From Octopus sinensis (taxonomy: Eukaryota): a DNA stretch of 64,000 bases. The notes beneath the pieces are model-generated. The model was not told the DNA's origin, did not search any database, and saw nothing but the letters and a program-made list of their open reading frames with translations. The translations under genes were made by a program, and so were the position numbers. Where the stretch lies: assembly GCF_006345805.1 (NCBI RefSeq), contig NC_043022.1, positions 22,320,001 to 22,384,000 on the forward strand, given 5' to 3'. Positions 1 to 64,000 of the stretch are shown in pieces; position 1 is the first letter of the stretch; each line of letters starts with the position of its first letter.

Positions 1-34
<34 letters not shown>

Positions 35-570
35 GAGTGAAAGAGTAGTGCATGCCATCAAAGTGACACTGGGGTACAAATATACAAAGCCCAGTATACA
101 CATCTTGACAACCTGTCTGATAAGGGTACACTAGGCACATGCATCACAACCATATGCGTGTGACATGGTGATCTCATATCAAGATAAACAGCAAATGACC
201 TTGCAGGTGGGTCCCACTTAGAATTTTCTTCAGGCTGAGTAGCCCATCTCATTCAAAAGGTTCCTGAATAAGGGTTGTTTAAGGATGTTGAATGAAACAC
301 CCATGTTTCCAATGGCGAAATATCCAAACTCCAAAGAATCCCTCTCAACACATGGCTATGATGCTCCCCCACTACTTCTGCTCGTGATCAGAGATGCACA
401 TATCGTCAGCCACTAAGGGACATGCTCAACTGGTTATGGTCAAACAACTGACAAGCAAATCTGTGGTATTGAGCAGAATATTTGCTGTAGCCCATCTTTT
501 ATACCAAGACAAAACAATGTACATGATAACACTCCAATCAGTTAAGAAGAGAAGCCATGAAAGCCACTGC
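35..570. mobile_element. About 540-bp non-autonomous repeat, flanked by (ATT)n; second copy inverted at 31441-31994
   Basis: The two copies align over their length in opposite orientation. Confidence 0.8.
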
Positions 571-987
571 ATTATTATTATTATTATTAGTAGTAGTACT
601 ACTACTACTACTGCTGCCGCCGCCACCATCACCACCACCACCACTACTTAACTCTCAGCTTATTTGCTGGGTATGATGGAAAGTGTCAGCTGACCCAGCC
701 AGCAGACTAAAGACCTCACTTGTGCCAGACCAATAAAATAAGTACTAGGCTTGCAAAGAATAAGTCCTGGGGTCGATTTGCTTGACTAAAGGTGGTGCTC
801 CAGCATGGCTGCAGTCAAATGACTGAAACAAGTAAAAGAGTAGGTGCATGTTTGAGATAGCATTGTCCTTTTAGTACCATCAGCACCATCAACTTGAGTC
901 AGACAGAAGGAGGAAGTGAGACAGACGGACAGACAGACAGAGCAAGGTAGAGACAGAAAGATTCATTATTGTTGTTTATTGTTTCAG

Positions 988-1147
988 AATGACTGTGCTG
1001 GCAGAGCAGGCTTTGAAGAATTCCAAGAGCGACCAACTGTAGTGGACATCCAGAGACAACTATGTGGCAAGATGTACAACGAAGCAAAACAACTAGCCAT
1101 ACATGGCTACGTGGACCTCTCCTTCCAGGATCTCTTTGCTGAACACA
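988..1147 (+). CDS. C16orf89: UPF0764/C16orf89 homolog, internal exon (NDCAGRAGFEEF...VDLSFQDLFAEH); upstream exons lie outside the window
   Basis: Acceptor tttcag at 987, donor A|GTGAGT at 1148, phase 0 to 1. Joined to the next exon it gives DLFAEHNFLCAPLGFQNF..W...ISWQ...GCF, which matches the C16orf89 family motif as I recall it (DLFME...CG..G...F....L..ILSWQ....GCF). Confidence 0.85.
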
Positions 1148-3036
1148 GTGAGTCACTTCATATTGTTGTTGTTGTTGTTGTTTTACTCCAAGTCAGTCTT
1201 TCACTCACAAGAACGCTGTCTTTGCTTTAGGAATATTCTTTTACTTGTTTCAGTCTTTGGACTGTCACCATGGTAGGGCACCCACCTTGAAGGGTTTATT
1301 TGAACAAACTGACCCAGTTTAGTACTTTATTTGATTGTTCATTGTTGCCAAACCACTAAGTTACAGGTACATAAACGAATGTGATGCTGGTTGCCAAGCT
1401 GGTTGCCAAGAATGTGATGCTGGTGGAGACAAACGCAAAGACACATACACATATCATCATCGTCATCGTCGTTTAACGTCCGCTTTCTATGCTAGCATGG
1501 TTTGGACGGTTTGACTGTGGGCTGGCGAACGAGATGGCTGCACCAAGCTTCAGTCTTGATCTGGCAGAGTTTCTACAGCTGGATGCCCTTCCTAACGCCA
1601 ACCACTCCGAGAGTGTAGTGGGTGCTTTTACGTGTCACCGGCACGGGGACCAGTCAGGCGGTACTGGCAACGACCTCGCTCGAATTTTTACACATATATA
1701 TACATCAATTACGTCTGTTAAAGATTTTATTATATTTACAGTCCTTTGAATGTTTCATGGAATTAATAGTAAACCTGCAGCGTTATTCCTGTAAACTTTA
1801 TCCAAAAAAACTGAAAGCGTAGCCTGTGTTATATCTGTATCAAAAGATAGTTACTTGTCTGCTATTCATAAAAAAGTAATGGAAATTGGAATAAAATGAT
1901 TACTTAATGAACCATATATATATATATTGGGTCGTCCGGAAAATTCATGCCGATTTATTGTAGCTTACATTTCGACTTATTTTAGAACATAGTTGAGTTC
2001 ATAAAATAGGATTTGACTGCACCTCCACTTAGAGCACAGTTTAAGCTATCTTTTCGTGGACGAAGGTTTATGTTCCTATAACCTGTTGTCCATAGTGGAA
2101 TTGACCAAAGTCCAGCCATCCCTATAACTGGTCAGTTAAATTTAAAACAAGGGCAGGCTTAGACCGTTATAGGGGTAGATATGAATAAGGAAATAAATAA
2201 AAGTGTGGGGAAGTGACCGCTTGTGTCATTATAAACCATCCTAACATGAAAACAAACACCATACGACAGTAACTAACAGTTAAAGGGAGACTACCGTAAG
2301 GGGATGTCGTTGCTAGGGCATTTACCTACAAATTATACTAGATCTATCTCCTTAAGTAGCCAGCACAGTCTCAGGTGGTGGTTATACTAGACAACCAGTA
2401 ATTGTCTAAACACTCCTGAGTACATTCTGCCTAGTAGACATATGAAATATTAAAAAAATATATAAAGTAGTCCCTAGAAGCACTCTTAAAGCAATTAACT
2501 TAAAAGCCAAGAATATTATGTTTGAGTGTAATATAGGCATCTTTTCGGTTTGAACGGCAGTTTTTAACATAATTTCTAGGTAACTAAAAAATTTAAAACT
2601 TCACATACTGGTAGAATGTGTTTATAAAACATCTTTTTCTCTTGGCTTTATTGAGAAAATTCTATAGTTTGTAAGATATTTGTTGTTTTTTTACTTCAAT
2701 TTCTGCAGTTTCAACCAATCAATGGCGTCTATTGAGGTGAAAACATTCTTTGCCATATGAATATGTCCCTCATTTAAGAAACAGATTGGGTTTATTTACA
2801 TTTGTGAAGAAAAAAAGATACCCTTCCCCCCACCCCTAACCCTAACCCTAAAACAGACCCTAGTATCGATCTATTGAAATGCAATAGATCGATACTAGGG
2901 TCATAATTATGGGTGACAATTTCATATGACACCGCTAGAAAAAACTGCCGGTCAAACCAAAAAGATCTGCAAAGACTGTTTTACCAATATCTGCTATCTG
3001 TGTATATAAATATATGTACAATATCTCTTTTCATAG

Positions 3037-3166
3037 ACTTTCTCTGTGCTCCTCTTGGCTTCCAGAACTTTCTACATGCTGATTGGATAAAAATGGTTAT
3101 TTCATGGCAGAGTCCCATTGGTTGCTTTGCTGAGACAACGGTTGATAATACTCTTTACAGCACACG
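3037..3166 (+). CDS. C16orf89: C16orf89 homolog exon (FLCAPLGFQNFLHADWIKMVISWQSPIGCFAETTVDNTLYST)
   Basis: Acceptor tttcatag at 3036, donor CG|GTATAA at 3167, phase 1 to 2; carries the SWQ...GCF motif. Confidence 0.85.
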
Positions 3167-4535
3167 GTATAAATCTTTGTTACTTATTTCTTAATTGCCC
3201 ACAAGGGGCTAAACATAGAGGGGACAAACAAAGGGATTAAGTCGATTACATTGACCCCAGTGCATAACTGGTACTTAATTTATCGACCCTGAAAGGATGA
3301 AATGCAAAGTTGACCTCGGCGGAATTTGAACTCAGAACGTAGCAGCAGACGAAATACCTATTTCTTTACTACCCACAAGGGGCTAAACACAGAGGGGACA
3401 AACAAAGACATACACACGGATTAAGCCGATTACATCAACCCCAGTGAGTAACTGGTACTTATTTAATTGACCCCAAAAGGATGAAAAGCAAAGTCGACCT
3501 CGGCGGAATTTGAACTCAGAACGTAGCGGCAGACGAAATACTGCTAAGCATTCCGCCCGGCTCACTAACGATTCTGCCAGTTCGCCACCTTAAATCTTTG
3601 TTACTGATTCTAGTCTCCACTTGTTCTTCAATCACACACGAATATCTTCCCTCAATTAAAGAAATTCTGCTGTATTTCCAGTAATGAACTCTGTCATTAC
3701 TGTTCACTGTAATAAATTAAACTAGTGGTTCTCAGCCATATTTTATCGCTTTTACTTGTTTCAGTCATGTGACTGTAGCCATGCTGGAGCACTGCCTTTA
3801 GTTGAGCAAATTGACCCCAGGACTTATTCTTTGTAAGCTTAGTACTTATTCTATCGGTCTCTTTTGCCGAACCGCTAAGTTACGGGGACGTAAACACACC
3901 AGCATTGGTTGTCAAGCGATGTTGGGAGGACAAACACAGATACACACACATATATATATATATATACATATATACGATGGGCTTCTTTCAGTTTCCGTCA
4001 ACCAAATCCACTCACAAGGCTTTGGTCGGCCTGAGGCTATAGTAGAAGACACTTGCCCAAGGTGCCACAAAGTGGGACTGAACCTGGAACCATGTGGTTG
4101 GTAAACAAGCTACTTACCACACAGCCACTCCTACGCCTATCTATGGAAACCTTTCATTCCTATTTCACTCTGATGAAACTCCCCACCCAGCCATTCAGTG
4201 TTTAGGATAGGAAAGTCTTCTTTTTTCTGTTGAGGGCTTATATACCCCTTTATTAGACTATTTTCCTTAATCATTGCACGGTGATCGCCATAAGCTTTAA
4301 GCTTATATAAAAATACCATTATTATTTATAGTATTGTAAACTCGACGCCATATAAAAAAACCATTCGCACTGAAATATATATATATATCTCGTGGATTTC
4401 CACTTCGGCATCCAAAACTCAGAGTTTTATCTTGACTATTGAATAATTGTAACATATTATTTTATAGATAAATTTCCTCTATTTACATAATATTGAGGTC
4501 TCTTTCTTTCTTTTGTTATCTTACCGTTTTTACCA

Positions 4536-4567
<32 letters not shown>

Positions 4568-4598
4568 ATACATATATGCTTACAATATCTATTTTCAG

Positions 4599-4645
4599 TT
4601 CATCGCCCACAATGCGGAAGTTAATGCGGGAAGAATTGATGCCAA
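4599..4645 (+). CDS. C16orf89: C16orf89 homolog 47-nt exon (SSPTMRKLMREELMP)
   Basis: Acceptor attttcag, donor A|GTAAGT; phase 2 to 1 exactly bridges the flanking exons; RKxxRE precedes the GCxSH motif as in the family. Confidence 0.8.
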
Positions 4646-4849
4646 GTAAGTGGTCTTCCTCTTGAAATATATAAGCCAAGCATAAAGGCATCCACACACA
4701 CATATACACAAATATATGCATGGGTGGAAATGCAGTTCTCCATGCAAAATATACTCTGTTTGTGTGTTCTACATTTTCTGAGGTCCATACCCACTGGTCT
4801 CCTATTCATTAGTGTACCTCATGTACAAAGTGCATTCACCCAATGTAAG

Positions 4850-5650
4850 ATTGTGTTACGGGTGGGAACAGCCTGATTTTGGTGAATATTGAAGTGGCAC
4901 CAAAACTAACAACTCATTTTAACAGATATATTTACCAAAATTTCATAAAAATATCTTGAAATACTAAAGAGTAAATTTATTAAATAAAATTACCATTGGC
5001 TTCAACCACAACCTCCAGATGACTTCGGAATCTCCTGCAACTCTTTTGGACGGTCTCCTTGTTTAAGTTGGTGAATGCTGCCATGATCCTTGCCTCCATT
5101 CCATCTTTGGTGTTACAAAGAATTTTGTTGGTCTCTCACTCAATTGCACCCCACACATAATAAACGGGGTTGTAATGTGGTGAGTTAGGTGCCCAGATGT
5201 TAGGAGTGATGTGATCGTAGAAATTGTCTGTAAGCCATGACTGGGTTCTCCTGCTTGGGTGGCATGGTGCAGAGTCCTGTTGCCAGACATAGGGTCTTCC
5301 AGCAGCCAACCTCTTCATCCAGGGCAGCGCTACCTCCTCCAGGTACTTGATGTAGGCCTCATGTTGAGTCTGAGGCTGTGTGGGAAGATGAATAGAGGCA
5401 TAACGTCACCATCACTAGTGATCACTCCAAACACCATGACGTTAACTGGATGTTTGATTTTTATCATTCTCAGTACTCTGCACTGTCCTCAGATTGACAC
5501 CCAAACACTCATACTGGAGCTTCCAGCACAAATGCCAAGCAGAACAGCATGTCATTTCCAAATTTCTGGCAAAGTGAATTGCATCATGGTGCTGTTTTTC
5601 TCAAAGATGGTGCCCAACTGACCCTACTATACTGTGCAGTCGACAAAATC
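4850..5650 (-). mobile_element. Tc1/mariner (DD37D/maT-like) transposase relic
   Basis: WQQDSAPCH...IWAPNSPHYNP..YVWGAIE in ORF 5136..5318; boundaries approximate. Confidence 0.75.
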
Positions 5651-5835
5651 AAAAACAATGCACATGCATGAAATTATAAATATAAAATGACACCAATTTA
5701 CCCATTGCTCTCTGTATATATATATGTATGTGTATGAATTTATATATATGTCCAACCCATGCCAGTATGGAAAATATACTTTGAATGACAATGATAATGA
5801 TATCCTTATCTTTAATTAGTTATTAATTATTTCAG

Positions 5836-5927
5836 ATGGCTGTCTCTCCCACAAGTCTGGTCTCTGTTATGGAGTACTAACCACTTATTTAAATGGAATT
5901 TTGCGAAGGCAACTTTACCACAGTTAA
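5836..5927 (+). CDS. C16orf89: C16orf89 homolog terminal coding exon (NGCLSHKSGLCYGVLTTYLNGILRRQLYHS*)
   Basis: Acceptor tatttcag at 5835, phase 1; GCLSH motif; TAA at 5925-5927. Confidence 0.85.
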
Positions 5928-6128
5928 GAGTTCCTGACAGTGACCCATCAGTGTTGATGCCATTCTAGTGTATTAACCATTTATTTATAAATGGACTTCT
6001 GCAGAGAAGTAAGTGTTCCACAGTTTACCGAATTCCTAACTGTGGCAAGCAAGTCTGGACACTGTTTCACACTCCAGTATTGGGATTAACACCAACTGAA
6101 ATACCATATCTTTCTGTTGTCAATATGA

Positions 6129-6134
6129 AATAAA
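6129..6134 (+). terminator. Candidate polyadenylation signal of the C16orf89 homolog
   Basis: AATAAA about 200 nt after the stop, at the end of unique sequence just before SINEs begin. Confidence 0.4.
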
Positions 6135-6305
6135 CAAACAAAAATAATAATAATAATCCTTTCTTCTATAGGCACAAGGCCTGAAATTTGGGGGAGGGGA
6201 TAGTAAATTACATCGATCCCAGTATACAACTGGTACTTATTTTATCGACCTTGAAAGGTAAAGCCGACCTCAGTGGAATTTTAACTCGAAATGTAAAGAT
6301 GGATA

Positions 6306-6696
6306 GGCGCAGGAGTGGCTGTGTGGTAAGTAGCTTGCTAACCAACCACATCGTTCTGGGTTCAGTCCCAATGCGTGGCATCTTGGGCAAGTGTCTTCTG
6401 CTATAGCCCCGGGCCGACCAATGCCTTGTGAGTGGATTTGGTAGATGGAAACTGAAAGAAGCCTGTCGTATATATATGTGTGTGTGTGTGTGTCTGTGTT
6501 TATCCCCCTAGCATTGCTTGACAACCGATGCTGGTGTGTTTACGTCCCCGTCACTTAGCGGTTCGGCAAAAGAGACCGATAGAATAAGTACTGGGCTTAC
6601 AAAGAATAAGTCCCGGGGTCGATTTGCTCGACTAAAAGGCGCTGCTCCAGCATAGCCGCAGTCAAATGACTGAAACAAGTAAAAGAGTAAAAGAGT
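6306..6696 (+). mobile_element. tRNA-derived SINE family 1 (representative copy)
   Basis: Head GGCGCAGGAGTGGCTGTGTGGTAAG...GGTTCAGTCCC, central (TA/TG)n. Other copies at about 3748-4137(-), 8503-8905(+), 16697-16990(-), 22098-22445(+), 23633-24030(-), 24992-25400(+), 27372-27768(-), 28950-29357(-), 30810-31183(-), 39507-39820(+), 51056-51471(-), 53342-53708(-). Confidence 0.9.
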
Positions 6697-7441
6697 ATGG
6701 ATGAAATGCCGCTAAGCTTTTTATCTAGCATGCTAACAATTATGCCAGTTCATCTTAATAATAATAATAACAATAATAATTCTTTCCACTGAAAGCACAA
6801 GGCCTAAAATTTGGGGGAGGGTATAGTTGATTACATCAACCCTGGTGTTTCACTGGTACTTAATTTATTGATCCTGAAAGGATGAAAGGCAAAGTCGACC
6901 ATGGCAGAATTTGAACTCAGAACGTAGTGACAGACGAAATACCTATTTCTTTATTACCCACAAGGGGCTAAACATAGAGTGGACAAACAAGGACAGACAT
7001 AGGTATTAAGTCGATTACATTGACTCCAGTGCGTAACTGGTACTTAATTTATTGACCCCGAAAGGATGAAAGGCAAAGTTGACCTCAGCGGAATTTGAAC
7101 TCAGAACGTAGCGACAGACGAAATACCACTAAGTATTTCACCCGGCATGCTAACGATTCTGCCAGCTCTCCCACCTTAATAATAATATTGACATCAATGT
7201 GGTTGTTTGCTTTTCCTCTCCTATCACTAATTTGTTTCCTAGCCCTTTTGATACTAACTTACCTGAGAGGTAATATTAATCCACACTTCAATGTGGATAT
7301 TCTGTTAGAACAAAACTATACTACGAGAGAAACTCTTATTTTGACTTCAGGTGCAAAATGCAGTCTTATATATCAGGTTGGTGCAAAAATAATGTCCAAT
7401 TTAAAGATCTAAGGTAAAAATGAATAAGCCAATGACTATGG

Positions 7442-7444
<3 letters not shown>

Positions 7445-7472
<28 letters not shown>

Positions 7473-7770
7473 TTAGCGTCCGCTTTCCATGCTAGCATGG
7501 GTTGGACGGTTCAACTGGGGTCTGGGAAGCCAGAAGGCTGCACCAGGCCCAGTCTGATCTGGCAATGTTTCTACGGCTGGATGCCCTTCCTAACGCCAGC
7601 CACTCCGTGAGTGTAGTGGGTGCTTTTTACGTGCCACCGGCACAGGTGCCAGACGGGGCTAGCAAACAGCCACGGTCGGATGGTGCTTTTTACGTTCCAC
7701 CGGCACGGGGGCCAGGCGGGGCTGGCAACGGCCACGATCAGATGGTGCTTTTTACATGCCACCGGCATAA
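7445..7770 (-). mobile_element. SINE / short element family 3 with an RTE-type 3' end and (GAT)n tail
   Basis: GGATGCCCTTCCTAACGCCAACCAC motif next to (CAT)n. Other copies at about 1455-1690, 9160-9735, 11440-11825, 24345-24595, 38170-38425, 39830-40035, 46405-46810, 52567-52715, 63700-63965. Confidence 0.85.
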
Positions 7771-8362
7771 TTTATTCATTAACCCTTTTGATACCAACCT
7801 GGCTGAAACCGCCTCTGACTCTGTAGTACTGTGAGCACTTGCCTTCTACAATTGCCCCAGACTGACCTTGTAAGGGGATTATTTGGGAGATGGAAACTGA
7901 AAGAAATCCATCGTGTGTGTGTGCATATGTGTTTGTTTCCTCTTGTCTTGTCATCATGTAATGGCTGTAATTGAGAATCACTATCATACAGGTGTTGCTG
8001 CGCATTACTAGCCTTTCATGAAAATATGCCTAGCCAAAAGGGTTGATGACAGAAAGGGCTTCCAGTTGTAGAAAATTCACCTCAAGGATTTCCACTGGAC
8101 CCATGTAAGCATGGGAAAAGTGAGTGATGAAACAATGATGATGATGATGATGATAGTTGTAAAGCATTCTTTTTTATTATTTTTATTATCAAATTATCAT
8201 CTTCAGAACTGTACATCATTTATCATTTCATTCACCTCTTACAGTTTTTGTCCGAAATTGTATTTAAAAAAAAAAAATGTAATTTCTATAGCTGGTCCTG
8301 CACAAAGAATGCCAAATGCTCACACAGTTTCACCTCTTTTTCATCTTTTTGAAAGTTGTATT

Positions 8363-8410
8363 TTATAATAAAAATGGTTTCTTTTTTGGTTGTTGGGGTG
8401 CTGGTACATT
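8363..8410 (-). CDS. Large gene terminal coding exon (NVPAPQQPKKKPFLL*)
   Basis: Acceptor ttcttgtgttatttcag, phase 0; TAA at 8365-8363; two minus-strand AATAAA at about 8173-8187. Confidence 0.7.
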   Translation of the reverse strand, partial: NVPAPQQPKKKPFLL

Positions 8411-9822
8411 CTGAAATAACACAAGAAACTCTTTTATGTAAAATCAAGAAATCATTTTAAAATATCAGTTTTAAAACTTTAAAATATTAATTTTCATTTT
8501 ATAGGCACAGGAGTGGCTGTGTGGTAAGAAGTTTATTTCCCAATCATATGGTTCTGGGATCATTCCCACTATGTGGCACCTTGAGCAAATGTCTTGTACT
8601 ATAGCTTCAGGCCAACCAAAGCCTTGTGAGTGGATTTGGGAGAAGGAAACTGAAAGAAGCCTAACATATATATAAATGTGTGTGTTTGTTTGTTTGTGTC
8701 TGTATTTGTCCCCCCATCACTTTGACAACTAATATTAGTGTGCTCACATCCCCATAACTTAGCAATTCAGCAAAAGAGTCCGATAGAATAAGTACCAGGC
8801 TTTAAAGAATAAATATAAGTACTGGGATTGATTCATTCAATTAAAATTCTTCAAAGCAATGCTCCAGCATGGCTGCAGTCTAATGACTGAAACAAGTAAA
8901 AGAAGATTAAATCTTAGCCTTAACTAGCACTATGACCCGGCGTTGCTGGGTCATAGTGCTAATGCATGTCTTACTCCTCTCACTCACTCCACTTCTCTAA
9001 CTAACTAATGTACAATGAATGAAAAAGCAGATTACTTTACAGATGGAATTGGATGGTAACAGACAGTCGTTGGAATCCAAGAAAGCAGTAAAAAAATAAT
9101 TCAGTAGGATGTAAGGGCCTATGCTAGGAGCATAACCAGCCTGCTTATGCGTAGCTTTTCCTTCTTTGGTCACTAAACTTTGCTTGCGAAGACCTGTTGA
9201 GGCAAGTGAAATCAAAATCAAAATCATTTCGATGACTGGCATCTTTGCTAGTGGGGTGCAAAGAGCACCTTACGAGTGTGATCGTTGACAGAGTGGTTAT
9301 TCGAGTATGATCGTTACCAACGTCGCCTTACTGGCACTTATGCTTGCGCTAGTAGGGTGCCAAGAGCACCATCCGAGTGTGATCGTTGCCAGAGCAGCCA
9401 ACTGGCCTCCGTAACCATGGCATGTAAAAGGGTACCATTCGAGCGTGATTGTTACCAACGTCGCTTCACTGGCACCTGTGCTGGCGGCACATGTAAAAAG
9501 ATTCGAGTGAGGTCGTTGCCAGTACCGCCTGACTGGCCCCCGTGCAGGTGGCACATAAAAAGCACCCACTACACTCTCGGAGTGGTTGGCGTTAGGAAGG
9601 GCATCCAGCTGTAGAACCTCTGCCAGATCAAGACTGGAGCTTGGTGCAGCCATCTGGTTGCCAGTCCTCAGCCAAAATCGTCCAACCCATGCTAGCATGG
9701 AAAGCGGACATTAAACGATGATGATGATGATGATGTAAGCAATGTGAGAGATGAGAAGGGTGAAAGGTCAATGTGTTTAATATAAATCAAATAATAACCT
9801 TTTTAGTGGGAAATGGTGATAC

Positions 9823-10166
9823 CTTTCCCTTCCTAGTTGCCTTCAGCACTTGATTCAGGTCAAACAAGCTGTTATCCTTCTTATTATTATTATTAAAACA
9901 AACTGGTTTAGATTTGCTGACAGCCGGTGGTGGAGGAAGGACATTGCGGTATATCCTTTCTGTTTTATTGGAATCGTTGAGATAAAAGTCCTGACCGTTA
10001 ATCCACCAAGACAGGCCCCCATTTCTTTGGATGTTTTTATTATAACTCAGATCTTGTTTGTCAGTCTGGCTGGCCTTGCCACATAGAGGTTTTATTGATA
10101 CTGATGACTTCTCTGTGTTCCTGCTTGTGTTCTTATTTTGTTTGATTCCATTCGTAGAACATTCCC
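9823..10166 (-). CDS. Large gene penultimate exon (GECSTNG...ERIYRNVLPPPPAVSK...LNQVLKATRKGK)
   Basis: 344-nt stop-free frame that is absent from the ORF track (no early start codon); acceptor tttcattttatttttag, donor AAG|GTATCA; phase 1 to 0. Confidence 0.8.
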
Positions 10167-11266
10167 CTAAAAATAAAATGAAAGGTTCAGATTAAATTTC
10201 AGTCATTTTGATTGGGTCAAACCCTTTGGATGGTTATATTATAGTGGGTTAAGACACACAAGGCGGCGAGCTGGCAGAATCGTTAGCACGCCGGGCGAAA
10301 TGCTTTGTGGTATTTCGTCTGCCGCTGTGTTCTGAGTTCAAATTCCGCTGAGGTCAACTTTACCTTTCATCATGGTGAAGGAATCCGGTAATCATATATG
10401 AGCACAAGTAAATGACCAAACACAGATACCAGCAACTGTTGAAGACAGAAACAATAAGCCAAGACTGTAAAGGTGGTGAGCTGGCAGAAATGTTAGCACG
10501 CTGGGCGAAATGTGTAGCCATATTTCGTCTGCCGTTACGTTCTGAGTTCAAATTCCGCCGAGGTTGACTTTACCTTTCATCCTTTCGGGGTCAATAAATT
10601 AAGTACCAGTGACGCACTGGGGTTGATGTAATCGACTTAATCCATTTGTCTGTACTTGTTTGTCACCTCTATGTTTAGCCCCTTGTGGGTAATAAAGAAA
10701 TAGGTTAAGACACTCACTTTGCAACCATGTAGTTATGGGTGCAACACCTTGGGCAAGAGTCTTCTACTATAGCCCAAGGCTGAGGAGTGAATTTAGCAGA
10801 TGGAAACTGTGTGGAAGCCTATCATATATATGTATGTATGTGTGTTTCTTTGTGCTTGTGGTTGTCTGCTCCATCACATGACAACCAGTGTTGGTTTGTT
10901 AAAATCCCAGTAACATAGCAGTTCAGCAAAAGAGACTGATAGAATAAGTGCTAGACTTAAAAAGTAAGTACTGGGGATCAGGCCTTAGGCAAGTACCTTC
11001 TACTACAGCCCCAGGCCAACCAAAAGCTTTGTGAGTGGATTTAATGGGCAGGAAACTGTAAGAAGCCCATCATATATGTGTCTGTAGGGCTGGCACTAGG
11101 AAGTGTAGGACCCAATTAGGGAATTGTTGAGGGCTTGAGTCTCCACCTTTAGCCACAATAATACTAGAAATTCATCACAGTTCCTCCACTCGAGCATGTG
11201 CACAGGACCCTCACATGGTGTGGAGCCCAATTTGAACAAATCTGGTTAATTGGCTTAAAACTGGCC

Positions 11267-11311
<45 letters not shown>

Positions 11312-11918
11312 TGCACACGCATATGTGTGTATGAGTGGGTGAGTTCTTGTATCTCTGTCTGGGCATCATTTGATAGTTACAAACAATGCATACCTTTCCT
11401 TCTTGGGACACAAAACTCTACTTGTGAAGACATGTTGAGGCAAGTTAAAATCAAAATCAAAATCAAAATCGATCAACATCAATGGAAATCGTAGCTGTGA
11501 TACCAGTGCAGGTGGCACATAAGAGAACCATCCAAACGTGGCCGTTGCCAGTGCCGCACCGACTGGCTTCCGTGCCGGTGGCACGTAAAAAGCACCATCC
11601 GATCGTGGCCATTTGCCTGCCTCGTCTGGCACCTGTGCCGGTGGCACGTAAAAAGCACCCACTAGACTCATGGAGTGGTTGGGGTTAGGAAGGGCATCTA
11701 GCCGTAGAAACGCTGCCAGATCAGACTGGGCTTGGTGCAGCCTTCTGGCTTCCCAGACCCCAGTTGAACCATCCAACCCATGCCAGCATGGAAAGCGGAC
11801 GCTAAATGATGATGATGATGATGATGAAACAAGCATACCCTGTCATATAAGAGATCAATATCTATGGTTCCAAAACAAGGCATCATAATTTCTGAGTGAG
11901 TGTGACTGTGGTCTTTAC

Positions 11919-12129
11919 CTTTGTTTAATACTGGAACAACATCTGATGGTAAGTAGCAGTAGAGCACAGGAGGCCCAGAGTCAGAGCCGGCATCAGAGGA
12001 AGCAGCTGCATTGCTTTTGTGTGTAGTTTGTTTGGAGTTCATTACTTCACATGCTGATACCTGTTGCAATAATTCACGTACAAGACAGCCTATTCTCTTT
12101 CCTTCATTGGCTTTCACAGGGACTCCTAA
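11919..12129 (-). CDS. Large gene exon (LGVPVKANEGKRIGCLVRELLQQ...VPVLNK)
   Basis: Acceptor tactttctatag, donor AAG|GTAAAG; 70 codons, phase 0 to 1. Confidence 0.8.
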
Positions 12130-12265
12130 CTATAGAAAGTATTCATTTTTAGGGTTCATGTTGGAAATGTACAACAAAAACCATGTGGTCTCAATTAGAC
12201 AAAATTTACATTCATTACTACTAAATAATATAAACATTCTTTAAAAAATCCTGTTAGCAAATATT

Positions 12266-12688
12266 GGATCTTTTCGGTTTGAACAGCAGTTTTTTCTAGC
12301 AGTGTCATATGAAATTGTCACCCATAATTATGACCCTAGTATCGATCTATTGCATTTCAATCTCTTTTAGGGTTTGGGTTAGAGTTAGGGGTGGGGGGAA
12401 GGGTATCTTTTTTTCTTCAGAAATGTAAATAAACCCAATCTGTTTCTTAAACGAGGGACATATTCATACGGCACAGAATGTTTTCACCTCAATAGACGGT
12501 CATTGATTGGTTGAAATTGACGAAATGCAAGAAATTAAAGACCAAATATCTTACAAACTATAGAATTTTCTCAATAAAGCCAAGAGAAAAAGATGTTTTA
12601 TAAACACATTCTACCAGTATACGAAGTTTAAAATTTTTTAGTTACCTAGAAATTGTGTTAAAAACTGCCGTTCAAACCGAAAAGATCC
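12266..12688. mobile_element. Merlin-like MITE (about 420 bp)
   Basis: TIR GGATCTTTTCGGTTTGAAC(G/A)GCAGTTTT; 8-bp TSD CAAATATT. Confidence 0.85.
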
Positions 12689-12994
12689 CAAATATTCGCC
12701 ATGGATTTAATCAATCCATTTGATATCAACTTGACTGTGAACACCCCTGGTTCTATGATTCCCAACTCTTCAACATTTAAACCAGTCATACTCAGCCAAA
12801 ATATTCAACCTGTTTTATATTCAAACCAGTCAAATCCAGACTCTCACACCTATCGTCACAATGTCATCCTAGAAACAAGAAACCACATCACTGAAATCTC
12901 AAAGTTACGAAATAATGCATGATTAAATTCAAAACAATGTGTTAGATTTGACAGAGTAATCCGAATGCTAAAGGGTTAAGCCAACCATATCCAG

Positions 12995-13368
12995 CTCAAA
13001 ACCAAATTGCATCTCCTCAAACTCCACCCATCTAACACCCGTGGACATATTTACAAAGTAAGAAAACAGCACAGCTCCCATAACTTCAGGAAACATTTTT
13101 TCACATTGAGAGTTGCTGAAGCATGGAACAAACTGCCAGCATCGGTTGTTAGTTGTCGGAGCACTGCATCCTTCAAAACTTCCATGCTTCCTGAGGTTCG
13201 CCAACACTACACTTGATTTTCTCCCCTCCATACACACACAAGCATGTATCTGACTCATACATTGTTCGCTTTCCAGACATTTGTACATTACTGCATGTAC
13301 TTTATATGCACTTTCTGACAAGTTGTGGTGCACCTGAGCACTGTATACAATAATTTCATTATTATATT
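12995..13368 (+). mobile_element. CR1-type LINE 3' fragment, family A
   Basis: NTRGHIYKVRK...FFTLRVAEAWNKLP; copies at about 21690-22035(-) and 36360-36775(-). Confidence 0.85.
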
Positions 13369-13919
13369 ATAGATCTCTCCTGTCACAAATCAGTTTTACA
13401 ATGACTCCCTCTATGATCTTCATACACACAAGGCGGCCAGCTGGCAGAAATGTTAGCACGCCGGGCGAAATGCTTTGTGGTATTTCGTCCACCACTGTGT
13501 TCTGAGTTCAAATTCCGCTGAGGTCGACTTCACCTTTCATCATGGTGAAGGAACCTGGTAATCACATATGAGCACAAGTAAATGACCAAACACAGATACC
13601 ATCAACTGTTGAAGACAGAAACAATAAGCCAAGATTGTAAAGGCTGCAAGCTGGTAGAAACGTTAGCACGCAGGGTGAAATGTGTAGCCATATTTCGTCT
13701 GCCGTTACGTTCTGAGTTCAAATTCCGCCGATCTCTCCTGTCACAAATCAGTTTTACCATGACTCCCCTCTATGATCTTCATAACCTGATCCAGTAATTT
13801 ATTTCCTCTGCTTCTCTCTAAGACATCTCCTTTGCCTTCGTAGCAGTTTGTAATGATACTGTTATGACAGTCATTGGGTGTAGCTCTGTCTTGTATGACT
13901 TAATGTATTATATCAAGAT

Positions 13920-14502
13920 AGCAGAATTGTTAGCATGTCGGGCGAAATGCTTAGCAGTATTTCAGCTGTCGTTACGTTGTGAGTTCAAATTCAGCCGAGG
14001 TCGACTTTGCCTTTCATCCTTTCAGGGTCGATAAATTAGGTACCAGTTACGCACTGGGGTCGATGTAATCGACTTAATACCCATGTCTGTCCTTGTTTGT
14101 CCCCTCTATGTTTAGCCCCTTGTGGGTAATAAGGAAACAGCTATTTCATCTGTCGCTACGTACTGAGTTCAAATTCAGCTGAGGTCGACTTTGCCTTTCG
14201 GGGTCGATAAATTAAGTACCAGTTACGCACTGGGGTCGATGTAATCGACTTAATACCTATGTCTGTCCTTGTTTGTCCCCTCTATGTTTAGCCCCTTGTG
14301 GGTAATAAAGAAACAGGTATTTCATCTGTCGCTACGTTCTGAGTTCAAATTCAGCCGAGGTCGACTTTGCCTTTCATCCTTTCGGAGTCGCTAAATTAAG
14401 TACCAGTTACGCACTGGGGTTGATGTAATCGACTTAATACCTATGTCTGTCCTTGTTTTTCCCCTCTATGTTTAGCCCCTTGTGGGTAATAAAGAAATAG
14501 GT
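13920..14502 (+). mobile_element. tRNA-derived SINE family 2 with a Nin/Deu-like core, here as a tandem array
   Basis: Repeated TTTCATCCTTTCGGGGTCGATAAATTAAGTACCAG core. Other copies at about 3186-3590(-), 6790-7177(-), 10262-10702(+), 17375-17580(-), 18125-18352(-), 19487-19795(-), 29757-29990(-), 44373-44725(-). Confidence 0.85.
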
Positions 14503-14674
14503 ATTATCCGCTACCCTACCTCACCAGATATTTTGCACATCTCTGCAACTATTCCTGATGAATCTGTAGCTTACCCACACTTAGCTTATATAAGGTAATA
14601 CCGGTCTCTCCACAACTTAAAATTAGTTCAATTTTATTAAATCAGTATGTAGTGATGCTACTGTGTAAGTTTCA

Positions 14675-14740
14675 GCGCACATGCGCAGAATTGGACTACT
14701 TCCGGTTGGCCACCGGAAGTTTTCCTCATGCGCATGTGCA
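14675..14740. promoter_or_regulatory. Palindromic NRF1-like / ETS / ETS / NRF1-like motif cluster in an intron
   Basis: GCGCACATGCGC (14675), ACTTCCGG (14698), ACCGGAAGT (14712), TGCGCATGTGCA (14729). Confidence 0.45.
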
Positions 14741-15192
14741 GGAACTGGAACCTAAAAGCCTGACCGCTAAATCGGTCTTTCTGGCATGAGCAGCACTAGC
14801 GGTTGGACATGGCTTGACTTTCTTTCAGGGAACAACCCTACACTCAAAGAACCTCACCCAAACGAATCGGGACCGAACTGACGAATCGTTTTGACTTGCA
14901 CGAGAAAGCATCGCAACAAGTCCTGCGGATTCGGCTGCCGGTTTCCCTACTAGAGATACATGTGCACTAGTTCTTACCTGTAACTGCAGAATAAACCACC
15001 ACTTACTGTTATCGAAGACCACCTGACTTTGTCTCCGTTTATTCAACTTAAATTGTATGTGACAGGATCAGATTGGACACCCCTCCAGTGTTCCTGAACT
15101 CTCATCCTGTTACAAGTATATAGTTGACATGTTCTTTAACTTCAGTTGCCCCCACCTTAATTACCAGTAAATTCCATTTGATCAATTTCCAT

Positions 15193-15940
15193 TGAGAATT
15201 CATGGAAGAAGTTTCATGCGAATATGTGGATTTCGCAAGCGGTCCCCAACAATCCTGCATGTAGAGACATCCTGTTTGCCGCAGATTGTCTGCAGACGCA
15301 GGGACAGAACGACCGAGGAGCCGCTGGTTGCCGAAACAGACACCCCAAGAATTTTCACCAGAGCCCTGTCTGCCGGTTTGTGGCCCCGCATGTAGAGACA
15401 TCCTGTTTGCGCAGATTGTCCGCAGATGCAGAGACAGAACAACCAAGGAGCTGCCGGTTGCCGAAACAGACACTCCGAGGATTTTCACCAGAGCCCCGTC
15501 TGCCGGGTTGTGGCCCTAATACCACTTGGTGTCAGACCAATCCGCCTTGGGTGGCCCTACCAGGAACCGAAGTTCCCGACGGCATAGCTCTGACACTACC
15601 CGTTGCCAGCGTGTCCACCATGGTGAGGAGGGGATGGACTTGTAGGCTTCTGGTTGGTGAACTGAGCCGTGATGTCCTTCTCCCAACTCCACTTCCCAAC
15701 TGGTGGAAACGCGCGGGCGGGCAGCTGAAGACCTGGGTTACGACGATCAAGGAGGACCTCTCTGTGCTCACGGGACCGCAGGTGGTTGGCCTGTGCCGAT
15801 GGAACCGTGACTGGCTCGCTATCTCCAGTGAACTGGCGCAGGACCATCATGCGTGGGCTGCCATGGTTTGAGATGCCTCGAGGGTGGTAGAAGAAGCCGA
15901 CTCAACCCGCCCAGGGTGAATGTCGCCACAAGTACAAGTA
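15193..15940 (+). mobile_element. 5'-truncated RTE-type LINE
   Basis: ORF2 C-terminal remnant WKRAGGQLKTWVTTIKEDL...LAQDHHAW, CAAGTA tail, 14-bp TSD TGATCAATTTCCAT (15179-15192 / 15941-15954). Confidence 0.8.
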
Positions 15941-16239
15941 TGATCAATTTCCATGGAAACCATATAATAAGTTAATATTTTAGATAAGTAATAAGTATAT
16001 AAATATTAATCTATTTCTTTGCAATTTCCTTGAAGAATTTTAGTCAAACTCATCAAACCCAGTGCTTATGTTTTGTAAAGCCTAGTACTTATTCTGTTAG
16101 TCTCATTTGCTGAACTGCTAAGTTATGAGAGCATAAACACACCAACACGGGTTGTCAAATGGTGGTTCAGACAAACACATACACAAAGACACACACATAT
16201 ACAATATAGAAGTGTAGCAGTAGTAGTAGTAGTGTTTAC

Positions 16240-16307
16240 CTTCTCTTGACTGGGAAATTCATCATAATGTAGATCAGAATTCTGGAAACCAGTGATGTAG
16301 ATGGCTT
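16240..16307 (-). CDS. Large gene exon (EAIYITGFQNSDLHYDEFPSQEK)
   Basis: Acceptor ttatgttattcttacag, donor AAG|GTAAAC; phase 1 to 0. Confidence 0.8.
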
Positions 16308-17741
16308 CTGTAAGAATAACATAAAATAAAAATAGTTTTTTGAGATGCAAAACATGTTGAATATCACATCTGGGTATCCATCACATACACTTGTGTTGTA
16401 TTATGCTACACACCCACAGACACTTATTTTAATAATGGATTCAGCCCCCGATCAACCAATGAGAGGATTTGATAGTCAGAAACTAAAAGAAGCCCCCTGT
16501 ATATATATTTATTAATATTTTGCAGAAGCAACAGAGTAACTCAAAAGCCAAGAGTTTCATGCATTGGCACGTGTGTTGGCACTCATCAGACTGTTTGATA
16601 AATGCTAATGTGCTCTTGGTCCTTGAGTCGCCTGTTGCTTCCACTAAATATTAATGAATATGTGTGTGTGTGTGTTAAGTTCTATTTTTCCTGTATACTC
16701 TTTTACTTGTTTCAGTCATTTGACTGTGGCCATGCTGGAGCACCACCTTTAGTCGAGCAAATCTTTGTAAGCCTAGAACTTATTCTATCGGTCTCTTTTG
16801 CCGAACCGCTAAGTTACGGGGACGTAAACACACCAGCATCGGTTGTCAAGCGATGTTGGGGGGACAAACACAGACACACAAACACATATATATACATATA
16901 TACGACGGGCTTCTTTCAGTTTCCGTCTACCAAATCCACTCACAAGGCTTTGGTCGGCCCTAGGCTATAGTAGAAGACACTTGCCCAAAGCTAGAAATGC
17001 AACGTCTAGGAATCTAAAGGGGGGCATCACTGGACAGATGTAGTGTTTTTACAACTTTTTACCATAAGAGAGAATTTTTTCTCCATGGGAACTGCAGTGA
17101 ATTTGCCTTTACAAATTGTAATATGTTACAAACATATTTTAACTAACCTAAGGTTTGCATTATGTGTGTGTGTGTGTGTGTGTGTGTGTTAGTGTCTCCT
17201 TGCCTTGACATCACGTCAGTTGCAAATAAGTGCCACCATCATGCATGCAGTGTTCTTTGTTTCAAATCTTCCATGAAAACGTCTGGCCTCGAGGAAAATA
17301 TTACCTTGCTTGAAACCAGTAGTGCTGATGATGGTGATGATGCTTATGGTGGTGGCGATGATGATGATATTTGCTTCTTTATTACCCACAAGGAGCTAAA
17401 CATAGAGGGGACAAACAAGGACTACAGACCCCAGTGCGTAACTGGTACTTAATTTATTGACCCCGAAAGGATGAAAGGCAAAGTCGACCTTGGCGGAATT
17501 TGAACTCAGAACGTAACGACAGACAAAATACGGCTACGCATTTTGCCCGGTGTGCTAATGTTTCTGTCAGCTCACCGCCTTGATGATGATGATATTGATG
17601 ATGGTGGTGGTGGTGGTGGTGGTTATGATGTTGGTGATGATGATGTACACTCACTGAATCACTTCTCACCACTCATCTGTAAACCTCTAAGGAATACTAT
17701 TCATCCTGCCAGACACAGAAAATAATTTTCCAGTCTTTTAC

Positions 17742-17844
17742 CTTTGTTGTTCACTGCATTCTTGTTGGACTCTTTGACAGGCATTGACATCACACAACAG
17801 ACCATCTTTAATTTAGGTGAATTATTACTAATATCCTTCTTTGC
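17742..17844 (-). CDS. Large gene exon (AKKDISNNSPKLKMVCC...NAVNNK)
   Basis: Acceptor tttctttcattctcatcag, donor AAG|GTAAAA; phase 0 to 1. Confidence 0.75.
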
Positions 17845-19299
17845 CTGATGAGAATGAAAGAAACATTTTAAAGTTAGACAAGGTAAACTTTATGAAGTGG
17901 TGATGGTGATAAAGCAGGTAGTTGTAACCGAGTGAGGATATAATCAAAGATGTCCTAGCTATGACCATCCTGAATTTCAGTTGTGGTATATCTAATTTAC
18001 TTTATCTTTTATCTTTTACTTAGTCAATAGACTACAGCCAAGTCGGGGCACCGCCTTGAGGAATTTTAGTCAAATGAATTGAACCTGGTACTTAATTTTT
18101 GTTAAGTCTGGTAATTATTCTTATTTCTTTATTATCCACAAGGGGCTAAATTTAGAGGGGACATACAAGGACAAACAAACAGATTAAGTCGATTACATCG
18201 ACCCCAGTGCATAACTGGTACTTATTTAATTGCCCCTGAAAGGATGAAAGGCAAAGTCAACCTCGGCAGAATTTGCACTCAGAACATAACGGCAGACGAA
18301 ATACTGCTAAGCATTTCGCCCGGCGTGCTAAAGATTCTGCCAGCTCACCGCCTTTGGTAATTATTCTATCAACACAATGGTTATCAGTGGGGGACAAAAC
18401 ACAAACACACATACACACATAATGGTCTTCTTTCAGCCTCTCTTTACCAAATTGACTGACAAGGCTTTGGTCAGCCTGAGGCTATAGAAGACACTTGCCC
18501 AAGGTGCCACTCAGTGGGACTGAACCTGAAACCATATGATTGGGAAGCTAACTTCTTACCACACACAGCCATACCTTTATGTATATATATATATATATAT
18601 ATATAGTTTAGTTATAAGGATTCAATAGAATCTAGGCACATCAACATGTAGGATGCCAGAAATGGCTAGGTATGATAATACAGAGTTTACGGTGAAGTAA
18701 ACAACAATGAAGGTATCAAGTGTTGGTAGGATATGTAAGTAGATATGTAAGTATCAAATCCAATTTAAACCATAGATCTGACTCTGGGGTTGGTTCTTTG
18801 TGTAGTTTAAGTATAAAAAGCAAACACAAATGGCATTTAAAATTTACAAAATCTGTTCTGGGAAAATTTTATTGATGTAGTCATGAATTACATCATAACA
18901 TTTAAGCCAGAGATTAAATGTTATGATGTAATATCAACACAAATATTAGCCATAAACTAATTTAGATAAGGGAATTTAAATAATAAAGTCATTTGATCTC
19001 TTTGCTTCCTGCAAGACCATTCAAGTCACACCTGAATTTCCTATAAACTTGAATGTCAAATTTTGGAAGAACCACTTATCCAACAGTGTTGGATTCATCA
19101 TGTTCAATTTATGAAATCTCACATGTTTCAAATCTTACCTGTTTAAAATTTTACCTGAAGATGATAGATTATATTTTATGATGTAATCTATGACTTCATC
19201 AATAAAATTCTACCAAAACAGCTTTGGTAAATTTTAAACCCCATTTGTGGTCTGTCCGTCCGTCCATCCATCCATCCATCCATCTACTTCAATCAATCA

Positions 19300-21029
19300 G
19301 GGTGGCCCAAAAAACCCAAATTTGAGAAATGTTGAACTCTCACCCCATCAATTTGTGAGGTTTGACATATAAACACTCTGCTTGAAATTCTAAGAAAATT
19401 CCACAGAATTTAATGTTGCCACTAAGCGATTCAATATTTTATTTTTAGCATGAAATGAAACTTATCATAATATTTTTTTTTTCTTTACTGCCCACAAGGG
19501 GGTAAACATAGAGGGGACAAACAAAGACAGACAAAGGGATTAAGTCGATTATATCGATCCCAGTGCATAACTGGTACTTATTTAATCGACCCCGAAAGGA
19601 TGAAAGGCAAAGTCGACCACGGCAGAATTTGAACTCAGAACATAGCGACAGACAAAATACCTATTTTTTACTACCCACAAGGGGGTAAACAAGGACAGAC
19701 AAAGGGATTAAGTCGATTACATAGACCCCAGTGCATAACTGGTACTTATTTAATCGACCCTGAAAGGAAGAAAGGCAAAGTCGACTTCGGCGGAAATAGC
19801 TTGTTATTGAGATATAGTAAAACTATTTCATTTATCAATGTATGAAATACTTAGTACAGTGACCAAATCATTTGAACAATACAGCAGACACATATACATA
19901 TATATTCTATATGTCAGCCAAATGAGCTTCTTCTCTCCCTGCTTGGGTGAGGCTGCACTTCACTCCATGCCACAGGCTGTATTCACAAAACAATATTGTT
20001 ACAGCTTTGTTGATGTGCCAGTGCTCCACAGCTGTAGTGTTTTAACCCTTTAGCATTTGAACTGGCCATATCCGGCCAAAAGTATTCTGCCTGTTTTATG
20101 TTCAAACTGGCCAGATCTGGTCTCTCACACCAACCCTACAATATCGTTTTAAAAATTAACAGCTACCTCATCAAAATCTCATAGCTACAAGATAATGCAT
20201 GATTAGTTCAAAACAATGTAGATGAAGAAGCATTCATTTTGGCAGAATAATGCGAACATTAAAGGGTTAAGCAAACATGTCTATTTTAATGATAAGAAGT
20301 GAAAGACAAATTTGACTTATTGGATATATGGATGAAACGATTAGTAATAAAAAAAAAACTCCCATCAATTGGAGATGTATTACGATGCCTTTTCTATCTC
20401 ACACATGATAAGAAAATGATATCAAACACAGATCATTTATTTCTCAATGCTCAGAGAGAAAAAGGAAGGCAAGGTTATACGAATGCTATTAACAGGAATT
20501 ATGTTGCAAAGCAACAGAGGAAATACAGCCGGTTAGAAGGAGAGAATAGAAAAAAATCAGAAATTCTTTGCACAAAAGAGCAATCAATTGTTACTTTGGA
20601 AAGTAACAGTGATAACAGCAGTCGTCGGTCTAATGATGAGCCACGACCTAGATCATCAAAAACTCCTCCTAGTAAGAGATCAAAAACTCATGAGCAAATA
20701 ATATCAGCTGATTTGGCATTGGATAAAGTTGAAATAAGCTATTGGAGTGCAATGTTAGTAGTATCTGCTACTGCTTCGACCTGTGGTAAAGATATTCCAC
20801 ATGCATATGTACATAACAAGTAATCTACATATATATATATGTTTGCTGATATATATGTATATAAGTATATATAAATGACCATAATATATCAGCTTTGAGG
20901 CACAACCAAATATTGATCAATCATACTGAAAATTCACTAAGAACATTTTTATACCTAACCTCATAATTTGCAGGGGTGTGATCTAAAATATAAAAAATGT
21001 AAAAGTCACTCTTATAAAATGGGCCACCC
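19300..21029 (+). mobile_element. Deleted DNA transposon (possibly Sola2-like) with transposase remnant at 20299-20823
   Basis: Short TIR GGGTGGCCCA...TGGGCCACCC; ORF with KLPSIGDVLRCLFY, LFLNAQREKGRQG and LALDKVEIS motifs; nested SINE and piggyBac MITE. Superfamily uncertain. Confidence 0.5.
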
Positions 21030-21415
21030 AAATACATACATACATACACTCATACATACATACATACATACATACTTACATACATACATATACTCATACA
21101 TACATACTATATATTATTAATATATTGATCCTAAGTTGAAAGGAGTTCCACGTGTATACCATATTTTTAGCTTTCTCTGAGAGAGGGTTTTAACAGTGGT
21201 AAGCAGCAAGAAGCATAGCAGCTTTTAAGAGTGCATTATGAAGCTTTTATCCAAAACAAACTAAAAGGTATATCGTAAGAAGTTTGCTTCTCAACCACAT
21301 GCTTCTGAGTTTGGTCCCACTGTGCGGTAACTTGGGCAGGTGCCTACTACTATAGTTTTGGGTTGACCGAATGTTTGTGAGTGGATTTCATAGAGAGAAA
21401 CTGAAAGAGGCTTAT

Positions 21416-21419
<4 letters not shown>

Positions 21420-21492
<73 letters not shown>

Positions 21493-21660
21493 CATATCGT
21501 GAATACATATATATATACATATATACACACACACATATATACATACATATATATATATATATATAATATATATATATATATATACATGTATATATACATA
21601 CATATATATATGAATATACATACATATACATACATTTATATATACATACACATATATATG

Positions 21661-21707
<47 letters not shown>

Positions 21708-21710
21708 TGT
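21420..21710. repeat. Compound (TA)n/(TACA)n/(AAT)n microsatellite (representative of many)
   Basis: Visible simple repeats; similar tracts at about 22460-22630, 31280-31440, 42770-42930, 48750-48830, 57760-57990, 59610-59670. Confidence 0.9.
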
Positions 21711-22555
21711 GTACAGTGCTCAGGTGCACTACAACTCATCTAAAGTGTATATATAATCAGGTGTAGTTTCGACGGATTTCGGGAAGCATGAGGGCCTTAA
21801 AGGATGCAGTGTCATGGCAGTCAACAACTGATGCAGGCAGTTTATTCCACGCTTCAGCAACCCTGAGTGTGAAAAAATGTTTCCGAAAGTCATGGGAGCT
21901 GTGCTGTTTTCTGACTTTGTAGGCATGTCCACGTGTGTTAGACACATGGAGATCAAAAAGGTGTTCAGTGTTGTTGTTGGTGAGGTGGTTGATAACCTTG
22001 TGGGTGTTTACCAAGTCCGTCGCCAGACGCCGGAGCTTCAGTGAATCCATATGTGTGTGTATATATATACACACACACACATATATATGTATATTAGTGT
22101 AGTAAGTAGCTTGCTAACCAACCACATGGTCCTGGGTTCAGTCCCACTGCATGGCATCTTGGGCAAGTGTCTTCTACTACAGGGCCAACTATAGACTTGC
22201 AAGTGGATTTGGTAGACGGAAACTGAAAGAAGCCAGTCGTATATATATATATATATGTATGCATGTATATATTTCTGTGTGTGTGTGTGTTTGTCCCCCA
22301 CCACCACCACCATTGCTTGACAACCAAAACTAGACCATTAGAATAAGTACTAGGCTTACAAAGAATAAGTCCCGGAGTCAATTTCTTCGACTAAAGGAGG
22401 TGTTCCAGCATGGCCGCAGTCAAGTGACTAAAACAAATAGAACAATAAAAGAATAATACACATATATATATATACATATATATATACATACGTATATACA
22501 CATATACACACACACACACACATATATACATATACATACATATATATGTATACAC

Positions 22556-22634
<79 letters not shown>

Positions 22635-22703
22635 CCAACTCCTTTCAGAAAACATTATCAGAAAGAACTTCCTCTATCAGATCTTTGCTGGGCCTACACT
22701 TAC

Positions 22704-22777
22704 TCTCTGATAAAATGGGAAACATTTACTCTGTGTCTCTGGAAATGTACTTTGGTTTGATATCAGAAGAATTGAAT
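22704..22777 (-). CDS. Candidate phase 1-to-0 exon (..[12 protein letters not shown]); start uncertain (22777 or 22738)
   Basis: Donor AGA|GTAAGT; both possible acceptors give phase-1 entry. Confidence 0.4.
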
Positions 22778-22936
22778 CTCAGTAATAAGCATGCGAAAAA
22801 AACAGCCCTGGACAAAATCAACGACAATCATTACCACATTACCATATTATCTCACAGTTGGGCCTGTTGGATAGAACCCAAACCTAATCTCCAAAGACTC
22901 CTCACTGTTTATTGTACACATATTTGTACATATATG

Positions 22937-22978
<42 letters not shown>

Positions 22979-22980
22979 TG

Positions 22981-23365
22981 GAGGCGCAATGGCCCAGTGG
23001 TTAGGGCAGCGGACTCGCGGTCGTAGGATCACGGTTTCGATTCCCAGACCGCGTGTTGTGAGTGTTTGTTGAGTGAAAATACCTAAAGCTCCACGAGGCT
23101 CCGGCAGGGGATGGTGGTGATCCCTGCTGTACTTTTTCACCACAACTTTCCCTCACTCTTACTTCCTGTTTCTGTTGTACCTGTATTTCAAAGGGCCGGC
23201 CTTGTCACTCTCTGTATCACGCTGAATATCCCCAAGAACTACGTTAAGGGTACACGTGTGTGTGGAGTGCTCAGCCACTTGCACATTAATTTCACGAGCA
23301 GGCTGTTCCGTTGATTCGGATCAACCGGAACCCTCGTCGTCGTAACCGACGGAGTGCTTCCATAA
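22981..23365 (+). mobile_element. tRNA-derived SINE family 4
   Basis: Head GGCGCAATGGCCCAGTGGTTAGGGCAGCGGACTCGCGG...GGTTTCGATTCCC; related copies at about 38717-39105 and 26575-26880. Confidence 0.8.
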
Positions 23366-25462
23366 TCCATATGTATGCATGCATAGTTATATTTTTTGAC
23401 ATGTATATTTGTGAATTTATTTTGTACGTATGTCTATTACACAATAAATATACCTAAATGTATAAGATAAAATCAATTAACAAAATTACGTTGGCCAAAT
23501 TATTTATCTATTTATTTATCATTATGATGAATGATTTACAAGTTACTTATTCTAACTGAATTTCATTGTTTTAGGAAAAATAAGTTTATATTATATTTAT
23601 ATTTTTATATTCAATCCCTTGTAAGTTTCTTACTCTTTTACTTGTTTCAGTCATTTGACTATGGCCTTGCTGGAGCACCGCCTTTAGTCGAGCAAATCGA
23701 CCCCGGGACTTATTCTTTGTAAGCCTAGTACTTATTCTATCGGTCTCTTTTGCCAAACCGCTATGTTACGGGGACGTAAACACACCAGCATCGGTTGTCA
23801 AGCGATCTTGGGGGGACAAACACAGACACACAAACATATACACACATACATATATATATACATATATACGACAGGCTTCTTTCAGTTTCCATTTACCGTA
23901 TCCACTCACAAGGCTTTGGTCAGCCCGAGGCTATAGTAGAAGACACTTGCCCAAGGTGCCATGCAGTGGGACTGAACCCGGAACCATGTGGTTGGTAAGC
24001 AAGCTACTTACTACACAGCCACTCCTACGCCAATAGAGACTTAAGGTTTGTTATTTTAATTCCTATAATAATGTGAACAAATAAAGAAAAAAATTTTAGT
24101 TGATTTTTTTCAAAATATTTCGTATTAAGTTCCAGTCAAAATATTTGTACTGACTATTAAATAAATCTTTATACTTGTATACATATAATCAAAATAAGCA
24201 ACAAGTATATCCGAGGTTGCTTATTTTGATTATAATCACCCCATGGATTTATATGGATAATACCATACAAATTTTCTGGTGCCTTTGACTTAAGTATCAT
24301 ATTCATCTGAATCTAAATTTTGCTGAACTTATATATATATATCATCATCATCATCATCATCGTTTAACGTCCATTCTCCATGCAAGCATGGGTTGGACGG
24401 TTCGACCGAGGATCTGGGAAGCCTGAAGGCTGCACCAGGCTCCAGTCTGATCTGGCAGTGTTTCTACAGCTGGATGCCCTTCCTAACGCCAACCACTCTG
24501 TGAGTGTAGTGGGTGCTTTTTACGTGACACCTGCACAGGTGCCAGGCGAGGCTGGCAACGGCCACGATCAGATTGGTGCATTTTATGTGCAACCAGCATA
24601 TATATATATCCACACACATGCATATACATATACATGTCCATATATATATTATTATACAATTAAAAAATGAGATCGGAGAGTTAAAAATTTAAAAATTGAG
24701 ACATTGGAAAGTGTGGAGATGTAGATTCCATGTGCTGTTCATTCAAAGGGGTCTTGTGGCGCGAATGAAATTTTGAGAATGTAGTGGTAGCATTAAGTAG
24801 CTTGACAACTGGAGGTGGTGTGTTTGCATTCCCATAACTTAGTTGATCAGCAAAAGACACTGATAGAATAAGTACCAGGCTTAGAAAATAAGTCCTGGTG
24901 TTGATTCATTTGACTGAAAATTGAAGGCAGTGCCCTAGCATGGCCACAGACTAATGACTAAAACATGTAAAAGATTAAAGATTTTATATATAGGCATAGG
25001 AGTGGCTGTGTGGTAAGTAGCTTGCTTACGAACCACATGGTTCCGGGTTCAGTCCCACTGCGTGGCACTTTGGGCAAGTGTCTTCTACTATAGCTTCGAG
25101 CCGACCAAAGTCTTGTGAGTGGATTTGACAGACGGAAACTGAAAGAAGCCTGTCGTATATATGTACATATATATATATGCATGTGTGTGTTTGTGTGTCT
25201 GTGTTTGTCCCCCTGACATCGCTTGACAACCGATGCTGGTGTGTTTACGTCCCCATAACTTAGCAGTTCGGCAAAAGAGACCGACAGAATAACTACTAGG
25301 TTTACAAAGAATAAGTCCTGGGGTCGATTTGCTCGACTAAAGGCGGTGCTCCAGCATGGCCACAGTCAAACGACCGAAACAAGTAACAGAGTAAAAGAGT
25401 ATATATATATACATATATACATGCACACATATTTCCTATATCAAAACAAATATAACACCTAC

Positions 25463-25515
25463 CTCTGACATATTCTTTACATTGGTGTTAGGTGGAGGAG
25501 CTTTGTTGGTGCAAC
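25463..25515 (-). CDS. Candidate phase 1-to-0 exon (GCTNKAPPPNTNVKNMSE)
   Basis: Acceptor gtcttttgtcttag, donor GAG|GTAGGT, open frame. Confidence 0.55.
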
Positions 25516-25761
25516 CTAAGACAAAAGACATATCAAGAATTCTCTAAAAAAAACCCTGAAGAGTTTTTAAACACGTTACTATAGTTACTTATAATACAAA
25601 GAGATGCAACTAAATACCATTTGGTATTTTTGTCTGGAACCATATTGATCCTCTCATCTATTGTTCTAAAGATCCCTTTATAAATAGTGATCAACTACAG
25701 TCCTAATATACAGATATAATTACATACAGTCCAGATCACACATGATTAAAACATGTGTTAC

Positions 25762-25883
25762 CATATTTCTGAGGAAATACAATGATTTTTCTTTCAGTGA
25801 ACTTTGGAAAGATTTTTTGACTGGAAACTGTTGGTGCTGCCACCTACTGTTGCTTTCACAGTAAGAGAGGCAAAAAGACTTTA
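25762..25883 (-). CDS. Candidate phase 1-to-0 exon (VKSFCLSYCESNSRWQHQQFP...YFLRNM)
   Basis: Acceptor ctctcttctattccttag, donor ATG|GTAACA, open frame. Confidence 0.45.
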
Positions 25884-26080
25884 CTAAGGAATAGAAGAGA
25901 GGGTGAAGGTTCCTATTTCAGAGTTTATAATTTTATATATATTATTATTATGAGAGGTCTTTTCCTTATGAGAGCACATAAGAATTATAACCAATTTTTT
26001 TTCTTTTTAGGTGTCCTATTAGTTATAGATAATGCTATTTCACCTTTCTTATGCACTCCTCAGTACAACATAGTTGTATC

Positions 26081-26438
26081 TCTATATATATAAACGGCAA
26101 AATGTCTGTGTGTGTGTCCTTTATACAAATCCACAATTTTTCAGTTAGAGGGCTCGCACTTTCTATGGTCATTCAAAACCGTCCAAGGGTGGTCGTGCAC
26201 ATCTTTACATTTCCCCAGTCACTCCGCAAAGCGATTAAAAAGATCAATAGAAGTGACTTTTTGTGAATTTTCTATGCAAAACCTAATCAAAATGCTCGAA
26301 ACTTGATACGCCGATTGAATGCCAGCTAACTGTATGTGATTGGTCAGAGATTTGGACAGTACTCACATGTATGTGCACATGCACGCAGCTGTATATGCAT
26401 GCACGCAGCTGTATATGCATGCTGGGTCATAGTGCTAG
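26081..26438 (+). mobile_element. Non-autonomous Helitron-like element
   Basis: Starts TCTATATATATAAA and ends with half of a hairpin plus CTAG|T. Minus-strand copies at 43269-43631 (full hairpin) and 35582-35898 (truncated). Confidence 0.7.
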
Positions 26439-28559
26439 TCATTATTAAACCGGAAACATAAGTTGACATGAAAATTTGCTGGAAGGTTCTAATTTATTTT
26501 ACTTTTAAATAGGAAACTTGTATCACAGAATGAGGTGTAATCTCAAATGGGCTGGTGTCAAAATGATTAATGTGCAGGCACATGGCTTAGTGGTTAGAGC
26601 AGTGGACTTCCAGTCAAGGGATCGCGGGTTCGAATCTCAGACCGGAAGATGTGTGTGTTTATGAGCGAAACACCTAAGCTCCACGCGGCTCTGGCAGAAG
26701 GTAATGGCGAAACTTCTGCTGACTCTTTCGCCATAACTTTCTCTCACTCTTTCCTCCTGCATCTTGTAGCTCACCTGCGACGGACCAGCGTCCCGTCCAG
26801 GTGGGGAACCTATACGCCAAGGAAACCAGGAATCCGGCCCTTATGAGCCAGGCATGGCTCGAGAAGGAACAAACAAAATGATTAATAACACATTCCAGTC
26901 ATTCTTGCAAATATTATTTAAAACTGGAGTATCACATGATAACAAACATACCCAGAGGTGGGCATGTAGCCAAGGATGGGGGTGGGGTATGGCATGCTTC
27001 AGACACTTTAGGGACAACAGGTTGCTTTCATCATCTGAGGCTGCTAAAGAGGCTTTAGACTATTTCCTTTGATTTAGTGGTATGTGAAAACATGTAGGTT
27101 ATTAGAAACATGTGTGTGCACATGTGTACTATAGAACTGGTCAGTATTGAAAGCAATGCCTTCTTAATTTCCTATGGAGAAATAAACTGGAGACAAATTT
27201 ATGTGTGGGGGTGTGTCTAAAAGCATTGACTACTTTATCTCTGACAACAAAAATCTTCTAAGTACACATTTGTATGTGTGTGTGTGTGTGCATATACACA
27301 CACACACACACACACATATAGAGAGAGAGATTTACGGTACTGGTAATGCACACATACACATGTATATATACTCTTTACTCTTTTACTTGTTTCAGTCATT
27401 TGACTGCGGCCATGCTGGAGCACCGCCTTTAATCGAGCAACTCGACCCCGGGACTTATTCTTTTGTAAGCCCAGCACTTATTCTATTGGTCTCTTTTGCC
27501 GAACCGCTAAGTAACAGGGACATAAACACACCAGCATCGGTTGTCAAGCAATGCTAGGGGGACAAACACAGACACACAAACACACACACGCATATATATA
27601 TATATACATATATACGACGGGCTTCTTTCAGTTTCCGTCTACCAAATCCACTCACAAGGCTTTGGTTGGCCCGAGGCTATAGTAGGAGACACTTTGCCCA
27701 AGGTGCCATGCAGTGGGACTGAAACCAGAACCATGTGGTTGGTAAGCAAGCTACTTACCACACAGCCACAAACAGAGATGAAAATTGACAAGTCATTTTA
27801 TTCCCACCAATCAGGAATTATTATTGAGTTTGAGAATTCAGGAAAAAGGTAAGGAAAAATTTCCATCATTGGTATTTTGAGCTTACAATTTGAATTTTTC
27901 TGAAATATACATTCAGAAAGATTTTTTCATCTGAGAAAATTCACGGAATAATTTTTGTTTCTATTTGAACATATTTTCCAAAAGTTTATACCGAAATCTT
28001 TTTGTGTTTTATTAAAAAGGCACAAATCTGAAGAAATTGTCGAAAAAATTTGCTTGAACAGAAATCGCTTTGAGTTTAATTCATAAATACATAAATTTTA
28101 AGAAATTGTTACACTTACTATGATACTCTGCCTTAGAATTATTGCAGATTTCAGTGCTCACGCAAACTGTTTTGAAGCCACCCTAAGCATCAAAGTCTGG
28201 TAACAAACCCAAATACAGAACCAGAGTACTGACCCTAAAATTTATAAATTTATAAAGCTTGGTTTCTTATGCCACACACAACTCACTTTGTCGTTACATA
28301 TATATAAATCAGTATAAAGTGTTGGTTAAATCGTTTATATTCAACTGACATTAGTGTAAGATCACTCAACGAAGCATACCTTTAGGTCAGTGTACTATGG
28401 AGTGTTGGTATTATAATGAACTACTGCCAAAAAATGAACTGAAGCAATAATTCTTGAATTTTCAATTTGATTCATCTAATGCTAAACAGAAGGGAATTGC
28501 AAACAAAGAAGTTTCGCAGCTCAAGGAAGATAGTATCATTTTTGCTGTCTTTGATTCCC

Positions 28560-28757
28560 TCATTGGATGATCAGTGCAGCCAGTTCTAGCAAAGCTTGAT
28601 CCAAAGATTTATGGAAATCAGAAATGTGACTTCTTATCAAGGTCGTATACTGGCTGTCCATCCTTAGGGTATTTTCTTTCAAAGAAAGCCTTGTTTTGTT
28701 TTCCTTTAACACTTCTGCTCAAGTGGATACTTGCTTTATTAAAGATTGATATTCTAA
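28560..28757 (-). CDS. Candidate alternative terminal exon of the large gene (two open frames; see findings)
   Basis: Strong T-rich acceptor at 28758. Unique, repeat-free sequence continues to about 27780 with minus-strand AATAAA at 28008-28013 and 27797-27802. Confidence 0.45.
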
Positions 28758-31281
28758 CTGGTATCATGCAAAAAACAAAAAAAAAACAAGGTTTAAATAA
28801 GCATGCAAAAACTCTGCAGCCCATATCCAAGCTATGGTAACATAAAGGGAACACCAACAGCGTTTATCCATAACATCTGTCTTCAATTTTGCAAAATGAT
28901 CAATTGAGCAAAAATTGTAACTATATCAATCTAATTGTTGATATTCTTTACTCTCTTTTACTTGCTTCAGTCATTTGACTGCGGCCATGCTGGAGCACTG
29001 CCTTTAGTCGATCAAATCAACCCCGGGACTTATTCTTTGTAAGCCCAGTACTTATTCTATCGGTCTCTTTTGCCGAACCGCTAAGTGACGGGGACGTAAA
29101 CACACAAGCATCGGTTGTCAAGCAATGCTAGGGGGACAAACACAGATGCACAAACACCCCCCCCACACACACACGCATATATATACATATATACGACGGG
29201 CTTCTTTCAGTTTCCGTCTACCAAATCCACTCACAAGGCATTGGTCGGCCCGGGGCTATAGCAGAAGACACTTGCCCAAGATGCCACGCAGTGGGACTGA
29301 ACCCGCAACCATGTGGTTGGTTAGCAAGCTACTTACCACACAGCCACTCCTGCGCCTATATATTGTGCATTTTCTTTGGACAAACGAATTGCCTTTTTGA
29401 TGAATTGTAAATGAAGCTTTTGAGGATCATTATTTGAAAGGTGAGACGCAGCCTTGTGATCTTTTTATGAAATTATTCCAATACACATTAGAGAAAGACT
29501 CAAACCTAATGGAATGTTACAGCATGATTCCAAAGAATGTGACCTATACCTCAGCAGCAACACTGAAAAAAAAATGTTAAAAAAAACAGATTATCTCTCA
29601 CACTATGTGTAAATTTTACAGATCCATCTAAGCTAACCTGATAAAAATGGGAGCCAAATCAATCTTGAATCACACCCGGCCATCTTAAAACTGAAAAGGA
29701 GTCGTCAGAAAATGTACACTGAAGTATACCAACTAAAAAGACAGGATGGTCATACCTATTTCTTTACTACCCACAAGGGGCTAAACACAGAGAGGACAAA
29801 CAAGGACAGACAAACGGATTAAGTCGATTATATCGACCCCAGTGCGTAACTGGTACTTATTTAATCGACCCTGAAAGGATGAAAAGCAAAGTTGACCTTG
29901 GCGGAATTTGAACTCAGAATGTAGCGGCAGACAAAATACCGTTAAGCATTTTGGCCGGCGTGATAACGTTTTTGCCGGAACGCCGCCTTAAAATGGTCAT
30001 ACCTAGCCTCTGCTCACAACAGCAACAAATGAATCATTAGTCTTTAGTCCTTTGTCTTAAATATTTAGTCTTCTTAGATTCATTTTTAATCTTTAGTACA
30101 AAGACTTTAATTCTTAGTCCACCAGCCATTAATCCATCCAAGTTCACCATATGTGTCTTTGAGTTGCAAAGGTTCCCTTTGGTTTCTTTGACAAGTTTTT
30201 AATATTTTTTTATGAGAAGCCACTATCCCTTAGTTCAACCATTTCCTTCTTATCCAGGCTTGAGAGTAGCAGGTGTCCATTTCAATGACCAGGTGAAGAT
30301 ACAGATACTGATGGGAAGAGAGAGAGAGATCCCTCAGTATTATCGTCTTGTTTCATTAATCTCAGAAGGATCAAAGACAAAGTTGACCTCTCACAGGATC
30401 TGAACCTGTAATGTAAAAGCTAGAACAAAAACTACACAGGATTTGTGGAATGCTCTAACATGTTGGCCAGCCAATCACTTCCAATGAATAAAAAAGCCTA
30501 AAAGAGAGAAAACTAGAAGGAGAAGGAGAGGAATCAACCTGAACACAAGGAAGGAAAGCAAAGTTGACTTCACACAGAATTTGAACTCAGAACATGTAGG
30601 GCTGTAGCAAATATGGATTTCACATTTTGGCACAAGGCAAATTTCGAGGGAGGGGCTAAGTCAGTTAAATCAACTCCAGTGCTCAACTGGTACTTATTTT
30701 ATCAACCTTGAGAGGTTGAAGGGCATAGTCAATCTAAGTGGAATTTGAACTCAGAACATAAAGACAGATGAAATGCTGCTAAGCATTTTGCTTGGTATTT
30801 TACTTACTTACTTGTTTCAGTCATTTGACTGTGGCCATGCTGGAGCACCGCCTTTAGTCGAGCAAATCGACCCCTTATTCTTTGTAAGCCTAGTACTTTT
30901 TCTATCGGTCTCTTTTGCCGAACCGCTAAGTTACAGGGACGTAAACACACCAGCATCGGTTGTCAAGCAATGGTGGGGGACAAACACAGACACACACACG
31001 TATACATATATACATATATACAACGGGCTTCTTTCAGTTTCCGTCAACCAAATCCACTCACAAGGCTTTGGTCGGCTCAAGGCTTTAGTAGAAGACACTT
31101 GCCCAAGGTGCCACGCAGTGGGAATGAACCCGGAACTATGTGGTTGGTAAGCAAGCTACTTACCACACAGCCACTCCTGCACCTATATATATTATATATT
31201 TTTAGAATATATAATATATATATGGTGGTGGCGGCGGCGGCAGCAGCAGCTGAAGTAGTAGAGGCAGCAGCAGCAGCAGTA

Positions 31282-31336
<55 letters not shown>

Positions 31337-31378
31337 TGATAATAATGATGATAATAATAATAATGATGATGATTGATG

Positions 31379-31441
<63 letters not shown>

Positions 31442-32271
31442 GCTCTGATGCAGTACCAGGCAGTGGCTCTCATGGCTTCTGATCTTAACTGATTGGAAGT
31501 GTTATCATGTACATTGTTTTGTCTTGGTATAAAAGATGGGCTACAGCAAATATTCTGCTCAATACCACAGATTTGCTTGTCAGTTGTTTGACCGTAACCA
31601 GTTGAGCATGTCCCTTAGTGGCTGACGATATGTGCATCTCTGATCACGTGCAGAAGTAGTGGGGGAGCATCATAGCCATGTGTTGAGAAGGATTCTTTGG
31701 GGTTTGAATAATTCACCTCTGGAAACATGGGTGTTTCGTTCAACGTCCTTAAACAACCCTTATTCAGGGACCTTTTGAGCGGGTGGGTTACTCAACCTCA
31801 AGAAAATTCTAACTGGGCCCCACCTGCAAAGTCATGTGCTGTTTATCTTGATATAAGATCATCATGTCGCGCACATATGGTTGTGATGCATGTGCCTGGT
31901 GTACCCTTATCAGACGGGTAGTCATGATGGGTATACTGGGCTTCGTATATTTTACCCCAGTGTCACTTTGATGGCATGCTCTGCTCGCTCACTCAATAAT
32001 AATAATAATAATAATAATAATCCTTTCTACTATATGTACAAACCCTGAAATTTTGTTGGGGAGGGATTGATTACACTGGCCCCAGTACTCAACTGCTACA
32101 TATTTTATCAACCTGAAAGGTTGAAAGTCTAAGTCGACCTCGGTGGTATTTCAACTCAGAACATAAGGATGGGCAAATTGCTACTAAACATGTTACCTGG
32201 CATGCTAATGATTCTGCCAGTTCACTGCTTTAGCTAGGACCAAGCATGCAAGCAATTTCTCCAACATGAAT

Positions 32272-32690
32272 ATTTGTCTTATGAAGAAAGGCTGAAGATG
32301 CTCGACCTTTATTCTCTAGAAAAACGCCACCGCCGTTGTGATCTCATTCTTGCTCACAACATCATAAGCAGAAAGTGTAACCTCTCGAAAGAGCTGTTCT
32401 TCACTCCTGCTCCAGAGCGTCAGCTGCGGGGTCACTCCGAAAAGCTCTATCTGCGACGATTTCATCTCAATCGAAGAAGAGGGGCTTTCTCCGTCCGGGT
32501 TGCAGATCTGTGGAATAAGCTGCCGGACGAGAAAGTGAAGATGTCGACGACTGCTTGGTTCAAAGTCTCTCTTGACCAGAAATGGCCTGAACTCTTTGCA
32601 TGAACACCCTCCCTGTACATAACTCCATGTCCCCCTACATGGCCTTGCTTTTTGCTTTTTGAGTCAAAAAATTAACTAACTAACTAACTA
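32272..32690 (+). mobile_element. CR1-type LINE 3' fragment, family B
   Basis: YEERLKMLDLYSLEKR...LRGHSEKL...FSVRVADLWNKLP, (TAAC)n tail; copies at about 45470-45945 and 47650-47900. Confidence 0.85.
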
Positions 32691-32793
32691 ACATTTCAGT
32701 TAATTAACCATCTTCAAAAATTAAAAAGCCAAAAAGAGAATGAGAGAGAGACAGACAGACAGACAGAGACAGACAGAGAGAGAAAATATTTAC

Positions 32794-33064
32794 CTAACAT
32801 TTTTGGAGTGTCTGATAGATATCCACTGTCTGGAGAACAACCTGATTGTAAGGTAAGCCCTGTCTCTGATGTCTTCTTTGACAAAGAGGGAGAAGATCTG
32901 TCAACAACTTTACTGCCTGAATTTGAACTTTCAGCACCTTTCTGGGGTGTTTTCTTTAAAATGGGATTGCCAACCTTCTTTGAGGCATATGCATTTTGAG
33001 ACTGTCCTACTTTCGACACTGGGGTCGTATTCAAGGAGACAAAACTCCAGTGCTTCGCCGGTTG
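32794..33064 (-). CDS. Large gene exon, Ser/Lys-rich (QPAKHWSFVSLNTTPVSK...SDTPKML)
   Basis: Acceptor tttttgtttgttgtag, donor TAG|GTAAAT; 90 open codons, phase 0 to 1. Confidence 0.8.
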
Positions 33065-34270
33065 CTACAACAAACAAAAAGATATAAATCTGCTATATGC
33101 AATTGAGTTGGTACTTTCTTAAAACAGCCAGCTATGTACCATATTTAATGTATATGAAGGGGTGCTAAAAAGTTCCTGGTGTCGGGTGAAAGAAAATACA
33201 GGAGGATCAGTTAATTATGATTTTACATGTTGCTCTCTCAGATTCACACACTTATTGCAGGAACAAAACCCTTACATTAACCTTTAGCATGCTGAAGGTG
33301 AAGTTTTCTCCCCTCTCAATGTGATACCACATGCCTGAAGCACGAACAATTATGGTGGTGCCATGAAGTAAACAAGCTTCAGGTACACTTGTTTATTCAA
33401 ACAAATGTAACTGAGATGAAATATGTCATAAATAACAGTGACAAACGAATATACACCACTGGAAGTTGTTGTTGACAAACAACAGCAGTAATTTTATTCA
33501 GCTGAATACACGTCATTGATTGGTTGAAATTACCGAAATACAACTTTAACAAAAAATAACTTCCAAAATATAGAATTTTCTCAACAACGCCAAGAGTAAA
33601 AGATGTTTTATGTGACACATTCTACAAGTATACGGAGTTTGAAAGTGTTTAGTTACAAAAAATTATTTTTTTAATCTGTCGGTCAAAAGGTAAAGTATTT
33701 TCATTAAAATTTTTTAAATATTACTTATTAAAAAGCAGTAATGACATAAAACAATGAAGAAATTTTGTTTTTAAATCAAGGAAATTTATATTAATTCTCC
33801 TTTTTAATTTTATTTTAGAAATTTACATGATGGGGTTTATAAGTTTCCAATGATTCCATGAAGGAACCAATAACAGAAATCTTTTTGACTCATCTTAGAA
33901 AGCCTATTAACCCATATATACCCCTGGTTGCATTTTCACAACTCAAAACCTGCTCCTGCTTGTTTGGATATGAACTCACTGGGAACCATCTGACTGAGCA
34001 TATGAAATGTTCAGTCGGTTGTCAACACTCGTAGCTAAAATTTGCATAATGTCCTCTTCCAGATTGTGAAAGCTTATCATACATTTTAGGGAACTGTTTT
34101 TTAACTTTATAAAAATTGTTTACAGCCATGTCATTTCTTATAGATTTAGTATTTTAACTCTGTCAGTAAGGTGTTTTACCACATAGTTTTGAAATATTTC
34201 GATTTTGAAATTACGGAGATGTACTTGCATAGCGAGTGACTTGATCTGAGATCGTGTGCTGGAACGAAAA

Positions 34271-34497
34271 CAATTGCAGCGTGGAAGGTGTTTATAAGCC
34301 ATTGAAGAAACACACAAAATCATTAGATTCACTTCAACATTTAAATTTAATTTAAATGCAGCACGAAGTTTTGTCTGAACAGGTCGTGGTCTCAAAGCGA
34401 CGAAAATATTTTGACAAATAAATTTAAATGTTGAAGTGAATCTAACGGTTTTGTGTGTTTCTTAAATGGCTTATAAACACCTTCCACACTGTAATTG
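34271..34497. mobile_element. MITE with about 80-bp terminal inverted repeats
   Basis: Arms 34271-34349 and 34419-34497 are reverse complements with few mismatches. Confidence 0.75.
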
Positions 34498-34739
34498 ATT
34501 TTGAAATTGTTTTCAGACAAGGAAACATATATAATCATATACAAGTGCAGAGTAGGGACAAATAAATGTGATGTACTTTAACTATTTATCAAACTGTGAA
34601 GTTTTAATTGGTAGCACAAACCTAAAATAAGGCCTAGTATTATATTACAACTTCCCAAGATCTACAAGCTATAGGCTTCAACTTGCCCCTACTTATTACA
34701 TAAGGCATACAGCATATGGTGGAAAGTAAAATTACTTAC

Positions 34740-34768
34740 TGGTGGTTTTCTGATCCAGGGTGAGTAAT
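34740..34768 (-). CDS. Large gene, 29-nt micro-exon (DYSPWIRKPP)
   Basis: Acceptor ttttatttttctttatag, donor CCA|GTAAGT; phase 1 to 0. Confidence 0.75.
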
Positions 34769-34944
34769 CTATAAAGAAAAATAAAATATTTGTTATAGAA
34801 CTTGGTAGAACAAGTTGTTTAATGGTTCAATATTGGTTTTGATTGGGTTAGTGTTGGCTACGACTGGACAGTGGCTGGATTACAGTTTGGTTGTAACTGG
34901 ATTGTGGTAAAATTACTATTGGTTATAGCAGGATTGTGGTTGTG

Positions 34945-35374
34945 GGATCTTTTTGGTTTGAACGGCAGTTTTTTCTAGCGGTGTCATATGAAATTGTCAC
35001 CCATAATTATGACCCTAGTATCAATCTATTGCATTTCAATCTGTTTTAGGGTTAGGGTTAGAGTTAGGGTTAGGGGTGGGGGGAAGGGTATCTTTTCTTC
35101 TTCACAAATGTAAATAAACCCAATCTGTTTCTTAAACGAGGCACATATTCATACGGCACAGAATGGTTTCACCTCAATAGACGTCATTGATTGGTTGAAA
35201 TTGCAGAAATTGAAGCAAAAAAACAACAAATATCTTACAAACTATAGAATTTTTTTCAATGAAGCCAAGAGAAAATGATGTTTTATAAACACATTCTGCC
35301 AGTATACAAAGTTTAAAAGTGTTTAGTTACGTGGAAATTATTTTAAAAAACTGCCGGTCAAACCAAAAATATCC
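34945..35374. mobile_element. Merlin-like MITE
   Basis: Same TIR; TSD TGGTTGTG / TGATTGTG. Confidence 0.8.
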
Positions 35375-36990
35375 TGATTGTGTTTATATTAGAACAGCAT
35401 TGCAACTGGATTAATGTTAGTTATACAAAGACTGAGATTGTGGTAGTATTAACTGATCTGTGATTGGATTATAGTTGGCTATAATTGAATTGTGATTGGA
35501 TATCTATTGGTTACAAGTAAAGTGACTGGGTTAGTGTTAGTTATAAACTGGACTATGATATAGTTCCTCTTTATTTATTCAATATACAGCTGCGTGCATG
35601 CGCACATACACGCGAGTGCTGTCCAAATCTCCGACCAATCGCATACAGCTAGCTGGCATTCAATTGGCGTATCAAGTTTTGGGCATTTTGATTGGGTTTT
35701 CGATAGAAAATTCACAAAAGAGTCACTTCTATTGATTTTTTTAATGGCTTTGCGGGGTGACTGGGGAAATGTAAAGATGTGCACGACCACCCTTGGACGG
35801 TTTTGAATGACCATAGAAAGTGCGAGCCCTCTAACTGAAAAATTGTGGATTTGTATAAAGGACATGCACACAGACATTTTGCCGTTTATATATATAGATA
35901 TTACTATCATTGGGTTACTACTGTGAGTTGCCTTTTAGTCAGGTGAGACAGGCTCTTTACAAAACCTCTGAGACAGGTGGGACAGAGGAAGGAGGACAGT
36001 ATCCTCAAACGAGAGACTTTTCTTGAATACTTATAACAGAATGGACTTCCCTAAACACACCTAAGAATTAGATGGTGGTGTTCAACTGGGTAATGAATTA
36101 TCTACCACCCACATAAGACATAGTGGAATTAGAACTTGGAATACAAAGAGCCAGAATAAATACCATCAGGGGTCTCCTCTAATGAACTAACACTTCCATC
36201 AATCCACAACTTTAAACTTTACTTATCAATCCTGTAGGAATGATATTCAAAGTTGACCTCAGTAAGATTTGAACTCAGAATGCAAAGTGCTAGAATAAAC
36301 ATTGCAAGGTAATTCATCCAACACACCAATGGTTCTGTAAATTTCCACCTTATTATAATATAATATAATGAAATTATTGTATACAGTGCTCAGGTGCACC
36401 ACAACTTGTCAAACAGTGCATATAAAGTATATGCAGTAATGTACAAATGTCTGGAAAGTGAACAGTGTATGAGTCAGATACATGCTTGCGTGTGTATGGA
36501 GGGGAGAAAATCAGGTGTAGTGTTGGCGAATCTTAGGAAGCATGGAAGTTTTGAAGGATGCAGTGCTCCGACAACTAACAACTGATGCCGGCAGTCTGTT
36601 CCATGCTTCAGCAACTCTTAGCGTGAAAAAATGCTTCCAAAAGTCATGGGAGCTGTGCTGTTTTCTGACTTTGTAAACATGTCCACGGGTGTTAGACAGG
36701 TGGAGTTTGAAAAGGTGCTCAGAGTTATTGTTAATAAGATGGTTAATAATTTTATGGGTGTCTGCCAAGTCAGCTGCCAGATGTCAGTAATCAGATTAAG
36801 ATTAAGTGGAAAATGATTACATCAGTCTCAGTTACAGATGGACAGACGTTGGGTCACACTTTGTTATAACTGAACTTGTTTAATCAAAAGCAAGACCATA
36901 ATTTAAATTTTTAGCGATGTCACTTACAACAGATATTTTATGCAGAGATGATTATTTCATCATCATCATCAACAACATTTAACATCTGCT

Positions 36991-37412
36991 GGATCTTTTC
37001 GGTTTGAACGGCAGTTTTTAACATAATTTCTAGGTAACTAAAAAATTTTAAACTTCGTATACTGGTAGAATGTGTTTATAAAACATCTTTTTCTCTTGGC
37101 TTTATTGAGAAAATTTTATTGTTTGTAAGATATTTGTTGTTTCTTTCTTCAATTTCTACAATTTCAACCAATCAATGACGTGTATTGAGGTAAAAAACAT
37201 TCTGTGCTGTATGAATATGTCCCTCGTTTAAGAAACAGATTGGGTTTATTTACATTTGTGAAGAAAAAAAGATACCCTTCCCCCCACTCCTAATCCTAAC
37301 CCTAACCCTAAAACAGATTGAAATGCAATAGATCGATACTAGGGTCATAATTATGGGTGACAATTTCATATGACACCACTAGAAAAAACTGCCGGTCAAA
37401 CTGAAAAGATCC
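36991..37412. mobile_element. Merlin-like MITE (opposite orientation)
   Basis: Same TIR; TSD CATCTGCT. Confidence 0.85.
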
Positions 37413-39227
37413 CATCTGCTTTCCATGCTGTCCTGGACTGGACAGCTTGACAAGAAGTAGTAAGACCAGGGGCTACACCAGGATTCCACAGTCTGTTTTG
37501 GTTTGGTTTCTATGGCTTGATTCCCCTTCCAAATGCCAACCACTTTACAGTGTGTACTGGGTGCTTTTTATGCGGCACCAGCACCAGTGCTTTATACATG
37601 GAACTTTGATTTTAGGATCTCAATTCTGTTGTAGTAAAAAACAGCCAAATAGATATGCAGCTAATTATCATCATTGTGTATATTGTATGTGCTCAAGCCT
37701 TCTGTCAGTCATTCAAATGCTGATCTGTCTATAAGTTATAACTGGACTGTGATTGCATTAGTGTTGCTTATAACTGAACTGTGATTGGAATAGTGTTGGT
37801 TACAGCTGGTGTGATGAGTGTTTTCTTACCAATTCTTTACTTCTTTCTACTACAAGTACAAGAATTTTTACTCTAACAGACCTCAGTAATTTTTTTCTTT
37901 TTAAAGCCTGGTAATTATTCTATCGGTCCCTTTTTGCCATGTTGCTGTTACAGGAGAATCAGCAACCCAGCACTGGTTGTCAAGCGATGGGAGTGGGGGA
38001 CAAATACTAAAACACACACACACATATCTATATCTAACTGGGAACTCCACCAGTTACAACAGTTGATCCAACCAAAGGAACAACCTGCTCATGAAAATAA
38101 TGTACAAGTGGCTGAGCACTCCACAGACAAATATACCCATAATGTAGTTCTCAGGGAGATTCAGCATGACACAAATCCGTGCCGGTGGCACGTAAAAAGC
38201 ACCAATCCGATCGTGGACATTGCCAGCCTCACCTGGCACCTGTGGCGGTGGCACGTAAAAAGTACCCACTACACTCTTGGAGTGGTTGGCGTTAGGAAGG
38301 GCATCCAGCTGTAGATACACTCCCAAATCAGGCTGGAGCCTGGTGCAGCCTTCTGGCTTCCCAGATCCCCGGTCGAACCATCCAACCCATGCTGGCAAGG
38401 AGAACAGACGTATGATGATGATGACAACTCATTTTCAGCAGCTGAGTGGACTGGAGCAATGTGAAATAAAGTGTCTTCTTCAAGGACACAATATGCTGCT
38501 GAATACCCTAACCATTAAGCCACGCACGCTCTATATCTATCTATTTATCTAACACAAACACAATCCTATTGTAATCAACAGTTATTTAATTACAGTCCAG
38601 TTATAGCCATGGCTACAACTTTGGTGTAGGTATACGAGAACACTTGATGGTCATCAACAGAATGCTTTGGATGATCATGACTAACCTGAACATTAAAGAT
38701 GAGCAACAGCAACAGTGGAGGCGCAATGGCCCAGTGGTTAAGGCAGCGGACTCGCGGTCGGAGGATCGTGGTTTCAATTCCCAGACTGGGCATTGTGTGT
38801 GTTTATTGAGCGAAAAACACCTAAATCTCCATGAGGCTCTGGCAGGGGTGGGGTGGGGTGGCGACCCCTGTTGTACTCTTTCGCTCCAACTTTCTCTCAC
38901 TCTTTCTTCCTGTTTCTTGTCCCCGACTTCCTAAGCAACCACTGAGCCTGGATATGCATTCATCCAGCCGTCGATGCTCTCAGTGTCGGGGGTTGACCTG
39001 CTTTCTCTTCTGCGGGTCTTACAAATAGCAAAGGACCACGTTTCGGACTTCTCCCACTACAGAGGCGCGATCTTGCGAGCTCTGGGACGAAGACTGCTTC
39101 GCTCAACAGCAACAACAACAACACTCTAGCACACACACACAATACCATTCAACTGCAGCAATAGGTAATCAAAGGAGTCTATAAAAGGAAGGTGACAAGG
39201 TGTAAAGATAAAAGTTCCATGCCATAC

Positions 39228-39396
39228 CATAATGAGGTTCTGCAGCTTCATAGTTATCCGTATGAAAGTGTTGAGGGTTGTTATAGAAACCTTTTGAAAA
39301 TGATCGAGTGTGAGAAGGATTTGTGTAAGAGCTGGTGTAAATAGATTCATAGGGTTCGGCATGTCTGTGGTCATTATGGTGGCAATGGTGGTGGTC
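39228..39396 (-). CDS. Large gene exon (DHHHCHHNDHRHAEPYESIY...EAAEPHY)
   Basis: Polypyrimidine acceptor ending aaacag, donor ATG|GTATGG; phase 0 to 1. Confidence 0.75.
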
Positions 39397-39451
39397 CTGT
39401 TTGATGAAAGAGAAGGAAGTGTGAGACCTGGCAAGTATAGTTAAGCACACA

Positions 39452-39491
<40 letters not shown>

Positions 39492-40275
39492 TATGTATGT
39501 ATGTATAGGCGCAGGAGTGGCAGTGTGGTAAGTAGCTTGCTTACCAACCACATAGTTCTGGGTTCAGTCCCACAGAGTAGCACCTTGGGCAAGTGTCTTC
39601 CACTATAGCCTTGGGCCGACCAAAGCCTTGTGAGTGGAGTTTGTAGATGGAAATTGAAAGAAGCCCATCGTATATATGTATATATATATATATATGTATG
39701 TGTGTGTATATGTTTGTGAGTCTGTGTTTGTCCCCCCAACATCGCTTGACAACCGATGCTAGTCTGTTTACGTCCCCGTAACTTAGCGGTTCGGCAAAAG
39801 AAACCAATAGAATAAGTACTGAGGTTTCCAGCCTCCTCTGGCCCCTGTGCCGGTGGCATGTAAAAAGCACCCACAACACTCACGGAGTGGTTGGCGTTAG
39901 GAGGGGCATCCAGCTGTAGAAACATTGCCAGGTCAGACTGGAGCCTGGTGCAGCCTCCTGGCTTCCCAGACCCTGGTCGAACCGTCCAACCCATGCTAGT
40001 ATGGAAAATGGATGTTAAATGATGATGATGATGATGATATATATATACATATATATTCTTTTACTTGTTTCAGTCATTTGGTTGCAGCTATACTGGAGTA
40101 TCGCCTTTAGTCGAATAAATCGATTCTAGGACTTATTCTTTGTAAGCCTAGTACTTATTCTGTCAATCTCTTTTGCTAAACTGCTAAGTCACGGGGACGT
40201 AAACACACATCGGTTGTCAAGCGATGGAGTGGGGACAAATACAGATACAGACACACAAATATATACATGTATATA

Positions 40276-41048
40276 TGATTGAATAAGTTGGAGTCAACAA
40301 GAAGGAGTACTGTTGGACATTTATTTGCAATCACTACAATTGTTTCCATGCAACATAGTTCCCCAAGCTTGCAGGTATTTGGTTATGTAACTGTTTCCCT
40401 GCATTATGAGATCTAGTTGTGTTTCTTCAGGCCACGTATAAATATTGCCTCTGTAAACTCAAATTCTCACCTTCAAGTGCATCCTACCTGTCTGTTGTGG
40501 CCTACGAGTTAGTAGTAGCCACTGAATATGTATGTAAACGTATGGGTGTGTATAAATGTGGTTATATACAAAACGATATATGTGTACATGTAAACCAACC
40601 AACTGAATTCTTAAAGGTCAGCCAAGGACAATCACAAGTGTAGTCCACCACGAGGAATAAATCAACAGTACAAAGAAATCAAATGCCAATCTCTTTCAAA
40701 TGATAATCCCTTTAACAGTAGCAAAACCACCATCCCACTCCATCTATACATTCAAAGAGGTTTACCAACAGACTTTCAGCCATGACACATTTCTTGATAC
40801 ACTCAGTGGCTACTACTAACTTGCAGGCCACAACAGACAGATAGGATGCACCTGAGGCTGAGAATTTGAGCTTACAGAGACAATATTTATATATCGCCTG
40901 AGGAAACACTAGATTTCATAATGCAGGAAAATAGCTACATAACCAAATACCTGCAAGCCTGGAGACCTACATTGCATGGAAACAATTGTAGTGATGCAAA
41001 TAAATGTCCAATCATACTCCTTCTTGTTGACTCCAACTTATTCAATTA
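40276..41048. mobile_element. Fold-back element with about 250-bp inverted arms
   Basis: 40276-40530 versus 40796-41048 align as reverse complements. Confidence 0.75.
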
Positions 41049-41864
41049 TCTATTCATATACTACAGAAGCCCAAGCACAAATCTGGCAGTACATATAATA
41101 CTACTACTGGGTAAAATCTGAAGGTGGGCAGGCTTTATACTGTACTCTATTACAGGCACAAGCATGACTGTGTGGGAAAAAGCTTGCTTCCCAACCACAT
41201 GACTCAGGGTTCAGTCCCACTGCATGACATCTTGGGCAAGTGTCTTTCTACTATAATCTCAGGATGACCAAAACATTGTGAGTGGATTTGGTAAATGCAA
41301 ACCCCCTCGTATGTATGTATATATGCCAAAGTACCTCATTTTCATCTACCTATTACTTCACTCAACTTGAGTAATAAAGGTAGAATGAGGTATTTTTACC
41401 TCTTGGCTGAAACAGCTGTAAGTTATTTTCCAAATTTATATTCATGTTTGTTATTTTATAATAATTACTGGTTTCCTTATATATTACTATATTTTATATC
41501 TTATATGTAAAGCATAATATGTTATATGTATGCATATTATTGTAATTATCAGTTTAGTAAATAAATAAATAAGTTAACATAATATAATGTCTAAAAGTTG
41601 ATGAACCACCTATTGATATATATTTGTGTGTGTATTTGTGTCTATGTTTGTCTTCCTATCACTATTTGACAACAGGTGCTGGTGTGTTTATGTCCCCCTT
41701 AACTTAGTGGTTCAACAAAAGAAACCAATAGAAAAATAAGTATTGGTGTTGATACATTCAACTAAAAATACTTCAAGGTAGTACTCCAGTATAGCCATAG
41801 TCTAATGACTGAAACAAGTAAAAGATAAAAGATGTACACACACACATACACATAGGTATATATA

Positions 41865-42754
41865 TTGGGTCATCCCATAAATAATGCGGGGTTTTTTAAT
41901 ACTTTTTTTTATTTTTCAAAATTAAGGTAAACAAAGTGTTTTTTTAAATCTAAAATATACTCTCCCTCATTTTATACAATACTTTTCCATATGTCTGGTA
42001 GACTTGCAAGGTCCCTCTTCCAAAATTTACTTGTCCATAACAGAAAATACTCCTCCAGTACTGTTCTTGTATTTTTTCCATCCAAATGATTTTGAAGACT
42101 AAGAAACATATGATAATCAGATGGGGCAATGTCCGGCAAATATGGAGGTGGGGCATCATTTCCCATTCAAACTGCTCCAACCTTTGGACTGAGGCCAAGC
42201 ATTATTCTGATGGACGGACACCTTTCGTCTTGAAACCAAAGATGGCCGTTTTTCTTCTAGCACTGACTTGAATGACTGGTTGAATGACCAAATCCAAGTT
42301 TCTCTGCTAGTTCCTCAACGGTTACAATGGGATCTTGTTCCACCAGGGTTTGTTGGACTTCCTCATTGAGCTCTACAGGTCTTCCAGGATGAGGTTGTCT
42401 TCTAGGCTCTAGTTTCTGGCTCGAAATTTCTAGAACTACCGTTGACACTGGCTTACACTTGTCTGATCCCCATATACTGCATAAATATTCTTCACATTTT
42501 CCATTGTATTGTTGCCTTTATTGAACTAATAAAGTAAAATATGCCAAATATGCTCCTTTGTCACTTCCATTATAGCTTTGAAAAGACAACTGTTAAAATC
42601 GAACTGCACTCTTTAAAACTTGCACTAAGAATAAGTACAAGGTAAAATTATTACCTGCTTTTATAGCAAATTGATGCAGGTAGTTTATCCCATGCCCCTC
42701 TGACTATTTAGTTCATGCAACTGAAAAAACCAAATTATTTATGGGATGACCCAA
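41865..42754 (-). mobile_element. Degenerate mariner element
   Basis: TIR TTGGGTCATCCCATAAATAAT with TA flanks; transposase remnant PPYLPDIAPSDYHMFLSLQNHL (YSPDLAPSDY motif). Confidence 0.85.
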
Positions 42755-42767
42755 TATATAAATATGT

Positions 42768-42804
<37 letters not shown>

Positions 42805-44940
42805 AATATGTGTTTATATATATATATTATATATATATATATATAATATATATATATAATATATATATATACATATACATACATATACACACACATATAC
42901 ATACACACAAATATAAATATGCATACATACATATAAATGCATACAAAAAAAATGTTAGATACACAAAGTATTAAAATATTAACAAATTAAGATACAACCA
43001 ATTCTCACTTAAATTATGCTCATTACCTCTAAATAGCTAACACACATACTAATTAACCTGGCACTGATTAACCTTTATAAACTGTAAATCTACAATCTTA
43101 TCTCACAAACAACGTTATTATTACAAAGTGTGTCACACAAACAATTAACCTGGAAACTGTTAAACCAGATGTACCTATGAGTTGTCCTACAGATTTTTAG
43201 CCTGGAAATTCTTATCTTACAGTGTGGTAAATCAGCTCTTCCAAAAGTTTTTTTTTTTTAAATCTTTTACTACCACTATGACCCGGTGTTGCCAGGTCAT
43301 AGTGCTAGTGCATGCATATACAGCTGCGTGTGTGCGCACATACACAATCTAGTACTGTCCAAATCTCCGACCAATCACATACAGCTAGCTGGCATTCAAT
43401 TGGCGTATCAAGTTTCGGGCATTTTGATTGGGTTTTGGATAGAAAATTCACAAAAAAGTCACTTCTATTGATTTTTGAATGGCTTTGGGGGGGTTACTGG
43501 GGAAATGTAAAGATGTGCACGACCACCCTTGGACGGTTTTGAATGACCATAGAAAGTGTGAGCCCTCTAACTGAAAAATTGTGGATTGTATAAAGGACAC
43601 ACACAGAGACATTTTGCTGTTTATATATAGAGAGATTTGTTTCAGTCATTAGACCGTGGCTGTGCTGGGGCACTGCCTTGAAGGATTTTCAGACGAATGA
43701 ATTGACACCAGAACTTATTTTTTCAAGTCTGGTACTCACTCAATCTATTGGTTTCTTTTTGCTAAACCACTATGTTACAGGGATGTAAACACACCAATGT
43801 CAGTTGTCAAGTGGTGGAGGGAGACAAACACAAAGACACACATACATACACACATGCGAGCGTGCACACACACACACACACATGACAGGTTTCTTTCAGT
43901 TTCCATCTACCAAATCCACTCACAAGGATTTGGTTAGCCAAACCTATAGGAGACACTTAACCAAGGTGCCATGCAGTGGGACTGAACCTGGAATCATATG
44001 GTTCAGAAGTAAGCTTCTTACCACGCAGCTATGCTTGCACCTATATACATACACACACACACATGCACACAGAAGGCTTCTTTCAGTTTCTGTCTACCAA
44101 GTCTACTCACAATGCTTTGGTTGGCCCAATGCTTTGGTTGCCCAAGGTGCCACACAGTGTGACTGGACCTGGAACCATGTAGATGGGAAGCAAGCTTCTT
44201 ATCACACAACCACAACTGTGCCTAGTCATTGGCTCTCCCAACACAGACTATTACCTTACAAACTTTTATCCCACAAACTGCAATCTGATTAAGTGTTAGC
44301 CCATAAATTATTACTGAGTAAACTGCTATCAATATAACTGTTAATCCATAATTTGCTATTGTCCATAACTTACTTCTTTACTACCCACAAGGGGTTAAAC
44401 ACAGAGAGGACAAACAAGGACAGACAAATGGATTAAGTCGATTATATCGACCCCAGTGTGTAACTGGTACTAAATTTATCGACCCTGAAAGGATGAAAGG
44501 CAAAGTCGATCTCGGCGGAATTTGAACTCAGAACGTAATGGCAGACAAAATACCTATTTCTTTACTACCCACAAGGGGCTAAACACAGAGAGGACAAACA
44601 AGGACAGACAAATGGATTAAGTTGATTATATTGACCCCAATGCATAACTGGTACTTAATTTATCGACCCCGAAAGGATGAAAGGCAAAGTCGACCTCGGT
44701 GGAATTTGAACTCAGAATGTAACGGCTATTGTCCATAACTGCAAACCTACAAACTGCTAGCCTACAAATTGTGGACAAACTGCTCACACAGATTGTTATC
44801 CCCCTAATTCCTATTCAAAATACTAGCTCATAAACCGTTATCCCACAAACCACTATCAGATAAGTGATTAGCCCAAAAATTGTTGTTACCCAATAGTTTA
44901 TAAATTTTAGTAAAAACGGGCAAAGAATTCATACACTTAC

Positions 44941-44990
44941 CTTCTGATGCCTCGATGGAATTTTATCATACATGTCATCAATCATATAAA
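44941..44990 (-). CDS. Large gene, 50-nt exon (VYMIDDMYDKIPSRHQK)
   Basis: Acceptor tttctctgttgttacag, donor AAG|GTAAGT; phase 1 to 0. Confidence 0.8.
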
Positions 44991-47249
44991 CTGTAACAAC
45001 AGAGAAACAGTCACTTATATTCATTAGTGTGACTAATTAGTAATTGGAGAATTCTTTTATCTATATAGGGAAGATAAAGTAGCTAGGTAAATAGGGTATA
45101 TGAGGTTACATGCTAACAGTTAGCTAATGATCCTTAAATGTAAAGTATAGCTGTCTAGATGTAAGATTTTCTGTTTTACCATACCATCTATATCTAGAGC
45201 TGAAATAATTTTCTGGCCTTAAATACTGATTTCAATTCAGGTCTTCATATTTGATTCCATATTTACTATTTATACTTATAGGTAATGGAGGCTAATACAA
45301 ATCGGTCCTTTGCTTTCTGAGACTAAATGTATAGTAGGACTGAACTCAGAACCATGTGGTTGGGAAACAAACTACTTACCACATTGCTACTCTTGTGCCT
45401 AGAGAAAATTCAAAGGGCTATTACCTCTGTTGGCAACAAAAGATCTCTCTCATAGTGAATAGCAGATTGTATGAACAGTATGAACTCGAAAGAGTCCAGA
45501 AGCTGGCTACCCGCATGGTTCTTGGTCTCAAGCATTTGTCTTATGAAGAAAGGCTGAAGACGCTTGACCTTTATTCTCTAGAAAAATGATGACGCCGTAG
45601 TGATCTCATTCTCGCCCACAACATCATAAGCGGAAAGTGTAACCTCTTGAAAGAGCTGTTCTTCACTCCTGCTCCAGAGCGTCGGCTGCGGGGACACTCC
45701 GAAAAGCTCTATCTGCGACGATTTCATCTCAATCGAAAGAGAGGGGCTTTCTCCGTCCGGGTTGCGGATCCGTGGAGTAAGCTGCCGGACGAGATAGTGA
45801 AGATGCCGATGACCGCTCGGTTCAAAGACTCTCTTGACCAGAAATGGCCAGAACTCTTTACATGAACATCCTCCCTGTACATAACTTCATGTCCCCCTAC
45901 ATGGCCTTGCTTTTTGCTTTTTGAGCCAAAAAATTAACTTAACTTAAGTAATATTACATGGTAGTGAGATGTGGGCTCTGAATGTAGAGCACATACAAAG
46001 ATTCTTATGCTCTGAAAGATGTACAATGTCAGTGTGCATGGACAAAGTGCAAATATGTTGACAGAAAAATTAAGCATAAGAGGAATCTAATGAAGCATGA
46101 AAGAGAGAAGACTGCGTTGATTTGGTTGTGATGACAAAGGACTGAGATGGTTGGCAACTTGCTGTGCACACTTGCTTATGCTTGTATGTGTTGAGCCCTA
46201 CACCCAATTTACCCATGTCAAGCATTCCTCCATCATGGAGGAATGTGTGGACAAGGCACTTCATATTTTTTCTCAGTCAAGTTATTGTATAGGTGCTCAT
46301 TCTCCAGGAGACACCAGCACAACTTATCTCATTCGCCAGTTATCTCCATAGTCCTATACACTATACTCTCCACTCTGTGATAGTTTTTAACTGTTATCCT
46401 TTCATCATCATCATCATCATTGTTTAACGTCCGTTTTCCATCCTAGCATGGGTTGGATGGTTTGACCGGGATCTGGGAAGCCAGAAGGCTGCACCAGGCC
46501 CAGTCTGATCTGGCAGTGTTTCTACAGCTGGATGCTCTTCCTAACGCCAACCATTCCATGAGTGTAGTGGGTGCTTTTTATGTGCCAGGCGAGGCTGGTA
46601 ACAGCCACGATCGGATTGGTGCTTTTTACATGCCACCGGCATGGAAGCCAGTCAAAGCGGTGCTGGCATCGGCCACGTTCAGATGGTGCTTTGTACGTGC
46701 CACAGGCACAGAAGCCATTCAAGGCGGCACTGGCATTGGCCACATTCGGATGGTGCTTTTTACGTGCCACCAGCACAGGGATCACAACTACAATTTCCAT
46801 TGATTTTTGATGTTGATGTTTACACAGAGTATTACCATAATCACATCCAACCCCTTGGTGTCATGTCCTATGGGGTGTAGCAGTATCAGAGTGCAAATCA
46901 CAACAAAGCTGACACAGACACACATACAAACACACATCTCTTCTATGCTTTTACTTCTTTCAGTCCTTGCACTGAGTTGTAATTAAAACCTGAAGGCTTT
47001 TTAGTCAATCGTATTAACCTGAGTATTTAGTTTTTTTTTAAAGTAAGTAAAGTCTTGTATTTATTCTATTAGTCTCCTATTGCTGAACTGCTAAGTTATA
47101 GACACAAATGGAAGATCCTTCATCAAGTGTTTTATCATCACCACCACCACGACTATAATCATCACACCACCATCAACATCATTGCAACCAACACCACCAC
47201 CATTTATGTGTTGTTGTAGCTAAAGGTGGGTTAATCAAATCAGATTTAC

Positions 47250-47366
47250 CTGTGTCATTGAAATGTACTCCTCGTGATTTGTTCTTCGGCGTATGTCTTG
47301 TCAGGGACAAAGTTCTTCGCCTGTCTTTCTCATTTAACCAGTCTGTCTCTTGGTATTCATCAGAGT
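47250..47366 (-). CDS. Large gene exon (YSDEYQETDWLNEK...KSRGVHFNDT)
   Basis: Acceptor gtgttttcag, donor CAG|GTAAAT; phase 1 to 1. A second acceptor 10 nt upstream would give phase-0 entry. Confidence 0.75.
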
Positions 47367-47479
47367 CTGAAAACACCTGAAAAACAACAGGGGAGTGCAG
47401 AATCACATTTCTGATTTATACAGATCAATTTTTGCAAACATACATACATAAATACATACTGTTGTAGGGAATTAGTAAT

Positions 47480-48700
47480 AATGGTACAACCCTCCCACAT
47501 TCATGCTGACACCCCTGCTTTATCAAAAGTGTAAAAATGGGATTTCGAAGGGGAAGGGAGAGTCTTGAAGATGACCCAAGATTTGGACATCCTGAAACTG
47601 CCATCACTGAGGAAAACATTTTATGCTGATGGATGACAAGTGATTAACTAGCTCTATCTGCGATGATTTCATCTCAATCAAAGGAGAGGGGCTTTCTCCG
47701 TCCGGGTTGCGGATCCGTGGAATAAGCTGCCAGACGAGATAGTGAAGATGCCGAAGACCGCTCAGTTCAAAGTCTCTCTTGACCAGAAATGGCCTGAACT
47801 CTTTGCATGAACACCCTCCCTGTACATAACTCCATGTCCCCCTACATGGCCTTGCTTTTTGCTTTTTGAGCCAAAAAAATTAACTTAACTTAACTTAACT
47901 ATAAATCAAATAGTCAATGCTATTAGCATATTCTGTGAGAGAGTTGAGAATATTCTGCACAATGTATTTGGCATGGCAAAGGCTTCTGCTTGGTGGGTGC
48001 CACGTTTTCTAACACCTGATCAAAAGTGCACCAGGCTGATCACATTATGGGAAAATCTGACATTGTTTGAGGTATATCCAGCTGGTTTCCTTGAACATTT
48101 CCTAACCCAGGATAGTGTTGGCTTGATCACTTAGAGCCAGAGACAGAGACAATCCATGCAGTGAAAACACCCCGCAAGCCAAGGTTGTTTCATCCCCTGG
48201 GAAGGCAATGGTCTCAGTTTTCTGGATGCAAAAAGCATTGTGGTTGTACAAAGTCAACATAATGTGACAGTCCCGTAGAGGGAATTACACCACCGCTATA
48301 TAGCCCTAGGAAGCATTGACACTTCCTGTCGGCTTTGACACATTTCCTGTGTCCTTATATTTGCTGGTGGGGGTGCTTGCCTCCCCTTTGCAAATATAAG
48401 GACACAGGAATGTGTCAAAGCCGACAGGAAGTGTCAATGCTTCCTAGGGCTATATAGCGGTGGTGTAATTCCCTCTACGGGACTTTCACGTTATGTTGAC
48501 AGTATACAACCACTCTATCGCTCCACCACTGCTCATGTCTCTTTGAGACATTTAGAAATTCAATATTTCTAAAAAGCATTGTGTTTATTGACTATCTTTA
48601 TACCATCAATGGAAAGTACAGTGCCAACTTGCTGATGCAATTATGAAATTATGAAAGACTATTATGCAATTATGAAAGACTATCAAGACCAAACACCTAG
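47480..48700 (+). mobile_element. Fragmented mariner transposase relic with nested CR1 tail (about 47650-47900) and fold-back insert (48243-48570)
   Basis: Remnants GRESLEDDPR, WVPRFLTPDQK and KAMVSVFW...IVFIDYL across frameshifts. Confidence 0.75.
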
Positions 48701-48746
48701 GCAAACTGTTTCAGTGTACTAATAATTCTACCAACTTGCCGATTTT

Positions 48747-48783
<37 letters not shown>

Positions 48784-50094
48784 TAATAATAATAATAATA
48801 ATTATAATTATAATAATAATAATAAAAATAATAGTGATACCTGACTGTTCAAAGTATGACCACCTTTCATCAACATCCCTGGAAATTGACCTAAAGGTAG
48901 AATATAAAGCATTCACAGTTGATGGAAAACAACTACAATAACAACAGCAACAACAATAATAATCCTTTCTATTAAAGGCACAAAGCTTGAAATTTGCAGG
49001 GAGGGGATTAGTCAATTGCATTGACCCCAGTGTTTGACTGGTACTTAATTCATCAATCCCAAAACGATGAAAGGCAAAGTCGATCTCGGCTGAATTTGGA
49101 GTCAGAACGTGGCAACAATAATAATAATCAGATTTATTTTGTAAGTTAATGACATCAACATTTAATGTTTATTCAATGCGACCAAAACATCAATGCTGCT
49201 ATTTATTTTCTGATTTTGAAGCAAGAAATAATAATAATAATAACTAACTGGACCCATAAAAACTTCACAGAAAATATAGAAAAATGTAAGCGTCTGTAAA
49301 TTGTGTGCTGGTGCCATGAGAAATGTTTCTGTATCGTGACACTTACAGAATATAGAAAGAAGCGTGAAACTAATAACTAAATAATCCAACCAAAATATTT
49401 CATTTACCCAAAGTCTACAGAATTACTATTTAGCCTTAAAATACATTGTACATATTAAAATAACCTTCTTGGTTTAGTAGTACAGAATGTTCTTCTGGTA
49501 TTCTTTTATTTGTTTCAGTCATTTGATGGTGGCCATGCTAGAGCACCACGCTTTAGTCGAAGAAATCAACCCCTGGACTTATTCCCTGTAAGCCTGGTGC
49601 TTATTCTACCAGTCTCTTTTGCCAAACAGCTAAGTTAAGGGAATGAAATCACACCAACATCGGTTATCAAGCAATGGTGGTGGGGGACAAACACAGTCAC
49701 AAACACACACATAAATATATACACATACATACATATATATATATACGTATATATATACATATATATAAATATTTATATTATATTAAATTAGAGATAAAAC
49801 CACTATTAGGCAAATCAAACAGTGGAAATCATAAACCAATACATAGAAATAAAATTAATTAAAAAATATATAAAAAATATAAATTTTATATTTTTTATAT
49901 ATTTTTTATATATTTTTAAATTAATTTTATTTCTATGTATTGGCTTATGATTTCACTGTTTGATTTGCCTAATAGTGGTTTTATCTCTAATTTAATATAA
50001 TATATATCTATACTATAAAATTAGATTTAATCCTAAATCTAATTTTTCCCTGTAAGTTTGGATTTACTCCCTAATATTATTATTATTATATTAT

Positions 50095-50154
<60 letters not shown>

Positions 50155-51272
50155 TATATATATTTATATATGACGGGCTACTTTCAGTTTCCATCTACAA
50201 AATTCACTAAAGAGGCTTTGGCTGACCCGAGGCTTTAGTAGAAGACACTCTTTAAAGTATAGAGTTGAATCTCATGTAGCCACCTGTTGGCAACTTTTCT
50301 CCCCTACCCATTTAGTAGGGGGCATTACCCATTTTTCTGAGCTCTTTTCACAACTATACCCCGTTCAAAATTTGCTTTAGTTTTTGTATGAAAGAAAAAA
50401 ATTAAAGGAGTTGTGGGGCTTGTAGTTTGTAGAGAAGATGTTGCTCCTATAACAGGGAGAACAGAAGAGAGAGTGGGCGATGTTTCTGGACAAGAGACGA
50501 GGGGAGGTAAGTAAGGTAAGAGTAACAGATTTATAGCCATGAAGTGTGGGAGTGGAGAATATTATTGTAATCATCATGAGTTACAGCTGGAACATCTCAG
50601 CTCATAGATTTACTGAATCAGGACCGACTTGGGACTAAACAAGGAAGAATATATTAGATAATGTAGTCCAACATATACTAAGTCCAAGTAAAAGGTAAGA
50701 GGGTTATTATATATCTGTTGGATCAGGGCTGAGCTAGGTGTAAACAAGATCCACATAAAATAATGTAGTCCAAGATACACTTGTCTGAATAAAAAATGGA
50801 ATGTCATACATTTGCTGAATCAGGATTGATACGGGGCTAAACGAAAAGGACACATAAGATACACTATGCCAGAATAAAAGACAGGATGGTCAGCACTGGA
50901 ACATCCCTGATCATACATCTGCTGGATTAGAACTAACATGGGTTTAATCATCAACAAGAAGGAAGGACATATTAGGTAATGTAGTCCCAGACACACTAAG
51001 TCTGAATAAAAGGACTGACATGGGTCTAAATAACAAGCTTTTTCAGACTCTCTTTTCTCTTTACTCTTTTACTTGTTTCAGTCATTTGACTGTGGCCATG
51101 CTGGAGCACCGCCTTTAGTGAAATCATATCAACCCCAGGACTTATTCTTTGTAAACCTAGTACTTATTCTATCGGTCTCTTTTGCCGAACCGCTAAGTTA
51201 CCGGGACGTAAACACACCAGCATCGCTTGTCAAGCGATGTTGAGGGGGCGGGCAAACACAGACATACAAATT

Positions 51273-51306
<34 letters not shown>

Positions 51307-51505
51307 CATATATATGACGGGCTTCTTTCAGTTTCCGTCTACCAAATCCACTCACAAGGCTTTGGTTGGCCTGAGGCTATAGTAGAAAACACTTGCCCAA
51401 GGTGCCATGCAGTGGGACTGAACCCGGAACCATGTGGTTGGTAAGCAAGCAACTTACCACACAGCCACTCCTACTATAACAGGTAATGGTACAAAATACA
51501 CTTAC

Positions 51506-52421
51506 AATTGTTGCTGCCGTCATATATTTTAGAGATGTCGTTAGTGCTTCGGCTCTTTATGTGTCGTCTCAGGTTCATCTCACTGTTCTGTTTGCGTACT
51601 TCATTGCTGCCACCTCTTACGAAAATCTTCTCCTTGTTTCTTTCCTTACCATGTGAGAGACGTTTGTTGACAAAAGAGTTTGGAGAGTAAACATTGTTAT
51701 ACAACTGGTCTCTTTTCCTAAACAGAATCTCTTCGTCAGGGTCGTCTGAATATCCCCAATCTACAGGCAAAGTGTCGTCATGGCTCTGGAAACTGAAGGT
51801 ATTAAATATTTGATCGGTTGCGTCCATGTCCGAACTGTTATGCTGCCATACTGTATTAGGGTACACATCATTCTGCTGGCTTTTCTTTCTGGCATCACCT
51901 TGCAGCTTCCCACCCCCCAAAATATTAAGTTGCTCTCTTTTGATGGCTCTCTGCTGCTGCCTGCTGCTGCTCCTAAACACATCCTGTTCACTGCCCTTCT
52001 CTGATACATCTTTTTTCCGCTTCTTCTTACCATACGCATCATACGGCTTCTCACTTGGCCACAACAACCCCGGCTGTCTTTGGACAGTCCAACCACACGG
52101 CTTCATTGCACTTTCCTTTCCGTTCTGCTTCGACATATACCAAGAGGCATGCGGGCCTCTTCTCGCTCTAGCAGTACCCTGCTCTAAATATTGTTCCTCT
52201 ACTTCTTCCACATCTCCCTCCTCATCTCCTTCCTCCTCCTCCTCTTCATCCTCCTCCTCCTCCTCATCATCTTCTTCCTTATTTCCACTCACAAATAAGC
52301 GACTCTTTTTTCTGCTAGCATTCTGTTGTCTCTTTGTTCCATCAATAATCTTTTTTGCTCTTCTTTGTCCAGCATCCCGTTGTCTGGCATTTACACGTTC
52401 TTTTACATTCTCATCAGTTTC
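51506..52421 (-). CDS. Large gene, 916-nt exon with an acidic E/D tract and basic clusters
   Basis: 305 open codons (extends ORF 51474..52292 upstream); acceptor cattgtag, donor T|GTAAGT; phase 0 to 1. Confidence 0.85.
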
Positions 52422-53949
52422 CTACAATGAGTACGTTAACAGAATATTAGATTAAGAGAATACTATGTTAACAGAATACTGAAATCGCAGCAATCTATAA
52501 ACATAACAGCAAACAATGTCAAAATCAACCACACGTGATGTTTACACTTAATAGCTACATAGATAGAGTGGTTGGCGTTAGGAAGGGCATCCAGCTGTAG
52601 AAACTCTGCCAGATCAGATTGGAGTCTGGTGCAGCCATCTGGTTCGCCAGACCTCAGTCAAATCGTCCAACCCATGCTAGCATGGAAAGCGGACGTTAAA
52701 CGATGATGATGATGATAGATATTATTGACAAGATATATTTGCACTGAATGACTACACACATCGTGTTAACATTGAATGGCTACAACACAGCGTATTTACA
52801 CTTGATAACTTCGCACTGTGTACACATTGCATACTTGTGTGTGCATTGATGAGAGTTGGCAACAGGAAGGGCATCCAGCCATAGAAAATCCTACTTCAAC
52901 ATATTCCATCTGACCCTTGCAAACATGATAAAAGGGATAATGGTAGTATTTGCACTACTAACTACACACTGTTTTTACATTTAATAAATACACACTAATA
53001 TCTATACATCATGTTCTCACATAAATAACCAAACCATGTGTTCACAATTAATAACCACACACTCCTTTTGTGACTGTATAATTAAAATCTATACACCATG
53101 TCTATCAATCCAGGAAACATCTACACGTATTTTGTCTATATATCCAGTGAACATCTACATACTCTCTGTTTGTCTACCTACCTAGTCAACATCTGTATAC
53201 TGTGTATATCTATCCAGTCAGCATCTACATACTACATCTATCTATATATGTATCACGTCAGCATCTATAAACTGTGTCTGTCTAATAAAAACCTACAAAG
53301 TATGTCTATCAGTTTCTCTATACACTCATCATCTACACTCTCTCTCTTTTACTCTTTTACTTGTTTCAGTCATTTGACTGCGGCCATGCTGAAGCACCGC
53401 CTTTAATCGAGCAACTCGACCCCGGGACTTATTCTTTTGTAAGCCCAGTACTTATTCTATCGGTCTCTTTTGCTGAACCGCTAAGTAACGGGGACATAAA
53501 CACACCAGCATCGGTTGTCAAGCAATGCTAGGGGGACAAACACAGACACACACATATATATATACATATATACGACGGGCTTCTTTCAGTTTCCGTCTAC
53601 CAAATCCACTCACAAGGCTTTGGTCGGACCGAGGCTATAGTAGAAGACACTTGCCCAAGGTGCCACGCAGTGGGACTGAAAACAAGCTACTTACCACACA
53701 GCCACTCTTGTGTTTGTCTACATAATAAGTCAACATCTACACATTGTCTTTCTGTCCGTTTGTCCAGTCAACAATTTACACACTGTCTGTCTAGTTAAAA
53801 GCACATTAGACACTGTCTATCTAGTTAACCAATGTAGGGAGCAGATTTAATCAGTACGTAGATATTTTGAAAATATCTCACAGAGTGACGATTGTGTTCT
53901 GCATAGTTACAGGCAAGGCATAGCACCCATTCAGTCACCTTGCCAGGGA

Positions 53950-54900
53950 TGCAGCAAAATCATGGGACTGGAGCATGGCGGATTGTGAAGCGGTAGCAAA
54001 AGAGCTCAACTGAGTCAATGGTATTTCATATATTGATGCTGAGCAAATGAATCCTAGAAAATCAATAGTCAGGATTACAAGCTCTATCAAGAGAGTAATT
54101 GCAACGCATGTATAGGGATGCCATCTATGGTTGTGTAATCAGCAGATGAAATATTCACTTATGACTCAAGCTCTGAACTCAAATTCATAATAATGGAATT
54201 GGATGACAAGAGTGAGTCATGGGAGTCTGCGGAAGCAGCGTGGAAAATTGTGAAGAGGCAGTGGAAGAGCCCAGCTGATGGTGAGTGGAGGAGTCCTAGA
54301 AGGTCAATGGTCAGTAATTGCAAAACATTCATAGGGGTGACATCCATGGTTGAGTAATCAGCTAATGACAGATTCACCACGACTCGAGTTTCAAGAGTGA
54401 GTCATGGGAGTCTGCGAAAGCAGTGTGGCAGATTGTGAAGAGGCAGTGGAAGAGCCCAACTGATGGTGAATGGAAGAGTCCTAGAAGGTCAATGGTTAGG
54501 ATCACCAAGCTCTATTAAGAGAGTAACTGCAATGCAACCATAGAGGTGGCATCATTCGTTGTGTAATCAACAAATGAAATATTCACTTATGACTCAATCT
54601 CTCAACTCAAATTCATAATAATGGAATTGGATGACAAGAGTGAGTCATGGGAGTCTGCGAAAGCAGTGTGGCAGATTGTGAAGAGGCAGTTGAAGAGCCC
54701 AGCTGATGGTGAGTGGAGGAGTCCTAGAAGGTCAATGGTCAGTAACTGCAACACAATCTATAGGGGTGACATCCGTGGTTGAGTAATCAGCTAATGATAG
54801 ATTAACCACGACTCGAGTTTCAAATTCAAATTTATGAAAATGGAATTGGATGGCAACAGAGAGAGTCATGGGAATCTGCAAAAGCAGTGTGACCAAAGAA
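53950..54900. repeat. Complex tandem repeat of about 185-245-bp units
   Basis: GAGTCATGGGA anchor at 54214, 54399, 54642 and 54863, with a degenerate copy near 53960. Confidence 0.8.
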
Positions 54901-54986
54901 GAAGTCTAGTTAAAAGCACATTAGTAAAATGTTTCTGAAAATCTCTAACATACCCGGGGAGAAGATTCCTCACATTAAGTTGTTAC

Positions 54987-55088
54987 CTGTCTGTTTTCAT
55001 CTGTTGTTTCATGGACACCGATTCCATCAACAGTCTTCTCCGTGTTCTCATTGAAAGAATGCTTTATTTCTGACATTATAGAATCAAC
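54987..55088 (-). CDS. Large gene exon (VDSIMSEIKHSFNEN...TTDENRQ)
   Basis: Acceptor tgttgtag, donor CAG|GTAACA; 102 nt, phase 0 to 0. Confidence 0.75.
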
Positions 55089-55764
55089 CTACAACATGTA
55101 AACCAACAGGGAGTTGTCTAAGTCGACAACGCTTCACCACAATAACACAGAATTAATGTCATCCTCCTCCCTGATCCACCCTTATTTCCTTACTTCTCCC
55201 TCAAACTGATAATCCCTGCCTCCACCTCAATCCCTGTCTCTAATCATCTGTTACACACTTACCATGTTCTAGCACACTTGCCTACTTACTCACCCTTTTT
55301 TCCCCCTCTAGCCCTATTCTCTCTCTCTCTCACAGACTGCTGCATGAAGATGTCATTTGACTTGGTTTCTATGACTGGATGCCTTTTCCATCATCAGCCA
55401 CTTTCCAGAGCTTACTGGTGAGATTTCCTAGTGGCACCATCACTGGTGACTGTTGTTTGCGTCACCTCCTCAGTGAGACAAGAATAAAGGGGATCGCTAA
55501 TCCCTACTTTACCTCTACTTTCACATCAATGTGTGGTGGGATGGAGTGAGGGCTCCCTGCCATGGTACTGGGAGACGGCCTGTATACTGTACGGGTCAAG
55601 AGTAGATTGTAACCTGAGATTTGTAGTTTCACTCAGGTGATCAAGGAAAGGAATAGGAGAAAGAGAGTGATTGCTGAAAGCAGAATGGCCTGAAGCCCAT
55701 GTCTGAAACATAAGGTTTTACCTGTACTAATTCTTGGAAAGTGTGAGACTGGCAGAGGGCACAG

Positions 55765-56199
55765 GGATCTTTTCGGTTTGAACGGCAGTTTTTTCTAGTG
55801 GTGTCATATGAAATTGTCACCCATAATTATGACCCTAGTATCGATCTATTGCATTTCAATCTGTTTTAGGGTTAGAGATAATTAGGGTTAGAGTTAGGGT
55901 TAGGGTTGGGAGGATGGGTATCTTTTTTTCTTCACAAATGTAAATAAACCCAACCTGTTTCTTAAACGAGGGACATATTCATACGGCACAGAATGTTCTT
56001 TAACTCAATAGACGTATTTGATTGGTTGAAATTGCAGAAATTGAAGAAAAAAACAAATATCTTACAAACTATAGAATTTTCTCAATAAAGCCAGGAGAAA
56101 AAGATGTTTTATAAACACATTCTACCAGTATACGAAGTTTAAAATTTTTTAGTTACCTAGAAATTATGTTAAAAACTGCCGTTCAATCCGAAAAGATTC
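55765..56199. mobile_element. Merlin-like MITE
   Basis: Same TIR; TSD GGGCACAG. Confidence 0.85.
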
Positions 56200-56314
56200 G
56201 GGCACAGGAAATAAAGTGAAAGTGTCAGCTATTAACAATATCATCAGGGTTATGGAAGGACATGGTAATCTTGGAGGTTAGAAATATTCATGACTTTGGA
56301 TTATGATGTCTTAC

Positions 56315-56385
56315 CAATGCATCAGTGTCAATGTTGGGTTTTGTAGCACCATCTTCCAGTAACTTGGCAGCTTGGCTGACGAGAT
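56315..56385 (-). CDS. Large gene exon (DLVSQAAKLLEDGATKPNIDTDAL)
   Basis: Acceptor ttctgtattcag, donor TTG|GTAAGA; phase 1 to 0. Confidence 0.75.
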
Positions 56386-57264
56386 CTGAATACAGAATAT
56401 ATGAGATATTTTAAATCAATTGTGGCTGCATGGTGTATGTGTGTGTGTGTGTATTACTTTATCATTCAATGTATTATTTTGTCTACATACTACTAAAACT
56501 CTGTAACTGCTTGCTTGTCTGTAATTTAATATAGCCAAACTGGTGCATAATGAGAAAATACAATGAAAATAAAGTACCCCTGAAATGTGAATGCAAATGG
56601 AATAAAACAAATTTTGCATAAAGTGGACCATGGATTCCTGAGATAATGGAGTTTTTGGGGTTTGTTTCCACAAATTTAAGCAGTGGAAGCTGGAGTTTTT
56701 TTGCCCTTTACTATGAACACCTGGATAGCTTTGTTGTCATAACTACAGATGTGTACCCCATTGAATTTGTTGCCTCATAACTTCCAGAAAAATGGATACT
56801 TTTTAATGAAATTTTCAACAAATATCTTTTAGATGCAGTGGATTCAGAGTTTATAGGGATTTATGGTAAAGAAATTTTCCGAGATGGGGAGAGGAGTTTC
56901 AGAAAAGAATATGTATGGGTTCACAACCACATAGTTCCAGTTTCAATCCCATTGCAGACACAATGGGTGTCTTTTATTGTAAGCTTTCGTCAAGCAATAC
57001 CTTGTAAGTGGAATTTAATAAATGGAAATACATGTCACACACACACACACACTCTCTCTCTCTCTCTCACACACATACACAGACACACAAACACAGTTGT
57101 GTGTGTGTGTGTGTTTGTTTGTGGACTTTTAAATGTTGGTAGATGTTATGCTATGTGTGTCACGTCCCTTATATTTTCTGCAACCTAGCATCCTGACAAA
57201 TAAGAAGTGACAAAATAAATAGCAACAAACTGAAACAAAATGGAAGCAAGGTTGATATGATTAA

Positions 57265-57485
57265 CCCTTTCGTTACTGTATTTATTTTGAGATGCTCTGT
57301 GTTTCTTTCAATTAATTTTAAATATAATAAAGAATTTAGTAAAATAACTTAGTTATCATTCAGCTGGTGTTAGGAACATAAATTGTGACTAAGGTTTGGT
57401 GGAGGATTTTAATTCAAAACTTATGAAAACAAGACATTTGTACTCAGAACCAGAGTCGGTTTCAGCCGGGCTGGAAATGAAAGGG
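57265..57485. mobile_element. piggyBac-like MITE
   Basis: TTAA|CCCTTT...AAAGGG|TTAA. Close copy at 59920-60139; related elements at 20046-20266 and about 12712-12975. Confidence 0.75.
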
Positions 57486-57585
57486 TTAATCAAAATCCCC
57501 AGAAGGCAGTGCCCCAAAATAGCTTCAACCCATTAACTGAATCCAATATAAAAGATTACTGTAAAACAATATATTAATAGCAGAC

Positions 57586-57703
57586 CTTCCAGTTTGATAG
57601 TTTGTTGGTGTACTACTGATGAAGGTAGATTATTATTTGTGCTGTGGATGGCCATTTCTTCTTGATGGTGGGTCTGTTGGAGACCATCATCTGATACAGC
57701 AAG
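57586..57703 (-). CDS. Large gene exon (LAVSDDGLQQTHHQEE...QQTIKLE)
   Basis: Acceptor tttttctgtctcag; weaker donor AAG|GTCTGC; phase 0 to 1. Confidence 0.65.
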
Positions 57704-58037
57704 CTGAGACAGAAAAATTTGAAAAATATTTAGTGGACAATTGATATTTAGTATTAAATAGTGATGGTGATCATGATGATGATGATGGTTGTGGTTGCAA
57801 TGATGATGGCAACAACAATGAACACAACGATGGCGGCGGTGATGATGATGATGATTATGACAATGATGGTGGTGGTAGTGATTATAATGATGATGGTGGT
57901 GGTGGTGGTGGTGGTGGTAGTGATGATAACGATGATGGTGGTGGTTGGTGATGATAATTGTGATGATGGTGGTTGTGGTGATGATGATGAATCTGTCAGT
58001 CATTAAAACAAAAGTATGGATGCTGACAATTGCTTAC

Positions 58038-58114
58038 CAATGTAGTGTCTGTACTAGGCTCCTCTTGGTAAATTTCAACTTGACTTTTATATAGGACATG
58101 GGTCTGGTAAGGTT
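58038..58114 (-). CDS. Large gene exon (EPYQTHVLYKSQVEIYQEEPSTDTTL)
   Basis: Acceptor cttctcttcaacag, donor TTG|GTAAGC; phase 1 to 0. Confidence 0.75.
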
Positions 58115-58826
58115 CTGTTGAAGAGAAGTTAAAAATTAAGTATGGCATCATATCATATCTAGGAAATGGAAGTACATCAACTGATGTACGATATCTCTAA
58201 CAGTGAAAAACATCAAAGGAGTGTATGTAACTCAATGCAGAACAAATATCACAAGGAATACTTCCAGTTATGGTGTCTAGGTGATGAGACGTTGAATGTA
58301 CAGCTCTGATGCTGAATTAAATAATCTACTTCTGATGAAAAAATGAGATCAAGGGGACAAAAATCCTGATCCAAACCAGTGGTTCCCAGTATAAAATCCT
58401 ACCTAAATGGACCTAACGGTGTGATGGACACAGATTCGGTGGGGGACACAATCAGTGATTTGAAGTCAGCGGATGCCATGTTGATCTCGAATGATATCAA
58501 AGAATTCATTAACTTGCAAACAGTGGAAATCCTCAATGGTAGCTGTGGCAATGATGACAACCTCTGTAAAAGGGGACCTGGAACAACTGAACACTTTGGG
58601 TTGGACACTTTGACCAGAGCTGGCAAGCTGCACCAGGTTCCAGTCTGATTTGGCTTGGTGTCTACAACTGGATGCCCTCCCTAACACCAACCACTTTACA
58701 CTATGGACTTGATGCTTTATAGGAGGCACCCGAGGCTATAGCAGAAGACACTTGCCCAAAGTGCCACACATTGACACTGGAACGATGTGGTTTGGAAGCA
58801 AACTACTTTGCGGGTGTTTGACTGAC

Positions 58827-58926
58827 CTTTATTTGGATCTGGCTGAATTGTTGACTCAACACGTGGTGGGGGAAGTGGTCGACGTTTTACTTCTTTCCAG
58901 GGTTCTGTTTGCAGCACATTGTAATC
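58827..58926 (-). CDS. Large gene exon (DYNVLQTEPWKEVKRRPLPPPRVESTIQPDPNK)
   Basis: Acceptor ttgcag, donor AAG|GTCAGT; phase 0 to 1. Confidence 0.75.
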
Positions 58927-59609
58927 CTGCAATAACCAGCAGACCAGAATTCTTATATTGGTGGTGAGAATGACAAAGATGATAATGATGACGACTGAGG
59001 AGGGGTGTAGAAGAAAAATGAAGAGAAAGAGGAGGGTGGGAGGTAGAGCGATTGTAAGGGGAAGAGGAAGAGAGTAGGGGATAGATGTAAATGTAAGAGG
59101 AGAAGAGAGGGGAGACAGTGAGACAATAGTAAAAATGAGGGATGATAGGGAAGAGAAGATGACAATAAAGGCAATGAAGAAGATGATGATCAAGCTTTTC
59201 AATGAATTCAAATATATTTGATAAATATTTTCACTACAGTTCGCCATGGAGAAAAATTCTTGCTTTTGGCAAATGGTGTAGGACACTAGAGCCCACTAGT
59301 TGGTCCCTTATGGACTAATGTATGCACTTTGAGCTCCTAGTGTTTGTTTGTACGATTATCTTTAGATTATGCAATTATCTATATATATATAAAACAAAGG
59401 ATGTCTGTGTATATGTGTGTGTAATACATATGCATTTCTACAGTTTTCAACCAATTTTCACCAAACTTCACACACATTACTTATAAAAATGATGATTCTG
59501 TCCAAATTGGTGAGCTAAATTCAAATTGTTATTTATGCAAAGCTTTAACATTTACTCCACAAATGTTTTGTCATCAATGCTGCACTTTCCTGTATTCAAC
59601 ATGAATGTA

Positions 59610-59676
<67 letters not shown>

Positions 59677-60414
59677 AACTATGTCGTTTTAATTTCAAGC
59701 AACACCGTATATCTCTGCTAGTTATAAATAAGCATCACCATCAGGCAAGTGATTTTGTCTGTTTCCAGTATTCCATGAAAATCATGTCTGGCCATGGGGA
59801 GATGTTATCTTGCCTGAAAACAGATAAGGGTTGATGACAGGAAAGGCATCTGGCTATAGAAATATCTGCTTTGACAAAATTCCAACTAATTCATGTAATC
59901 ATCAGAAAGTGGATGTTAACCCTTTCGCTACAGTATTTATTTTGAGATGCTCTGTGTTTCTTTCAATTACTTTAAATATAACAAAGAATTTAGTAAAATA
60001 ACTTAGTTATCATTAACCTAGTGTTAGGAATGTAAATTGTGACTAAGGCTTGATGGAATATTTTAATTCAAAACTTACGAAAACAAGACATTTTACCACA
60101 GAGCCAGAGCCGGTTTCAGCCGGGTTGGTAACAAAAGGGTTAAATGATGGTGGTGATGATAATGATGATACTGATAATGATGGCGATGGCAATGGTAGCT
60201 GTGGCAATGATGATAATGGTGATGACAACAACAGCAATGATGAGGAAGAAGATGGGCTACATGAGGTTCGTGTGTGAAAATTGTTGTTGTTCTCCTGAAA
60301 TATGTGGACGTAGACAGTGAGAGAACAATGTGAATTCAGTGAGACATGTTGCCTGCTCAGAGTGAAGAGGGAGGTAGGCTGTGGCTGATAGTTAATTAAA
60401 GAAATGTTACATAC

Positions 60415-60452
60415 ATTATAGATAGCATCTTCGGAGGAACTCATGCAGGAAA
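60415..60452 (-). CDS. Large gene, 38-nt exon (VSCMSSSEDAIYN)
   Basis: Strong acceptor ttttcttcatttcacag, donor GTATGT; phase 1 to 0 fits both neighbours. Confidence 0.75.
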
Positions 60453-60760
60453 CTGTGAAATGAAGAAAATGATTAAGGTATCAAGAATTATTGAAGTTAT
60501 TGTTATTGTTCAGGTCAGTGCTTAGAATCGAACTCGGAATCTTGGGATTAGTAGTCCGAGAGCATATGGCATAGTGGTTAAGAGCGTGGGCTACTAACCC
60601 CAAGATTCCAAGTTCCCTACTTAAACATGGATATTCTGTTAGAACAAACTATACTGTGATAGTTACCATAAGAGAAACTCTCATATTGGCTTTTGGTGCA
60701 AAATGCATTCTTGTTTATATAGCTAGCGGGGAGAAAAATCCTCACCATCTTAAGTGCCGA

Positions 60761-61658
60761 GACCACCAGATTGTGTGATTTCTACCACCCTTGGTCTGTC
60801 AGTGATAGATGCTCAAATGCTAGAAATAGTAGCAATTCATCCCCTTGCCAGTGATACATAGACCACCAGATCGTGTGATTTCTACCACCCTTGGTCTGTC
60901 AGTGATAGATGCTCAAATGCTAGAAATAGTAGCAATTCATCCCCTTGCCAGTGATACATAGACCACCAGATCGTGTGATTTCTACCACCCTTGGTCTGTC
61001 AGTGATAGATGCTCAAATGCTAGAAATAGTAGCAATTCATCCCCTTGCCAGTGATACATAGACCACCAGATCGTGTGATTTCTACCACCCTTGGTCTGTC
61101 AGTGATAGATGCTCAAATGCTAGAAATAGTAGCAATTCATCCCCTGCCAGTGATACATAGACCACCAGATCGTGTGATTTCTACCACCCTTGTCTGTCAG
61201 TGATAGATGCTCAAATGCTAGAAATAGTAGCAATTCATCCCCTTGCCAGTGATACATAGACCACCAGATCGTGTGATTTCTACCACCCTTGGTCTGTCAG
61301 TGATAGATGCTCAAATGCTAGAAATAGTAGCAATTCATCCCCTTGCCAGTGATACATAGACCACCAGATCGTGTGATTTCTACCACCCTTGGTCTGTCAG
61401 TGATAGATGCTCAAATGCTAGAAATAGTAGCAATTCATCCCCTTGCCAGTGATACATAGACCACCAGATCGTGTGATTTCTACCACCCTTGGTCTGTCAG
61501 TGATAGATGCTCAAATGCTAGAAATAGTAGCAATTCGTCCCCTTGCCAGTGATACATAGACCACCAGATCGTGTGATTTCTACCACCCTTGGTCTGTCAG
61601 TGATAGATGCTCAAATGCTAGAAATAGTAGCAATTCATCTCCTTGCCAGTGATATATA
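60761..61658. repeat. Minisatellite, 9 x about 100-bp units
   Basis: Unit GACCACCAGATCGTGTG...CCAGTGATACATA recurs at 60761, 60861, 60961, 61061, 61160, 61259, 61359, 61459 and 61559. Confidence 0.95.
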
Positions 61659-62007
61659 GAAAAACAGGGCCAGAACAGGCGCTGTTGGTGTGATTAGCCA
61701 CTGAGCTTGTTAAAAAATATATATTAGCAACACAGGTCTTGTCAATGGTGGATGCTCGACCACTAGAAATAACAGTGGTTCATCTCTCAGCTGCTGATAT
61801 ATAGGACAGTACCTGAACAGGTGCTGGTACTGTGACTAGCTAGTGAGCTTGTTAAAAAAATATTTACATGGTTGAACATGTCTGTTGATGGAATATTGGT
61901 GGTGGTGGTGGTGATTGTGATGGTGGAGATACTGTGGTGTTGGTATTTTGCATAGCAGGGATGTGTGGATGCTTATGATACCAGAGAGAACGTTTTGTGT
62001 TGGTTAC

Positions 62008-62215
62008 CTTCTGAGAAAGTGTTGTCGGCATCATTGAAGTCCGGTAAGATCACACCTGAAGGATGAGAACCTGCTCCGTCGTACGGCTTCAGTCTTGTAG
62101 TAAGGCCCTCGCTAGACGCTGGCTGCATCTCAAACAAGTGTGCTCGTATATTCTTAGACATGGCTTCCATTGATGATATCATGCTCTCCATTTGGTTGAT
62201 ATCCTTCTCAAAATT
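62008..62215 (-). CDS. Large uncharacterised gene, exon 1 of the reconstructed CDS (NFEKDINQMESMISSMEAM...DADNTFSE)
   Basis: Acceptor ttcag, donor AAG|GTAACC; open frame, phase 0 to 1. Possible start ATG at 62191. Confidence 0.75.
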
Positions 62216-62387
62216 CTGAATCTATTTATTTCATTTTGTTTTGTTTTTTTTTATATTTTGTTGTTGTTATTTCAATGTCACCATGACAATCAGGCCATCA
62301 TGAAACAAACAAACAAACAAAAAAGCCAGTAAGATATAACATCAATGACAACATCAACAAGGACATTATGAATTAACAGTTACAATG

Positions 62388-62804
62388 GGATCTTTTCGGT
62401 TTGACCGGCAGTTTTTTCTAGTGGTGTCATATGAAATTGTCACCCATAATTATGACCCTAGTATCGATCTATTGCATTTCAATCTGTTTTAGGGTTAGGG
62501 TTAGGGGTGGGGAGAAGGGTATATTTTTTTCTTCAAAAATGTAAATAAACCCAATCTGTTTCTTAAACGAGGGACATATTCATACGGCACAGAATATTTT
62601 CACCTCAATAGACGTCATTGATTGTTTGAAATTGCAGAAATTGAAGAAAAAAAACAACAAATATCTTACAAACTATAGAATTTTCTCAATAAAGCCAAGA
62701 GAAAAAGATGTTTTATCAACACATTCTACCAGTATACGAAGTTTAAAAGTGTTTAGTTACGTGGAAATTATTTTTAAAAACTGCCGTTCAAACCGAAAAG
62801 ATCC
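62388..62804. mobile_element. Merlin-like MITE
   Basis: Same TIR; TSD TTACAATG. A further copy at about 2537-2968 has no clear TSD. Confidence 0.85.
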
Positions 62805-63156
62805 TTACAATGTTTATGTAAATGACACAACTACTACTACTACTACTATGACAACAACAACGATGAGACACTATTACTATTTCTATTTCTACTAATATTG
62901 GTTTCAAATTTTAGCACAAGGCCAACAGGTTTGGAGGGGGGAACTTGATTACAACGCCAGTGTTCAACTGGTACTTATTTTATTTATCTAGAAAGGATGA
63001 AAGAGAAAGTCGACCTTGGTGGAGTTTGAACTCGGAACAAAGACAGATCAAATGCCACTAAGCATTTTGTGTTGCCTGTTAATGATTCTGCTTGCTTGCC
63101 ACCTTAATAACAACAACAACACCAATCGAAAGATCACCCTCACCCCTATCACTCAC

Positions 63157-63420
63157 GTAGAAAAATACAGTTTATGAATCTGGGAAATTTTTTTTTAACA
63201 TTTAATTTTTCTTTAATACTCAGTGCACTTTCCACGCCCCCCCCCCCTCACTACCACCCCCGCTTTCAAAAAACTAAAACCTCAAACTGTTTCACTTTCA
63301 ACCGATGCTTCACGTATGCGTAGAATTCTACTGAAGTAGCCGACGTCAAAAATATCAAACCACCACCAGAAATCTCGACATGCTAGAAACAATAGTTAAA
63401 CGACATTATTTCTGGAAAAA
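63157..63420 (-). promoter_or_regulatory. Possible promoter / 5'UTR first exon of the large gene
   Basis: Locally CpG-richer unique sequence with an SP/KLF-like CCACGCCC (about 63232), a CRE-like TGACGTC (about 63342-63348) and a GTGAGT donor at 63156. The 23 nt before the donor contain a stop in the required frame, so the exon would be non-coding. Confidence 0.3.
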
Positions 63421-63686
63421 CTTTTCCACTTTCAAAAAAGCACTTAGAGGTGATAGGTGGAATTTGGAGAAGAGGGTTTGGGTGTTTCTTTAAGAAAAAT
63501 TGAAAAAAAAAAAATTCTTAAAGAATCCTAATCGCTATTTTTCTAATGGATTAAAAAACAAATTTCGAAAAAAGTTAAAAATAAAAAATTTGGGGTGGGG
63601 ACGTTTAGGGTTACTAAAACTTTGAAAACGTGTCTTGTGGGCAAAATCTTTATTTCATCATCGTCGTCGTCGTCGTCATCATCATC

Positions 63687-63718
<32 letters not shown>

Positions 63719-64000
63719 CATCATCATCGTTTAGCATCCGCTTTCCATGCTAGCATGGGTTGGACGGTTCAACTGGGGTCTGGGAAGCCAGAAGGCTGCG
63801 CCAGGCCCAGTCTGATCTGGCAATGTTTCTATGGCTGGATGCCCTTCCTAATGCCAACCACTCCATGAGTGTAGAGGATGCTTTTTACGTGCCACCGGCA
63901 CAAGGGCCAGACGAGGCTGGCAATGGCCATGATTGGATGGTGCTTTTTATGTGCCACCGGCACGATTTACGTGTCACTGCTATATCAAAGACAGGAACCC

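What the first reader, a model, noticed from the sequence alone, without database searches (positions are those of the whole stretch)
8363..62215. Hidden 54-kb, about 19-exon gene for an unrecognised ~1050-1100 aa protein
Seen: a chain of exons with canonical splice sites whose phases match end to end (62215 to 32794, and 17844 to 8363). Several are under 60 nt and one 344-nt exon is missing from the ORF track. The protein is largely low-complexity: an acidic tract, Lys/Arg clusters, His-rich and Ser-rich parts, PLPPP/LPPPP motifs and Tyr motifs (IYND, IYRN). I recognise no folded domain. Inference: a fast-evolving or lineage-restricted scaffold/adaptor protein, likely to be split or missed by annotation.
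Basis: partly seen in the sequence, partly recalled or inferred. Interest (0 to 1): 0.75.

Follow-up and report, generated by a model that had tools for sequence, protein, structure and literature searches.

The report
Known uncharacterised octopus disordered-protein gene
The window holds 20 of the 21 coding exons of a real octopus gene for a roughly 1,090-residue, mostly disordered, fast-evolving protein with no detectable relatives outside Octopus. NCBI already annotates it in Octopus bimaculoides as "uncharacterized protein LOC106883040", so it is genuine but not hidden.

Summary
The exon chain is real. A search with my draft spliced protein found one database cluster: Octopus bimaculoides LOC106883040, "uncharacterized protein", isoforms X1 (1092 aa), X2 (1058 aa) and X3 (905 aa).

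Isoform X1 maps collinearly onto the window's minus strand from 62221 to 8363 as 20 GT-AG exons (3183 nt, 1060 codons, no internal stop). Coding exon 1 (33 aa) lies beyond the window's right edge.

Compared with the O. bimaculoides locus:
- Every exon has the same length, except one in-frame 3-nt difference.
- All splice dinucleotides are kept.
- Amino-acid identity is 87.8%.
- dN/dS is 0.55 (bootstrap 0.40-0.76).
- The CDS has 3 indels, all in frame, against about 26 expected at the intron rate.
- It has no stop codon, against about 7.5 expected.

So this is one conserved, weakly constrained coding gene, not two.

Pfam and PDB sequence searches found nothing. An exhaustive HMMER scan of 1.84 billion representative proteins returned only the query itself. 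A single-sequence AlphaFold2 model has mean pLDDT 34, with one long N-terminal helix.

"Hidden/unrecognised" does not. Function remains inferred: a disordered scaffold, probably nuclear.

The parts
62008..62221 (-). Coding exon 2 (214 nt, phase 0). Holds an in-frame ATG at 62191 and the predicted long N-terminal helix. The true start codon is in exon 1, outside the window.
   Evidence: tblastn of P0001/P0003 and junction refinement. 93.9% nt identity to L001 15637-15850. Helix at residues 28-62 of P0001.
60415..60452 (-). Coding exon 3 (38 nt).
   Evidence: AG/GT kept, 97.4% nt identity.
58827..58926 (-). Coding exon 4 (100 nt), with the conserved KRRPLPPPR motif at 58887-58861.
58038..58114 (-). 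Coding exon 5 (77 nt).
57586..57703 (-). Coding exon 6 (118 nt).
56315..56385 (-). Coding exon 7 (71 nt), with a short predicted helix (LVSQAAKLLED).
54987..55088 (-). Coding exon 8 (102 nt = 34 aa). This is a cassette exon, present in isoforms X1 and X3 and skipped in X2. It is the best-conserved exon (99% nt).
51506..52421 (-). Coding exon 9 (916 nt). Holds the acidic tract at 52277-52194 and the SV40-like basic cluster KKKRKK at 52028-52011. It is the least conserved exon (89% nt).
48841..48890 (-). Coding exon 10 (50 nt).
47250..47376 (-). Coding exon 11 (127 nt), with conserved RRRTLS (47322-47305) and the RVxF-like RGVHF (47274-47260).
44941..44990 (-). Coding exon 12 (50 nt).
39228..39396 (-). 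Coding exon 13 (169 nt), the His/Tyr-rich part (DHHHCHHNDHRH).
34740..34768 (-). Coding exon 14 (29 nt).
32794..33064 (-). Coding exon 15 (271 nt), the Ser/Lys-rich part.
25463..25515 (-). Coding exon 16 (53 nt).
   Evidence: Acceptor cttttgtcttag|GTT and donor GAG|GTAGGT are identical in both species.
17742..17844 (-). Coding exon 17 (103 nt).
16240..16307 (-). Coding exon 18 (68 nt).
11919..12129 (-). Coding exon 19 (211 nt). It is skipped in isoform X3, which shifts the frame and gives an early stop in exon 20.
9799..10166 (-). Coding exon 20 (368 nt), with IYRN (9954-9943) and LPPPP (9939-9925).
8363..8410 (-). Last coding exon 21 (45 nt plus TAA at 8365-8363). AATAAA/ATTAAA hexamers lie at 8187 and 8178 downstream.

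Best explanation
SHOWN. Window 62221-8363 (minus strand) carries coding exons 2-21 of one protein-coding gene. It is the orthologue of Octopus bimaculoides LOC106883040 ('uncharacterized protein', XP_014789390.1/391.1/392.1), in a closely related octopus (dS about 0.10). The locus is syntenic. Repeat-filled introns make it about twice as long as in O. bimaculoides. The reading frame, the exon lengths and every splice site are conserved. The protein is under weak purifying selection (dN/dS 0.55).

SHOWN, within the limits of the tools. The roughly 1,093-aa product has no known domain and no detectable homologue outside Octopus. It is predicted to be almost wholly disordered, apart from a helix of about 35 residues near the N-terminus.

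INFERRED, at about 0.3 confidence. The protein acts as an intrinsically disordered scaffold that works through short linear motifs conserved between the two species:
- an SV40-like KKKRKK cluster beside a 28-residue acidic tract, which suggests nuclear import and binding to basic proteins or chromatin;
- a KRRPLPPPR SH3-type ligand;
- an RRRTLS basophilic-kinase site followed by a loose RVxF-type motif (RGVHF), which could dock protein phosphatase 1;
- Tyr-x-Asn motifs.

Inclusion or skipping of exons 8 and 19 modulates the product. Skipping exon 19 truncates it.
For: - Only database hit: P0001, E = 0, 100% query coverage.
- The exon model on L001 reproduces P0003 exactly. The same 19 junctions are present in the window with near-identical splice contexts.
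- Exon lengths are equal and AG/GT is kept throughout.
- The window ORF is 1060 codons with no stop, 87.8% amino-acid identity and 3 in-frame indels.
- dN 0.055, dS 0.101, omega 0.55, bootstrap CI 0.40-0.76.
- Introns show 7.3% mismatch and 8.3 indels per kb, of which 24% are multiples of 3.
- P(no stop) = 2e-4 and P(3 or fewer indels) = 1e-8 under neutrality.
- The whole window is collinear with L001 14877-52027.
- No exon base lies in an intra-window repeat.
- No Pfam hit and no PDB hit. The exhaustive phmmer scan returned only the query itself.
- AF2 mean pLDDT 33.8, helices at 28-62 and 214-224 only.
- Motif positions and their conservation.
Against: - No transcript evidence could be examined here. 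The O. bimaculoides model is a computational (Gnomon) prediction.
- The very short exons (29-53 nt) rest on that model plus conserved splice sites and absence of indels. Their substitution rate does not differ from that of introns.
- Constraint is weak. CDS divergence is 6.2% against 7.3% for introns, and differences by codon position are 43/76/77.
- 'No homologue' depends on which cephalopod proteomes the libraries hold, and I could not establish that (one search failed).
- A single-sequence AF2 run gives low pLDDT for many real folds.
- The functional motifs are short and common by chance. RGVHF meets only the loose RVxF pattern; G at the second position is outside the stringent consensus as I recall it. 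LPPPP and IYND are not conserved in O. bimaculoides.
Confidence: 0.85

Rival explanations
1. The chain is a non-functional or decaying ORF: a pseudogene, a lncRNA with a fortuitous ORF, or an over-prediction by an annotation pipeline.
For: - Substitution divergence in the CDS (6.2%) is only slightly below that of alignable introns (7.3%).
- Second codon positions differ as often as third positions, 76 against 77.
- Several 60-codon windows have omega above 1.
- No homologue exists outside Octopus.
Against: - The ORF is intact over 1060 codons in both species.
- There are 3 indels, all in frame, against about 26 expected (P = 1e-8).
- There are no stops against 7.5 expected (P = 2e-4).
- Overall omega is 0.55 and its bootstrap interval excludes 1.
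- All 40 splice dinucleotides are conserved.
Confidence: 0.03
2. Two independent genes abut near 28-26 kb: one spanning 62.2-32.8 kb and one spanning 17.8-8.4 kb.
For: - Exons 15 and 17 are 15 kb apart in the window, and their phases do not match directly.
- The only link is a 53-nt exon whose nucleotide identity (90.6%) is no better than that of introns.
Against: - Exon 16 has strong acceptor and donor sites that are identical in both species, and it restores the frame.
- All three O. bimaculoides isoforms run through it.
- In O. bimaculoides the two flanking introns are only 0.86 and 1.3 kb, so the large gap here comes from repeat insertion.
- No start-codon exon or terminal-exon signal was identified at the supposed boundary.
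Confidence: 0.04
3. It is a very diverged member of an existing bilaterian family of disordered scaffold or regulatory proteins. Sequence similarity has eroded beyond what HMMER can detect, so it is not truly lineage-restricted.
For: - The protein evolves fast, with dN 0.055 at dS 0.10.
- Disordered proteins commonly lose detectable similarity.
- The conserved blocks look like linear motifs rather than domains.
- The locus sits between conserved genes, an MFS transporter gene and a DUF4735 gene, so an old gene could be sitting in old synteny.
Against: - Single-sequence phmmer against 1.84e9 representatives found only the query itself at E <= 1e-3.
- There is no Pfam or PDB hit even at E <= 1.
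Confidence: 0.2

Closest known systems
Octopus bimaculoides LOC106883040, 'uncharacterized protein' (RefSeq XP_014789390.1 X1 1092 aa; XP_014789391.1 X2 1058 aa; XP_014789392.1 X3 905 aa; older fragment UniProt A0A0L8FJ67, 349 aa)
   Same: - Full-length collinear alignment at 87.8% amino-acid identity.
- The same 20 exons with the same lengths and phases, and the same splice sites.
- The same neighbouring sequence across the whole window.
   Different: - It comes from a different, closely related species (dS 0.10).
- Introns are twice as long (50.7 kb against 25.2 kb) through repeat insertions.
- Exon 9 is 3 nt longer overall.
- LPPPP and IYND are present here but read LPPPT and NYND there.
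- Exon 1 is not inside the window.
Taxonomically restricted ('orphan') cephalopod genes in general. Octopus-specific genes are discussed in the octopus genome and cell-atlas literature, e.g. papers listed such as PMC9712504 and PMC9815951 (not read in detail).
   Same: - No domain.
- No homologue outside the genus in large libraries.
- Low complexity and rapid evolution.
   Different: At about 1,090 aa, 21 coding exons and at least three isoforms, it is much longer and more exon-rich than typical young genes. That argues for an older, diverged gene rather than recent de novo birth.
Disordered PP1-docking regulators that carry an RVxF motif after a basic, phosphorylatable stretch (a class known from the PP1 literature; cited from my own knowledge)
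   Same: - The conserved stretch RRRTLSLTRHTPKNKSRGVHFNDTVYMI fits [RK]-x(0,1)-[VI]-{P}-[FW].
- It has hydrophobic residues a few positions downstream.
- It lies in a disordered context.
   Different: - It has no sequence homology to any known PP1 regulator.
- Gly at the second motif position lies outside the stringent consensus.
- Binding has not been tested.

Membership tests
Orthologue of O. bimaculoides LOC106883040 | End-to-end collinear protein similarity. | tested here: met
   87.8% identity over 1056 aligned residues, with 7 gap columns. E = 0 and 100% coverage.
Orthologue of O. bimaculoides LOC106883040 | Same exon-intron structure: number, lengths, phases and GT-AG sites. | tested here: met
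   20 of 20 in-window exons match. Lengths are identical except exon 9 (916 against 913 nt). All AG/GT sites are kept.
Orthologue of O. bimaculoides LOC106883040 | Conserved genomic neighbourhood (synteny). | tested here: met
   The window is collinear with L001 14877-52027. A DUF4735 exon lies downstream in both.
Functional protein-coding gene (as opposed to a pseudogene or lncRNA) | Purifying selection on the reading frame. | tested here: met
   Omega 0.55, CI 0.40-0.76. No stops, P = 2e-4. 3 in-frame indels against about 26 expected, P = 1e-8.
Functional protein-coding gene (as opposed to a pseudogene or lncRNA) | Spliced transcript and protein observed. | not testable with these tools
   No RNA-seq or proteomics resource was available. 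No paper mentions the accessions.
Any Pfam family or any protein with a solved structure | Significant profile or sequence match. | tested here: not met
   Pfam gave no hit above the gathering score, and none at all for P0003 at E <= 1. The best PDB hit has E = 0.97.
Taxonomically restricted (orphan) gene | No homologue outside the lineage in comprehensive protein libraries. | tested here: inconclusive
   Exhaustive phmmer against 1.84e9 representatives returned only the query itself, and the word-indexed search found only the O. bimaculoides cluster. I could not establish which other cephalopod proteomes the libraries hold, and no cephalopod genomes could be searched.
Intrinsically disordered protein | Lack of a predicted stable fold over most of the length. 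| tested here: inconclusive
   AF2 mean pLDDT 33.8, 1009 of 1058 residues below 50, and only helices 28-62 and 214-224. Composition is S/K/N/E/D/P/Q-rich and hydropathy is negative throughout. The single-sequence mode limits the weight of this result.
PP1-interacting protein (RVxF class) | An RVxF docking motif in a disordered region, conserved. | tested here: inconclusive
   RGVHF (47274-47260) fits the loose pattern and is identical in both species. It fails the stringent consensus at position 2 (from my own knowledge).
PP1-interacting protein (RVxF class) | Physical binding to the PP1 catalytic subunit. | not testable with these tools
   Needs pull-down or ITC.
SH3 / EVH1 ligand adaptor | Conserved PxxP (class I/II) or [FLWY]PPPP motif. 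| tested here: inconclusive
   KRRPLPPPR is conserved. LPPPP is not conserved; it reads LPPPT in O. bimaculoides. These motifs are short and frequent by chance.
Transposable-element-derived ORF | Repeated copies or TE protein domains in the exons. | tested here: not met
   None of the 3183 exon bases falls in an intra-window repeat. No TE domain was found.

The most novel reading that the evidence does not exclude
The gene is a genuinely octopod-restricted invention: a long, alternatively spliced, almost fully disordered nuclear scaffold. It uses conserved linear motifs (a KKKRKK NLS with an acidic tract, a PLPPP SH3 ligand, and an RRRTLS...RGVHF kinase/PP1 switch) to wire conserved signalling enzymes into an octopus-specific process.
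Probability: 0.12. Interest if true: 0.45.

Novelty: already known. Interest (0 to 1): 0.2.

Why it matters
The result is mainly a quality check. It shows that a reader working from raw sequence can reconstruct a 54-kb, 20-exon gene almost exactly.

It also supplies a curated exon model for a species in which I found no matching protein in the libraries. That model includes a 53-nt exon that is easy to miss, and it shows that the 5' exon lies outside the window.

Biologically it is one more fast-evolving, domain-free, apparently Octopus-restricted protein. Such genes are candidates for lineage-specific biology, but they are numerous. Nothing here singles this one out until expression, localisation or partners are known.

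Tried and rejected
1. A word-indexed homology search with the 916-nt exon alone found nothing. The likely cause is poly-Glu words swamping the candidate list. Repeating the search with the acidic tract removed and the other exons added found the orthologue.
2. My own crude splice-PWM and codon log-odds DP gene model recovered 12 true exons (for two of them only one boundary is exact: it started exon 2 at the ATG and used a wrong acceptor for exon 11). It also invented false ones: 26809-26775, 25543-25463 (wrong acceptor), 15876-15772, 15289-15156, 14977-14858 and 12868-12850. It read through the exon-20 donor as well. I discarded it in favour of the orthologue-guided model.
4. The look-up of encoding contigs with P0001 failed because only the longest isoform is on record. 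P0003 worked.
5. I tried to learn which cephalopod proteomes the library holds by searching with neighbour-gene exons.
6. Looking up the 272-aa ORF of exon 9 to identify the source assembly found nothing on record.
7. Rfam found no RNA family in the window.
8. Literature searches for the locus and the accessions found nothing.
9. I did not run a fold search, because the model's confidence is too low to give meaningful matches.
10. A TE origin for the exons was rejected.

Full report
**What the window is.** The 64-kb window is AT-rich (about 38% GC). Half of it consists of sequence repeated within the window, and it is full of SINE-like and microsatellite ORF debris. It is therefore a repeat-rich animal genome. 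Later calls show that the whole window is collinear with a stretch of Octopus bimaculoides chromosome CM046626.1 (locus L001).

**Checking the observation.** These include 62221-61976, 52421-51477 (315 codons), 33064-32794, 12129-11701 and 10191-9790.

I built a crude gene finder from generic splice PWMs and a codon log-odds table trained on these pieces. In a 54-kb span, however, small phase-compatible exons can always be found, so sequence alone could not settle the short exons.

**Finding the orthologue.**
- A first homology search with the 916-nt exon found nothing. The probable reason is that its poly-Glu words swamped the word index.
- A second search, with my draft spliced protein minus the acidic tract, returned exactly one cluster at E = 0 with 100% coverage. 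It was 'uncharacterized protein LOC106883040 isoform X2 [Octopus bimaculoides]', 1058 aa (P0001).
- That cluster holds isoforms X1 (1092 aa, XP_014789390.1), X2 and X3 (905 aa). It also holds an older UniProt fragment, A0A0L8FJ67 (349 aa).
- The O. bimaculoides genomic locus was fetched as L001.

**Exon model.**
- On L001, a GT-AG model of 21 coding exons reproduces isoform X1 exactly.
- The same procedure on the window gives 20 exons, E2-E21, running from 62221 to 8363.
- Every splice dinucleotide is kept and the splice contexts are nearly identical.
- Exon lengths are identical in the two species, except E9 (916 against 913 nt).
- Coding exon 1 (33 aa) lies 5.5 kb upstream of E2 in O. bimaculoides. 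It has no counterpart in the 1.8 kb of window upstream of E2. The gene therefore runs off the right edge of the window.

- The coordinates 32794, 17844 and 8363 are exact.
- The IYND motif does span the E3/E4 junction.
- There is no 344-nt exon in the supported model.

**Is it really coding?**
- The window CDS is 3183 nt, or 1060 codons, with no internal stop. It is 87.8% identical in protein to O. bimaculoides and has only three indels, all in frame.
- Nei-Gojobori estimates are dN 0.055, dS 0.101 and omega 0.55 (bootstrap 0.40-0.76).
- The 12.2 kb of alignable intron shows 7.3% mismatches and 8.3 indels per kb. Only 24% of those indels are multiples of three.
- At that rate the CDS should carry about 26 indels, so P(3 or fewer) = 1e-8.
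- Placing the 196 observed substitutions at random creates 7.5 stop codons on average, with P(0) = 2e-4.
- No exon base overlaps any intra-window repeat, against 53% of intron bases.

The frame is therefore under selection. Amino-acid constraint is weak: CDS divergence is 6.2% against 7.3% for introns, and differences by codon position are 43/76/77. For the shortest exons the support is the O. bimaculoides model, the conserved splice sites and the absence of indels. Their substitution rates add nothing.

**What the protein is.**
- Pfam finds nothing. The PDB sequence search finds nothing (best E = 0.97).
- An exhaustive phmmer scan of P0001 against 1.84 billion representative proteins returns only the query itself.
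- A single-sequence AlphaFold2 model has mean pLDDT 33.8. It shows one helix of about 35 residues (28-62, pLDDT about 62-64) and a short helix at 214-224. Everything else is coil.
- Composition is rich in S, K, N, E, D, P and Q, and hydropathy is negative throughout.

Conservation between the two species is uneven.
- Conserved: KRRPLPPPR, KKKRKK, RRRTLS...KSRGVHFNDTVYMIDDMYD and ERIYRNV.
- Not conserved: LPPPP (LPPPT in O. bimaculoides) and IYND (NYND).
- The lowest omega values fall in CDS codon blocks 181-240, 421-480, 541-600 and 841-900.

**How it most likely works.** What is shown is one conserved, alternatively spliced, weakly constrained coding gene. In the O. bimaculoides isoforms, E8 is a cassette exon and skipping E19 truncates the product. 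Both behaviours are reproducible in the window sequence.

What is inferred is that the product is an intrinsically disordered scaffold acting through short linear motifs.
- The SV40-like KKKRKK next to a 28-residue acidic tract suggests nuclear import and binding of basic partners.
- The N-terminal amphipathic helix could mediate self-association or docking.
- KRRPLPPPR is an SH3-type ligand.
- RRRTLS followed by RGVHF resembles the arrangement of a phosphorylatable basic stretch plus an RVxF motif seen in PP1 regulators. This comparison rests on my own knowledge. RGVHF fits only the loose consensus.

All of these motifs are short enough to occur by chance. I put about 0.3 on the scaffold/nuclear reading and much less on any single partner.

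**Rivals.**
- A decaying or non-coding ORF is excluded by the indel and stop statistics.
- Two separate genes are excluded by E16 and by the single orthologous product. In O. bimaculoides the introns flanking E16 are only 0.86 and 1.3 kb, so the 15-kb gap here comes from repeat insertion.
- A deeply diverged member of an older family remains possible at about 0.2. The protein evolves fast, and I could not search other cephalopod genomes or establish which cephalopod proteomes the libraries contain (one search failed).

**Novelty and verdict.** The gene is already in RefSeq for a sister species as a full-length, three-isoform 'uncharacterized protein', so it is not hidden.

The characterisation as domain-free, low-complexity, fast-evolving and apparently lineage-restricted is borne out. 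So is the warning about mis-annotation: the old 349-aa UniProt model is a mis-framed fragment of E6 plus E9 with read-through into the intron.

No protein from the window's own species turned up in the libraries. I cannot tell whether that is because the gene is unannotated there or because that proteome is not held. No paper mentions the locus. Interest is low: this is a real but ordinary orphan-type gene of unknown function.

Noticed in passing
window 1-6300 (+ strand); exon-like blocks at about 1000-1150 and 3040-3150: The downstream neighbour is a DUF4735-domain gene on the opposite strand, as in O. bimaculoides (L001 45387-54023). The block around 3040-3150 matches Pfam DUF4735 (E = 7e-10). 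The block around 1000-1150 is 100% identical in protein between the species, yet the word-indexed search found no candidates for it. It may therefore not be coding sequence of that gene.
   Followed up: partly
window 60760-61660: A tandem array of 9 copies of a 100-nt unit, 98% matching, inside the intron between exons 2 and 3. It produces a ladder of identical 38-aa pseudo-ORFs in all three frames.
   Followed up: partly
window 4718-5638 (ORF 5405-5139, - strand): This stretch has no collinear counterpart in O. bimaculoides. It carries an ORF that, by eye, resembles a mariner/Tc1 transposase C-terminus (...VWQQDSAPCH...). Pfam gave no hit at E <= 0.1, so the resemblance is unverified.
   Followed up: partly
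window 8363-62221, introns: Introns total 50.7 kb here against 25.2 kb in O. bimaculoides. Only 12.2 kb is alignable, and 53% of intron bases are repeated within the window. The largest expansions are introns 15-16 (7278 against 864 nt) and 16-17 (7618 against 1297 nt).
   Followed up: yes
window 62215-62223: Exon 2 has a tandem acceptor, aaatag|ATTCAG|AAT, with two AGs 6 nt apart and in frame.
   Followed up: no
window 13000-16029 (GC 0.48; ORF 15224-15871 + strand, 215 aa) and 20299-20823 (+ strand, 174 aa): These are GC-rich intronic stretches with long ORFs and no Pfam domain. The only hit is a sub-threshold Peptidase_S30 match, E = 0.007. The first stretch has no collinear match in O. bimaculoides. 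They are probably transposable-element remnants.
   Followed up: partly
window 32274-32603 (+), 21757-22080 (-), 36511-36768 (-): Three related ORFs (...LRRFHLNRRRGAFSVRVADLWNKLP... / ...FFTLRVAEAWNKLPASVV...) look by eye like the C-terminal tail of a LINE-type retrotransposon ORF2. No Pfam hit was found for the one tested.
   Followed up: partly
window 51826-52455 (+ strand): A 209-aa ORF antisense to exon 9, with a poly-Ser run opposite the poly-Glu tract. It is a shadow ORF, not a gene.
   Followed up: no
method note: The word-indexed protein search missed an 80%-identical orthologue when the query contained a long poly-Glu tract. It found it once the tract was removed. A negative from that tool on a low-complexity query is not reliable.
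   Followed up: yes
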